A DNA stretch of 64,000 nucleotides, from the NCBI RefSeq assembly GCF_036365525.1, contig NC_090374.1:152832989-152896988 (forward strand), written 5' to 3'. Position 1 is the first letter of the stretch, and every line of letters starts with the position of its first letter. The notes beneath the pieces were generated by a model. It did no database searches, was not told where the DNA came from, and was given only the letters and a program-made list of their open reading frames with translations. The DNA comes from Heterodontus francisci. Taxonomy: Eukaryota. Positions 1 through 64,000 of this stretch are shown here, one piece after another. The position numbers and the translations under genes are program-made.

Positions 1-627
1 CAGACTGCCAACAGCAAATGTTGGAAGTTAGAGGGAACATTAAACAGCAGCCTAAAAGAAAAAACATCAATAAGCCTGCATGTAGTGGATGAGCCCTTAA
101 AATGGTGAAGGGTTCTTCCTGTCTGTTTGCACAAGTTGCTGAGCAAGTTTATCATGTGGCAAATCAGGTCCTGAGGCAGCCCAATATCTCAAGGGACATA
201 CAAGTGTAAGACATATAAATAATTTTAATAGCTCATTTTAATACTTCTATGGCACACCCTGAAAACTTACGAAACAGCTTTGATCAATATAGTGGGCAGT
301 GAGCTTACCCATGAAATAAGTGCATGTGCCTCCCATGCCATTGTTGCTAGTCAATTGCCTCTTTTGTACCTTAAAATGGGCATGGTACCATCAGATTTCT
401 AGGCCGGGGATGTCTGTTGGTTCATCCTTTTCTATGTCCATATAACATGAAACATTAATAAAGCAAATTAGGACACAATATTGTCAAACCATTTGAGGTC
501 AAATCTCCAGAGGACATGAAGGTTTATAGTGCTCTGGTCAAACTGCACAATTCAGGTTACCATGACAGAAGTGGTTGGGTGAAGGGAGCCATCCAAGTTC
601 TAGAGATTGCAGAGGACAGTAATTAAA

Positions 628-3370
628 GAAAACATTGCATTGTATCATTCCAGACCTCAGGACATCCCAAAGCACTTTACAGCTAAAAAGTACTTTTGAA
701 GTATACTCACTGTTGTAATGCAGGAAAGACAGCAGCCAATTTATGCTTCCACAAACAAATGTGATAATGACCAGATAATCTGTGCAATGTTGATCAAGGA
801 ATAAATATTGGGCAGGACTCCAGAGTACCGTAGAGGAGGAATTCATGGAGTGTATGCGGGATGGTTTTCTGGACCAATACGTTGAGGAACCAACTAGAGA
901 ATAGGCCATCCTAGGCTGGGTATTGTGTAATGAGAGAGGAATAATTGACAATCTAGTTGTGCGAGATCTCTTGGGGATGAGCAACCATAATATGATAGAA
1001 TTCTTCATCAAGATGGAGAGTGACGAAGTTGATTCTCAGACCAGGGTCCTGAATCATAATAAAGGAAACCACGAAGGTATGAGGTGCGAGTTGGCTATGA
1101 TGGATTGGGAAATGTTACTTAAGGGATGACAGTGGCTAGGCAATGGCAAACATTCAAAGAGTGCATGGATGAACTGCAACAATTGTTTATTCCTGTCTGG
1201 CGCAAAAGTAAAACGGGAAAGGTAGCCAAACCATGGCTTACAAGGGAAATTAGAGATAGCATTAGATCCAAGGAAGAGGCATACAAATTTGCCAGAAAAA
1301 ACAGACCTGAGGATTGGGAGCAGTTTAGAATTCAGCAAAGGAGGATCAAGGGATTGATTAAGAAGGGGAAAATAGAGTACGAGTGCAAGCTTGCGGGCAA
1401 CATAAAAACTGACTATAAAAGTTTCTATAGGTATGTGAAGAGAAAAAGATTAGTGAAAACAGTCAGAAATAGGGGAATTTATTATGGGGAACAAAGAAAT
1501 GGCTGACCAACTAAATGAATACTTTGGTTCTGTCTTCACAAAGGAGGACACAAATATCATACCAGAAATGTTGGGGAATACAGGGCTTAGTGAGAGGGAG
1601 GAACTGAAGGAAATCAGTATGAGTAGAGAAATGGTGTTGGGGAAATTGATGGGATTGAGGGCCAATAAATCCCCAGGGCCTGATAATTTACATCCCAGAG
1701 TACTTAAGGAAGTGGCCCTAGAAATAGTGGATGCATTGGTGGTCATCTTCGAAGATTCTATAGACTCTGGAACAGTTCCTACAGATTGGAGGGTAGCTAA
1801 TGTAACCCCACTATTTAAAAAGAGAGGTAGAGAGAAAGCAGGGAATTATAGACCAGTCACCCTGACGTCGGTAGTGGGGAAAATTCTAGAGTCCATTATC
1901 AAAGATTTTATAGCAGAGCACTTGGAGAACAGTGGTAGAATCAGACAGAGTCAGCATGGATTTATGAAAGGGAAATCATGCTTGACAAATCTACTAGAAT
2001 TCTTCGAGGATGTAACAATTAGAGTTGATGAGGGACAGCCAGTGGATGTGGTTTATTTGGACTTTCAGAAGGCTTTCGACAAAGTCCCACATAAGAGATT
2101 AGCGAGTAAAAATAAAGTGCATGGGATTGAGGGTAGTGTATTGCGATGGATGGAAAATTGGTTGGCAGACAGGAAACCAAAGAGTAGGAATAAACGGGTC
2201 TTTTTCCGAATGGCAGGCAGTGACTAGTGGGGTACCGCAGGGATTGGTGCTAGGACCCCAGCTATTCACAATATACATTAATGATTTAGATGAGGGAACT
2301 AAATGTAATATCTCCAAATTTGCAGATGACACAAAACTGGGTGGGAGGGTGAGTTGTGAGGAGGATGCAGAGAGGCTTCAGGGTGATTTGGACAAGTTGA
2401 GTGAGTGGACTAATGCATGGCAGATGCAGTAAAATGTGGATAAATGTGAGGTTATCCACTTTGGTAGCAAAAATAGGAAGGCAGATTATTATCTGAACAG
2501 CTATAAACCGAGAGAGGGGAATATGCAACGAGACCTGGGTGTTCTCGTACACCAGTCGCTGAAGGTAAGCATGCAAGTGCAACAGGTGGTAAAAAAAGCT
2601 TCATAGCGAGAGGATTCGAGTACAGGAGCAGGGATGTCTTGCTGCAATTATACAAGGCGTTGGTGAGGCCACACCTGGAATATTGTGTGCAGTTTTGGTC
2701 TCCTTATCTGAGGAAGGATGTTCTAGCTATAGAGGGAGTGCAGTGAAGGTTTACCAGACTGATTCCTGGGATGGCGGGACTGACGTATGAGGAGAGATTG
2801 AGTCGCTTAGGATTAAATTCGCTGGAGTTCAGAAGAGTGAGGCAGGATCTCATAGAAACATATAAATTTCTAACAGAACTTGACAGGGTAGATGCAGGAA
2901 GGATGTTCCTGATGGTGGGGGCATCCAGAACCAGGGGTCATAGTCTAAGGATACGGGGTAAACCTTTCAGGACTGAGATGAGAAGAAGTTTGTTCACCCA
3001 GAGAGTGGTGAGCCTGTTGAATTTACTACCACAGAAAGCAGTTGAGGCCAAAACATTGTATATTTTCAAGGAGTTAGATATAGCTCTTGGGATGAAAAGG
3101 ATCAAAGGATTTGGGGAGGAAGCGGGAACAGGTTACTGAGTTGGATGATCAGCCATGATCATAATGAATGGCAGAGCAGGCCGAATGGCATATTTTCTGT
3201 TTCCATGTTCTTCAAATAGCATCATGGGATCGTATATATCCATCTGAGAGGGCATACAGGGTCTCAGTACTGCACTGAAGTGTCAGCCTGATTTCGTGCT
3301 CAAGTCTCTGGAGTGGAGCTCAAACACAAAACCTTCAATTCCATAGCAAGAGTTCTGCCACTGAATCAGA
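628..3370 (-). mobile_element. DeuSINE (SacSINE1/AmnSINE1-like), split by a CR1 insertion (pieces ~628-820 and ~3209-3370)
   Basis: Reverse-complement of the Deu core and L2-type tail (ctcaggacatcccaaagcacttta...); head-side piece resumes after the CR1 tail. Confidence 0.7.
825..3207 (+). mobile_element. CR1 LINE, 5'-truncated, frameshifted ORF2 (endonuclease C-terminus + RT)
   Basis: ORF fragments [46 protein letters not shown]; CR1 3' UTR. Confidence 0.95.
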
Positions 3371-4666
3371 TAACACGAGTGAAGCTGATCCCCAGTGTTA
3401 GTGAGAACAGCTGGAGGCACAACTATAAGTTTAAGCCCCCCCCAAAAAGAGACACTTTTAAGGAAAGCTTTGAAAGAACTTGGATAGCAATAGATTTTTG
3501 AGGCAAGGGATCAAGGGATACGGAGCAAAGAAGTTGAGGTACAGATCAACCATAATCTAATTGAATGGAAAAACAGGTTTAAGGCTCTGAATGGCCTTTT
3601 ATTCCTATACAAGATGCTGAACTGGACAGAGAAAGTAAACTCAAGACAGCAGCAGAACAAGTCAGAATTGTGAAGGGCAAGTATTTACTTATACAGGAGT
3701 GTGTTTAGCATCTACCAACGAATGGCAGGAAGAATGGTTGAGGCCAGGACACCAAACTCGGAAGAGATCAAAAGGGATGAAAGGCCTTAATCATGGAGCC
3801 CATTTGTAATCCTATATAGAAAAGAAATAGGAAGATTTGTTTTTTTGAGAAGGTCCATTTTATTAACCTATGATTGCCATGTCTAGTATATTCCCACAGT
3901 GAAAATTGGTAGCCTGCAAACGTTCACATTTGAATTGAATCCACATAGTGTTTTGCATATCATATAAAATTCTAAAAACAACCTAATTAAACATTATCTT
4001 GTCCTTTCACCCTCCTTGACTTCTTACAAAAAAATCCCCTTGGGTACAAAATACTTAATCATTCTTTACTCCTGCTTTACTGAGAGAGGTCCAAACATAT
4101 AACTTAAAACTATTGACATCATTAGCTTTAAGTTCTTTGAGCAATACCCTCCACAACCTATTTCACTCGCTTCTAGTCATGAGGTCACACGAAGCCTATT
4201 GCAGAGTTTACTAGAATCCAGTCTCTGATTGAAGTAACAGATTCAACTTCACACCTAATTACACATTTCACTAAAACAGTGGATCTCAAATTGGGGTCTG
4301 TGGACACCTGGGAATCCGCTGAGACCTTCTACGGTCGGTGACACAGGGCCGGCCTTACAGGTGGGGATGTGGATGACTGCCCATAGTGCAGTGGTCAAGA
4401 GAGCACACGAATGGAGTGTTCTGCTCCCCTCGGGCATCTGCTCTCCGAGCACTGCTCCCCTTGTGCTCCTGCTCTCCCCATCCTGGGCTTTCCTAGTGGT
4501 CCTGCTCCCCTCTTGCTTTCTCTGCTGTGTTCTCTTCATGCACCTGCCAAGGATAGACAAACTTTGCAGTAAGAAGCAGGCATACTTATTCACTGAAAAG
4601 CACTGCAGAAATGCAAGTCTTTCATTTTATTTGGAAGTTAATACCAGTTTTCTTAAAAGCCTTAAC

Positions 4667-7600
4667 CATAGAATGGTTACAGCACAGAAGGAGGCCATTT
4701 GGTCTGTTGTGTCTATGCCAGCTCTCTGCAAGAACTATTCAAGCTATTCCCACTCCCCCACCTTTTCCCAGTAGCCCTGAAAATTCTTTCTTCAAATAAT
4801 TACCCAGTTCTCTTGAAAGCCACAACTGAATCTGCCTCCACCACACTCAGGCAGTGCATTTCAGATCCCAACTACTTACTGCATAAAAACTTTCTTTCTG
4901 TCACCTGTTTCTTTTGCCAGTCACCCTAAACTGATGTGGTCTGGTTCTCGATCCTTCCACCATTGGGAACAATTTTTTCTCCTTATCTCAGACCACATGA
5001 TTTTGCACAACTCTACCAAATCTATTAAACCTTAAACTCAAACTCTAATACGGTTAACGCCTACAGATATACAACATACCCACGCTAGCATGCACACACA
5101 TGCAAATAGGGAGGGAAAAGAGAAAAAAAGATAAGTAGAACAGTTTGAGGCAATATGTTGTTACTGTTTCTCAAGCTCGCTGTAGTCCTTGATTGAAGAT
5201 ATGGTCTTGCATTTCATTGGGGCCCGGTATTCTTCATAAACCTTGTTCACGTAGGAGATTTTTCTGAGTTTACATGTCTTCAATGGTTTCAGTTCACTGA
5301 AAGATGAGCAGGCAGGAGAGGAGAGGTCTTCTCAAACCAGGAGCTTTGAGTTCAAATCCTTTGTTGGAAGTTCAAATCTCAACAGCCAGCTAGTCATGTG
5401 ACTGAAACTGATCTGACCAGTTCTTCTGTGTATTGGGGAAGCAATGACTGGGTCCATTTTGTTCCAACACTGCTAGTACTAAGCAAATGTCCTTCCATGC
5501 AGGGTCTTGCAATTTTAAGTTTTAATGTTCATGTGGCAAATTCATGTGTGCCTCAGTCTTGGCAGGTGGGTGGTTTGCCTGACGCTATTATAAAACCCAG
5601 GATACTGTATGCCTTATTAACCTTTCTCAACCTGCCCTGCCACAATTTGTGCACATATAACCCCAGGTTCCTCTGTTCCTGCATCGCCTTTAGAATGGTA
5701 CCCTTTATTTTATATTGACTTTCCTCATTCATCCTACCAAAATGTATCACTTCGCACCTCTCTGCATTAAATTTCATCTGCCACGTGTTTGCCCATTCCA
5801 CCAGCATGTCCTCTTGAAGTCTATCACTATCCTCCTCACAGTTCACAATACTTCCAAGTTGTGTGTCATTTGTAAATTTTGAAATTGTGCCCTGCATACG
5901 CAAATGTAAGTCATTAATATAGATGAAAAAAAATTGGATTGAAGAAACAAATTTAATTTCACACCTAACTAAGCATTCCACTAAACCAGTGGATCTCAAA
6001 CTGGGGTCTGCAGAACCCTGGAAGGTCTCAGCAGATTCCCATGGGTCTGCGACACAGGGCCAGCCTTACAGGTGGGCAATGTGGATGACTGCTCATAGTG
6101 CAGTGGTCAAGAGAGTGCGCGAGTGGCATGCTCTGCTCCCCTCAGGCATCTGCTCTCTCCAAGTGGTATTAACACTGACCTGGGGAACCCTGCCATATAC
6201 TGTCTTCCAGTCTGAAAAACAACTGTCACTACTACTGTTTGTCTCAGCCAACTTCATATCTATGTTTCCACAGTCCTTTATTCCATGAGCTTCAACCTTG
6301 CTGACAAGCCTCTTATGTAGCACTTTATCAAACACCTTTTGGAAGTCCATGTACACCATATATCAACTGCATTACCCTCAATGCTCTGTTAATTCATCAA
6401 AAAATTCAAGTTAGGTAAACATGATTTTCCCTTAAATCCATACTGGCTTTCCTTAATTCATCCACATTTGTTCAAGTGACTGTTAATTTTGACCTGGATT
6501 ATAGTTTTTAAAAGCACTGAGATTAAACTCACTGGCCTGTAGTTGCTGGGTTTATCCTTACCCCTTTTTTGAACAAGAGTGTAATATTTGCAATTCTACA
6601 GTCCTCAGGCACCATCCTTGTATCTAAGGAGGATTGGACGATTATGGCCAATGCCTTTGTAATTTCTACTCTTATGTTCCACCATAACGTCAGATGCATC
6701 TGATCCATTCCTGGTGACTTATCAACTTTAAGTACAGTCAGTCTTTCTAACACCTCTTCCTTATCACTTGTTAGCCCATCCAAGTATCTCGACTACCCTC
6801 TTTCACTACAACTTTGGCAGCAACCTCTTCCTTGGTGAAGACAGCTGCAAAGTAGTCATTTAGTACTTTAGCCATGCCCTCTACCTCCCTGTGTATAATC
6901 CCCTTTTATGGCCCCCAATCGGCATCACTCCTCCTTTTACTGCCCTTTTACTATTTGTATACTGATAGAAGACTTTTGGATTCCCTTTTAAGTTAGCTGC
7001 CAGTCTCTTCTCATACACTCTGCTGCTCTTATTTCTTTTTTCACTTCCCCTCTGAACCTCCTATATTCAGCCTGATTTTCACTTGTATTATCAACCTGAC
7101 ATCTATCATATGCACCTTTTTCTGCTTCATCTTTCTGTTTTGTCATCCAGGGGGATTTGGATTTGTTTGCCCTACCTTCGACCAGTCGGAATATACCCAA
7201 ACTATCTCTTTAAAGGTAGTCCATTGTTCAATTACAGTTTTGCCGACCAATCTTTGATTCCAATTTACTTGACCCAGATCCATTCTCAACCCACTGATAC
7301 TGGACTCTCCTTCAACTAATTATTTTTTCTCTACATTGCTCCTTGTCCTTTTCCATAGCTGATCTAAACTTTATGATACTATGATTACTCCCTAAATGTT
7401 CCGCTGACACTTGATCCACTTGCCTTAACTCACTCCCTAGAGCCAGATCCAGCAATGCTTCTTTCCTCCTTGGACTGGGAAGATACTGATGTAGAAAATT
7501 CTCCTGAACACACTTCAGAAACTCTGCCCCCTCTCTATTCTTTACACTTACTATCCCAGTCTATATTAAGATAATTAAAGTCCTCTATTATAACTAATCT

Positions 7601-7712
7601 AGTTTTTCACATGTCTGCAATTTTCTTGCAAGTTTGTCCCTCTACATCTTTCCCACTAGTTGGACAGTATAGAATACAGCCAGTGGTGCAATGGCAACTA
7701 TGTTTTCTTAAC
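4667..7712 (-). mobile_element. Degenerate CR1 LINE, interrupted by an LTR fragment (~5035-5584) and a duplicated segment (~5937-6160)
   Basis: Minus ORFs with KFTNDTQL, YMDFQKVFDKVLH, VDKSPGMD; CR1 tail at 4667. Confidence 0.85.
5035..5584 (-). mobile_element. LTR fragment, same family as the LTR at 9314-10250
   Basis: Reverse-complement similarity to the LTR start (ccacctgcca) and to the ctagtcatgtgac and gctagcatgc motifs. Confidence 0.6.
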
Positions 7713-8339
7713 TGCAGCGCTTTGGTATTATGGAATATTAGAATTTATATGGCGGGGTGTGGGAGGGGGGAGGTGGTCGTGATTACTAATCCATTTGAAA
7801 AGGGGTCCTTCAACCAAAAAAGAGTTTGAGAACCACTGACGAGAAAAGATATTGGTACTTACGGTTTTAACCGATGCCTCACCCTTTGTATCGATTGGTT
7901 GAACAGCCAGTACTGGAAACAGAAAAAGACGTTAGTTGGGTCCCATTGTGTATTGGACCCGCTGATAAAGTCAGCAAGATTCCCAGACAAATCTAGAGTC
8001 CGCATTACCCCATTTCGTAAGAGCTGCATTAAATCAACGGACTGCATCTCCCACATTATCATACCCAAACTCAATGGCAAATGTGCCCAATATTGGAGAC
8101 CAGGACCACTTAAACAAGTTGCTCCTTTAACCATTAAACCTACAGTAATTGCCCCTACCACTAAGTAAAAAATATTGACAAATGCATCGCAGAGTGGAAA
8201 TTGATTTCAAACCCTCAGTTACAGCTCCCACTCTTGCACTGTCCATTTTAACGCGCTCTCCACCAGAGGCGGTACCTGCAGCGCAGACCGTCATCATCAC
8301 AAAAAACCCCATTCTTTGCTCACTGATTGAATTCCATAG

Positions 8340-8410
8340 ACGGAGCTAGAGTGGCGCCGCCCGGGGTTCTTTATCCCTGGTCCAGGGGAGGCGGGCTCCG
8401 AACGCCTGTA
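8340..8410 (-). promoter_or_regulatory. Candidate promoter (GC box, GATAAAG TATA-like element, CpG-rich) facing leftwards
   Basis: Local CpG enrichment in non-repeat DNA; GGGGAGGCGGG at 8385-8395 and minus-strand GATAAAG at 8369-8375, followed by a GC-rich spacer. Confidence 0.35.
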
Positions 8411-8713
8411 CCCAGCAAATCACACAAAGGCAATAGTTGCTCAAAGGATTACATTGACAGGCTGAATATCAAAGACACACCCACTACAGTAAACTAATCT
8501 GAGACCTAAAGATTCTGACCTAACCATCACTCTATTCACAAGAATGCAATCCTTCTTTATAAATAATGCAGTGGATTATTTCTGTGCCTCACACTTGAAA
8601 TGATGTAAGTTAACCAGTGATTATAGTTAACGGGACTAAAAAGAAAGACTTGCACTTATATGGCAACATTCACGACCTCAGGACGTCCCAATGCGCTTGA
8701 CAGCCGATAAAGT

Positions 8714-9313
8714 CATAGAGTCATTTATGGCACAGAAGGAGGCCATTCAGTCCATCGAGTCCATTCCGGCTTGCCACGGAGCTATGTAGTTAGTCCTACA
8801 CCCCAGCTCAGTTCCCATAGCCCTGCAAGTCTATTTCTCTCAGATGGCCATCCAACTTGCTCCTGAAGTCATTGATCATCTTCACTTCCACCACGCTTGA
8901 GGGCAGCAAGTTCCAGGTCATTACCACCCGCTGCATAAAAAAGTGCTTCCTCATATTTCTCATGCATCTTTTTCTCAAAACTTTCAACCTGTGTCCCCTA
9001 GTCCTTGTACCATTTGTTAATGGGAAATGATTTTCCTTGTCTAACTTATCTAAGACAGTCATAATCTTGTACACGTCTCTTAAATCTCCACTAAATCTCA
9101 TTTGTTCTAAGGAGAACAAACCCAGCTTTTCCAACTTAACCTTGTTACTAAAATTCTCCATCCCTGGAACCATTCTAGTAAATCTCCTTTGCACCTTCTC
9201 AAGGACCTTCACACCCTTCCTGAAGTTTGGTGATCAAAACTGGATGCAATACTCCAGTTGGGGCCTAACCAGAGCTTTACAAATGTTCAGCATAACTTCC
9301 TCGTTTTTGTACT
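8714..9313 (-). mobile_element. CR1 LINE 3' end
   Basis: LEKVQRRFTRMVPG...TRTRGHRLK; CR1 tail. Confidence 0.9.
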
Positions 9314-10915
9314 TGTCATGAAGACTCCACCTGCCACGAATGAGGCATATTAATTTTGTCACATGAAACATTAATTTTTAAACTGTTGCTGGACTGAAGA
9401 GATGAATTGTTTAAAGAGATCAGCAGTGGCTGGAAAAATTTGCATTCTAAGAGATAGTTGCCTAGGAAAAGACAATGGTCTGCTCCCTGATCCAACTAAC
9501 CCAAATGGATTTTGATCACCCGATATTGAATGTGGAACAAGCCAGCATTCCATTCCCCCCTACCCCACCCACCACTGTAGGTGTCTGCTAAGATGAAAGG
9601 AATCCACAAAAACGCAGGAGAGTTTGTTAAAAAAGCAACTAGTCACATGACTAACCTGCTGGCCCAGGGTTTTTGAATTGTGTTCAAAGGGCAGTTTGAA
9701 GACAGAGACTGCTTTGAAGACAAAAGAGAAGGAAGGTCTCTCTCCCTGGCTCTCTCTCTCACAAATTCCCAGATCCACTGAAGTCACTTAAACCTCAAGA
9801 GAGAAGACTCCTACATTGAAACAAGTTTGAAAGCATGCACTGGGCCCCAACGAAACAGCAAGATTTAACTGCAATCAAAGACTCTACATCGAACTCAAAG
9901 GACAGTAAATGAGCTCCAGATATTGCTTCAAACTTTACCCTTTTATTCTTACCCCTTTTCTGTCTCTATCTGTATGTTTATCGCGTTGCATGCTAGCATG
10001 GTCATGTTGCGTATTCATAGTAGTTTTAACCTGATTATAGTTTTGAAGTTAATAAACTTACATCTTTCTTGTTTAAATCTAAAAAAAGCTGTCTGGTTGA
10101 TTTCTTTGCCCTACAATTGGAGAGCAGTGAACAAAGATTCACTGAAGGGGAGCTAAAAACATGGTGTTTTAAAAATTAAACCCTGTTACGGCCAAACCAG
10201 GCAAAGGCTGAGACTGAACCTCTAGACCCCTTTCTCACCTGGTCGTAACAGAAATATGGGGACTAGCATCCGGATTCGACCCACAGACAAACGAGAAATT
10301 GGAAGTGGGAAATCAAATTGATCCCAATCAAAAAGAGAAAATATTTCAATACAGTTTTTCTTGTGGTTGTGTGTGATTGAATACTAACATGTCTGAGACT
10401 GAAGCCAGTAGCTCCCCAAGCCAGGGTGAAGTAACTTGGGATAAGTTAAAAGCACTGTCTATGAAGGAGTTGAGAAAAATGGCTGAGCAGTGTGGGATCA
10501 CTGTACGTGGCAATGCTAGGAAGTGCAAACTCCTAAGACTAGTGGCCAACCATTTTTCCCTTGACTCTGAAGAAGCAGAAACAGGGTTAGAAATAGACTC
10601 CGACAGGGTTTTGCTAGCAAAGATACAATTGGAACAGAGGAAACTTGAATTTGAAGAAAGAAAATGAGAGAGACAGGAGAAAGAGAAAGAAAGAGCCTTC
10701 CAGGAGGAACATGAGGAAAGAGAAAAAGAGAGACAGGAGTAAGAGAAAGAGACTGGAGAGAGAGAAAGCAAGACAGGAGAAAGAAAAAGAGACAGAGGAG
10801 AGAGAGAAAGAAAGAACCTTTCAGCAAGAACATGAAGAAAAAGAGAGAGAGGAGAGCGAGAAAGAGAGAGCCTTCCAGAAGGAATGCAAAGAGAGAGAGC
10901 TAATTCAGAAACGAG
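9314..10915 (+). mobile_element. Truncated Gypsy (Gmr1-like) LTR retrotransposon: 5' LTR 9314-10250, degenerate tRNA-Pro-like PBS, start of gag
   Basis: TGTCATG...GTAACA termini, AATAAA inside the LTR, tggggactagcatccggat after the LTR, ORF MSETEASS...LKALSMKELRKMAEQCGI followed by an E/R/K coiled-coil. Confidence 0.75.
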
Positions 10916-11767
10916 AGGCAATCTTCTTCTCAGCCCTCATTGCTCATCCACTCCCCACTCCTCCAGCTGCCTTGTGCATAATCCAGTGCAATATCCTCAT
11001 GGACACAATTTTGAAGGTAATTTTAACCTAACCCATCCAGTGGTAAGCTGACTGAATTGGATCAGCCACCTGTTTACACCCAATTTTACTGTTTATTATG
11101 GGGGATAAAAATAGGCAGTCAATCCCATCCTGTCCTTTTCCTTCAGGCAGGTTAAGTTATAATTTACCCCTATCCTATTTCCCACAGGTACAAGAATCTA
11201 AACTGGTGTGTGTGAAAAGGCAAGTGATGCAATGGGGTGAGGTAAAGGAGGTTGTGACAGAGTAACACAGGACAGAGTCTTGGTCCAAAGACTCAGGGGT
11301 AAATTTAACCTGCACATCCTCTCTCTTGTCATCATTCTGCCCAGCATCTTCATCATCATCATGGTCAACAAGGATGATTTTCCTTCCCACCTGCTCAACC
11401 TCCTCCTGCTCTTTCTCTTGCATCTCCCTCCCCTTCCATATCCTCCGCCCCTCATTGGTGTGAAGGATCTGCAGAAAAGGAGGGCATAAGATAATAACGA
11501 TGAGCGGGACCCCATCAGGATTAAGGAGACAGAGGTGGAAGCTTGTGGTTTTGTGCTGCTTCACAGGGATGGTATTTGTATTGTACTGTACCATTCAGTA
11601 GATTGCTTACTTCTGTCAACGATTTCAATATAGTTCCTGCTCTTCATTAGACCACAGCAACATAGGTACACACCATTAAACTACAAGGAGTTCAACCTAT
11701 TACCTGCTCCATTACATTACCAATACCTTAGATGCACACATCTCAATGCACTGCAATGGATTTGCAC

Positions 11768-12100
11768 TTTTAAAAATTCTTACTTGGGATGTGTGTGTCA
11801 CTGGCAAGTCTAGCATTTATTCCTCAACCCTAAGTCATTTCAGATGCCATTAAGAGTCAACCATATTGGTGCAGCACCTGAGTCACATATAAGCCAGATG
11901 GGATAAGGACAGCAGGTTTCTTTCCCTAAATGACATGAGTGAACTAGTTGGGGTTTTACAACAGTCCATTTGCTTTATGGTCACTATTCACTGATATCAG
12001 CATTTTATTTACAGATTTTTAAAAGTGAGTTTAAATTCTCAAGCTCCCATGGTAGGATTTGAACATGCGTTTTCGGGATAATGACCACACTACCATACCC
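11768..12100 (-). mobile_element. tRNA-headed SINE sharing its 3' tail with the LINE family at 25035-27180
   Basis: Tail (tgggatgtg..gtcactggcaag..agcatttatt) matches 25040-25095; body matches the head at 47965-48850. Confidence 0.55.
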
Positions 12101-12834
12101 GACTTCATCAAAATGTGAGGTGAGAACCCTGCAAATGGTCAGAATTATACCCCGAATGTCTTATATCATCCAGTTGTTCCAGGGAACTTTGAAGGGTAAT
12201 TTTATGAGCCTGTGCTGTTGCTGGGCAGCTTCACCTGTTGGTGGTATGGTGGGAAATTGTAATCTGTAGCATTTATAAACTGGCCCACTTATGTGAAGCA
12301 CTTTTTTCCTCAAGCCCAGCTTTCCAGCTGGTATTATATTCCTTTACTTTCACTTCCTGTCACTGTGCATTCACCATCAAATGTAATCAATACATTTGTA
12401 TGGTGAATTAAACTTACCATTGGGTGAGTCAAATTCCCATGTGCCGATGTGACACAGTTCTCCTGAATATGCAGTAACTACCCCTACATTATATACAGTC
12501 TGCACTAAAAAGCAGTTCCAGCTCCAGTTCCATAACTTGTCATTTTCCCAACAATATACAAGGTGTTATTGAGAGTGGGAGTGCTTCATTGAAGACACGA
12601 GCTGTTGTCAATATTTGTTGCATTCAGCTTTAGGAAGGAGTGGAGTGAGATAAAGAGCTCACTGTGTACTTCAGTAAAAGAATGGCAACTCTGGGGGCCT
12701 TCAAGTGATTGTGTCCTTGTAGGTTTGTGCTGTGCTTGGACCTGTGCATTGTTTAACACTGTAGCACTTGTTTCAGTTTAGTACTGTTAACTGTTGCCTC
12801 ACACATACACTCAGCATCCTTAGTCCATATTTAG

Positions 12835-12891
12835 CCCCTGTGTATTTCACATTATTCAATGAGTCACTGAGCAGCCTTCCCTTTATATAAA
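12835..12891 (+). promoter_or_regulatory. Proximal promoter of SPINK gene A: broken E-box CCCCTG (12835), TC-like box TTTCACA (12845), AP-1 TGAGTCA (12860), TATATAAA (12884)
   Basis: Motifs read directly about 90-140 nt upstream of the ATG; aligns without gaps to the gene B promoter. Confidence 0.75.
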
Positions 12892-12977
12892 CCAGCTCAT
12901 TGTGTGCAGTGTAACACTAAGAGACAAGTGTCAATTCAAGAAGACAACTATTGACCCAGTGCTTCTGCTGCAGGAGA

Positions 12978-13032
12978 ATGAAACCATTCTCAGCTTTTAC
13001 TCTGCTCACCCTAATCTTCCTCTGCGCCATGG
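12978..13032 (+). CDS. SPINK: SPINK gene A exon 1 (signal peptide [18 protein letters not shown])
   Basis: ATG at 12978, hydrophobic leader, donor ATGG|gtaagt at 13033, upstream TATA; paralogous to 63245-63299. Confidence 0.9.
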
Positions 13033-16000
13033 GTAAGTTTCTCTTTATAGCACTGGATACAGTCAAAGAGTTTCATTTCTCCCAAGTTTTTTGGTTATCA
13101 GATTGTTTTCTGATTTTCTCCACTCCAAGACTTGAGTCTGTAATGCACACTAACACTTCAGTGCAGCCCTGAGGAAGGGCTGCAAGATGCCATTCTCCAG
13201 ATAAACCATTGAAACACAAGGTGCAGGCAGATAGATGGGTGACCGCGAGAAGGGGCAGGCAGTCAGTGCAGGAATCTCCTGTGGCTATCCCCCTCTCTAA
13301 CAAGTATATCGTTTTGGATACTGTTGGAGGCTTGGCCTATCAGGTGAAAACAACAGCAGCAGCCAGAGCAGTGGCACCACTGCTGGCTCTGTTGTTCAGC
13401 AGGGAGGGACAAAGCGCGGAAGAGCAATAGTTACAGGGGACTCTATAGTCAGGGGCACAGATAGGCACTTCTGTGGATGTGAAAGAGACTCCAGGATGGT
13501 ATGTTGCCTCCCTGGTGCCAGGGTCAAGGATGTCTCTGAACGGGCAGGGGGCATTTGAAGGGGGAGGGTGAACAGCCAGAGGTTGTGGTACACATTGGTA
13601 CTAACGACATAGGCAGGAAGCGTGACGAGGTCCTGCAGGGGGTGTTTAGGGAGTTAGGTAGTAAGTTAAGAGACAGGACCTCCAGGGTTGTAATCTCAGG
13701 GTTATTCCCTGTGCCACGTGTCAGTGAGGCTAGAAATAGGAAGATAGTGCAGCTAAACACGTGGCTGAACAGCTGGTGTAGAAGGGAGGGTTTCAGATAT
13801 CTGGATCATTGGGATCTCTTCCGGGACAGGTGGGACCTGTACAAGAAGGACGGGTTGCATCTAAACTGGTGGGGCACAAATATCCTGGCTGCGAGGTTTG
13901 CTAGCGTCACTCGGGAGGGTTTAAAATAGTGTGGTGGGGGGTGGGAACCAGAGCAATAGTCCAGCAGGTGAAATAACTGAGGGGGAACTAGTGAATAAGG
14001 CCAGTAAGACTGAGAGGAAGAGCAGGGAGGTAGATGTTGCTGAGCACAGTGGGACTGGTGGTCTGAAGTGCATTTGTTTCAATGCGAGAAGTATAACAGG
14101 TAAGGCAGATGAACTTAGAGCTTGGATTAGTACTTGGAACTATGATGTTGTTGCTATTACAGAGACCTGGTTGAGGGAAGGACAGGATTGGCAGCTAAAC
14201 GTTCCAGGATTTAGAAGCTTCAGGCGGGATAGAGGGGGATGTAAAAGGGGTGGGGGAGTTGCATTACTGGTAAAGGAGAATATCACAGCTGTACTGCAGG
14301 AGGACACCTCGGAGGGATCATGCAGCACGGCAATATGGGTAGAGCTCAGGAATAGGAAGGGTGCAGACACAACGTTGGGGGTTTACGACAGGTCTCCCCA
14401 CAGCCAGCGGGAGGTAGAGGAGCAGATATGTAGACAGATTTTGGAAAGATGTAAAACCCACAGGGTTGTTGTGGTGCGTGATTTTAACTTCCCCTATATT
14501 GACTGGGACTCACTTAGTGCGAGGGGCTTGGATGGGGCAGAATTTGTAAGGAGCATCCAGGAGGGCTTCTTGAAACAATATGTAGATAGTCCAACTAGGG
14601 ATGGGGCTGTACTGGACCTGGTATTGGGGAATGAGCCCGGCCAGGTGGTCAAAGTTTCAGTAGGGGAGCATTTCGGGAACAATGACCATAATTCCATAAG
14701 TTTTAAGGTACATGTGGATAAGGATAAGTCCAGGACTGGCATGTTCCTGTGAGGATGAAGGATAAGGTTGGCAAGTTTCGGGAACCTTGGATAACAAGGG
14801 AAATTGTGAGCCTAGTCAAAAAGAAAAAGGAAGCATTCGTAAGGGCTAGAAGGTGAGGAATAGACGAAGCCCTTGAGGAAAATAAAAACAGTAGGGAGGA
14901 ACTTAAGCAAGGAGTCAGGAGGGCTAAAAGGGGTCATAAAAAGTAATTGGCAAACAGGATTAAGGAGAATCCCAAGGCTTTTTATACGTATATAAAGAGC
15001 AAGAGGGTAACCAGGGAAAGGGTTGGCCCACTCAAGGACAGAGGAGGGAATCTATGTGTGGAGCCAGAGGAAATGGGCAAGCTACTAAATGAGTACTTTG
15101 CATCAGTATTCACCAAAGAGAAGGACTTGGTGGATGACAAGTCTCGGGAAGGGAGTGTAGATAGTCTGCGTCATGCCGATATCAAAAAGGAGGAGGTGTT
15201 GGGCGTCTTGAAAAACATTAAGGTAGATAAGTCCCCAGGGCCTGATGGGATCTACCCCAGAATACTGAGGGAGGCAAGGGTGGAAATTGTTGGGGCCTTG
15301 ACAGAAATCTTTGCATCCTCATTGGCTACAGGTGAGGTCCCAGAGGACTGGAGAACAGCCAATGTTGTTCCTTTGTTTAAGAAGGGTAGCAAGGATAATC
15401 CAGGAAATTACAGGCCGGTGAGCCTTACGTCAGTGGTAGGAAAATTATTAGAGAGGATTCTTCGGGACAGGATTTACTCCCATTTGGAAACAAACATATT
15501 AGCGAGAGGCAGCATGGTTTTGTGAAGGGGAGGTCGTGTCTCACTAACTTGATCGAGTTTTGTGAGGAAGTGATGAAGATGATTGATGAAGGAAGGGCAG
15601 TGGATGTTGTCTACATAGACTTCAGTAAAGCCTTTGACAAGGTCCCTCATGGCAGACTGATACAAAAGGTGAAGTCACACAGGATCAGAGATGAGCTGGC
15701 AAGATGGATACAGAACTGGCTCGGTCATAGAAGACAGAGGGTAGCAGTAGGAGGGTGCTTTTCTGAATGGAGGGATGTGACTAGTGGTGTTCTGCAGGGA
15801 TCAGTGCTGGACCTTTGCTGTTTGTAGTATATATAAATGTTTTGGACGAAAATGTAGCTGGTCTGATCAGTAAGTTTGCGGATGACACAAAGGTTGGTGG
15901 AGTTGCAGATAGTGATGAGGATTGTCAGAGGATACAGCAGGATATAGATCGGTTGGAGACTTGGGCGGAGAAATGGCAGATGGCGTTTAATCCAGACAAA

Positions 16001-19000
16001 TGTGAGGTAATGCATTTTGGAAGGTCTAATACAGGTGGGAAGTATACAGTAAATGGCAGAACCCTTAGGAGTATTGACAGGCAGAGAGATCTGGGCGTAC
16101 AGGTCTACAGATCACTAAAAGTGGCAACGCAGGTGGATAAGGTAGTCAAGAAGGCATACGGCATGCTTGTCTTCACCGGTCGGGGCATAGAGTATAAAAA
16201 TTGGCAAGTCATGCTATAGCTGTACAGAACCTTAGTTAGGCCACACTTGGAATATTGCGTACAATTCTGGTCGCCACACTACCAGAAGGACGTGGAGGCT
16301 TTGGAAAGGGTACAGAAAAGGTTTACCAGGATGTTGCCTAGTCTGGAGGGTATTAGCTATGAGGAGAAGTTGGATAAATTTGGATTGTTTTCACTGGAAC
16401 GACGGAGGTGGAGGGGCGACATGATAGAGGTTTACAAAGTTATGAGTGGCATGGACAGAGTGGATCGTCAGTAGCTTTTTCCCAGGGTAGAAGAGTCAGT
16501 TACTAAGGGACATAGGTTTAAGGTGCGAGGGGCAAAGTTTAGAGGGGATGTGCGAGGCAAGTATTTTACACAGAGGGTGGTGAGTGCCTGGATCTTGCTG
16601 TCGGGGGAGGTGGTGGAAGCAGGTACGATAGCAACGTTTAAGAGGCATCTTGACAAATACATGAATAGGAAGGGAATAGAGGGATACGGTCCCCGGAAGT
16701 GCAGAAGGTTTTAGTTTAGACAGGCATCAAGATCGGTGCAGGCTTGAAGGGCCAAATGGCCTGTTGCTGTGCTGTACTGTTCTTTGTTCTTTGAAACAAA
16801 GCCCTGGCTGCCTCTTCTGATGCTACATGTAGTCTAGGAAGGTCCAAAGATAAACAGAGCCAGGTGTTATCTTTGCATTCCAGGATGATCCTGGAGTAGT
16901 GAGCAGTTTCAACAGATGAGAGAAAGGCCCGATAGTGCTTTATGTGGTCCAGATAGATCTGGCGATGAGTGACTAGACTAGTGGTGCAGCAAATGCACTC
17001 AAATGCATTCATTTGAGGAAAAGATGTTTCACCCAGAGGGTGGTTGGAATATGGAATCTGAGGCAGGAACCCTCACAACATTTAAGAAGTATCCAGATGA
17101 GCACTTGAAATGCTATGGGCCAAGTGCTTGAAAATGGGATTAGAATAGCTAGGCTTGATGGCCGGCCCGGACACGGTGGGCCAAAGGGCCTGTTTTTGTG
17201 CTGCATAACTCTATGACTCTACGACTCTTTGACTCTAAGTCTGCGCCTCTTAGACTTAAGGGGTTGAAGGTGGGGACAGTACCAGGGAGAATGACCAGGG
17301 TGAGAGAGAATGTGTTTTACTGAGGACAAGGGGATCAAAGACAGAGCTGAGGGTATGATTGAGCAGATCGAAAGCTGCAGAAGTACTGTGGTGAAAAAAA
17401 CAGCCAAAGGTTAGATAACTGGCAATTTGAAGGAGGCAATGAGTGACTTAAGTGACAGCTTTTTCCAGGGGTTGATGCAGAAGGGAGAAATGAAAGGAGG
17501 CATTACTGGATAATAGGCAAGGAAGGACAAAGGAGAGAAGAGCTCAAGAAGATAAAGAGAAGAGAAAGGGTAAGGGAGATAGGAAGAATGAACTTTGGTA
17601 TACGTGGTAGCCAAAATGTGCATGTGAATGAACACAGGGAAAAGTAGGTTACAGAGGCATTGAAAAGATTAGGTTAGATATGTTCTGGTTGTAAATGAAT
17701 AACAGGCAGGAAACAATAGGAGAGTGTGTATAGTTAAAACCAGACGCCCTGTGGTGGGATGAAGTTAACATTGATATGATGGAGTCAGTTTGGAACACTG
17801 CCAAATTGATGATCAGGTTCGGAGACAGATGTGTAGGGCAAGTGAGTCTAGGAGCTGTTTCGGGGATACAGCACCTTTGGGCACACTGCTGGAGGTATTT
17901 CCTTGGAAAATGGTGAGTACAAGGTGTGAGCCAACGTAGTTTGATCCAGGAGTCCAACAGAGCTGAGTAGTGGTCTCAGTGAATAGTCATGCACACTAAC
18001 TGATGCAGTATACCAGTGGAGGGAATAACACAATCAGTGGCAATAGGAAGCAGATGGAAAGTAACATAGCAAAGGTCATTCAGCAACAGTGGAGCAGAAT
18101 CCAGGGTCAGATGGGAACCAGCAGAAACAGATCAGATTCCTGGCAAAGCAGCAAAATACTAAGGATGTAGCAGAAGACTACATATATAAGTTGAAACAAC
18201 AACTTGTATTTATATTGGATCTTAATATATAGATACTTTTCCCAAGGTGTTTCACAGAGGAATAACACAAAATGGAAGCTGTGAAGGATTGAGAGATGGA
18301 GAAGATGATCAAAATTTGGTCAGTCACTGGGTTTTAAGGAGGATTTTAAAGGAAGAATGGGAAATGAATAAGTGGATTTAGTGAACGTATTCCAGAGAAT
18401 GGGGCTTAGGTAGTTGATGACATGTCTATCAAGGTTGAGGCAAGTTGATAAGGGAAAATTCAAGAGGCTAGAGTCAGATGAATGGAGAATTCAGAGAGAC
18501 TGTAAGTGCTGGAGGAAGTTAAAGAGATTGGGATCAGAAGGGACAAGGTCATGAACGATTTAAACAGAGAGATGAAACCTTTAAATTTGAGGCATTGGGG
18601 GATTAGGAATCAACGTAAATTAGTGAGAGCAGGGGTGATGGGCAAGCGGAACTTGGTGTGGAATAACATATGGCAGCACTGTTTTAGATGAGCTGAAGTT
18701 TATGGATAGGCAGAAGATGGAGGTCTGGCATAGATCAAGTCTGGAGATGGAAGTAGGTCTTTCTGACAGTAGGGCTATTGGATTGGAAGCTCATCTCGGA
18801 GTCGAACAGGATGTTAATGTTGCAAATAGACTGGTTCAGTCTGAGGCAGTGGCCATGGAGAGGGATGTCAATTAAATGAAAGTAAGGGCTTCTGTTTTCC
18901 CAGTGCTTGTCGGGAGGAGGCGACAGCTCATCTCAGGCTGGATGTTGGACAAGCAGTCTGATAGCACAACAACAACAATTTGTATTTATATAGTCCCCTT

Positions 19001-22000
19001 AACCTAAGTAAATTGCTCAAGGTGCTTCACTGAGTGTTATAAGGTAAAATTTGACATAAGGAGATATTAGGGCAGATGATGACAAGCTTAGTCAACGAGA
19101 TAGATTTTAAGGAGCACCTTGAAGGAGGAAAGAGAAGTAGAGAGGCGGAGATGTTTAGGAAGGGAATTCCAGTGCTTAGGACCTGGGCAGTTGAAGGTAT
19201 GACCAATAGCGGTAGAGCAATTAAAATTGGGATGCTCAAAAGACCAGAATTGGATGAGCACAGATATCTCAGAGGGTTGTGCAGCTGGAGAAGATTGCAA
19301 AAGTAGGGAGAGGTGAAGCCATGGAGGGATTTAAAACAAGAATGAGTATTTTAAAAATCAAGGTATTACTTAACTTGGGTTTCCTCCGGGTGCTCCGGTT
19401 TCCTCCCACATGCCAAAGACTTGCAGGTTGATAGGTTAATTGGCCATTATAAATTGCCCCTAGTATAGGTAGGTGGTAGGGAAATATATAGGGACAGGTG
19501 GGGATGTGGTAGGAATATGGGATTAGTGTAGGATTAGTATAAATGGGTGGTTGATGGTCGGCACAGACTCGGTGGGCCGAAGGGCCTGTTTCAGTGCTGT
19601 ATCTCTAAACTAAACTAAACTTAACTGGAAGTCAGTGTAGGTCAACGAGCACAGGGACAACTGGTGAATGGAACTTGATGCAAGTTAGGACATGGGCAGC
19701 AGAGTTTTGGATGACCTCAAGTCAACGGAGGGTAGATTGTGGGAGCCTGCAAAGTAGCGCTTTGGAACAGTCAAGTCTGGAGGTAACAAAGGTGTGGATG
19801 AGGATTTCAGCAGCAGATGAGCAGAGGCAGGCGTGGAGTCGGGCGATGCTACTGAGGTGGAAATAGGCAGTCTTAATGATGGAGCAGCTATGTGGTCGGA
19901 AGATCATCTCAGGCTCAAATATGTCACCAAGATTGTGAGCAGTCTGGTTCAGCCCCAAACAGTTGCCAGAGAGAGGGACACAGCTTGTCACGTGTACTGA
20001 AGGCAATGGCTTCTGTCTTCCCAATATTTAATTGGAGGAAATATCTGCTCATACAGTGCCGCATGTTGGACAAGCAGTCTGACAATCTAAAGATAGTGGA
20101 CGTATCGAGAAAGGTGGGGATGAGATGGAGCTAGGTGCCATCAGTGTACATGTGGAAACTGATGCTCTGTTTTTGGATGCTGTCGCTAAGGGGAAGCATG
20201 TAGATGAGAAATAGGAGGAGCCAAGGATAGATCCTTGGGGGACACCAGAGGTAAGTGTACAGGAGCAGGAAGGGTGATTCTCTGGCTATGATTAGATAGA
20301 GAGGAATGGAACCAGGAGAGTGCGGTCACAGCCAGCTGGGCAGCAGAGAGGTGTTGGAGGAAGCTGGTGTGGTCATCTGTGTCAAAGACTGTAGACAGTC
20401 CAAAAAGGACGAGGAGGGATAGTTTACCTTTGTTGCAGTCACATAGGCTGTCATTTGTGACTCATATAACAACTGGTTCTGTACAGTGGTGCAGCAGAAA
20501 CTGTGTTACGACCGGGTGAGGAAGGGGTCTCAGGCTTCCCTCTCGCCCCTCTCTTGGTTTGGCCGTAACAGGGTTTAACTTTTAAAACACAGTGTTTTTA
20601 GCTTCACCTCAGTGAGTCCTTGCTCACTGCTTTCTAATTGTAATTGTAAATAAACCAATCAGACAGGCTTTCTTAGGTTTAAACAAGAAAGATGTAAGTT
20701 TATTAGCATTAACACTCTAACTCAGTTAAAATTACTAAAAATACATGACGCAACCACGCAAGCATGCATACAAGATAAACACCCACACAAATAGATACAG
20801 AGGAGGAGGAAGAATTAAAGGGGGAGGGTTTTGGAGCAGTTGATGGAATTCAGTTACTGTCTTTGGTTTGGATGTAAAGTCCTTGATTAGAGTTATGTCT
20901 TGCAGTTCTCACTGGGGCCCAATGCACACTTTCAAACTTGTTTTGCTGGTACCAGAAGGCTGAAGATGTCCTCTGTCTTGAGGCTTAAGCTGCTTCCGTG
21001 GGTCCCTGGTACCTTTTGAGAGAGAGGGAGAGAGCTTCCTTCTCTTTAGTCTTCAAATAGTGAGCAGTTTTGGCAGATGAGAGAGGGACTTCACAGAGTT
21101 TATGTTCTCCAGCCAGATCTGGCAGTGAATGGCTAGACCAGTTGCCATTTCTATTCATTCTGCATCCCTTGGACCTAAGGGAGTGGAGTTGAGGGCCATA
21201 CTGGAAGAACGTCCAGGGTGAGAGAATGGGGACTAAGACATCAAAGGTAGAGGTGAGGGTGTGGTTCAGCAGATCCTTAGCTGCAGAAATGTCACGGCGG
21301 CTAGAGGGCCAAAGACCAGACAGTTTGGATTTTGAGGGCTGAATTTAATGCAGCTGTTAAAAGAGGGAATGATGGCGTGGGGATGGGGGGTGGGGGATGG
21401 AGAATCACATGACGAAACAGTCCACCCGAAAATCTGGTGTTGTGACGTCAGTTCTGAATTAAGTCAAAGGTGGGAAAGCACCAAGGTGGTATTGCTGCCC
21501 CGAGGTGATGAGAATCACATTTAAATTGCGAGCGGGCAGCACCCGTGCCTTCAGGTTTATGGCCTTTAAAAGCTGGTGGCACCAAGTCAAGAAGCTTCAG
21601 TGCCACAACGGGGAGGCAGCCATGAACTGTGCTGCATAGGGGAAGAGGAGGTTGCAGAGGACATTGTTGGATTGTGTGTTCTGCAAGGTGTGTGGGGGTC
21701 TTGGGGTCCCTGACGGGGTTCTGAGCCTCGATTGATTTAAAAAGGGGGATCTAGGTTTGGGTGGTTGTACTGGGTGACTAAACTGTTGTGTGAGATGTTT
21801 GGTCGCCCATACTGCTGGATGAGAGGGTCAGCTATCAGCAAAGGTGGGTACTGAGGGCCTTGGAGAAGTTGCAAAAGCTCAGTTGGCAGGACAGGGTCCT
21901 CTCTGCATCGACAGCGGTCTGAAGGCCTACTGTCTTATGCACCTGCTTCAGGATGAGTTGCGACCTATGGGATTTCAGGGTCGCCCTATACCCATCGCCC

Positions 22001-25000
22001 TCAAGATCACAGTGGCAGTGAACTTTTACACGTCTGGATCTTTTCAAGGATCCATAGCGGACATGTGTGGAGTCTCACAGGCAGTAGCCCACTGCTGCAT
22101 CAAGGAGGTGACCAGTGGCCTATTCAAGAGGACCGGCAACTATGTGCACTAACTGACCGACCCTGACAGTCAGGCCGAGAGGGCCATTGGATTCAGGGTC
22201 ATCACTGGATTTCCCTGGGTGCAAGGTCTGATAGACTGCATGCCATCAAGGCTCCCACGGACCAGCTAACCACCTTCATCACCAGGAAGGACTTCCATTC
22301 AATCAACGTTCAACTGGTCTGCGACCACTGATAGTGTTTCCTGCTGCTTTTCTGCTTTTCCTGAAGTAGCCATGACAACCACATACTTCAACAGCCGCAG
22401 GTGCCATAGCTTTTCAGGTTCCCCATTCGCCCTCAGGGATGAATTCTCAGGGACAAGGACTACCCATTGAAGACATGGCTACTCACGCCTGTGAGGAACC
22501 CTCGCACTGTAGCAGAGGAGAAGTACAACACTTGCCATGGCACCACCTGAGTGACCATTGGACTGTTGAAGATGAGATTCCACTGCCTCAATCGATCAGG
22601 TGGAGTCCAGCATATTGTGGTGGTCTGCTGTGCTCTGCACAATCTAGCACTGCAGTGGGGAGAGGCCTTACGTAACAATGAGATGCTTACCAATAAAGAG
22701 GATGCAGAGGAGGGAAAGAATGAAGCACCCCTGGATGTTGAAGCTCTCGCAGTCGAGGCCAGGCAGATTGAGCGACATGCCAAGGAGGCAAGAGATAATC
22801 TTAGAATCACCTGCTTCCAGCCACCCTGATGCCCACAAAGAAACCAATAAAGTCTCACCCCAATGCATATGTACTGTCGCCTTCTTTCCATTTGGGTTCC
22901 CTGACTTGCATTCAGCTGAAAACCACTCTAGGGCCCATGGGAGTTCAAATGTTAATGAGGGCTGTGGTTACATTGACATTCCACTAAGGGGGAAGGGTGA
23001 AGTCAGCAGCTCACAATGAAGGCATGATAGAATAATGACTGTTACACATTGATCATTAATTACGTGAGAAAAAGAACTTCATATTAATCATTACATTTCA
23101 GATGGCAAACACCCACCCGTAACTCCCCAAGTGTGGCTAGGATAGTTTTCTTACTGTGTTTGCAAGTGCTCCTACAAGGTGTGATCTGGGCTGGAGGCAG
23201 GTTGCTGATCAGGCTGCCCCTTGGCCTGTGATGACTTCGGCAGCCGTCCTCTAGCTGACTGAGGCCTGGAAGGCCCCGGCTGCCTGAGGCTTTCCTGCAC
23301 TGGTTCAGGACTCTCCTCAGGCGTCACAGCTGCTGGAGCTGGGCTCACTGGCGGAGGGGCAGAGGAGCCGCTGTCCACACTTACAGTGACCTGAGGGGAG
23401 CTCTTGGATGTGGAGGCCAGCCTCTCCTCCTCCCTTTCAAGGCTCGCTTGAACCTCCATGCTGACCAGAGAAGGATGTGGAGCGGGAGATGACTCCAGGC
23501 GCCTTGTCCTTTTGCCTTGCCACTGCTGCATCGAGTTCATAGCCAAGGCAATGGTGTGCAGGTCTGCGTGCATCTGTGGCATCTGGCTCTCCATGAGGAC
23601 CACAAATCTATTAATGGAGGAAGCCATGCGCTCACATGCCTGGGACATGGCAACAGTCATGGCATGGATGGACTCCTCACTTGTCTGCTCTGGCATCTCT
23701 GCTAGATGTTCCCTTACTTCTCTCTACCATTCCAGCATGCCCTGTGCTGTCAACACCAGAGACTCGTCATCAGTCTGGGTCTCAGCATGGGCCTGGCCAC
23801 CCACAGTCCTCCGACTGTCAGAGACCTCAGCTGTCTCAGCCTCAGCCAGCTGCTCGGGCGTGTGTGTGGTGCTCTCACCAGCTTGTGACCTTGATTCTAC
23901 AGCCAAGTGGAAATCCACCAAGGTGAAAGTATCTGTGCTGGTGGAAGGTGCAGGAGAATCATGGGATGGTGCTTCCTCTGACTGCTGATCCTCCTCGGAG
24001 GTGGAATTCTACCCCGCCCCTTCCTGTGGAATCTCCTATGGATGGCAACATACATGAGAGAACACAAACATGTGTGGGTTAGGATTAACAGATCTCGTCA
24101 TGCCAACCACGCATGATGGGAGTCTCCAGAAGTGAACTGTATGTCGATGGAAGTGAATCCTCATGCTCTTGCGCGGAGACTCCAGTCTCACCATCCGCTA
24201 TGGAGCAGCCGCCCTGTGTTCCCACCAGCTCTAGTGCCTCCTGCTTAGCCATGGAGAGAGGCCTGATGTCTGGCATCACTCTGCCAGTCTGTAATGTCTC
24301 CCTCCTGTTGTAGGCTGTCTTGTCTTGGAAGTGGAAAGAGGGAGATAGTCATACCTTGCAAAGAGATCAACATGACTGCTCTGCTAGTGGCAGCCTCTCG
24401 TCCCCTACTGTGTTTCCTATGGAACTCATCCACCCGTCAGCTCTCAGGGGAGTTAATAGGGATGAACTGTGGCCTGTGGCCGAGATGCATCTGTGCATCT
24501 GTCAGGATGAGGTGATGCTTAACCCTGTTTGCCTGTGCTTTTGTGTTGTCTCCCTCCCCATGTCCTGCTTCCTCCCACATAACCACAAGCAATCCCTAAA
24601 AAGGAGAGGGACAGGTAAGGAGCAACCACCTTGGCAGAACGAAAGTTTTCGTTGACCCTCTTGCGGCACTGAACCCATGTGCGGGTGTTGACACTACAGC
24701 TGCTGACCTTCTCAGCGATACTGTCCAGGCTTGCTTGGTCAGGAAGGATGACCTCTTCTTGTCATCGCTGGCGAAGATGACCTCCCGCTGTTCCCTTGCA
24801 GCCTGGGGGAGAATTTTGAAGGAGGCATCGCCAAACCGTGGAGTCACCTGGTGTCTTCCTTCTGCCATGGTCACTGCAGGCTTGGGTCCTGGTTGACTAT
24901 CAGGCAGCAGAAGGGGTCCTGGAACAGCAAACACACACTGTGGACACTCTTTTACAGCAGGTAGGAGTGAATTCAGGGCTGGCAGGCCTTTAAATACGGC

Positions 25001-28000
25001 ACCCGCAACTGCTCTGTGGTCATTTTTAAAAATTATTCATTCATGGGATGAGAGCGTCGCTGGCCAGGCCAACATTTATTGCCCATCCCTAATTGCCCTT
25101 GAGAAGGTGGTGGTGAGCTGCCTTCTTGAACCACTGCAGTCTATGTGGGGTAGGTACACCCACAGTGCTGTTAGGAAGGGAGATCCAGGATTTTGACCCA
25201 GCGACAGTGAAGGAACGGCGATATAGTTCCAAGTCAGGATGGTGTGTGACTTGGAGGGGAACTTGCAGGTGGTGGTGTTCCCATGCATCTGCTGCCCTTG
25301 TCCTTCTAATTGGTAGAGGTCGTGGGTTTGGAAGGTGCTATGTAAGGAACCTTGGTGCATTGCTGCAGTGCATCTTGTTGATGGTACACACTGCTGCCAC
25401 TGTGCATCAGTGGTGGAGGGAGTGAATGTTCATGGATGGGGTGTCAATCACGTGGGCTGCTTTGTCCTGGATAGTGTCGAGCTTCTTGAGTGTTGTTGGA
25501 GCTGCCCCATCCAGGCAAGTATTCCATCACACTCCTGACATGTGCCTTGTAGATGGTGGACAGGCTTTGGGGAGTTAGGAGATGAGTTACTCGCCACAGG
25601 ATTCCTAGCCTCTGACCTGCTCTTGTAGCCACGGTATTTATATGTTTACTGCAGTTCAGTTTCTGGTCAATGGTATCCCTTAGGATGTTGATAGTGGGGG
25701 ATTCAGCGATGGTAAAGCCATTGAATGTCAAGGGGAGATGGTTAGATTCTCTCTTGTTGGAGATAGTCATTGCCTGGCACTTGTGTGGCACGAATGTTAC
25801 TTGCCACTTATCAGCCCAAGCCTGGATATTGTCCAAGTCTTGCTGCACTTCTACATGGACTGCTTCAGTATCTGAGGAGTTGCAAATGGTGCTGAACATT
25901 GTGCAATCATCAGCGAACATCCCCACTTCTGACCTTATGATTGAAGGAAGGTCATTGATGATGCAGCTGAAGATGGTTGGGCCTAGGACACTACCCTGAG
26001 GAACTCCTGCAGTGATATCCTGGAGCTCAGATGATTGACCTCCAACAACCACAACCATCTTCTTTTGTGCGAGGTATGACTCCAACCAGTGGAGAGTTTT
26101 CCCCCTGGTTCCCATTGACTTCGGTTTTGCTCGGGCTCCTCGATGCCATCTCGGTCAAATACTGCTTTGATGTCAAGGGCAGTCACTCTCACATCACCTC
26201 TTGAGTTTAGCTCTTTTGTCCATGTTTGAACCAAGGCTGTAATGAGGTCAGGAGCTAAGTGGCCCTGGCAGAACCCAAACTGAGCATCACTGAGCAGGTT
26301 ATTGCTAAGCAAGTGCCGCTTGATGGCACTGTTGATGACACCTTACATCAATTTACTGATGATTGAGAGTAGGCTGATGGGGCAGTAATTGGCCGGGTTG
26401 GACTTGTCCTGCTTTTTGTGTACAGGACATACCTGGGCAATTTTCCACATTGCAGGGTAGATGCCAGTGTTGTAGCTGTACTGGAACAGCTTGGCTAGGG
26501 GTGCGGCAAGTTCTGGAGCACAGGATTTCAGTACTATTGCCGGAATATTGTCAGCGCCCATAGCTTTTGCAGTATCCAGTGCCTTCGGTTGTTTCTTGAT
26601 ATCACGTGGAGTGAATCGAATTGGCTGAAGTCTGGCATCTGTGATGCTGGGAAGTTCAGGAGGAGGCCGAGATGGATCATCAACTCGGCACTTCTGGCTG
26701 AAGATTGTTGCAAATGCTTTAGTCTTATCTTTTGCACTGATGTGCTGTGCTCCCCCATCATTGAGGATGGGGATATTTATGGAGCCAACTCCTCCAGTTA
26801 GTTGTTTAATTGTCCACCACCATTCACGGCTGGATGTGGCAGAACTGCAGAGCTTAGATCTGATCCGTTGGTTATGGGATCGCTTAGCTCTGTCTAGTGC
26901 ATGCTGCTTACGCAGTTTGACACGCAGATAGTCCTGTGTTGTAGCTTCACCAGGTTGACACCTCATTTTGAGGTATGCCTGGTGTTGCTCCTGGCATGCC
27001 CTCCTGCACTCTTCATTGAATCAGGGTTGGTCTCCTGAGTGGTTCCAGCATTTCTTGTTTTTATTTCAGATTTCCAGCATCCGCAGTATTTTGCTTTTAT
27101 TTTGGTCTCCTGGCTTGATGGGTAATGGGAGAATGGGGGATATGCCAGGCCATGAGGTTACAGATTGTGGTTGAGTACATCTGACGCCATACCTGGCCTC
27201 TTGCCTCCCACCCCACCATGTGATTGTGGAGGTGGGGGGAAGCCCCTCGTCTCCAGTATGTGAAATGGCCGCCCGCCGCATGTTCACGGTGGGACGGGCA
27301 TCCATGTCACAAATAAAAACAAGGGCGGCACAGTGGCGCAGTGGTTAGCACCGCAGCCTCACAGCTCCAGGGACCCGGGTTCGATTCCGGGTACCGCCTA
27401 TGTGGAGTTTGCAAGTTCTCCCTGTGTCTGCGTGGGTTTTCTCCGGGTGCTCCGGTTTTCTCCCACAAGCCAAAAGACTTGCAGGTTGATAGGTAAATTG
27501 GCCATTATAAATTGTCACTAGTATAGGTAGGTGGTAGGGAAATATAGGGACAGGTGGGGATGTTTGGTAGGAATATGGGATTAGTGTAGGATTAGTATAA
27601 ATGGGTGGTTGATGTTCGGCACAGACTTGGTGGGCCGAAGAGCCTGTTTCAGTGCTGTATCTCTAATCTAATCTAATCTAATTGGAAACGGCACCTGTTT
27701 CCAGTCCCACCGTCGGAACTAAATTCATCCCTGGAAGTGCAGTTGTAAGTGAATCGGAAGGCAGTGGAGGGTTCGAGTGATGTAGTAGAGTGCTAGAGTT
27801 GGATGTCATCAGTATACATGTGGAAGCTGTCCCCATGTTTTCATATGATGTTGCTAAGGAACAACATTTAAACAAATAAGTTGTATGGTGTCTCCATTCA
27901 AGAGGGAATTATACAAACAACTTAAATGTTCAGATATTGATTGCTGTAATTCCAAAACTTGAGTTAGCCAGAAATTTGCTCTTTGATTGAATTCCTGGTG

Positions 28001-31000
28001 GAGTAACTCTAAGACTAATATGTAAAATATTTGTTTTGTTTAAATGACTTAACACAATGTGAAACTTTAGTGATACAGTTAAGAACTGCATGTTCTTTGC
28101 ATTTTTTGATAGTCAGCAATCTTTATTGTGAAATAATTTTGTTTTGTTATTTTGATTCTTCTAGTTGTAGTGAGCGAACTCCAGATGAAGGTATGATGTG
28201 CAACTTTACTTCCCTTTTCTAAATGTTCATATTGCCAGTCTGGGATTTTGAGCTGCTACAGTTGTTCTGTCCTCAGATCCAACCGTACTGTAATGAGGTA
28301 CCCAAGAAGATCCCAGTCTGTGATCAAAACTATGCACCAGTCTGTGGAACTAACGGAGTGACCTATGGCAATGAATGTCGACTCTGCGTTGCAGTTTGGT
28401 ATGTTCTTTTAAAAGCAGAAACTTGAGGGGGTATTTTATACAGCTGTACACCTTGCACAATGATGGAGGTCAGGTTAGAGAAAGAAGAGAACAATATGTG
28501 GGGCAAAATTAGAGTTGGACAGTAGGATAAAGATGATGGAAAAGTAAATCAGGTGGAGGGTAGCAAAATCCTGCCCCTAAGGAAGCATAATCGGCCATTT
28601 TGCACTGCTGTCCATGATATTTCAGGCTGTAAGGGGTACACTCAGCAAGGCGGCAATCCTAGCACAGATACTCACTCGGCAGGAGAACTGGTGCCATAGT
28701 GTTACCACCCTGGCTCTTACTCATGCTCCCTTCCAATGATACAACCCAGCTGAATTTGCCCTTCTTGCCCTCATTCTCTGACCTGTGTTTGTACCTGGAA
28801 TACATGCAGGTACATGCAGGTAGCAAAAATTAGGCAATGCTGAAAACACTCAGCAGGTCAGTTAGCATCTGTGAAGAGAGGAAGGTAGGTTAATGTTTAA
28901 GATCAATGATCTTTTGTTTACCCTACCCTCTTCTCTCCAGAGGTGCTCCCTGATGTGCTGGGTGTTTCTGGCATTTTCTAATTTTATTACAGATTTCCAG
29001 CATCTGCAGCATTTGCTTTAAGTCGTGCAAAAAATGAAGGACCATCTGCAAAATGATTTTATTTCCTCTACCAATATTCTTATCATATTTCATCCATTGG
29101 CTTGTACCCTTAATAGCTTCTATTGAACAGTGATTGTTCTAGTTAAAACCACTTGTAAAAGGATATAAGTATGACAAAGGCCGGGCAATAGATTGGAGAA
29201 AAGTTTATTTTGAGGGGTTGAGAATAGAACCTTGGAAAATAAAAATGACAATAGCATCGGCAAACAATGATGTAGATAAGTAATGGAAAACATTTAATAA
29301 GGTGTCCAACAGAACCCAGGGAAAATAGATTCCGCTAAAATACAAGAAGAAACTAAATACTAACGAGGCACCATGGATGAGTAAGGACATAAGGGAAAAA
29401 TTGCGAGTAAGAAAAGAGACATACACCAAGTACAAGGGCAGCAGGGGAGAGCATGACAAGAGAGAATACGAAGAGACTAGGAGAGAAGACAAGGAAACAA
29501 TTAGGAAGGCAAAGAGAAACTATGAAATTAAATTATCAAGGAACATAAAACAAAATATTAAATTATTCTATAGGCACATAAGTAATAAAAGGAAAGCCGT
29601 GATGGGAATAGGGCCACTTAATGATAGACAGGATAAAATCGCAGGCAGGTATAGCCAAATGGCAGAAATATTAAATAATTATTTTGCTTCAGTATTTACC
29701 AGAGAGATGGATCAGGTGATTCTGACCAATGTTCCCACTCAGATGCCTGTGTGCACGATTGCACAACAGTCTGAAAGGTACTATGAAAAAAAATTTAAAG
29801 GTACCGCGCATTGAAAAAACTGGCCATGCACAACAATGAAATTTTATAGGGAGCATTGGATATGACATCAGAAGATGAGATTTAAAAATGATATAACTGC
29901 ATTTAAAATAAAGAGGAGAAATAGTAAATAAACTAAACAAATTTAGAAAGGATAAAACACCAGTCTGGATGCAATGTGTCTGCAAATTCCAAAAGAATCT
30001 AGGGAAGAGATAACAGAGGCACTATTACACATAGTCAATCATTTATTAGAAAAAGGCACAGTGCCAGAACGCTGGTGGTAGCTAACATTATACCCATATT
30101 TAAAAATGGAGATAGAATATGTCCAGGGAACCATACACCAGTCAGTTTGACAGCAGTAGTAGGAAAAATAATGGAATCCCTGCTATAGGATAAAATAGAA
30201 AAAACATCTAGAAACTAAAAATATAATAATGAATAGTCAACATGGATTTCAAAAGGCAAAGTCTTGCTTGATTAAACTCATTGAATTCTTTGAAGAGGTA
30301 ACAGAGAGAGTAGATAATGGCAATATAATAGATGTAATATATCTAGATTTCCAAAAGGCTTTTGATGAGGTACCACATAATAGAATTGTGAATATAGTCA
30401 CAGCATGCAGAGTCAGGGGAAAAGTAGCAGAATGGATAGCAAGCTGGCTGTAATACAGAAAGCAGAGAAGGGGTAAAAGGTAACAATTCAGAGTGGCAGA
30501 AGGTGGGAATTGGGGTCCCACACTGAGGTGAACTGCAACAAATTACAAGAAAACTTCCAAATGGGCAGACAATTGGCAAATGAATTTCAGCATAGACAAA
30601 CGTTAGGTATTATATTTTGGTAAGAAAAATAAGGAAATCACGTATTACTTGGAAAATAAGAATTTAAATGGGGCAGAGGAACAAAGGGATCTGTGAGTAC
30701 AAATACGCAAATCACGAAAAGTTGTGATGTAGGTTAATAAGTCCATAACAAAAGCAAATCAAGCACTAGGTTTTATTTCTGAGTGGTAGAATGGAAAAGT
30801 AGATAAGCAACCTGTATTGAACTTTGGTTAGACCACACTTGGAGTACTGTATAGTTCTGGTCGCCATAATATAAAAAGGATATAGAGGCCGGGATTTTAC
30901 CCTAGGCGTACGGGAGCTGGCCACCGACTAAAAAGTCGGCCGTTAAGTGGCTACTTAAGGGCTTTGATAGGCCTGGGGCGGGCGGGCCGTTTCTTGCCAC

Positions 31001-34000
31001 AGCTGCCCTGTGTAATGTGGTGGCGGAGGCGGGAGCGGGTCGGGAAGGACTCCCGGAGCCTCCCGCTCCATTTTACGCCACCGTCCCGCTCTTTGGGGTG
31101 GCTTAAAATTCAGCCCAGATGCACTGGAAAGGATGCCAAAAAGATTTACAAGGATGATACCAGAACTGCAAGGCTATACCTTTCAGGCAAAGATGAACAG
31201 CCTTGAAAAGAGAAGGCTGAAGTGTGACCTTATAGAAGTCTTTAAAATCGTAAAAAGTTTTGACAGAGTAGACAGAAAGAGAGTGTTTCCACTTGTGGGG
31301 AAGAGCAAATCTAGAGGCCATCAATATATACCAAGAAATTAAATAAAAAATTCAGAAGAAACTTCTTTACCTAGTGAGGGATGAGAATGGGGAACGTACT
31401 ATCATAGGAAGTAGTTGAGGCAAATAGTATACATATTTAAAACTTGATTGAGTTTTTTGATAAGGTAACAAAGAGGGTTGATGAGGTTAATGTGGTTGAT
31501 GTAGTGTATATGGACGTCCAAAAGACGCTTCATAAAATGCCACATAATAGGCTTGTCAGCAAAGTTGAGACCCATAGAATAAAAGGGACAGTGGCGGCAT
31601 GGACGGGAAACAGAGAAGTGGTAAACGGTTGTTTTTTGGACTGGAGGAAGGTGTACAGTAGTGTTCTCCAGAGGTCAGCATTAGGACTACCGCTTTCTTC
31701 ATATATATTGACTAGGGTACAGGGCAAAATTTGGAAGTGTTGTGAATTGTGAGGAGGATAGTAATAGACTTCAAGAGGATATAAACAGGCTGGTGGAATG
31801 GGCAGACATGTGGCAGACGAAATTTAATGCAGAAAAATGTGAAGGGACATATTTTGGTAGGAAGAATGTGGAAAAGCAATAGAAAATAAAGGGCACAATT
31901 CTAAAGATGCTGCAGCAACAGAGAAGCCTGGGGGTATATGTGCACAAATCATTAAAGTTGGCAGACAGGTGAGAAAGACATATGGGATCCTGGGCTTTAT
32001 AAATAGAGGCATAAAGCACAAAAGCAAGGAAGCAATGATGAACCTTTATAAAGCACTGGTTCAGCCTCAACCTACTGTGCTTTAGAAAGGATGTGAATCT
32101 TTAGAGAGGGTGCAGAAAAGATTTACGAGAATTGTTCCAGGGATGAGGGACTTCAGTTACATGGATAGATCAGAGAAGTTGGGGTTGTTCTCCTTAGAGA
32201 AGAAAAGGTTGAGAGGAGATTGGATAGAGGTTTTCAGAATCATGAGGGGTATAGACAGAGTAGATAGAGAGAAACTGTTCCCTTTTGCAGAGGGATTGAT
32301 ACCGATTTAAGATGATTGGCAAAAGAACCAAAGGCAACAAGAGAAAACAATTTTTGTGTATTGAGTAGCTAGGACCTGGAATGCACTGCCTGAGAGTGTG
32401 ATGGATGCAGATTCAATTGTGGCTTTCAAAAAGGAACTGGATAAGCACCTGAAAGTAAAATAAATTGCAGTGTTACGGGGAACAGGTGGGGGAGTGGGAC
32501 TGGCTGAATTGCTCTTGCAGAGAGCTGACGTAGACTTGACTTTCCAAATTGCCTCCTTCTGTACTGTAACCATTCTATGATTCTAAGAGGAGGCTAGATA
32601 AGCATATGAGGAAGAAGGGAATAGAGGGTTATGCTGAGAAATGTAGATGAGGAAGAATGGAAGGAGTCTTGAGTGTAGCATAAATATCAGCATCAACTGG
32701 TTGGGCTGAATGGCCTGTTTCTGTGCTACGTATTCTATGTAATTCTATATAATAGAGAAATGAATGGTTTTATGGGGTAAGTCAACCAAATAAAAGGGGC
32801 ATTGGAAAACTGGCTGAAGCTTGTTTGCAAAGTTTTAGATGTTTATAAGAAAGAAAGAACTTGCATTTATGTAGCGCTTTTCATATCCTCAGATGTCCCA
32901 AAGCACTTTGTACCCAATGAAGTACCTTTTGAAGTGTAGTCACTGTTGTAATGTAGGGAACTCAGAAGTCAATTTGCGCACAACTAGGTCTCACAACAGT
33001 TATGCTGGAAATTTAGCGCAGTACTGAGGGAGTACTGTCTAGTTACACATGCCGTCTTTCCATTGAGGCTCTGACTGCTTGTTCAGGTGGAGGTATACAA
33101 CTCCATAATACTATCTAAAGAAGAAAGAGGAGTAATTCTCGTCAATGTAGCTCCACTGCAAAAATAGATGAACTGATCACTCATTCAATTGACTGCTGTG
33201 TTTGCCTACATGTCAGTAACTTCAAAAGTAATTCATTGACTGTGAAGTGCTTTGGGACGTCCTGAGAATGTGATGAAGTGCTATATAAATAGTTCCTTCT
33301 TTAATTGAACTTGCTTATTCCACATACTCGGATAGTTCTTGACTTTACAATATTGTAAAATGAGTGATAGTGATAGCAGCCTGTTTTACATCTCTCTGAT
33401 TTCATTTACACAGTCACACAGTCAAAATCTTCGCATTAATATTTCAAGCAGTCAATCCTGGCCATGTTGTCTAAATTATTTTATAAACATCAACGTTGAT
33501 ATGAAATCTAGCCATGACAGACTAGGGCTTTACCAGGAACTGCAACTAATTATGCACAATAGTCATCATTGCCACTGAAACAATAAAATTTGTTCAGTCA
33601 TATGGGTGGTTGAAGCCGATAGTAGATCTCATTTTCCCTGTCTGTCTATTATCATATAAATATAATACAGACATCCCCATACTGTCACCATGGCTTGAGA
33701 GCTAACTTTCTGATCGGTGATTACTATATATTGGACACTCACTTAATAACTGACTGACAGCAGCTGCTATAAAGTTTGTAAATTCCTGCCTCAAGGTTGT
33801 CTCTTGGTATAATAACAAGAAAGCATCATTAGGATGTGAGCCTAATGCCTTTTTAGCAGCAATGTGAACAGGAGAGTTCTTACTGTGCCTGTGACCTGCA
33901 CCACTGAGGGATCTACTGCAGATGCCAGAAGAGGTGCCACACACTCCAGGGCAGCTCACAGTGCAGATCATCATTCATCTCTCTGTGCAGTTCTGGGCGA

Positions 34001-36940
34001 TTATCTCTTTGTCAGATCTTGGACCTAGCAGCATAGTCTACAAGGACACAAGTAACTGATGTAGATGACCTTGCTTGGACAGCATACTTTGTTCATGGGC
34101 AGATCTTGGAATTACGGCGGAGGAAATAACCAGCAGGTACTTAGCTTCAAGCAGCTGGCACCACTTGCTCCAACTCACCTAAGCAATGTAACTCGCTCTG
34201 TACATCCACCTTACCCTTGCTATCTACATTCTTTAGGGTATGTGTAATTCTGCAGTTGCATGGCAGAGGTGATGATAGTCAGGCACTCTGTTCTGTAAAG
34301 CAATTTGAGTTGTGTGAAAGTCCCTGATAGGACAAGGTCACATGACATGGATATATGGGACTAATCATGAGGTCAGAAGAGGTCTCTGACTTCACCAACC
34401 GCCACCCGCCCCCCCCCCCCCACCCCCACCCCCACCACCCCCCACTACCTCAGTACTATCCCACCCACTGATGTCAAGGATACCCTCCTCATGTGAGGTC
34501 TTGGGTTTTGGATTGCTTTGAGGCACCATGTTTGTGGGGTCTCTTTATGCTATAGTACAGAAATATTGAAAATATGCAGAGCAGAGACAACAGCTTCGAA
34601 ACTCACTGCATGTGACAAATTGAAAATATTTATATCATTCATATTCCTTTTGTAAAGCCCAATTAAGATCTGTTGCTATGCACTTTCTAATTATACCAGA
34701 CATCCACATTGTCCCTAGTGACTGCACCTTGATGTGGAGAAGACTTGGCTGATCCTCTGACCCTGAAAGCCATGCTGGTAGGAGTAGAGCTTATGGTCAG
34801 ACCACTGAAGTCAGCAGGTCAAAAAGTAGGAGCCAGACTAAAAGTTAGCCCAGCCTGTCTACCTGGCAGGGAACTATGAGTCAAGCTAATGACCTGTCCA
34901 TGCAACAATGCCTTTAGTTATGGAAACAACCCAGAGACAGGTCTGCTACAGACAGGAAAATATAAACATCAACTTTGGAGAACTGTGAACTGCTGGATTT
35001 TAGGCAAGATGATACTCCAATTGGATTCAAATATTTTGTTCTGCACAGACAGAGAATGGAAGAAATGGGTTGCCTCATGTTCCATTAGAGGAATCTAACC
35101 AACTAACTAACTAAACATTCACAATCGTCAAATTCCTGCTGGGTAATTCTTGTTGAAGTGATTTGTGACTTTAACCCCTTGTCGGGACTAAACCAAATCA
35201 GGAGTACATCCCTATGAATCTCCTTTAATCAAGTTCAAACTAGACAAATTCTCATTGACACTTACTTGGATCCAAAGAATTGTACCAGTCTTCCCTCAAA
35301 GAAAGAAAACCAACAGAGAATATTACCATCTTTTGGATAGCCTATTTTAATAATTATGGCTAAGTCATAAATAGCCCAGATATTATAAGGGTCTGGGAAC
35401 TCTCTTCAATATGTATCTCTCCACTTAAAGAGACACAGAGAGGGGGTTCTTTGTAGTTGTATACAGAATGCTACATGAGATGATTTATTAATTTTTATAA
35501 ATTTATTAAATAACTTAACATGCAATACACTTCTAAGTGGATAAGTATATCACAATATTAAATATTACTAAAAGATGCAACACATAATCTTATTTCTACC
35601 ATAGAATCCAAAAGTTTAACCTTACAGCAAAATATCTTAGAATATCCAGAATATCCATCAAAATTTCAAGTAAACTTTTTACCTTAAATTTCCCTTAGTT
35701 GAGAAGCGTTGTTTGAGGATTCAACACATCTAAACTTCGCGTCAAAACTTCTCATGTTTATACTGTTTCTGAAGTGTCATCTGACTTTTAGCATTTAAAT
35801 GTGACCTTCCGGTCTTCCTTTTAAAATCCATATATTTAATTACCATATCCACTTAATGTTTTACTGAAGTTCCTTTGCTTTTGAAGTTGTGAGCATTTAT
35901 CTGATCAAAATGTTTATAATTGTGTTTACTTAACCTCTCTTGTTCCTGTTAGTCCATTCCATTTATCGTTTCATTATCTATAATTGCCCTTTCCATGGCA
36001 CTCAAAGCAACCTCCGGAGCCGACCTGCCTGTACAAACCAATTAAGTTTATTGCTACCTCTTACTGACAGGATATTTCAATGTGTGTGTTTATCTTCCAA
36101 GACCCTGACAACAGAGACACAAATGGATTTTGCAACTTGTTTCTGGTTCATAACAGGGACCTTGAAATTTTCTAACTCTACCTTCTTAAAAGAGAATGTC
36201 AGTGAGTTCTAAAAACTGATCATTCATTCAATCTTTAATTCTAAAAGGTATAATATTTTTAACTATTTCTAAATTCTACTTAATTAAGCCTTTTATACCT
36301 ATATTCTATCACATTGTCTGCTTCTATTATGCCAGTGCTGGTAATGGGAAACATCTTCTTCATGCTGGTCATGTATAAGTACATCATGGGCTGGATCTCT
36401 GCTCAGCAGATGGTTGGCCTGCAGCAGCCAACATCACTTTTTCACCTATGTACTTTGATTAATTCTGTATTTACCCTTGAACCTCTCTTCAAAATCCTCC
36501 AGATAATGGTGCATATTATAGGTCACTAGAAAGAGGGACTGGATGAAGAGCTCAGCTGCCAGTTTGCCCTCATCTCCTTCAGTGATGCCAGCTATTTCAT
36601 CTGTTACATTGTTGACTTTAATTGTAACCAACTTCTCTCTCTGTAAATTCATTTATCTTGCTACCAAAGAATGGTGAGTTTTGCATTTCCTTATAAATAA
36701 GACCCCAGGCTGCATCCATGATACGCAACATTCCTAAGTGATAACTGTATGCAATTTTGACATGAGTTGCAAAAATTAATCATTGGAGTAGTTTGGCTGA
36801 TGAGATCAAGGTAGAATGGTGACAACTCAACAACCAAGCAGCCAGCTGCTCTGTCATCTATGCCTTTGATCTCAGAATACTTTTTGTATTTCAGGGCAAC
36901 CGGGGTGAAAATTATGATTAAAAAGTTTGGAAAATGCTGA
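12978..36940 (+). CDS. SPINK: Kazal-type serine protease inhibitor, gene A (SPINK family, SPINK4-like); join(12978..13032,28165..28190,28277..28398,36895..36940), 82 aa: [82 protein letters not shown]
   Basis: Four GT-AG exons (55/26/122/46 coding nt, phases 1-0-2) splice into one open frame with a signal peptide and all six Kazal cysteines ([17 protein letters not shown] motif). The 55-nt first and 46-nt last coding exons match the canonical SPINK1-type gene structure. The symbol is family-level only; orthology is not established. Confidence 0.93.
13209..16793 (+). mobile_element. Near-full-length CR1 LINE with SGNH-esterase ORF1 and APE+RT ORF2 (disabled, internal deletion near 14730), in intron 1 of SPINK gene A
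   Basis: GDSIVRG and [11 protein letters not shown] (esterase), CICFNARSI and AITETWL (APE), KFADDTK (RT); tail gttcttt repeats. Confidence 0.95.
19376..19620 (+). mobile_element. HE1/V-SINE, 5'-truncated
   Basis: V-domain gggtttcctccgggtgctccggtttcctcccac, (taaac)n tail, ACTTAACT flanking duplication. Confidence 0.9.
20504..21057 (-). mobile_element. LTR fragment (3' half), same family as 9314-10250
   Basis: Begins TGTTACGACC, the reverse-complement of the LTR end GGTCGTAACA. Confidence 0.75.
25035..27180 (-). mobile_element. CR1-group LINE of a second family, nested in the Harbinger
   Basis: Minus ORFs [33 protein letters not shown]; distinct 3' UTR. Confidence 0.9.
27038..27101. mobile_element. 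Short Penelope-like terminal fragment with an 11-bp TSD
   Basis: TTGGTCTCCTG at 27027-27037 and 27102-27112 flank ttccagcatttc..atttcagatttccagcatccgcag, which is also seen at 28970-29020. Confidence 0.6.
27323..27682 (+). mobile_element. Full-length HE1/V-SINE
   Basis: tRNA head with A box (tggcgcagtgg) and B box (gttcgattcc), V core, CR1-like tail, (ctaat)n. Confidence 0.93.
28165..28190 (+). CDS. SPINK: SPINK gene A exon 2 (VVVSELQMK)
   Basis: Acceptor ttcttctag, donor AAG|gtatga; 26 nt, same length as gene B exon 2; preserves the reading frame. Confidence 0.82.
28277..28398 (+). CDS. SPINK: SPINK gene A exon 3 (Kazal core)
   Basis: Acceptor ctgtcctcag, encodes [40 protein letters not shown], donor TG|gtatgt. 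Confidence 0.95.
28822..29020. repeat. Penelope-derived imperfect palindrome
   Basis: aatgctgaaaacactcagcaggtcag..agcatctg pairs with cagaggtgct..ctgatgtgctgggtgtttctggcatt. Confidence 0.5.
29727..29858. mobile_element. Small hAT-like MITE inside CR1
   Basis: TIRs CAATGTTCCC / GGGAGCATTG interrupt the CR1 frame; TSD only partly conserved. Confidence 0.45.
30887..31116. mobile_element. Harbinger-type MITE with a 3-bp TSD (AGA)
   Basis: TIRs GGCCGGGATTTTA / TAAAATTCAGCCC; AGA at 30884-30886 and 31117-31119; CpG-rich. Confidence 0.75.
32849..33300. mobile_element. Two DeuSINE copies in opposite orientation (- 32849-32998, + ~33015-33300)
   Basis: Tail motif gtcccaaagcactt at left and aagtgctttgggacgtcc at right. 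Confidence 0.65.
36895..36940 (+). CDS. SPINK: SPINK gene A exon 4 coding part ([15 protein letters not shown])
   Basis: Acceptor tttttgtatttcag; phase-2 join gives Trp; ends in the sixth Cys followed by TGA. Confidence 0.92.
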
Positions 36941-37267
36941 ATTCATCTTCACAGAGACTAGCAAAGGCTCCCAGCTAAACATCACTACTGTCAAGCAAAC
37001 TGTAATGATCAATTAATCAATCCAATGACAACCATTTACTCTTAAACATTACATTAATGATACTATTCAATTATTGTAGCTGCTAACAGTGAAGATGCTC
37101 AATCAAAAATCATGTGCAAACAGTTCTAAGAAAATTCTTTTGATCTTTGGTTAAAAAACTTTTGCATTTTTTTTATATTATATAATATATATTTGGGCCA
37201 TTAATTGTTTAATAGTTTTTCTGCTTCAACTTGTAGGCTCTTCATATGAAATGTTTGTTTTTTTCAA

Positions 37268-37273
37268 AATAAA
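37268..37273 (+). terminator. Candidate polyadenylation signal AATAAA of SPINK gene A
   Basis: AATAAA about 330 nt after the stop codon, in an AT-rich 3' UTR. Confidence 0.5.
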
Positions 37274-38214
37274 ACAACCAAAAAAGTTGCTGTTTCTTAT
37301 CAGTCTATGATTCCTTAGGAAGAACATGAGAAGGAACAGATTAGAATTTACGTAATGCCTTATCATATCTTTCAGAAACATCCAAAAATATTTCATATAC
37401 AATGAACTACAGTCTTTGTTATTTGGTCAAAGATAACTTCCAATTTGTGCACGACAAGGTCACATGAATAACAAAAGAGCTGAGTGACTAGTTAATCTGT
37501 TTTTGGTGATGAAATGTTGGCCAGGACACAGAGAGTTCTTCTTTAAATAGTGCTGGGTTTCCTTAACATCCACCTGAACTACCCTGAAAGACAATACCTT
37601 CGGCATTGCAGCACTCCCTCGGTACTGCACTAAAGTCTAGATTATGTACTGTGGCTACGTGAGTTAATAAAAATGGGAACATAAGAAGCTCCATAGAGCA
37701 TATTCTTATATTCTTATATTCCCAAATCCTTTTTCTTTCCCTGCCATGAGCATGGCCAAGTGCCTGTGGATCAAAGCGCCAGATATAGGGCACGGAGGAA
37801 CACAACCTCCTTCCATCCCGAACTTAAGGATAGCGCTAAACCATTTTGTTCAAGCACTGCTGAGCCTGCCTCAATTGTCTTACCGGTGCCTTCAAAGTCT
37901 GGCTTTGGTGTTACTAACATGCTACCGCATGGTACATACAGGCTGCGAAAGTAGACAAATATCAGCGGCGCTGCTGCTGTTGCATTTATCACTACGCATG
38001 TGTGGCCAGGCAGAGGAAACAGTGGCTGAAAGAGGGCAAAAAGAAATCAGGTGAACAGTTGGATTTTATCAGCAGCAGTGCCAGAAGTGGAGGACAAATT
38101 GATATTTTCACAGTGAAAGTGGAGTGTGCAGGTAATCAGGCCCCAAAGCTGCACGAGGCCACCCTCCAAGGCCATCTGCAGTCTTCTCCACTGAAAGTCA
38201 ATTCCACTAGTCAT

Positions 38215-39935
38215 GCTTGGAATTCTTTGCCATCTTTGGAATTCTCTGCCCCAGAGGGCTGTGGAGGCTCAGTAGTTGCATTTGTTCAAGACTGAGATCG
38301 ATAGATTTCTCCATATCAAAAGCATCAAAGGATACGGGGATAGTGCAGGAAAATGGTGTTGAAGTAGAAGATCAGCCATGATCTCACAGAATGGTGGAGC
38401 AGGCTCGAAGGGCTGAATGGCTTACTCCTGCTCCTATTATGTTCTTATGCTGCAGCCACTGGGAGAGCATTTCATAGAAGCACTAAGACTGCAACATAAC
38501 CCTGTTATTTAAGAAAGGAGGAAGAGAGAAAACGGGGATCTAAAGGCCAATTAGCCTAACATTGGTAGTAGGCAAAATGCTAGAATCTATTATTAGGGCC
38601 ATGGTAACAGGGCCCCTAAAAAAATCATAATATGATTAAGCAGAGTCAACACAGATTTATGGAAAGGAAATCATGTTTGACAAAGCTGTTGTAGTTTTTT
38701 TGAGAATGTAACTAGTAGGATGAATAAGGGGAACCAGTGAATGCAACATTTTTGGATTTTCAAAAAGCATTCACTAACGTGCCACACAAGACGTTATTAT
38801 ACAAATTTAGGACTCGTGGGATTGGGGGTAATCTATTAGCATAGATTAAGGATTGGTTAATAGACAGAAAACAGAGCAGGAAGAAATGGGACATTTTCAG
38901 TTTGGCAAGCTGTAGCAAGTGGGTGTTGCAAGGATCAGAACTTGGACCTCAGCTATTTCCAAGCTATATTAATGATCTAGGTGAGGCGACCTGAGTGTAA
39001 CAGATCCAAAATCACTGGCAATACAAAGTTAGGTGGAAAAGTAAGAAGTGAGGAGAACACAAAGAGGCTGTAGTGGGATACAGACAAGTTGGGTAAGTAT
39101 CCATGAATATGGCTGATGGAATATAATTGTTGAAGTGTGAAGTTTCCATTTTGGTTGGAAAAATAAAAAAGCGGAATATTTTTTGAATGGTGAGAGACTG
39201 GGAAATGTTTGCATTCGGAGGACCTGGGTGTCCTTATACATGAATCACAGAAAGTTAACATGCAGGTACAGCAAGCAATTAGGAAGGGAAATTGTATGTT
39301 AGCTTTTGTTACAAAGGGATTGGAGTATAAGAGTAAAGAAGTCTTACTACAATTATACAGGGCACTGGGGAGTTCGTACCCGGAGTACTGGGTGCAGTTT
39401 TATTGTCCTTACCTCAGGAAGGTCAGACATACTCTAGAGAGAGTGCAACGAACATTCACTAGACAAGTTCCTGGAGTAAGGGGATTTCCTATGAGGAAGC
39501 ATTGAGTAGACTAGGCCTAGATTCCCTGGAGTTTAGAAGAATGAAAGGTGATCTAATTAATATATAGAAAATTCTTAAGGGTCTTGACAGGGTAGATTCT
39601 GAGAAATGTTTCCTCTGGCTGGGGAATCTAGAGCATGGGATCACAGCCTCAGCATAAGGGGGTTGGCCATTTTGGACTGAGATGAGGGAGAAATTTCTTC
39701 ATTCAAAGGCTGGTGAATCTTGGAATTCTCTGCCCCAGAGAGCTGTGGATTCTCAGTTGTTGAGTATATTCAAGACAGAGATCAATAGATTTTTGGATAC
39801 TAAGGGAATTAAGGGATATATGGATAGAGCGGGAAGGTAGAGTTGAGGTAGAAGATCAGCCATGCTCTTGTCGAATGGCGGAGGAGCCTTTTCGGGCCAA
39901 TGGACTACTCCTGCTCCTATTTCTTATGTTCTTCT
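38215..39935 (+). mobile_element. CR1 tail (38215-38450) followed by a degenerate 5'-truncated CR1
   Basis: DLGVLIHESQKVNMQVQQAI, LERVQRTFTR; CR1 tails. Confidence 0.85.
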
Positions 39936-40129
39936 GACAGGCAAAGGCACATTGAAGAGACACTAAGGGAGAGCACAAAGGTGATTAGTTTATTTTTGTA
40001 TGCAATATAGCATGATATAATTTATAAATTTGGATTGGAATGTGTATTTTGTGTTGGCTTTTATTTTTGCACTGCGGGAAAGAGAACAATGTGATGATCA
40101 GTGCTAAAGGAAAAATAAGGACTGTTGGT

Positions 40130-41390
40130 GAACGGGGAGGTGTGGTTGAGGTTACTGGTATCCCTCATTAATTTTTTATTCAAGTAGAGCCCGGGCAGAA
40201 AGGGGCTATCCAGGTTGCAGCCTTTTTCTTTCTCCTCTTCAGCCTCTGCCTCTTCCTTCACTTCCTCATGGTCCAGCTCCTCAGCTTCTCACCTGAAAGT
40301 GATGGTAAGGGCTGTTCCCTCATGATGGCAAGGTTGGACAGCATGCATCATACTACTGCAACTCTTGAGACCCGCTCAGCCAAATACTTCAGAGCTCCTC
40401 CAGAGTACTTCCGGCAGCAGATTCCTTTCTGCGGCAACATGGTTGTCTGTGCACATGCATGTGGGTTGAGCACCGGAGCCAGGAGCCAGGTCGTCAGTGA
40501 ATAACCCTTGTCGCTCAGTATCCACCCTTTGGTTGGCTTTGGTGGTTGAAATACAACCTAACAGAGGATTCCCGCAGAATGAATGCATTGTGATTGTGCT
40601 AGAATACTGGCCATTGACCTGCATGATGCTCTTGCCTATGGTCACACACCAACTGCACATTGAGTCAATGAAATCCCTTTCGGCTCAGGCACAGACAGAG
40701 TTGACATGAGGTGCACACAAAGCAATAAGCATGTAGTCAATGGCACCCTGCACCAGGGGAAAGCTTGCAATCCTTGCAATCTCTCGTGCTCAATCTGCCT
40801 GCTTGTCTTTGGTGAGAGATAATGAGATGAAGCTACCTCTCTGTGTGTATCAGCTTCAGCTACCTCTCTTATGCAGAGTGTGCTGCAAACTGAAAGATGT
40901 TGCTTACATCTCCAGCTTGGAAGGAGCCAGACACATAGAAATTCAAAGCTACAGTTACCTTGACAGCCACAGGAAATACAGTCCTAGCCCAGCTCTGAGG
41001 TTGCCATACCACTCCCTGTAGCATATTGAAACTTTAACAAACTATAGAAAGCACCCAAAGGACTTAGAATTGCAGCAACATCCCAAATAAATAAACCAGC
41101 AACCTATGAGTAAGGAGTTGATGATCCCTTTAAATAGCTCTGGTATGTGGGGTGGGGAGGGTTGTCCTTCATGTTGTTTAACATTGTGCTCAGCTGTGCC
41201 AGGTTGAGAGAGGACATAGAATAGAGCATGAACTTCTAAAATTGAACCACTCACATCAAATCGTCATGATCTGCTTGCTCTGTATGCTGTTGGTGGAATG
41301 TTAGATGCATGCACGCAAACACCTTTATGAGAATAGCACACGCTACAGCAGCCAAAAAACGGGTGCTACAGAATCTAATTTTGCACCCCC
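40130..41390 (-). mobile_element. Degenerate Harbinger transposase remnant
   Basis: Minus-strand motifs [41 protein letters not shown] plus an acidic tail. Confidence 0.75.
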
Positions 41391-41399
41391 TTAATTATA

Positions 41400-43360
41400 T
41401 CCCCCCCCCCCTAATCTTCTATACTTGTGGGAATATAAACCTAGTCTATTCAACTTCTCATAATTTAGCCTTTTTAGTCCTGCTACTATTCTGGTGAATC
41501 TGTGCTGCACCCCCTCCATATCCTTCCTGTGGTGAACTTCCCAGAACTGAATGCAGTACTCCAGATTTGGTCTAACTAGAGCTTTATAATGTAGCATAAC
41601 TTCCATCTCTTTGTATCCCAGTCCCCTCAAGATGAATGTTAAAATTCCATTGGTCTTTTTAATTATTTTTGCACCTGTCTACTAGTTTTTAGTGATTTCT
41701 AAGCATGGACCCCTAGTCTCTCTGCTTTTTCACAATTCCTAGCATCTTTCCACTCTGATCTATCATTTTTATGTCAAAAATAGATGACCTCGCACTTCCA
41801 CACTCCATCTGCCACAGTTTTGCCCATGGATTTAATCTATCAATATCCCTTTGGAATTAGTCCCACACCTTCACTCAGCCCTGTAATTTTTTTATTTTTC
41901 AGTATATATCTAATTCCCTTTTGAAAGTTGATATTGAATCAGCTTCTATGTCCAACATAACAGCATTGAAAATTGCCCAGATATGTCCTGTCCACAACAA
42001 GTGGGTCAAATCCAATCCAGTCAATTACCGGCCCATCAGTCTACTCTCAACCATCAGCAAAATGATGGCAGGTATCATCGACAACGCTATCAAGCAGCAC
42101 TTACTCGCCAGTAACCTGTTTACAGATGCTCAGATTGGGTTCCGCCAGGACCACTTGGCTCCAGACCTCATTACAGCCTTGGTCCAACCATGGACAAAAC
42201 AGCTGAGGTCAGAGTGACTGCCCTTGAAGTCAACGTAGCATTTGACTGAGTGTGACATTATGGACTCCTAGCAAAATTGAAGTCAATGGGAATCGGGTGG
42301 GGGTGGGGAGGAGGTGCAGTGGAGGGAACTCTCCACTGGCTGGAGTCATATCTAGCACAAAGGAAGATGGTTGTGGTTGTTGAAAGTCAGCCATCTCAAC
42401 CACAGGACATTGCTGAGGGAGTTCCTCAGGCCAGTGTCCTTGGTTCAATCATCATCAGCTGTTTCATCAATGGCCATAACTCCAACATAAGGGTAGAAGT
42501 GGGGATGATTGCTAATGATTGCAATGTTCAGTTCCATTTGCAACTCATGGAATCATAGAATCATAGAATAGAATCATAGAATGGTTCGGCACAGAAGGAG
42601 GTCTTGAATCTGCCTCCACCACACTCAGGCAGTGCAATCCAAATCCCAAACACTTACTACGTAAAAAAGTTTCTCTCGATGTCGCTGTTGGTTCTTTTGC
42701 CATTCATCTTATATCTGTCTTCTCTGGTTCTCGACCATTCCACAAATGGGAACAGTTTCTCTCTATCTATTATGTCTAGGCACCTCATGGTTTTGAACAC
42801 CTCAATTAATGAAGCAGTCTGTGCCTGCATACAGCAAGACCTGGACAGTATTCAAGCTTGGGCTGAGAAGTGGCAAGTAGCATTTGTGCCGCACAAGTGC
42901 CAGGCTCTGACCATCTCCACCAAAAGAGTCCAACCACCTCCCCTTGATATTCAATGGCATGAGCATCACTGGACATCCCCACCATCAACATCCCGGGGAT
43001 CACCATTGTCCAGAACTTAACTGGGCCAGCCACATAAATACTGTGGCAACAACAGCTGGTCAGAAGCTAGGAATGCTGTGGCGAGTGACTCATCTCCTGA
43101 TTCCCCAAAGCTTTTGCACAATCTATAAGTCACAAGACTGGAGTGTGTTGGAATACTCTCCACTTGCCTGGATGAGTGCAGTTCCAACTACACGCAAGAA
43201 GCTCGACACCATCCAGGACAAAGGAGCCGAATTGATTAGCACCTCATCCATCATCTTTCACTCCCTCCACCACCAGCACACAGTGGCTATGGTGTGCACC
43301 ATCTGCAGGACGCACTGCAATAACTTGCCAAGGCTTTGTCAACGGCACTTCGCAAACCTT
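41400..43360. mobile_element. CR1 fragment (-, ~41400-41830) then second-family CR1-group LINE (+, ~41960-43360) with a CR1 tail insert (-, ~42547-42808)
   Basis: KALVRPNLEYCIQFW; SNPVNYRPISLLSTISK, GVPQASVLG, QQDLDSIQAWAEKWQV. Confidence 0.8.
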
Positions 43361-43554
43361 TATTCCAGTTTTTCCACTCTCTCCTCATAACTGAAATCCC
43401 GAATCCCTGGTACATAATCCATTACAAATTGTATTAACAGTTATACAAGCCCAAACATGGTTTGTGTTCATTGTGGCCCAGTCATACCAGTGTCACACTC
43501 TACTGTTGCTGCTGCTGCTTAAATATTGGCTCCTGGAAGTTATCTTTCTTTCAA

Positions 43555-43878
43555 TGGGAGAGCTGCACTGTCAGAGGTGACACCTTTCAGATGAGATGTT
43601 AAACCAAGGCCCCGTCTGCTCTCTCGGGTGAACATAAAAGATCCCACTATTTTTAAGAAGAGCAGGGGAATTATCCTGTCAATATTTATCCCTCAATCAG
43701 CATCACAAAAAACAGATTTTCTCGTCCTTATTACATTGCTGTTTGTAAGAGTTTGCTGAGGACAAGTTGGCTGCCAAGTTTTCTATATCACAACAGTGAC
43801 TACACTTCAAAAGTAATTAATTGGCTGTAAAGCACTTTGAGATATCTGGTGAAGAGTGCTATTTAAATGTGAGTCTTT
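43555..43878 (+). mobile_element. DeuSINE (Deu core + L2-type tail)
   Basis: gcactgtcagaggtg..ctttcagatgagatgttaaacc..aaagatccc..gtaaagcactttgag. Confidence 0.8.
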
Positions 43879-44142
43879 TTCCTTTTTTCCTTTCAATAAT
43901 CTTGCTAATGACTTAATATTACTTCAGAGAAACAGAAAGATTCACTGAAATTATTAGTTGATCAATTACAATTAGCTCATAAATTGTCTTAATGCCACAG
44001 ACAAGATGATTCTGTTCATTTTATTATCTGATTAAATGCAAAATATCACTCCTTGCCCTCATACGTGGATTTTCTGTACGAAAGAGCTGAGAGAACTATT
44101 GCTACATGTTGACCCTTAGTGTGATCCGTATTCCATGGATCA

Positions 44143-47010
44143 CATAGAATCACAGAATGGTTACAGCACAGAAGGAGGCCATTCAGCCCATCATCTCCAT
44201 ACCAGCTTCTGCAAGAGCAACTCAGCTAGTCCCACTCACCCCACCTTTTCCCCCAGCCCTGCAAATCTTTTCTATTCAGATAATTATCCAACTCAGTTTT
44301 GAAAGTCACAATTGAGTCTGCCTCCACCACACTCTCAGGCAGTGCATTCCATATCCTAACCATTTGCTGCGTAAAGATGTTTTTTCTCAAGTCACCTTTG
44401 GTCCTTTTGCCATTCACCTTACATTGGTGTCCTCTGATTCTCGACCTTTCCGCAAAAGACAACAGTTTCTCCCTATCTACTCTGTCCATGTCCCTCATGA
44501 TTTTGAATACCTCTATCAAATCTCCTCTCAACCTTTTCTTCTCTATGGAGAACAATCCCAACTTCTCCAATCTATCAATGTAACTGAAGTCCTTCATCCC
44601 TGGAATCATTCTCATGAATCTTTTCTGCACTCGCTCTAATACTTTTACATCCTTCCTGAAGTGTGGTGCCCAGAATTGGACACAATACTCCAGCTGAGGT
44701 CAAACTAGTGTTTTTTAGTGTTACGACTGAGGCAGGAGGAGTCCACTGTTAATTCAGTCCCACTTCTCCACAGGTCACAACATATTCTTTAAAGTTTTTC
44801 CACTTGTTGAAACATTCAATCAGATACATTATTTCCCCCCAGAATAGAACACACTAACCAGGTTTCTTTACTGAAGAACAAAATTAACACTTTATTGTAA
44901 AATAAGTCGTTATTAATAATAAGGGAAAAACAATATCACATAGATCAAAATTTTTTTTTTAAATCCAGCATTAAATTTTAGGAAGTCCCCTTTACCGTAG
45001 TCCATTCACATTCACGCACGCACCCACGCACACACACACACACACACACACACGTATATTCCGGTTAACTGAAAAAAGTAAAAAAGGATTTTTAGATCAG
45101 AGCTCGATTACAGACAAAAAAACACACTCGGGCAGATCACTTGCCCATGCCTGAAAAAATAAATAGCAGATGAGACACACTGCGCCAAACTGGCACACAG
45201 TCCAACCTCTGAGCACACACAGGCAAGATCTTCAGAATCTTCCAGAATTAGCTCTCTTCAGGCACCATTGAAAAATAATTTAGCAGGCCTTCTTGAAATA
45301 GAGGAATGTCAGGCAAACCCCACCTGTCAAGACTGATGCACACATTATTTCGCCACATGAACATTAAAATGTAAAAATTTGCAATCTCTGACTGGAAGGA
45401 CATTTGCATAATACAAGACAATGTGGAAACAAAGGGAGCCAGTCCCTGTTTCTCCAATGCACAGAATTGGTCAAACCAGTTCTAGTCACATGTCTAGCTG
45501 GCTGGAGCTTTTGGATTTGAACTTCCAACAAAGGATGTCGAAGAGACTGTTCCATATAAGGAGCTAGTCACATGACTAACCTGCTGAGCACCGTGGGAGC
45601 TTTTTGAATTTTAAACTCCCAACAAAGGGATCAAGCAGAATGCTGTGTGTTTATGGACTGAGAACATATCCTCTCCTTCCAGTCTGCCTTCCTGCTCATT
45701 TCTCAGAGAACTGAAACCATTGGAGACACATAAACTCAGAGAGAGAAAAGATTTCCTACGTGAACAAGGTTTAAGAATAATACTGGGCCCCAATGAAACG
45801 CAAGACTATATCTTCAATCAAGGACTACAGCAAGCTCGGGAAACAGTAATAAGATATTGCCTCAAATTGTTCTACTTATCTTTTCTTCTGCTCTTTTCTG
45901 TCCCTATTTTTGCATATTTATATTGCATGCTCCACATATCCGTAGGCATGAACCGTATTAGAGTTGAAGTTTAAGGTTCAATAAATGTCCTCTTTCGGCT
46001 TTAAACCAAAGAAAGCTGCTTGTGCTCATTTACTTGCCTTATAATTGGAAAGTTGTGAACAAGGATTCATAAGAGGGGAGCTCAATACACAGTGTGTTTA
46101 AAATTAAACCCTGTTACAATAAGACCAGGTGAAGACAGCAAGAGACCCCAAGACACATTGCTCACCTGGTCATAACAGGAAACAAGACAAATTGACACAC
46201 TGAACTTCACTGAGTCTTTTAGGGAATTGCGAGTAAACAAGCTGGGTTGTGGTCTTCTGTTCTTCCTTGGAATTCTGTCCTTCTTCTGCAGAAAACTTGA
46301 CTTTTGTCTGCTTCCAGAAGGTATCATACATACGCACTGACTGACAACCAGAAAGCTTGACAGTTTTCTACCCACCCAGATGTTCTCTGTTACTACTGGG
46401 CCTGTCCAATCAAAGGAGTGCTTGTCAATTTTCTGCCCCTGTTGCCAGAGCTTCTGTTCTAAGCCTAGCCTGAGATATGTGACAAACAGCAACATTGTTG
46501 TCAATCCAGCCCTCACTGGCCTCTTGATTAAAAAAACAGTTACTTAGCTTAACTATAAATTCCTTAAAAAAAAATATTTTTAACAAAACAGAGTCACCTT
46601 CATAACAATAGGTTCACCATAACTTCCTTCCTTTTGTTCTCTATGTCTCTATTTATAAACCTCAGGATCCCATATGCCTTATTAACCACTTTCTCAATCT
46701 GTCCTGCCACCTTCAATGATTTGTGCACATATACCCACAGGTCCCTCTGCTCCTGCATTCCCTTTGGAATTGAATCCTTTATATCACCTCTCATTGCTCT
46801 TCCTACCAAAATGTATCACTTCACACCATTTTGCATTAATTTTCATTTGCCACATGTCCACACATTCCACCAGCCTGTTTATGTCCTCTTGAAGTCTATC
46901 ACTATCGTCCTCACAGTTCTCAATAATTCCAAGTTTTGTGTCATCTGCAAATTTTGAAATTTTGCCTTGGATACCCAAATCTAGGTCATTAATTTAAATG
47001 AAGAAAAGCA
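44143..47010 (-). mobile_element. CR1 LINE (pieces 44143-44715 and 46590-47010) split by a block of LTR fragments (~44719-46580)
   Basis: MQKRFMRMIPG and KFADDTKLG ORFs flank LTR pieces (TGTTACG at ~44719; CTCACCTGGTCATAACA end at ~46177). Confidence 0.8.
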
Positions 47011-47041
47011 TGGTGGAAGCAATAGGCTCATGACTGCATCT

Positions 47042-47965
47042 TGTCATGAACATGTGCTACGCCAAATGATCTTTTAAAATCCATTGGTTGGAAACCTAAA
47101 TTAAACTTTAAAAAGAAAGCAGGAGTCAAAGAAATTGAATTAAACTTTGAAAAGAAAGCAGCTAAAATGGCCACCACAATTTGCAGCAAAATACCTCACA
47201 TACCAAGGTATCAAAGTGGAGATGAACATTTGGTTAATCTCCCACCAGAACAATGGCTTGCGAATTGTGAATGAGCTACCTGCCTCACCTCCATTAACAA
47301 GACATTCAAAGCCATCTTGGAACATTAACACTAGTGGAGACAAACCTCAAAGGGTAAACACTGAAACGATGAGAGATTAGAAATTAGACATAATCTAATT
47401 AAATTGCAAAAGGGAGAATACACTGGATAATCATGTGACATTCTGTCCATCTGTGTGAAAACTGGCAGTTTCTTTTTGCTGCAGCAGACAAGTACCTGCT
47501 TTTGACCAGAGTAGGACCCAAGTGGGGGTCTGTCTGTCTGTCTGTCTGTCTCCAGGTGACACTGTTGGTTGGAACCCTATCTCCGGGCTGCAAAACATCT
47601 ATTACTGCAGACAGAGATCCCAGGGAGAAAACCATTTACATCACTGTCTCCAAGAATACCCTGGCCACCTCTACCAACCAGAAACTTCAGAATCACGAGT
47701 TCATCCGGAGGACCACTGAATTACAAGACTCCACAGACTGTATATTCTTTTATTTGTTCTGGACTCCAATCCAACCAATCTATTCTTCTTCACTCTGTGA
47801 CCTATTTGTGTGTGTGTGTGTGTGAAAGCTGGAGCATAGTTTATTATTTTTACTTATATCGGGTTTTGATTTTAAGTACAATAAACTAACCTTTCTTGTT
47901 TAAACTCAAGAAAACCTGTCTAATTGGTTCTTTTATGCTCATAGCATATAAAAGAGTTAAACAGG
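47042..47965 (+). mobile_element. LTR-like fragment
   Basis: Starts TGTCATG; AATAAA and cttgtttaaact..agaaa.cctgtct motif shared with the other LTRs. Confidence 0.5.
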
Positions 47966-48113
47966 TAGTGGTATTGTTTCTGGACCAGTAACCCAGAGAC
48001 CCAGTGTATTGCTCTGGGAACATGGGTTCTAATCTCAGCAGAAGGTGGAATTTGAATTCAATTCAATTAACAAAAATCTGCAATTAAAAGTTAGTCTAAT
48101 GATGGCCATGAAC

Positions 48114-48542
48114 TAAAGGCCTGTTCAAGTCACAAAAAAACCCGACCTGAACCCGACGGAACCACATCGGATTCGAGCCTGACCCAGCCCAAGTCCCTCC
48201 ATTTCCCCGAGCCCGACCCGCCCCAACCACTGCAATGTTCCCTTTGCTTACATTCCGACTCCCAATCTGCTGGAAGCTGCAGCGTGCGCGTGATGACATC
48301 ATAGAGATGCTCACTGCACAGACTCAGTTTCCCTGCTTGACGTCCCGGACTCACAGCTCAGGTAAGTTTTTAACTTTTAACACTTACTTTGCTGTGTGTG
48401 TCTGACCTGGACCCGGCCCGACTCAGACCTGGCCCGACCCAATCCAAGCCCGAAAGCCGACTTGGAAGATTAGGCTGACTTGATCCGAACCCGACACGTG
48501 TCGTCGGGTCCTGTCGGGTTCGGGTCGGGTAGCAGGCCTTTA
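48114..48542. mobile_element. hAT MITE, copy 1
   Basis: Perfect 10-bp TIR TAAAGGCCTG/CAGGCCTTTA, perfect 8-bp TSD CCATGAAC (48106-48113, 48543-48550), CCCGA subterminal repeats. Confidence 0.92.
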
Positions 48543-48934
48543 CCATGAACCCATTGTCAATTGTTGTAAAAACCCATCGGGTTCACTAATGTCCTTACCT
48601 GTTCTGGTAAACGTAACTCCAGACCCACAGCAATGTGGTTCACTCTTAAATGCCCTCTGAAATGGCCTAGCAAGCCACTCAGTCGTACCAATCCACTACA
48701 AAATCAATAAAGAATGAAACCAGATGGACCATCCAGCATTGACCTAGATACCGGAAATGACAATGGCAAACCCAACCCTGTTGAACCTGCAAAGTCCTCC
48801 TTACTAACAGCTGGAGGCTTGTGCCGAAGTTGGGAGAGCTGTCAAACAAGATGAAGAACAAGAGGGGAGCCTTTTGACCCCTCCTCACCTGATTGTAACA
48901 ATCTCTTAATGAACTCAACCCAGATAGTAAGACT

Positions 48935-49338
48935 TAGAGGCCTGCTACCCGACCCGACCTCGACGGGACCTGACGACATGTGTCGGGCTCGGGTCGGATC
49001 GGGCCGGACACACACGGTAAGTGCTCTGCTGGTAAGTATTAAAAATAAAAAAACTTACCTGAGCTTGGAGTCTGGGACGAAACTGAGTCTGTGCAGTGAG
49101 TAAGTGACATCACTATGACGTCTCATGCATGCGCTGCTGCTTCTTGTAGTCTCAGTGTCAGGAAGGTAAGTAAACGGATGGTCAGATCGGGCTCAGGTCG
49201 GGCCAAGTACTGGCGGGTTCGGGTCAGGTTGGGCTTGGGGCAAAATTGGAGGGACTTGGGCCGGGTCGGGTTTGGGCCCGCTGTAGTTCGGTCGGGTTCG
49301 GGTCAGGTTCTTTTACCCGACCCTAAAGTAGGCCTCTA
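48935..49338. mobile_element. hAT MITE, copy 2 (inverted relative to copy 1)
   Basis: TIR TAGAGGCCT/AGGCCTCTA, TSD GTAAGACT/ATAAGAGT (6/8), CCCGA/TCGGG repeats. Confidence 0.85.
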
Positions 49339-49690
49339 ATAAGAGTGGTAGGAAACAGCAGAGTTTGAAAGCATTGGGCATGAATGTAACCATTTACAAA
49401 TAACATCAAAAAACATTTCTCAGATGAGCATCTTTAGCTGCCTTCCCCATAGAGTTAATCAATGCAAAATTAATGACTTTGAAAGAAAGGCGATGGAAGT
49501 TTTAGATAGGCTTGAAGACCTTAAAAGAAATATATCCTCAGGGATAAATGACATTTACCCTAGAGAACTGAGGGAGACTAATTGGGAGATTTGTGAAGCA
49601 TTGGCACTCATTGCCTGGGAGCCATTAGACTCTGGGAGATACCAATAAACTGGAAATAAGCTCATTTGGTTTTCATATTTAAAGAGGTGG

Positions 49691-52600
49691 TATTGTGTTT
49701 GATTGCTCAGTGATTGATTGCTCTGTGCTGTTTGTAAAACTGTTCACTATGCTGTCAGTCAACCCTGAGGGGGCATGGCTCCTAAAGCGAAAATAAGACA
49801 GATGCAGGTAGCCATCTAAATAAACCCTTCACACACAGAAATCTTGAATCTAGTTTTATCATGCTTGGGATATGAATCATAACATCTGGCGACAAAGATG
49901 GCGAGTAATTTACATTTACCGACCCCCAGTGCCTTTTCTGTGATCGCCATGAGATCACCCCATTCCATGGGACAGATGGATTTCTGGATTTGAAACCTAC
50001 TTGTTGACTACGGGTATGGACAGTGTGGAGCGACCCGCAAGAAGGCAACAGTCATGCATTGCCTTGGAGCAGAGGGCCAGTGTATATTCCAGCAACTAAT
50101 GGATGATACATCTATGTTTAATAAGACTGCAAATGCCCTCAAGAAATATTTTGGCCTGAAATAAAGTATGATGATTGCTTGATACACATTGTTATGGCCA
50201 CGTGGAGAGGGTTGTGGATGGTTCCCACTCTTCAACTCCCAGTTGACTGCAGCAAGTGTTTTTTGTTATTCGGGTTTAACCCCGCTATGTTTTATTTGTC
50301 AAATAAACACAGTGGCGGGTTTTCTTGTCTGTTTAAAACAGAAGATTAATTATTTATTGAGCAATTTGCCTTATCCGAAAATTGTCATAACTGCATCCAC
50401 TCACACATTCACTCGGAAACACAAACTATGCAGGAAGAGACAGATGGAGAGGAAAAGAGGTAAGTGGTTTTCAAGTGAGGTAGATTTTCGGGGTTCACAG
50501 TAAACCTGTTAAATTCTCTTGAAAGTCAAGTTCTCGTTGGTTGCAGTCCTGAGGTGTTTGTAGATTTCTCTCTTGGTTGAAAGTTAAGTTTGAAGACAGA
50601 GGAACACTTCCAACACACTGTGGCATAAGTTGAAAATGTATTATTTACAGCAGGGTACCTTCCCTACTGGTTTGCTGGGTTTTCTCCCAGCTCTTAGCTG
50701 GACAAACTTTTTGGTGATGCTTCTTTCTGGGTCTCTTTGTCTCTCTCTCTGAGGCTGCCTTGTTAAGGTAAGAGTTTGTCACATTAGATTCTGGTAGGAG
50801 ACGCTTTGGTCTTTCGCCCCATGTTGATCACACAATGGCCCAGGATGGGAATAATCCAGTTATGATGTTTCCACTTCATACCTTCTTTGTTTCAGTGGAA
50901 CTCATTGTTATGAAAGTGATTATTTTTTGTTCATATTTTCAGAGGAATTTATGTTTAAGCTGCATAAATGTTGGACCAGGATTTTTTTTTAAAGGAAGCC
51001 ATCAAGAAGACTGAGGGAGCCAGATTGGCAACAGTGTTGCTGGTTGTCACATGACACAGAAACCTTGGTAACAGGGGCCGAAAAGTGATAAGCGCTCCTT
51101 TAATTGGACAAGCCCAGTAGTAGCGGAGCATCTGGATGGGCAGAAAAGACTGACAAGCTTTTTGGTTGTCAGTGAGTGAGTGTGTGGTTTTATCTTCTGG
51201 AAGGAGATAAGAGTCAAGTCTGCCATAGAAGGAGAGAATTCCGAGGAAGAAAAGAAGACTACAACCCAGCTTGCTTTCCCACAATTCCCTAAAAGATTCT
51301 GTACTGCAGAACGTAAACCAGTAACTAAAAAACAACTGGCCTTGTGAAATAGAGGAAGAACTGGTCCCGTACTGCAGAGTACTCAATGAGCTCGCATTGT
51401 GTGATGTCTACTGTACCGGACGCTGAACTCGAGTAGTTATCTCGAAAGCCCTACAGCAACGGCTGTTGCATCTTGCCCATGAAGGACATCCAGATGTCGT
51501 TTAGATGAAACAATGATCCTGTGAAGCAGTCTGGTGGCCAGCAATAGATCACCACATGGAAGAGTTGATTAGAATCTGCGTAGCATGTACACTCAGTGAA
51601 AAATCTGCTGAACCATGTCCCGCACCGCTACAGCCAACCCCATGGCCAACAAAATGATGGCAACAACCCGAAGTAGATATTTTCAGAGAAGTGCATGCTG
51701 CCCCTAGCAATCAATACTTTTTTTGCTTATTGTTCATGATCTACATAGCAAGTGGCCGGAATGGCTACAACAAATTCCATAAGCATCACTTCGGTCATTG
51801 ACATTCTAGACAAGTTGTTTACAAAGTGGGGTTTGCCGGAGACTATCACAATGGACAATGGACCACAATTTGTTTTCAGTCAGTTCATGGAGTTCCTCGC
51901 AAGCTATGGAATTCACCAGCATCTGACATCGCGATATAACCCGCAATCGAATGGTGGCATTGAATGTTTCAATAGGGTGAGCAAGGACAGTTAGAGAGTT
52001 GGAGGGGAAAATGCTTGAACAATCCATTCATATCCTACTTCGCACATATTGATCCACCCTACACTCTGACCAGAAAGACCGGCTGAACTTATGATTGGTC
52101 GTAACATTCGCATGCTGCTGACCATTCTTCAGCTGTCACTACCATTCAACATGAATATATGAATGGATTGTTCAAGCGTTTACCCCTCCAACGTGCTAGT
52201 TCTCAAACAGTCCTTGCTCGGCCTGTTGGAACATTCAACGGCACCATTTGATTGTGGGTTATATCACGATGTCAGATGCTGGTAAATTCTGTAGCTTGCG
52301 AGGAACTCCATGAACTGACCGAATGCAGAAGAAATTGCAAAGTGACAAGGCAAAGTTAAAGCGTACTCTGATAAGCAAACACGCGTAAGGAAATGGCCAT
52401 TTTCAGTCGGAAAGCAGCTTCGCATCAAACATCCAAATTACAACCCCAAGCTCGTGTTGTCTCTATCGTGACCTAAGTAGATCAAGTGGACACTCAATCA
52501 AGTGGATTCTTGGTACTAATGCTTATCTCTTGGATGACAATACCAAGTGGAATGCGAGATACTTGATTGCAAGCAAACTTGCAGATTGATGACCGTGACT

Positions 52601-53045
52601 ACAAAAATGCTTTCCCTTTTCTGATTAGTGATCGTGCTGTTAATCATCTACCTCATCAAGATGATTGTACTGAATCACATCCACGTTTTTCATCAATCTT
52701 GGCACTATTATAGAAGACCTCCGTATCTGAATATTATTTGTGTACTTAGGGAAACACACAGACTATAAGAAATGACTCAATATATACGCGTTTGATGCTT
52801 ATGAAGATTTAATTCAAAATAAGCTCCTTCGTCTACAAGGGGGAAAATATGTTGTGTTTGATTGCTCAGTGATTGATTGCACTGAGCTGTGCATGTAAGA
52901 CTGTTCCCTATGCTGTCAGTCAACCCTGATGGGGCATGGTTCCAAAAGTGAAACTAAGACTGATTCAGGCAGCCATCTGAATAAAGCCTTCACAGACTGA
53001 AATTGAGAGTCTAGTTTCTTCATGCTTGAGGTACGAAACATAACA
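49691..53045 (+). mobile_element. Gypsy LTR retrotransposon, internally deleted: LTRs 49691-49884 and 52850-53045, nested LTR at ~50189
   Basis: Paired ~195-bp LTRs, perfect 5-bp TSD GGTGG, PBS TGGCGAC, polypurine tract AAGGGGGAA, integrase AHEGHP..VWWP..C..C and GLPETITMDNGPQF..YNPQSNG. Confidence 0.92.
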
Positions 53046-54487
53046 GGTGGCAAAACGAACATAAACAAACAGAGATGCAATAGACCTTCTATGACTGGTG
53101 GGCACTTCAAGGATTGACATGTTTTGTGGACACCAGAAAAAAAGTTATGATTTAGCTTTATAAGTTTCCTTTTGTTGATTTTATGGTTAAGGTCTTGTAT
53201 GAGTTCTGCCCCTTTGAAAAAAAAAAGTGAGGCACATTTAAAATTGGGTTTTGTTGGTGATGCTGGGGCAATTCAATCCATCCTTGTGGATTGTTAGAGA
53301 AAGTCAGACCCAATAGTTTTGCTTCAACTCCCTCAAATATTAATTATCAAGAGTAAACTTGAGCAAGAACAATTTTTTGGTTAACAGCAATCAGCATGGA
53401 TTCAGGAGGGGAAGATCCCTCCTGACCAACCTCCTTGACTTCTTTCAGGAAGTCACATCTCAACTAGACTGTATAAGTACCTAGACTTCCAAAAAGCATT
53501 TGGGAAAGTTCCACATGAAAAGCTAATAATCAAACTTAATGTTGTGTTGATACAAAAAATTTTTTTAAAAAAAAGAGTGTAATAAATTGGCTGAAGGGTA
53601 GAAATCAATGGTTACTTGTTGGAGGAGTGAAATGCCCTGGGTTCAATGCTGGAACCACTACTATTTCTAATTTAGATTAGTGATTTGGATTCAGAAACCC
53701 AATGCAAATTAGTGACATTTGTAGATGATACAAAACTTGGAGGAACAAGATACAAGCTCAATATCTCATCCAAATACAGCTCCTCTGACAATACAGCACT
53801 ATCACAGTCCTGCACCAGAGTGTCAACCTAGATTAGTTGTTCAAGTCTCTGGAGTGGGACTTGAGGCCAAGACCTTCTAACTCAGAGGCAAGAACGCTAC
53901 AACTGAACAAAGATGCTGCCTTAAAATGTAAATCCAGAATACCACTTCAAGAAATGAGAGCAGGCCAAGGAGACATAGATTCATAGTAAAATGAAAATTT
54001 AATGACCAATATCAGGTCATCCTTCATCACAGAAAGAGTGATCAATACATGTAATGCACTACTGAATAGAATAGTTTAATAATCAATTAAATGTTGAAAT
54101 GGGGTACTGGAAGGGTGGATGGATAAAGATGACCTTTCTCACCTGCAATTTTCTCTGATCTTGTGAAATATTAAGGGTATGTTCAACTTAAATAGTTTTT
54201 AAAAATTCTCCTTCAATGGGATTGTGTTTAAGAACGGGATTGCCAAGAAGCAATGTTGAAATAGTAATATGATCAAAATATTGATATATTGGTTAACAAA
54301 ATAAGATTTTTTAATAACGGTTTGTACATGACTTATTGCTTATCAATTCTAACACCAACAGTGACTGCTTTAAAACGGATTAATTAATTGTACACCATAG
54401 GCTAAATGATTATCAAAGAACAAAGTCAATTTGAATCACAGAAATCGTGGTTTGCTGGAAGCCTTCAAATGTCCTCATTGTTGACTT

Positions 54488-54533
54488 CTAACATTGTCCA
54501 AACTTTTGGATCAGGATATTCTTCTTGGTTGCC
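54488..54533 (-). CDS. SPINK: SPINK gene B exon 4 coding part ([15 protein letters not shown])
   Basis: Acceptor ctattccag; 46 nt; sixth Cys followed by TAG; homologous to gene A exon 4. Confidence 0.93.
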
Positions 54534-57500
54534 CTGGAATAGCAGCAAAGCATCAGTAAAATCAGTCTAAAAATGAAGACAACTGTTTCCAATGCACAAT
54601 GTTGGAGTATTCAGCCATGTCACAGGTTGACTGCTAGCTTTTGGAGTACTCCTGCAGCTCTTGCTTATTTTACTCTGCTCTAGTAGCTATAAAAAGCAAT
54701 GGGGTTTATTTCATTTTTATCGCCAGATTAAAAAAGGAGTGGTAGGGAGTAGGCCACTCATTTTACATCTTGTCCAATTTCCTTTTCAACTCATTGAAGA
54801 TGTGTACCATGGACTTCGGATTTGCTATCAACCATTTTTCACGCCACCCTATGTTAATAGGGTGAAGTATGGTGTGAGGAGGCTCATGTGGAGCAGAAAC
54901 ACTGGCATGGACCTGTTGGCCTGTTTCTGTGCTGTAAATAATATGTAATACAATGTTTACAACAGTTTGTAAACAATCACTCAAGGAAGGGGATCACCAC
55001 CACCTGCTCAGGGCAATTTGGGATTGGTAATAAAAGTAGTCTTGCCCATATCACAGGAACAATTTTTAAAAAGTGCTGTTTGTGGGAGCTTGTTTTACAT
55101 AATTTGGCTGCTGAGTTTGCTGACTGCTCATCAAAAGTAACCTTGGTTATGAAGAACCTTATGATATTATGGTGAAGAGGTGCTATATAAATGCAAATTT
55201 CTAACTTTCTTCAACAAAGTAATACTTTACATCAAAGTTGCTTCACCCTCACTTCCTCACTAACTGCTGACCACCCAACTTCCCTTTCTGGCTCTTATGA
55301 TAGATATAAATGATTCCCTCTCCTCCGAACTGTTTCCTCCGTTTCAAATTTGCTGTCACACTTTCCTAAATAAAAACACCCATGACTCCTCTGTCCTTGT
55401 AAAATACCACCCCATCTCCAAACTCCCTTTCCTCTCCAAAATCCTCGAACACGTTGTCACCTCCCAATCTGTCCCGAACTTTCCTGCAACTTCATGTTTG
55501 AACCTTTCAAATCAGGTTTCTGTCCTGCCACAGCACTGAAATGGCCTTTATCAAAATCACAAATGACATTCTTTATGACTGTAATCATAGTGAACTATCC
55601 ATTCTCATTCTTCTCAGCCCGTCTGCAGCCTTTCACAAGGTTGGTCATACTATCCTCCTCCATTGCTTCTCCTCCTTTGTCCAGCTGGGTGAGACGGCTC
55701 ACACCTCATTCCATTCTTATTTATCCAGTTGTAGCCAGAGAATCTGTTGCAATGGTTTCTTATCTCACTCACACAGTCTTACCTCTGTAGTCCCCAAGGA
55801 TCTTGGCCCCCTTTTCGTCCTTATCTGCATGCGGCCCCTTGGCAACATCATCCGAAAACACATCAAATTCCATATTATACGCTGACTACACGAAGCACTA
55901 CACGAAGCGCTACCTCACCACTACCTCTTTCAATCACACCCACTGCCTTTGATTTGTTATGCTGCTTGTCTGACATCCAATATTTTATGAGCAGATATTC
56001 TCTTCAATTAAATATTTGGAAGACTGAAGCCTCGATCTTCAGTGCCTGCCTCAAACTCCATCCCCCTCTAAGCCACTGTCTGATGCCAGCCCAAACTGCT
56101 CACAATTTGACCCCGAGATGAGCTTCTGACCCCTTATTGGCTCCATCACCAAGAGCACCTACTTCCGCCTCATAATATCGTCTGTCTACTCTATCCCAGC
56201 CAATCTGCTGCTGAAACATTCACTCATGCTTTTGTTACCTCCAGACTTGACTATTCCAATGCTCTCCTGACTGGTCTCATCTTCCACCCTTTGTAAATTT
56301 GAACTTATCCAAAACTCCGCTGCCCATATCCTAATTTGCCCCAAGTCTCATTCACCCATCAGCCCTGTGTTCGCTGACCCATATTGGCTCCAAATCCAGC
56401 TTTAAATTTATAATTCTCATCCTTATTTTCAAATCCCTGCATTCCCTCACCACTTCCTACCTCCATAACCTCCTCCTCTCCTGCAACCCTCTGAGAATTC
56501 TGTGTTCCTGCAATTCTGGTGTCTTGTGCATCTCCAATTTGTATCGCTCTATTGGCTGCTGTGCTTTCAGTTGTCTAAGCCCTAAGCTTAGGAATTCCCT
56601 CCCTATGCCTCTCCACCTCTCTGCATGTTTCCTCCTTAAGATGCTCCTTAAAACCTCTCTTTGAAGTCTCAATATCTTGTTACGTGGTTCAGTGTTAAAT
56701 TCTGTCAAATAACACTTCTGTAAAGCATCTTGGAACACTTTACTATATTAAAGAAGCTATATAAATGTAAGTTTTTGTTTTCCTTTCCCATTTAACATTC
56801 ATTAAAGGAAAAGTCTTTGAAATGCATTTGAGATCCAGTGGATGGACACTTGTAAAAGCATGACTTGTTAAATTGTAAATCACCAAGTAATAAGGAAAAG
56901 GAAACCATATTTAACTATCCTGCTGCAGTTCTGCTGTTAGCTTCCACAGTCCCTACATTGAAGTGCCAGACAAAATTATGTAATTAAATGGGTCCCTGAA
57001 CCCACTACTTTCTGATTTAGAGGCAAGATTATGATCAACTGAACTATGCTGTCACTTTTATAGATTATCTTCAGTTTTATTCACAACTGAGTTTTGTACA
57101 TGACAACTAACCTTGTGCCACACAGCTGCTCAATCCACAGCTATTGAAAGGTGCATATATTGTATTTTTTAAACATTCAGATATTTGAACAAGCTTTGCT
57201 TGGAATGATCAGAATACCTGATTAAGTAAATACTACAGAGAGTATAAGACTGTGGTCTTAGAGGTGCAATACATTAAGAATAATGTAAGAAATAAATAAT
57301 TTCACAGCTTATCCTCCAATTTGCTTGTGCTGATAACAATGTTCCCATTTTGCAATACATCAAATCATTCCAGGGCACCATGTGTTTTTTTTTCTGAAGA
57401 AGCACAAAGAATGTGGCTTACCAGTTTTGTACACACAGTAAGCATTCGTTGCCATACGTTCTCCCATCAGTTCCACAGACTGGATTGTATTCCATGGTAC

Positions 57501-60500
57501 ACATTTCAGTCATCTCTCCTGAACATCTTGCCTAGAACATCAAACATAATTAATTCTGCATATTGAATACTTTGACATTAAAAATGTTCTAAAATGAACA
57601 GTAAATACAGGTGCTGTGGAAGGGAGGGAGGGAGATGCCGGTGCTGTGGAAGAGAGAGTGATTTTTCAGTCATACTTGTTTGGAATCTAAATCACAAAGT
57701 GAAAATAGATGCATTCCAAGAAACAAATGCTTTAAAGTTCAAGATAAAGTATACATTTCCTACCTCTATTGGAACGCCAGTGTTTGCAGCTGCAAATATC
57801 AACATGGCAGAAAGAAAAATTGTTACTGCACAGGTTAATAACATAACATAAAATCAACAGATTTTGTCTGTAGCTGTGTATGAATGATGATCCTGTGTTA
57901 TGATATTCCAAAACAATATTTAGAAAACTTGTGTTACAATGTTATACCAAATCGCTTAAACAATTAACTTTCTCCCACTTTGTGTTATTTCTTCTTGTTC
58001 ACTATCAAGCCAGGAGGCAGTTCCATCATTCTGTGACCAACTGCTTTGATGTAGAGAGAGCATTTGAGGGTTGACTCTCCATTTTCTCCCTTTCTCCAAA
58101 TGGTGAAAGCTTCACCCTGTTGGTTGGTGCCCCGAGTGAGGAATCATGTGTCTTTGGACCCCTTGCTATAGACATTACTGCCAACTGGATATTATGGAAA
58201 TACCTCACACCAAATATTTCCCAAAAGCCACAGGACTTTTCCTACGTATTTAGCAATGCTATGCTCTTACTTGGAAAGCAGTTTTAGTGGACATATCTCT
58301 TTGCCACCAATAGCATAATCCTCATGTAATCAAGCATTGGCCATTGATGTCTACAGAGTTGAGATGAATGCAATATGATAAAAAGAGTGATTGAGTAAAA
58401 AGAGTGATTGAGTTTGGCAGTAGAAATCTATAAACACACAATATAATTTCTTGAACTCATTCATGGATTAGCAATATGACAAACTTGCCCATCACAGAGA
58501 TTGCATACTTTAATCTCTAATATCTTCCCTCTCCACCCCATCTCAGCCGATATACTGCTGAAACCTTCATCATGCCTTTGTCACCTGCACACTTGACTAT
58601 TCAGCCTTCTATCCTGCACCTTCCATAAATTTGAGGTCACCCAAAACCGGACTGCTACCCTATCCTGCAATTGGCCTGTTACATCCATTGCCCTTGTGCA
58701 CATTGGCCTACATTGGCTTCTGGTCCACTCATGCTTAAATTTTACATTTTCATTATGTTCAATTGCCTCCATAGCCTCTCTCCTCCCTATCTCTGTAACC
58801 TCCTGTCCTACAACCATCTAAAAATTGTGTTCCTCCAACTCTGGCATCCGATGCATCCCCTACTCCCTTTGCCCCATCTGCGGTGGCTGTGCCTTCAGAT
58901 GTCTGGACACTTAGCTCTGGAATTCCCTCCTTAAACCTACCCACCTCTATCCTGTTCTTTAAGACCCTCCTTAAAACCTACCTCTGATCAAGCTTCTAAT
59001 CATCCCTTGTAATATTTCTCCTTTTTTCTAGGTGTCAAATTTTGTCTGATTAAGCTTCTGTGAAGCTCCTTGGGATATTTCCTTATGCTAAAGGTACTGC
59101 ATAAATGCAAATGATTATTGTTCTATGATCTGGAACTGACCCTTCCTCCATTGGGAATGAGTTCAGTTTCCAGACCGTGTTGGACTCAGGGCCAAAGATG
59201 TTTCTGATCCTCAGTATTGGATGCACAAAAATGTGTCAGCGATTTACATTCAGACTTTTATTGGTTGAAAAACTAGCCTTTAAAATCAATGAAAGCCCAT
59301 TTTTGGAAAGGTGCTTTCATATTCAAGGTAGAGAGTGCAGCACTGAGGAACAATAAAATAGATAAGCAAAAGATTGCAGGGCTAGTTTTAAACTCAAGAA
59401 AGGATTAAAATAGATCATGAGGACAAATGTTGGAAATAGAGCAGTAAATCTGAAGTAGTAAGTTGGAGATAAGGAATAACAGGAAAAGCAGAATTCAAAT
59501 GTTTAATTTTTTTATTTGATTAAATCTGCTTGCTCACTGGAAGTTAAGTGGCCCTAGGCCTAAGCTGATTCCACACTACAGGTGACCTGCTCCTCAAAAC
59601 AACCTGGCAAATTCAATTCCTAACAGTCATCGATCTTTGACTCCAAAAAAACAAAAGTTAAAGTCAAGGTTTTGCAAATAAAATGGCTGAACTTTGATAA
59701 GAAATTGTGTACTGTTACCTGCATACTAAAATAGGATAAGGTTTACAATGGCAACAGTCCAACCAAATCCAGAAGGCATTTGAAAATTTTTCACACAAAG
59801 TGCTAGAAGATCAAAGCTGCGGGGGTTCAATGTAAATCTTGGCTGTGTACTTGTTAGAGGAGTTACATCAGGCTGTAATGAGATACTGAGCGTAGGTGTA
59901 GTTCAGTGGTAGCAGTCTTGCCTCTATTTATTTAGAGATACAGCACTGAAACAGGCCCTTCAGTCCACCGAGTCTGTGCTGACCAACAACCAGCCAATTA
60001 TACAAATCCTACATTAACCCCATATTTTCTACCACATCCCCACCATTCTCCTACCACCTATCTACACTAGGGGCAATTTACAATGGCCAATTTACCTATC
60101 AACCTGCAAGTCTTTGGCTGTGGGAGGAAACCGGAGCACCCAGCAGAAACCCACGTAGACACAGGGAGAACTTGCAAACTCCGCACAGGCAGTACCCAGA
60201 ACTAAACCCAGGTCGCTGGAGCTGTGAGGCTGCGGTGCTAACCACTGCGCCACTGTGCCACCCTGAGTTAGAAAGTTGTGGGTTCAAGTTCCAGTCCAAA
60301 GACTTGAGCATATAATTCATGCGAACACTTCAGTGTGGTCTCAGAATGTCCCAAAGCACCTTGTAGTTAAGTATTTTGAAGTGTGGCCATTGTTGCAATC
60401 TAGAAAATGCAGCAGCCAATTTGTACACCAGCATTCTACAAATAGCAATGAAATAAAGGACAAGCTAATCTGTTTTTAGGTGCTGGTTGCTGGATTAATA

Positions 60501-63299
60501 TTGTTCAGGACACTATAGAACTCCCTGCTCTTCCTCAAATAGCATTGAGGTAATTTTAACATCCACTTTGTAGCATTGTGCTATGTTTTTAAGTCTTCAT
60601 TGAATGATGACTGCAGGCTTTATATACAGATTCAACACAAACACTATTTATTGTCTTACTTATATACATTGCATGAACTCAGGTCCAGATCTTCTCCTTG
60701 CTAGAATGTGTGTGTCCTTTCTAAGCCATGTGTTGAGTGTGTCTCTCAAAATGGTCTCTCCTTTTCTATGCCGGATGATGTCATCAAGTGCATGGTGGCC
60801 TGGTTTCTTAAAGGTGAAATCACCATTACACATTTGAGAGGGGAGGTGGGGTCTCAGCTGAACAACTCATCTGAAAGACAGCACCTCAGCGCTGACAAGT
60901 GTCAGCCAAGATTATGTGGTCAAGTCTCTTGAGTGGGACTTGAACCTGACTCAGAAACAAGAGTTGCGGCCACTGAAACATGATTGTTTAAATTTGCTAA
61001 TTCACTCACCAGGGATCAGCAGACAATGACTTGTAAAACAAACTTTGAAATTTGACAATAAATTGAGCACTGCAGGTGGTGTACGAAAAATAGGGCCACA
61101 TTTATAACGGCAATAACCCAACCCTTGGACTGTAACCTGAGTTTGGTTCTGGCAGTCTGGAGTTTGCACCTTATTGTTGAGTATTGCTGATCAAAGGAGA
61201 TAAAAAGCTACAGGAAAATAACCTTTAAAAATAAAATCATGAAAATAAGTAAGGCTGATACTAAAAGAGAAATTAAAATAAAAAGGAGAGAAACAATGGC
61301 ATAAAAGCAAAACATAACAAGGGAAAAAAAGGCTAGAGAAAAAGCACAAATTAAGAAAAACATGAAAAGAAACTTTAACATCCTGTAAACCTAAGGTAGA
61401 AGTGAAAGAAACAGGATTAGGAATAACACAAAGCAGCAATGGCTTGTTTTCAAAGTTTAACAGAGAAATATGTGTCATCATTTGCTTCTATCTTTCAATA
61501 ATGCATGATGGCAATCACACAGAAAACAGAATTCTAATGGCAGACTCTGGGAGGAAGGAATGCTCTTCCTTCACATAAAACACTGACTATCAATTAAAGG
61601 ATAAAGTATTAAGGGCAGTGGTCCATGACCAGGTCTCAACTCAACATCATGCAAATGCTTGGGCCTGTAAATTCAAGCAAAGGTTATAGTCCCTAAGCTT
61701 GAATAATGAAGGTCCTGATATTGGGCCTCAGGCCTCAATACAATAGAGATGGAATCAAAAATGAAGAACAGATTGCTGCTGGCATCACTGTGGCCCTCAG
61801 GTAAGTGAGAAAGGCTGGATGATCAGGCCTTGGGGTGGGGACCAGGGGGCTGGTAGCAGTGGTCAGGGGAGAGGCAATCAGTGTCTGGCAGGGGAGCTGC
61901 CTGCATTCTTGTAATGTGGGGTTGGGAGGTGCACTCCTGCACTTCTCAGCTCTAGATTCTGTTAAGTATGAGGCCTTCTTGGCAATTACTGCGACATTAT
62001 ACTTTGAGTTCAGCGTGTTGTGAGTAATGCGTTGGAGCATGGCAAAGATTGAAAATGGGTCCTGCAAGTGGCGCAGGACCCTAATTTAAGTAACATATTC
62101 TGTTGTTAGCATAATCAGGATGCACACTCCTGACGTCAACACATCTACCTTACACCCACATGGTGGGCGATGCACTTCTGGCTCATAATGAGTATGCACT
62201 TCCTATGTGCCATATTGGAAGGTTAGGAGGCCTGAAAAACCAGGCACTGCGTGGCTGAATTTCTGGGCCTTGATGTATTATAGGGAGCTGAAGGAAGGGA
62301 CACGTTGCTTTCCTTCAATATCTAATTTTAGTTTAGAGATACAGCACTGAAACAGGCCCTTCGGCCCACCGAGTCTGTGCCGACCATCAACCACCCATTT
62401 ATACTAATCCTACACTAATCCCATATTCCTATCACATCCCCACCTGTCCCTATATATTTCCCTACCACCTACCTATACTAGGGGCAATTTATAATGGCCA
62501 ATTAACCTATCAACCTGCAAGTCTTTGGCATGTGGGAGGAAACCGGAGCACCCAGAGGAAACCCACGCAGACACAGGGAGAACTTGCAAACTCCGCACAG
62601 GCAGTACCCAGAATCAAACCCGGGTCCCTGGAGCTGTGAGGCTGCGGTGCTAACCACTGCGCCACTGTCCACTATCCTAAACCAAAAATTATCAAGACTG
62701 CAGCTGGGAAATGCCTATACTCTTGCAAGACTGCATTTTGGAACTAGCCTCATTTGGAGCATACCCTTGAATATGGGGATGATGTGAAACTGCTGTATAA
62801 CACTGTTGAGAACTCTTTAATAAATATACTGGAGTGACATCCCTCCTTGGAGTGGGGTGCAGTGGGTGTTTAGGAAAGATTAACATGATTCCCAAGACTT
62901 TCACTTCAGTTGGAGCCAGTTGCCATTCAGGCTGGGAATCTGACACTTCACCAACCATCAGGACATGAAATGCAGGAGTAACATCACAAATACATTTTTA
63001 AAAATTGCACATGTTGATGAAGTTGCTATATAGAACAACCAGAGCAAATCATTTCCCATTGTCACTTCAAGTCTGAAGCAATTCCAGATCAAAAAGTATA
63101 AAGCACCAACAGAATGCATTGACTCCAGATCATTAGTAGCGCAGCTACTATTAAACTCAGCAAACAAAATGGCAATAAATAAAAACTGGCAACAGGAGAA
63201 ATTAAAGTCCATGACCATAAACAGTGGTATTAAGAGGAACTTACCCATGGCAAAGGATAAGAACATGGAGAGAAGAGCAAAAGCTAAGAATAGTTTCAT
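54488..63299 (-). CDS. SPINK: Kazal-type serine protease inhibitor, gene B (SPINK family); complement(join(54488..54533,57422..57531,57764..57789,63245..63299)), 78 aa: [78 protein letters not shown]
   Basis: Four GT-AG exons (55/26/110/46 nt) on the minus strand splice in frame; signal peptide and six Kazal Cys; clear paralog of gene A. Confidence 0.94.
55240..56780 (+). mobile_element. L2 LINE, degenerate (intron 3 of gene B)
   Basis: [39 protein letters not shown]; tail gctatataaatgtaag. Confidence 0.85.
57422..57531 (-). CDS. SPINK: SPINK gene B exon 3 (Kazal core)
   Basis: Acceptor tgttctag, encodes [36 protein letters not shown], donor TG|gtaagc. Confidence 0.95.
57764..57789 (-). CDS. 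SPINK: SPINK gene B exon 2 (AANTGVPIE)
   Basis: Acceptor atttgcag, donor GAG|gtagga; 26 nt; preserves the reading frame. Confidence 0.85.
58530..59120 (+). mobile_element. L2 LINE 3' fragment
   Basis: gctgaaaccttcatcatgcctttgtcacc...ataaatgcaaatgattattgtt. Confidence 0.75.
59927..60263 (-). mobile_element. Full-length HE1/V-SINE inserted in the tRNA head of a DeuSINE
   Basis: Reverse-complement of 27323-27682; flanks gtggtagcagtcttgcctct | gagttagaaagttgtgggttcaag rejoin a DeuSINE head. Confidence 0.88.
61662..62269. mobile_element. Harbinger-type MITE
   Basis: Imperfect TIRs GGCCTGTAAATTCA / TGAATTTCTGGGCC, with TTG on both flanks. Confidence 0.45.
62327..62668 (-). mobile_element. HE1/V-SINE
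   Basis: Near-identical reverse-complement of 19376-19620 plus a tRNA head. Confidence 0.92.
63245..63299 (-). CDS. SPINK: SPINK gene B exon 1 (signal peptide [18 protein letters not shown])
   Basis: ATG at 63299, donor ATGG|gtaagt; 55 nt. Confidence 0.92.
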
Positions 63300-63370
63300 T
63301 CTTCGACAGCAGAAGCGTTTGTTCAGTACTCTGCAGTCGTCTCCTCGTATTGACACTTGTCTCGTGATGG

Positions 63371-63426
63371 TGATATAAAGGGAAGGCCACTCAATGACGC
63401 ACTGAGCAATGTGAAACACCCAGCTG
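63371..63426 (-). promoter_or_regulatory. Proximal promoter of SPINK gene B: E-box CAGCTG + N4 + TTTCACA (PTF1-like bipartite site), AP-1/CRE-like TGCGTCA, TATA variant TATATCA
   Basis: Minus strand reads CAGCTG ggtg TTTCACA ttgctcag TGCGTCA ttgagtggccttccctt TATATCA; aligns with 12835-12891. Confidence 0.7.
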
Positions 63427-63498
63427 GTTTCTGTTTATAGAAAAGGACAGAATGTATGCATGTCAGCAAAAAAGGTGTCAGTATTAAACAATGCACTA

Positions 63499-63681
63499 TT
63501 TTCTTTTTTCTTTTCTTTTGGGCCTCCTTATCTCGAGAGACAATGGATATGTGCCTGGAGGTAGTCAGTGGTTTGTGAAGCAGCGCCTGGAGTGGCTATG
63601 AAGGCCAATTCTAGAGTGACAGGCTCTTCCACAGGTGCTGCAAAGAAATTTGTTTGTCGGGGCTGTTGCACAGTTGGCTCT
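63499..63681 (-). mobile_element. RTE-clade LINE 3' end
   Basis: Minus frame KFLCSTCGRACHSRIGLHSHSRRCFTNH* (RTE C-terminal zinc-finger-like motif) with an A-rich tail. Confidence 0.75.
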
Positions 63682-64000
63682 ACTGATGCAGGTAAAAGAA
63701 CAAACTTACAAGGACACAATCACTCACGGCCATCCAGAGTTCCTCTCTTTTCACAGGAGTCAATAGCAACTTCTTTGTCTCACCCCATTTCTCCCTAAAG
63801 CTGGAAGATATAAATAATAGCAATAGGCAATGTCATAGTGTAAACAGTTTTGATGAAGCACTCACAACTTGTTTGACTTGTTTGTCTTCATAAATAAGTC
63901 ATGATTACCATAGGTAATCTTTGTTTCAAAAAACATCCTGTTCCCATTCTAACTCATGGATGGACATGCTACATTGCTACCCTCCATTTAACATAGATTG

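Follow-up and report, generated by a model that had tools for sequence, protein, structure and literature searches.

Introduction

Secreted-peptide families such as the defensins, cathelicidins and WAP/trappin proteins combine leader exons that are alike with mature parts that have diverged. Among the Kazal-type inhibitors, human SPINK1 is described as a gene of four exons with exon ends at c.55, c.87 and c.194 (PMC3190254), and mammalian SPINK1 homologues are reported to carry Lys (62/79) or Arg (17/79) at P1 (PMC9850914). The mammalian SPINK4/PEC-60 locus is given in the order B4GALT1-SPINK4-BAG1-CHMP5-NFX1 (PMC7766421).

Here we analyse a 64,000-nucleotide stretch of the genome of the shark Heterodontus francisci (hereafter, the window), in which a preliminary description had recognized a tail-to-tail pair of intact SPINK paralogues, genes A and B, attributed to an old inverted duplication. 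Our results indicate that A and B are intact SPINK genes of an old six-gene shark cluster, whose 5' block is probably kept alike by recurrent conversion. Among titles and abstract openings, a scope outside which most subscription journals fall, no publication describing the cluster or its pattern came to light.

Results

Genes A and B converge, and the preliminary description is confirmed in that both have four exons, the same intron phases (1/0/2) and equal coding lengths for exons 1, 2 and 4 (55/26/46 nt). Gene A, on the + strand, comprises exons of 55/26/122/46 nt encoding an 82 aa product, separated by introns of 15132/86/8496 nt, all GT-AG, with the frame open throughout. The coding part of exon 1 (12978..13032, 55 nt) encodes a predicted signal peptide and ends at a phase-1 donor; exon 2 (28165..28190, 26 nt) is the best-scoring 26-nt AG..GT candidate, and its peptide agrees with that of the orthologue P0002. 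Exon 3 (28277..28398, 122 nt) carries Kazal Cys I-V, with Asp-Gln-Asn at P2-P1-P1', and the coding part of exon 4 (36895..36940, 46 nt) supplies Cys VI and the stop. The six cysteines follow a classical spacing (9/7/10/2/17), and the spliced product shares 63/82 residues with P0001 and 60/82 with P0002, both orthologues of 82 aa. Gene A thus reads as an intact, predicted single-domain Kazal (SPINK) gene. A multi-domain (ovomucoid-like) gene A was considered and rejected: the sole longer shark match, P0122, has one Kazal domain and a different N-terminus.

Gene B, on the - strand, has exons of 55/26/110/46 nt, a 78 aa product and introns of 5455/232/2888 nt, again all GT-AG and with an open frame. 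Its exon 1 coding part (63245..63299, 55 nt) encodes a predicted signal peptide and is followed by exon 2 (57764..57789, 26 nt), exon 3 (57422..57531, 110 nt), which carries Kazal Cys I-V with Thr-Met-Glu at P2-P1-P1', and the coding part of exon 4 (54488..54533, 46 nt), from which the 3' UTR extends leftwards. The cysteine spacing (7/7/10/2/17) is likewise classical, with six cysteines. Spliced RNA had been suggested as a check on the model, and for gene B the joints are present in the contigs of 4/4 runs, all from one sample of one study, with the run type guessed. All three introns are removed in these public contigs. Both joints flanking exon 3 occur in 4/4 runs, as a 232-nt skip (CT..AC) towards exon 2 and an omission of 2888 nt (CT..AC) towards exon 4, and the loose end of a contig from run X2 matches gene B exon 1 at 30/30 letters, against 18-24 for the other paralogues. 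Joint depths of ~10,000, 439, 4 and 8 across the four runs hint at tissue-restricted expression; because contigs cannot give levels, these depths are not counted as evidence. The longest gene B contig extends beyond 53800, with the farthest possible end at ~52850, and no antisense overlap of the converging A and B 3' ends was seen. The tail-to-tail arrangement thus refers to the convergent stop codons, which lie 17.5 kb apart.

The spliced product of gene B equals P0008 at 78/78 residues, and the gene is therefore already annotated in H. francisci. Both exon-3 translations pass the PF00050 profile that had been put forward as a further check, with 44.2 bits (E 1.9e-11) for A and 50.9 bits (E 1.5e-13) for B against a cut-off of 21, which, together with the open frames and GT-AG introns, upholds the reading of A and B as intact SPINK paralogues. 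The two proteins are identical at 37/78 aligned residues, with a dN/dS of ~0.37 (bootstrap 0.16-0.74). A structure model of gene B (pLDDT 80.7 overall, >90 across residues 41-78) shows a predicted Kazal fold, with a helix and a small sheet, and its top Foldseek matches are human SPINK1 (7qe8/7qe9; E 6e-5 to 2e-4, rmsd 1.6-1.8).

The surroundings of the two genes (12835-63426) had been described as ~50 kb of transposable elements. This is borne out in part: at least 51% of it matches elsewhere in the 464-kb neighbourhood, and a broken LINE with reverse transcriptase and endonuclease domains lies in intron 1 of gene A (13540..16219, + strand; Pfam Lipase_GDSL_2, an esterase-like ORF1, Exo_endo_phos and RVT_1). 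The LINE is followed by sequence that is purine-rich in composition up to ~21 kb and by a GC-rich insert (21299..25019) that is single-copy in the 464 kb. The insert yields a DDE_Tnp_4 match at E 9e-4, under the cut-off, and from its ORFs it is probably a decayed PIF/Harbinger DNA transposon. The first introns of A and B share one 239-nt element at 99%. An insertion preceding the duplication was ruled out for this element, because it is a repeat that blast finds 21 times in 464 kb and the sequences flanking it are not homologous, and the long introns would thus have been filled independently by transposable elements, as previously proposed.

Genes A and B are two of six SPINK genes in a 200-kb cluster of mixed orientation (Z, A, B, C, D and E), which also holds an orphan promoter, F, without downstream Kazal exons. 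Phases 1/0/2 are common to 6/6 genes, and the 55-nt exon 1 and the 46-nt exon 4 to 5/6 each. The six intact genes follow the pattern C-x7/9-C-x7-C-x10-C-x2-C-x17-C, with P1 residues R, Q, M, T, K and L (Arg in Z, Gln in A, Met in B, Lys in D). Gene Z, on the - strand and head-to-head with gene A, has predicted exons 1 and 2 at 8312-8276 (37 nt) and 7912-7863 (50 nt), picked from splice signals and reading, and exons 3-4 immediately beyond the left edge of the window (C4:152829414-152829305 and C4:152825104-152825059; exon 3 PF00050 E 6e-12). Gene D is annotated (P0131) with another first exon, and the one proposed here appears from sequence to be the better candidate. Among the protein matches listed (in one case the best 120 of 993), none represents A, C, E or Z of H. 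francisci, and these genes are apparently unannotated in this genome. No flanking gene was recognized among 33 scanned exons, out of 35 candidates lying within 200 kb of the cluster on each side.

The similarity of A and B extends upstream, as the preliminary description had noted for the promoter, 5' UTR and start of intron 1. The 5' module of gene A (12509..13112, + strand) comprises promoter, 5' UTR, exon 1 and intron 1 start, includes a TATA-like TATATAAA at 12884-12891, and is common to paralogues B-F. That of gene B (63096..63863, - strand) falls into two blocks (about -564..-398 and -124..+203) with B-specific insertions between them. The two modules align at 12838-13117 versus 63423-63153 (68.7%, E 9e-27) and, further upstream, at 12612-12731 versus 63816-63697 (75%). 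The 3' UTR homology was also recovered, with a shared motif found exactly twice in the window (+36964 and -54465). A genome-wide DNA search with the 5' module returned seven matches, all inside this cluster, and a dispersed repeat was ruled out on this basis.

Identity across the 5' block is 65-81% among A-E, reaching 93-95% for A-C at -368..-185; A-B is the least similar of the 10 pairs (0.654, 555 columns), and A-C stands at 80%. Exons 3-4 with UTR are only 52-62% identical within the genome (A-B 0.571, A-C 0.608, A-D 0.619). Exon 1 gives pS values of 0.09-0.40 and the core values of 0.55-0.91, and four-fold sites differ at 10/57 against 43/90 positions, pooled over non-independent pairs. 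The intron 1 start aligns at z 5.5-16.3 in 10/10 pairs, and the intron 3 start at z -1.1 to 2.3. The shared 5' block thus appears much younger than the Kazal exons. Strong purifying selection on the promoter could account for part of this within-genome contrast.

Phylogenetic trees were built from 59/123 collected proteins, selected by name; in them A (99/91), C (100/99) and D (99/99) each form a starred clade that includes both sharks and rays. The A clade unites gene A with the 'ovomucoid-like / SPINK1-like' proteins P0001 (Heptranchias), P0002 (Pristiophorus) and P0003 (Pristis), of which the two shark orthologues are full-length and that of the ray is partial; at P1 they have Gln, Asn and Gln, respectively, where gene A has Gln. 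Their leaders differ from that of gene A by lineage, and the annotated N-terminus of P0003 is unrelated. Because gene A has a ray orthologue, the proposed old age of A and B stands. Purifying selection, claimed for both genes, is well supported by sequence comparison for A, whose core is 78-88% identical to its orthologues, and not well for B, which is no more than 52-55% identical to its nearest relatives, themselves variable at P1 (AU test on gene B orthology, p 0.40). The phylogeny neither joins nor rejects A+B (AU p 0.196) and places neither gene with SPINK4, its deep part being poorly resolved.

We next compared the locus with the mammalian genes. Human SPINK1, as described, agrees with A and B in its 55-nt exon 1 and its phases (1/0/2), and with the gene B model in its fold; at P1, A has Gln and B has Met, where mammalian SPINK1 homologues are reported to carry Lys or Arg. 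Matches to JAKMIP occur on C1, C12 and C20; it is C12, and not the cluster's C4, that carries a JAKMIP gene and another SPINK. Among single-domain PDB sequences, PEC-60 (SPINK4) matches gene A exon 3 best, and a B4GALT gene lies ~2 Mb from the cluster on the same chromosome; lower-bound searches found no BAG or Snf7 match near the cluster. These neighbourhood searches (B4GALT, BAG/Snf7, JAKMIP and flanking exons) yielded no firm orthology to SPINK1 or SPINK4.

To compare leaders with Kazal cores across sharks and rays, we used 18 proteins at the peptide level only, taking 18-residue leader peptides from automatic annotations and leaving out P0020 (aberrant C-terminus), P0027 (second isoform), the P0003 leader, B-like and Callorhinchus rows, and the later-found P0129-P0137. 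The nearest neighbour of a core is the same paralogue in 18/18 cases; that of a leader is the same paralogue in 3/18, a different paralogue in 12/18 and tied in 3/18. Leaders show a lineage effect (p 0.0002) and no clear paralogue effect (p 0.26), and removal of one of each identical pair (16 rows) gives p 0.0004 and 0.44, respectively. None of 1000 18-column core subsets reproduces the leader pattern. In these 18 proteins, signal peptides thus follow lineage, whereas the Kazal domains follow paralogue. Galeomorph D leaders follow paralogue, with 4/12 species-matched quartets favouring paralogy in exon 1, all with D; quartets and pairs are not independent. Some annotated first exons are wrong or alternative (P0003, P0122, P0129 and P0131), so that leaders may be misassigned or splice-shared.

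Discussion

The preliminary description had A and B arise as an inverted duplicate pair, a reading that finds little support: they are two of six cluster genes, form the least similar 5' pair, show no special closeness in exons 3-4 with UTR and are not joined in trees. That a single old inverted duplication made them, with shared promoter and UTR as its relics, is accordingly improbable. It would fit the 26-nt exon 2, confined within the cluster to A and B, the 3' UTR motif and residues around the exon 3/4 joint that they share, and the A+B clade that the AU test does not reject; against this, C, D, E and F are also preceded by the same module, divergence is far lower in the 5' block than in exons 3-4, and few informative sites unite A and B (3 sites in the 5' part and 2 in the 3' part). 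Promoter and UTR likeness does not date the duplication, because later cluster-wide gene conversion explains it better.

Purifying selection on regulation and secretion could also, with no conversion, keep promoter, leader and intron 1 start alike while the Kazal exons diverge. Such constraint is common on signal peptides and proximal promoters, the TATA-like and upstream motifs are conserved, and galeomorph D leaders track paralogy. Selection of this kind should nevertheless place orthologues nearer than paralogues, and the reverse is observed, with a leader distance of 0.27 between different paralogues of one species against 0.43 for the same paralogue in different lineages; exon 1 synonymous sites and 120 nt of intron 1 are likewise close, making selection by itself improbable. 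Least probable, in our judgement, is that the lineage signal stems from swapping or sharing of first exons, through inversions between opposed modules or an exon 1 spliced to several cassettes. Every intact gene A-E here owns its exon 1, the exon 2 of B is joined to B's exon 1, S. canicula C and E are annotated as separate proteins with no common isoform series, and the lineage signal persists with one of each identical pair dropped, even though the six module copies include both orientations and an orphan that lacks downstream Kazal exons, and leaders are identical between A and C in Pristiophorus and between C and E in S. canicula.

Under recurrent gene conversion, which we consider the likely explanation, exchange between neighbours, in tracts of perhaps ~600 bp between inverted copies, would homogenize the promoter-exon 1 block while the Kazal parts stay distinct; leaders grouping by lineage and cores by paralogue are what such concerted evolution would be expected to produce. 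The cluster resembles the defensin, cathelicidin and WAP-type families in its alike 5' part and diverged active part. It differs from them in that A, C and D have old active parts that are conserved, not hypervariable, and in that the alike block takes in ~480 bp of promoter.

The exon-1 peptides of A and B form a hydrophobic leader of 18-20 residues (helix 3-17 in the gene B model), from which both products are predicted to be secreted. They would act as serine-protease inhibitors by the standard mechanism, inserting the loop after Cys II into the S1 pocket. By general specificity rules, the predicted targets are chymotrypsin-, elastase- or subtilisin-like enzymes for gene B (P1 Met), a non-trypsin enzyme for gene A (P1 Gln) and trypsin-type enzymes for genes D (Lys) and Z (Arg). 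Conversion would thereby confer similar regulation on a panel of inhibitors that differ at P1.

Taken singly, the genes are ordinary members of the SPINK family, and the 55-nt first exon and phases 1/0/2 of human SPINK1 date back to cartilaginous fish. The cluster offers a clean natural case of regulatory homogenization beside coding divergence, and a caution against dating or pairing such duplicates by the likeness of their promoters or leaders. It also leads to the prediction that inhibitors with P1 Gln, Met, Thr, Lys and Leu are co-expressed. Sharks and rays split >250 million years ago. It is possible, though unlikely, that for this long they have maintained a modular inhibitor locus, in which a promoter-leader module present in inverted copies is repeatedly homogenized, and occasionally swapped, among fixed Kazal cassettes that differ in specificity. 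If so, the whole anti-protease panel would be switched on as one unit, and cassettes could alter their regulation with their target unchanged.

Structure of the two convergent genes and splicing of B

In a six-frame motif scan of the window, Kazal cores came up at two places, +28337 and -57483, and the other exons were placed by splice-site searches and a 3' UTR motif. Gene A, on the forward strand, comprises coding exons at 12978-13032, 28165-28190, 28277-28398 and 36895-36940 (55, 26, 122 and 46 nt; 82 aa product), and gene B, on the reverse strand, at 63299-63245, 57789-57764, 57531-57422 and 54533-54488 (55, 26, 110 and 46 nt; 78 aa product). Every intron has GT-AG boundaries, the phases run 1/0/2, and the exon-3 peptides of both genes pass PF00050, in agreement with the preliminary description of two four-exon SPINK genes with matching phases on opposite strands. 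The two proteins are identical at 37 of 78 aligned residues.

Both are real genes, as comparison with orthologues indicates for A: its product matches independently annotated 82-aa proteins from Heptranchias (63/82 identical) and Pristiophorus (60/82), and its Kazal part is also matched by a ray protein. The spliced product of B is identical to an NCBI-annotated Heterodontus francisci 'SPINK1-like' protein (P0008). Two of its introns, 2888 and 232 nt long and bounded by CT..AC, are precisely skipped in contigs of all four runs, which derive from a single sample of a single study and whose type was guessed; a loose contig end in run X2 matches B's own exon 1 at 30/30 letters. The AlphaFold model of B (pLDDT 80.7, 39-row alignment) has human SPINK1 as its best structural match.

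At least 51% of the span that takes in A and B matches other sequence in the 464-kb neighbourhood; the span contains LINE domains and, probably, a Harbinger-type insert. Independent insertion of transposable elements into the two genes, as previously proposed, fits these data, because the repeats they have in common lack flanking homology or lie in different introns. A short repeat at 19376-19614 and 62327-62565 is 99% identical between its two copies, which are closer to each other than to other copies in the 464 kb (97% or less); this likeness may reflect recent insertions, or else an additional conversion event involving both first introns.

A six-gene SPINK cluster

Genome searches identified more Kazal exons to the left and right of the window, and six intact four-exon genes were built in 464 kb, arranged as Z(-) A(+) B(-) C(-) D(+) E(-), with reactive-site (P1) residues Arg, Gln, Met, Thr, Lys and Leu, respectively. 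Gene Z occupies window positions 8312-7863 (predicted exons 1-2) and G000:C4:152829414-152825059, head-to-head with A (start codons ~4.7 kb apart); it lacks the 5' module described below, and no close relative of it was found among the stored proteins (best 33/80). Genes C, D and E lie at G000:C4:152926829-153000796 (L030-L037), followed by an orphan promoter-exon 1 copy, F, on the forward strand at G000:C4:153021468-153021835 (L039), which has lost its TATA-like box, is frame-shifted and has a changed donor; no Kazal exon was found in the 75 kb downstream of it. D is extended by 7 residues at its C-terminus; in E, P1' is Pro, which is unusual in an inhibitor loop. The annotated D protein (P0131) differs at its N-terminus from genomic exon 1 at G000:C4:152947876, and its first exon is probably wrong, since the genomic 55-nt exon fits the orthologues P0010 and P0005 better.

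Exon 1 is 55 nt in five of the six genes, exon 4 is 46 nt in five of six, and human SPINK1, judging from its quoted exon ends (c.55, c.87, c.194; PMC3190254), agrees in first-exon length and in phases. Equal exon lengths thus characterise the family as a whole; within the cluster, the one length peculiar to A and B is the 26 nt of exon 2.

Probable concerted evolution of the 5' module

The 5' homology reported between A and B was borne out, at 68.7% over 294 columns (E 9e-27) plus 75% over 122. The block, which extends from roughly -480 to +200 relative to the ATG, gave seven matches in a genome-wide search, all in this cluster, and identity between A and C is 93-95% over -368..-185. Divergence patterns indicate that the genes are older than this block: in 10/10 pairs, exon 1 has pS 0.09-0.40 versus 0.55-0.91 for the Kazal core. 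Among paralogues, alignments of the opening 120 nt score z 5.5-16.3 for intron 1 and z -1.1 to 2.3 for intron 3; intron 2 scores z 0.1-4.6. The motif TGAGTCA, presumably of AP-1 type, lies just 5' of the TATA-like box in A (12860-12866), C and D, and is altered in B and E.

We compared predicted exon-1 signal peptides (leaders) and Kazal cores at the peptide level in 18 A, C, D and E proteins from nine species. Leader distance is 0.27 between different paralogues within species and 0.43 for one paralogue across lineages, whereas for cores the order is opposite (0.47 and 0.19); the nearest neighbour is the same paralogue for 18/18 cores and 3/18 leaders. Stratified permutations of the leaders, which comprise only 18 residues from automatic annotation and form non-independent pairs, detected an effect of lineage (p 0.0002) but none of paralogue (p 0.26), with the same result after dropping one of each identical pair, and 0/1000 size-matched core subsets mimicked the pattern.

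The pattern is most simply explained by recurrent gene conversion affecting the promoter-exon 1 block, which is probably the correct reading. Its less likely rivals are swapping or sharing of exon 1 and pure constraint on the block. Counter to lineage grouping, galeomorph D leaders retain a paralogue signature; species-matched quartets of leaders group by species in 8/12 cases and by paralogue in 4/12.

Relationships and selection

A and B have the lowest 5' block identity of ten pairs (0.654 over 555 ungapped columns; A-C 0.805, C-E 0.813), and 0.571 in exons 3-4 plus UTR (A-D 0.619). A protein tree (65 rows, 57 columns) yielded starred clades for A, C, D, E and a gene on chromosome C12, leaving the deep branches and the position of B without resolution. 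Rays are present in the A, C and D clades, which places the origin of these paralogues before sharks and rays diverged. An AU test rejected neither an A+B clade (p 0.196) nor a grouping of B with the proteins most like it (p 0.40). The interpretation proposed previously is supported only in part: independent insertion fits, and A and B as a sister pair is an unlikely reading, unsupported by these comparisons.

Between A and B, dN is 0.47 and dS 1.28, a ratio of ~0.37 (bootstrap 0.16-0.74; 1881/2000 replicates finite) that mixes converted exon 1 with old exons. The A core is 78-88% identical to orthologues. The nearest relatives of B share 41-43 of 78 residues and have Arg, Gln or Glu at P1, hinting that B is fast-evolving if these are its orthologues. 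Catshark and smooth-hound have an expanded set of B-like genes (P0022, P0033, P0101, P0021, P0127, P0128, P0017), whose P1 is Arg, Glu or Gln depending on the copy; P1 is stable in A, C, D and E.

SPINK1 and SPINK4 are at most candidate orthologues of A and B. B4GALT1 adjoins SPINK4 in mammals, according to PMC7766421, and a B4GALT gene lies ~2 Mb from the cluster on the same chromosome, but no BAG or Snf7 match was found near the cluster. JAKMIP matches fall on chromosomes other than C4, which holds the cluster; C12 carries a JAKMIP gene and a lone, strongly conserved SPINK (P0065, P1 Arg; G000:C12:55162900-55167200, L069-L070), a candidate counterpart of the SPINK1-region genes. A second cluster, at G000:C44:26755602-26855306, has five single-exon-type Kazal matches in both orientations.

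Predicted function

On established Kazal biochemistry, each product is predicted to be secreted and to present the loop after Cys II to a serine protease. The standard mechanism, and SPINK1 homologues with Lys or Arg at P1, are described in PMC9850914. With its Thr-Met-Glu loop, B is predicted to act on chymotrypsin-, elastase- or subtilisin-like enzymes; A, with Asp-Gln-Asn, may target some non-trypsin enzyme, and D and Z would target trypsin-like enzymes. Literature searches of listings and abstract openings found no published study of this cluster. A and B are further members of the known SPINK family, with a probable twist of concerted evolution, and the common 5' module may place A-E under similar control.

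Follow-up and report, generated by a model that had tools for sequence, protein, structure and literature searches.

A putative PTF1-driven acinar promoter in a tandem cluster of Kazal inhibitor genes of the shark Heterodontus francisci

The window analyzed here, a stretch of 64,000 nucleotides on contig C4 (NC_090374.1) of Heterodontus francisci, holds two four-exon, single-domain Kazal (SPINK) genes, A and B, each with a signal-peptide exon and with their six cysteines aligned (Table 1). The genes converge, A running on the plus strand from its ATG at 12978 to 36940 and B on the minus strand from its ATG at 63299 to 54488. Exons were located by translation scans, except for the 26-nt exon 2 of both genes, which was read by eye, and both Kazal domains scored above the Pfam Kazal_1 cut-off of 21 bits. 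Contigs from four runs (X1–X4) of one sample, which carry no tissue labels and are not on record as RNA, bridged introns 2 and 3 of gene B in all four runs and intron 2 of gene A in three of the four. Given these splice joints, the runs must contain spliced RNA, and the spliced contigs across introns indicate that A and B are both live genes.

Table 1. Coding exons and promoter elements of genes A and B, in positions of the window.
Feature	Position	Strand	Remark
Gene B exon 1, coding part, signal peptide	63245..63299	minus	loose end in run X2; protein P0012
Gene B exon 2	57764..57789	minus	splice joint in 4/4 runs
Gene B exon 3, Kazal domain, loop Thr-Met-Glu-Tyr, P1 Met	57422..57531	minus	Pfam Kazal_1 50.9 bits
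Gene B exon 4, coding part to stop codon	54488..54533	minus	splice joint in 4/4 runs
Gene B E-box CAGCTG	63426-63421	minus	~127 nt upstream of ATG
Gene B TC-like box TTTCACA	63416-63410	minus	4-nt spacer after E-box
Gene B TGCGTCA, AP-1-related element with CRE half-site	63401-63395	minus	
Gene B degraded TATA, TATATCA	63377-63371	minus	left edge of B-specific 24-nt deletion
B-specific interspersed-repeat insertion, ~180 nt	63500..63681	n/a	~75 nt upstream of E-box
Gene A exon 1, coding part, signal peptide	12978..13032	plus	loose end in run X3
Gene A exon 2, 26 nt	28165..28190	plus	GT-AG joint in X2, X3, X4
Gene A exon 3, Kazal domain, P1 Gln	28277..28398	plus	Pfam Kazal_1 44.2 bits
Gene A exon 4, coding part to stop codon	36895..36940	plus	loose ends in X2-X4
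Gene A proximal promoter	12835..12891	plus	majority state of cluster
Gene A CCCCTG	12835-12840	plus	
Gene A TTTCACA	12845-12851	plus	
Gene A TGAGTCA	12860-12866	plus	TGA[C/G]TCA consensus; also in G3, G4
Gene A TATA-type element TATATAAA	12884-12891	plus	canonical, matches TATAWAW

The RefSeq protein P0012 of H. francisci, automatically named 'Kazal-type 1-like' and present under two accessions for one protein, is the product of gene B. Its best single-domain matches in the PDB were PSTI variants, the top one aligning CTLEYRPVC with the CTMEYNPVC of B, and ovomucoid third domains and engineered PSTI variants (1cho, 2ovo, 1cgj) were among the matches. These proteins share with B the reactive loop T-[L/M]-E-Y, a type that inhibits chymotrypsin, elastase, and subtilisin; unlike them, B is a free-standing 78-residue precursor encoded within a shark gene cluster. 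Given the loop and the Met at P1, the B product is predicted to be a likely inhibitor of chymotrypsin or elastase, and not of trypsin.

Genes A and B belong to a larger group, with six Kazal exons in alternating orientations within 165 kb of C4 (152829304-152994481). Their P1 residues are Arg, Gln, Met, Thr, Lys, and Leu, the Leu copy having Pro at P1', a case of reactive-site diversification in a tandem Kazal cluster. Homologous promoters were identified in five of the six genes (A, B, G3, G4, and G5, the last three outside the window), while that of the sixth, G0 (P1 Arg), was looked for and not found. Given that homology between A and B continues through the signal-peptide exon 1 into intron 1, the likeness of their promoters reflects paralogy and not chance. 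Word-index protein searches recovered orthologues of A in Heptranchias, Pristiophorus, and Pristis and of G4 in Pristiophorus, and with orthologues of both in other sharks and a ray, the duplications must be old. The same kind of search gave no close orthologue of B among 4 matches, which is weak evidence, and a search of representative proteins returned mainly multidomain ones.

Comparison of the five promoters sets B apart from the rest. Those of A, G3, G4, and G5 are 80–86% identical to one another, and B is 70–73% identical to each of them, with a branch of 0.28 per site in an unrooted tree of low support (47 and 53). The TATA-type element TATATAAA is present in four of the five promoters, TGAGTCA in three (A, G3, and G4), and TTTCACA in four (A, B, G4, and G5). 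Only B has an E-box in register with TTTCACA; G5 carries a CAGCTG three bases further upstream and thus out of register. B alone has a repeat insertion, which had 11 other matches at 84–96% identity in the 700 kb of loci compared, and it has also lost 22 nt at one place and 24 nt at another, the latter deletion cutting the TATA element. The B promoter is therefore a remodelled outlier and that of A a typical promoter of the cluster. Given that TTTCACA is shared by four of the five paralogues and that C-n-n-C-T-G precedes it in four of five, a single base change on the long branch of B, at position 2 of the E-box, would have been enough to make the site.

An earlier note on this DNA had described the promoters of A and B as reciprocally diverged, with B keeping an E-box that is broken in A, and A having perfect AP-1 and TATA elements. 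All of the motifs it named are present, those of B on the minus strand, and the gapless alignment that it drew between them was confirmed, with 44 of 56 bases identical. The reciprocity did not survive comparison with the other paralogues, because A resembles three of them and B alone was remodelled, and the words "keeps" and "broken" go further than an unrooted tree allows, which is compatible with B having gained the E-box as well as with the other copies having lost it. The TATA contrast holds insofar as A matches TATAWAW and B does not, but the change in B is the edge of the 24-nt deletion and not a point change. As for AP-1, TGCGTCA is bound by FRA-2, JUND, and CREB in other genes, according to the available part of PMC3083148. 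Given this binding elsewhere and the CRE half-site, the change in B may have shifted the tuning of the element and does not necessarily abolish it. At chance, TGASTCA is expected at ~0.05 and TATAWAW at ~0.2 per 200 bp; 50 of 220 7-mer windows are identical across A, G3, and G4, so that identity of the AP-1 7-mer in these three paralogues is not unusual and its conservation does not rise above the local background. The supposed AP-1 contrast between A and B is not supported, and our analysis gave no support for a link between gene A and either stress or a different epithelium.

PTF1 sites consist of an E-box (CANNTG) plus a TC-box (TTTCCC) separated by one or two turns of the helix, as described in the portions available of PMC2586380, PMC7197352, and the review PMC9545688; the portion available of PMC4880809 contained no list of PTF1 sites. 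Gene B resembles acinar PTF1 elements in having a CANNTG E-box one turn (4-nt spacer) from a TTTC-C-A-type box within 250 nt of the ATG. It differs from them in that this box begins TTTCAC and not TTTCCC: with A at position 5, TTTCACA is one mismatch from TTTCCCA, as had been claimed. Among the papers listed by a literature search, none dealt by its title with TTTCACA as a PTF1 site.

For comparison with other promoters of this shark, a one-turn site was defined as an E-box followed after 4–5 nt by a 7-mer that differs from TTTCCCA at one position at most, located no more than 250 nt from the ATG, a rule set with B in view. Such sites occurred in 2.2% of 1934 background windows of 250 bp and in three of eight independent promoters of pancreatic-type enzymes (four of nine with a duplicate; binomial p ~5e-4 against background), and were absent from the other five of the eight. 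The promoters with such a site were those of both copies of one trypsinogen gene (CAGGTG N4 TTTCTCA), a second trypsinogen (CAGATG N5 TTTCCCA), and a colipase (CATCTG N4 TGTCCCA). The enzyme set comprised trypsinogens, carboxypeptidases, and colipase, identified from Pfam family and a reading of the translations, so that one carboxypeptidase on C11 may not be pancreatic; three genes (one carboxypeptidase and two trypsin-like) were excluded, their exon 1 having escaped detection. None of the nine enzyme promoters had TTTCACA in a one-turn site, while the TTTCTCA of trypsinogen, like the box of B, varies at position 5. The enrichment in enzyme promoters suggests that the E-box/TC grammar is likely used in this shark. 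Among eight shark SPINK promoters, B alone has a one-turn site, and the chance of one such site in eight is 0.16. The two near-identical trypsinogen genes lie head to head (L079, C39:37508200-37515200), and in each of them two GATA motifs accompany an inverted E-box/TTTCTCA site.

A genome-wide search for E-box N4 TTTCMCA followed by TATA gave 153 matches, against 2 for a reversed-pattern control that was not composition-matched. By eye, 77 of the best 100 of these 153 matches were one LINE reverse-transcriptase fragment. In 22 of the 23 non-LINE matches among the matches listed, crude motif and signal-peptide scans, reaching ~9.5 kb downstream for 20 and 1.5 kb for 2, found no recognisable digestive-enzyme gene downstream. 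Given that its matches were mostly background or one LINE, the motif was rejected as a genome-wide functional test or gene finder. The LINE is of CR1/L2 type, and the antisense strand of its reverse-transcriptase segment carries a perfect PTF1-type CASCTG N4 TTTCCCA, followed by a TATA-like run, at about position 1500 (for example in L027, L030, L032, L038, and L048); this site is probably a by-product of coding, yet it seeds many consensus sites. Related non-coding stretches at L061 (C15:7709626) and L067 (C34:32181281, also C34:33207233) have CAGCTG N4 TTTCCCA and then TTTCACA and a TATA box, and no gene was identified downstream of them.

Which mammalian SPINK gene the cluster corresponds to bears on the tissue in which B might be made. 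Human SPINK1 resembles B in being a single-domain Kazal gene of four exons with a bipartite E-box/TC-type site near its start, according to the sections available of PMC3190254 and PMC8619230; the former places a proximal PTF1 site at c.-81 and the latter describes an HNF1A-PTF1L enhancer. In contrast, a pattern scan found no HNF1-like site in the 500 nt upstream of B. SPINK1 also has Lys41 at P1 (PMC11948977, in the part available), whereas B has Met and A has Gln, so that neither carries the Lys or Arg that defines SPINK1/PSTI at this position.

Surroundings differ as well. In human, JAKMIP2 is part of the SPINK1-type neighbourhood, and SPINK4 adjoins B4GALT1 in human and other mammals. A B4GALT gene located 2 Mb from the cluster was the best B4GALT1 match of three loci compared (125.7, 107.8, and 89.3 bits). 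JAKMIP exons were found on C12, C20, and C1, and none on C4. The JAKMIP-bearing C12 carries a Kazal gene of its own with Arg at P1, and no one-turn E-box/TC site was present in the 500 nt upstream of that gene. Like the SPINK4/PEC-60 locus, the shark cluster has four-exon, single-domain Kazal genes in the neighbourhood of a B4GALT1-like gene; it differs in its six Kazal exons with varied P1 residues and in the lack on C4 of NFX1-type zinc fingers, which were found on C2 and C1. A BAG search gave no position for BAG1. By comparison with human synteny, these neighbours point to a putative SPINK4-like cluster on C4 and a putative SPINK1-like gene on C12. Mammalian SPINK4 is a goblet-cell gene. 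Further single-domain Kazal genes lie at C44:26.75-26.86 Mb and C12:55.16 Mb, one with Met at P1 (L009) and three with Arg (L002, L008, and L010).

The contigs of runs X1–X4 carried some information on expression. Joints of gene B had a contig word depth of 11,778 and 10,260 in X1, 439 in X2, 3.8 in X3, and 8.5 in X4, a pattern that weakly hints at one dominant tissue, contig depth being a poor measure and the runs lacking tissue labels. For exons 2–3 of gene A there was no contig in X1, where a blank can be false, and spliced contigs had a depth of 6–9 in X2–X4. A difference in tissue between A and B was set aside as a reading of these depths, because blanks can be false and depth cannot rank genes. 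One X2 contig extends ~319 nt beyond exon 2 of B, which by arithmetic from record lengths reaches ~63564 if the contig is collinear; it would then pass the E-box and end inside the inserted repeat. With the TATA element cut, this contig possibly running upstream of the motif, and two RefSeq accessions for the one protein, any placement of the start site of B is tentative. In gene A, an X3 contig starts ~28 nt downstream of the TATA element, a weak hint given that contigs cannot show a start. Kazal or SPINK proteins were not mentioned in the available text and 2 supplements of a catshark pancreas paper (PMC4362833) or in the available part of a shark skin proteome (PMC10707392), and a literature search found no paper on shark SPINK genes.

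We consider the B promoter a putative PTF1-driven acinar promoter, and PTF1-driven acinar expression the single most likely mechanism for this gene, with a probability of about 0.45, the pancreas being read from the motif. The E-box and TC-like box of B would bind PTF1, and acinar cells of the pancreas would then express the gene strongly; there, the product with Met at P1 would inhibit chymotrypsin or elastase rather than trypsin. Bipartite control by PTF1 is in itself a mechanism of known kind, with a precedent in human SPINK1, and the catshark pancreas expresses Ptf1a together with trypsins, chymotrypsins, and elastases, as reported in the text available of PMC4362833.

A secretory tissue other than the pancreas, such as gut mucous cells or liver, as the main source of B is a serious rival, though it seems somewhat unlikely to us. 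CAGCTG would in that case be read by another bHLH protein together with TGCGTCA, while TTTCACA would belong to a shared element of greater age; ATOH1, MIST1, and TFAP4 are other candidate readers of CAGCTG. The B4GALT1-like gene near the cluster and the poor fit of Met at P1 with control of trypsin are consistent with such a tissue, as are the functional TGCGTCA of other genes (PMC3083148, in the part available) and the presence of TTTCACA in four of five paralogues, three of which have no in-register E-box. A C/EBP-type consensus overlaps bases next to the position of TTTCACA in G3, G4, and G5; however, neither A nor B has this consensus, which is common at 0.63 per 200 bp, and the E-box of B has exactly the N4 spacing of the shark trypsinogen site, which argues against this rival.

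The E-box could also be a neutral by-product of a fast-changing promoter, in which case the tissue pattern would depend on the inserted repeat, on an enhancer farther away, or on a start located upstream. The lower identity of B, its insertion and two deletions, the single substitution that suffices for an E-box, the largely background or LINE nature of genome-wide matches, and the X2 contig that may extend upstream of the motif all agree with this possibility. On the other hand, the stretch from E-box to TATA is 79% identical to that of A and gapless while its flanks are more rearranged, and sites of this type are enriched in enzyme promoters, and we regard neutrality as improbable but still a serious rival. 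Still less probable, and in our view very unlikely, is pairwise sub-functionalisation, in which PTF1 and AP-1 both acted on the ancestral promoter, B then keeping PTF1 for the pancreas and A keeping AP-1 for another, stress-responsive epithelium. The motif differences between the two genes are real, both genes are spliced, and the out-of-register CAGCTG before TTTCACA in G5 could be the relic of an ancestral site; however, A and B are not sister copies that underwent mirror losses, the state of A is common to G3 and G4, the TGCGTCA of B is itself an AP-1/CREB element, and the AP-1 7-mer is conserved at the local rate (50/220).

If the B promoter does respond to PTF1, control of a Kazal inhibitor gene by this complex either predates the split between sharks and mammals or arose twice since. 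A more specific scenario, which we put forward as an unlikely one, is that a Kazal gene of the SPINK4 locus joined the acinar programme of sharks separately from SPINK1: TTTCACA was already in place, a single base change next to it finished a PTF1 site, and the outcome was a second pancreatic secretory inhibitor, directed at chymotrypsin or elastase and not at trypsin. A pancreatic inhibitor with Met at P1 would, to our knowledge, represent self-protection of a kind not described for the mammalian pancreas. The five paralogous promoters form a natural allelic series for asking whether TTTCACA can serve as a TC-box and whether one base can act as an acinar switch. If PTF1 plays no part at gene B, its promoter would be an ordinary diverged one in a tandem SPINK cluster.

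Several minor features of the window concern gene A and the repeats. At 28277, exon 3 of A begins 6 nt upstream of where it would with the acceptor position that several other Kazal genes here use (CAA in A, CAG in those genes), and the two additional residues are common to orthologous proteins. One X4 contig joins exon 2 of A (28163-28165) to sequence absent from the window, and the Heptranchias and Pristis records of A orthologues also have other N-termini; alternative first exons are thus possible in gene A. The window also contains four SINE-like repeat copies, at 19376-19614, 27330-27687, 59927-60264, and 62327-62670, two of them 99% identical over 239 nt.
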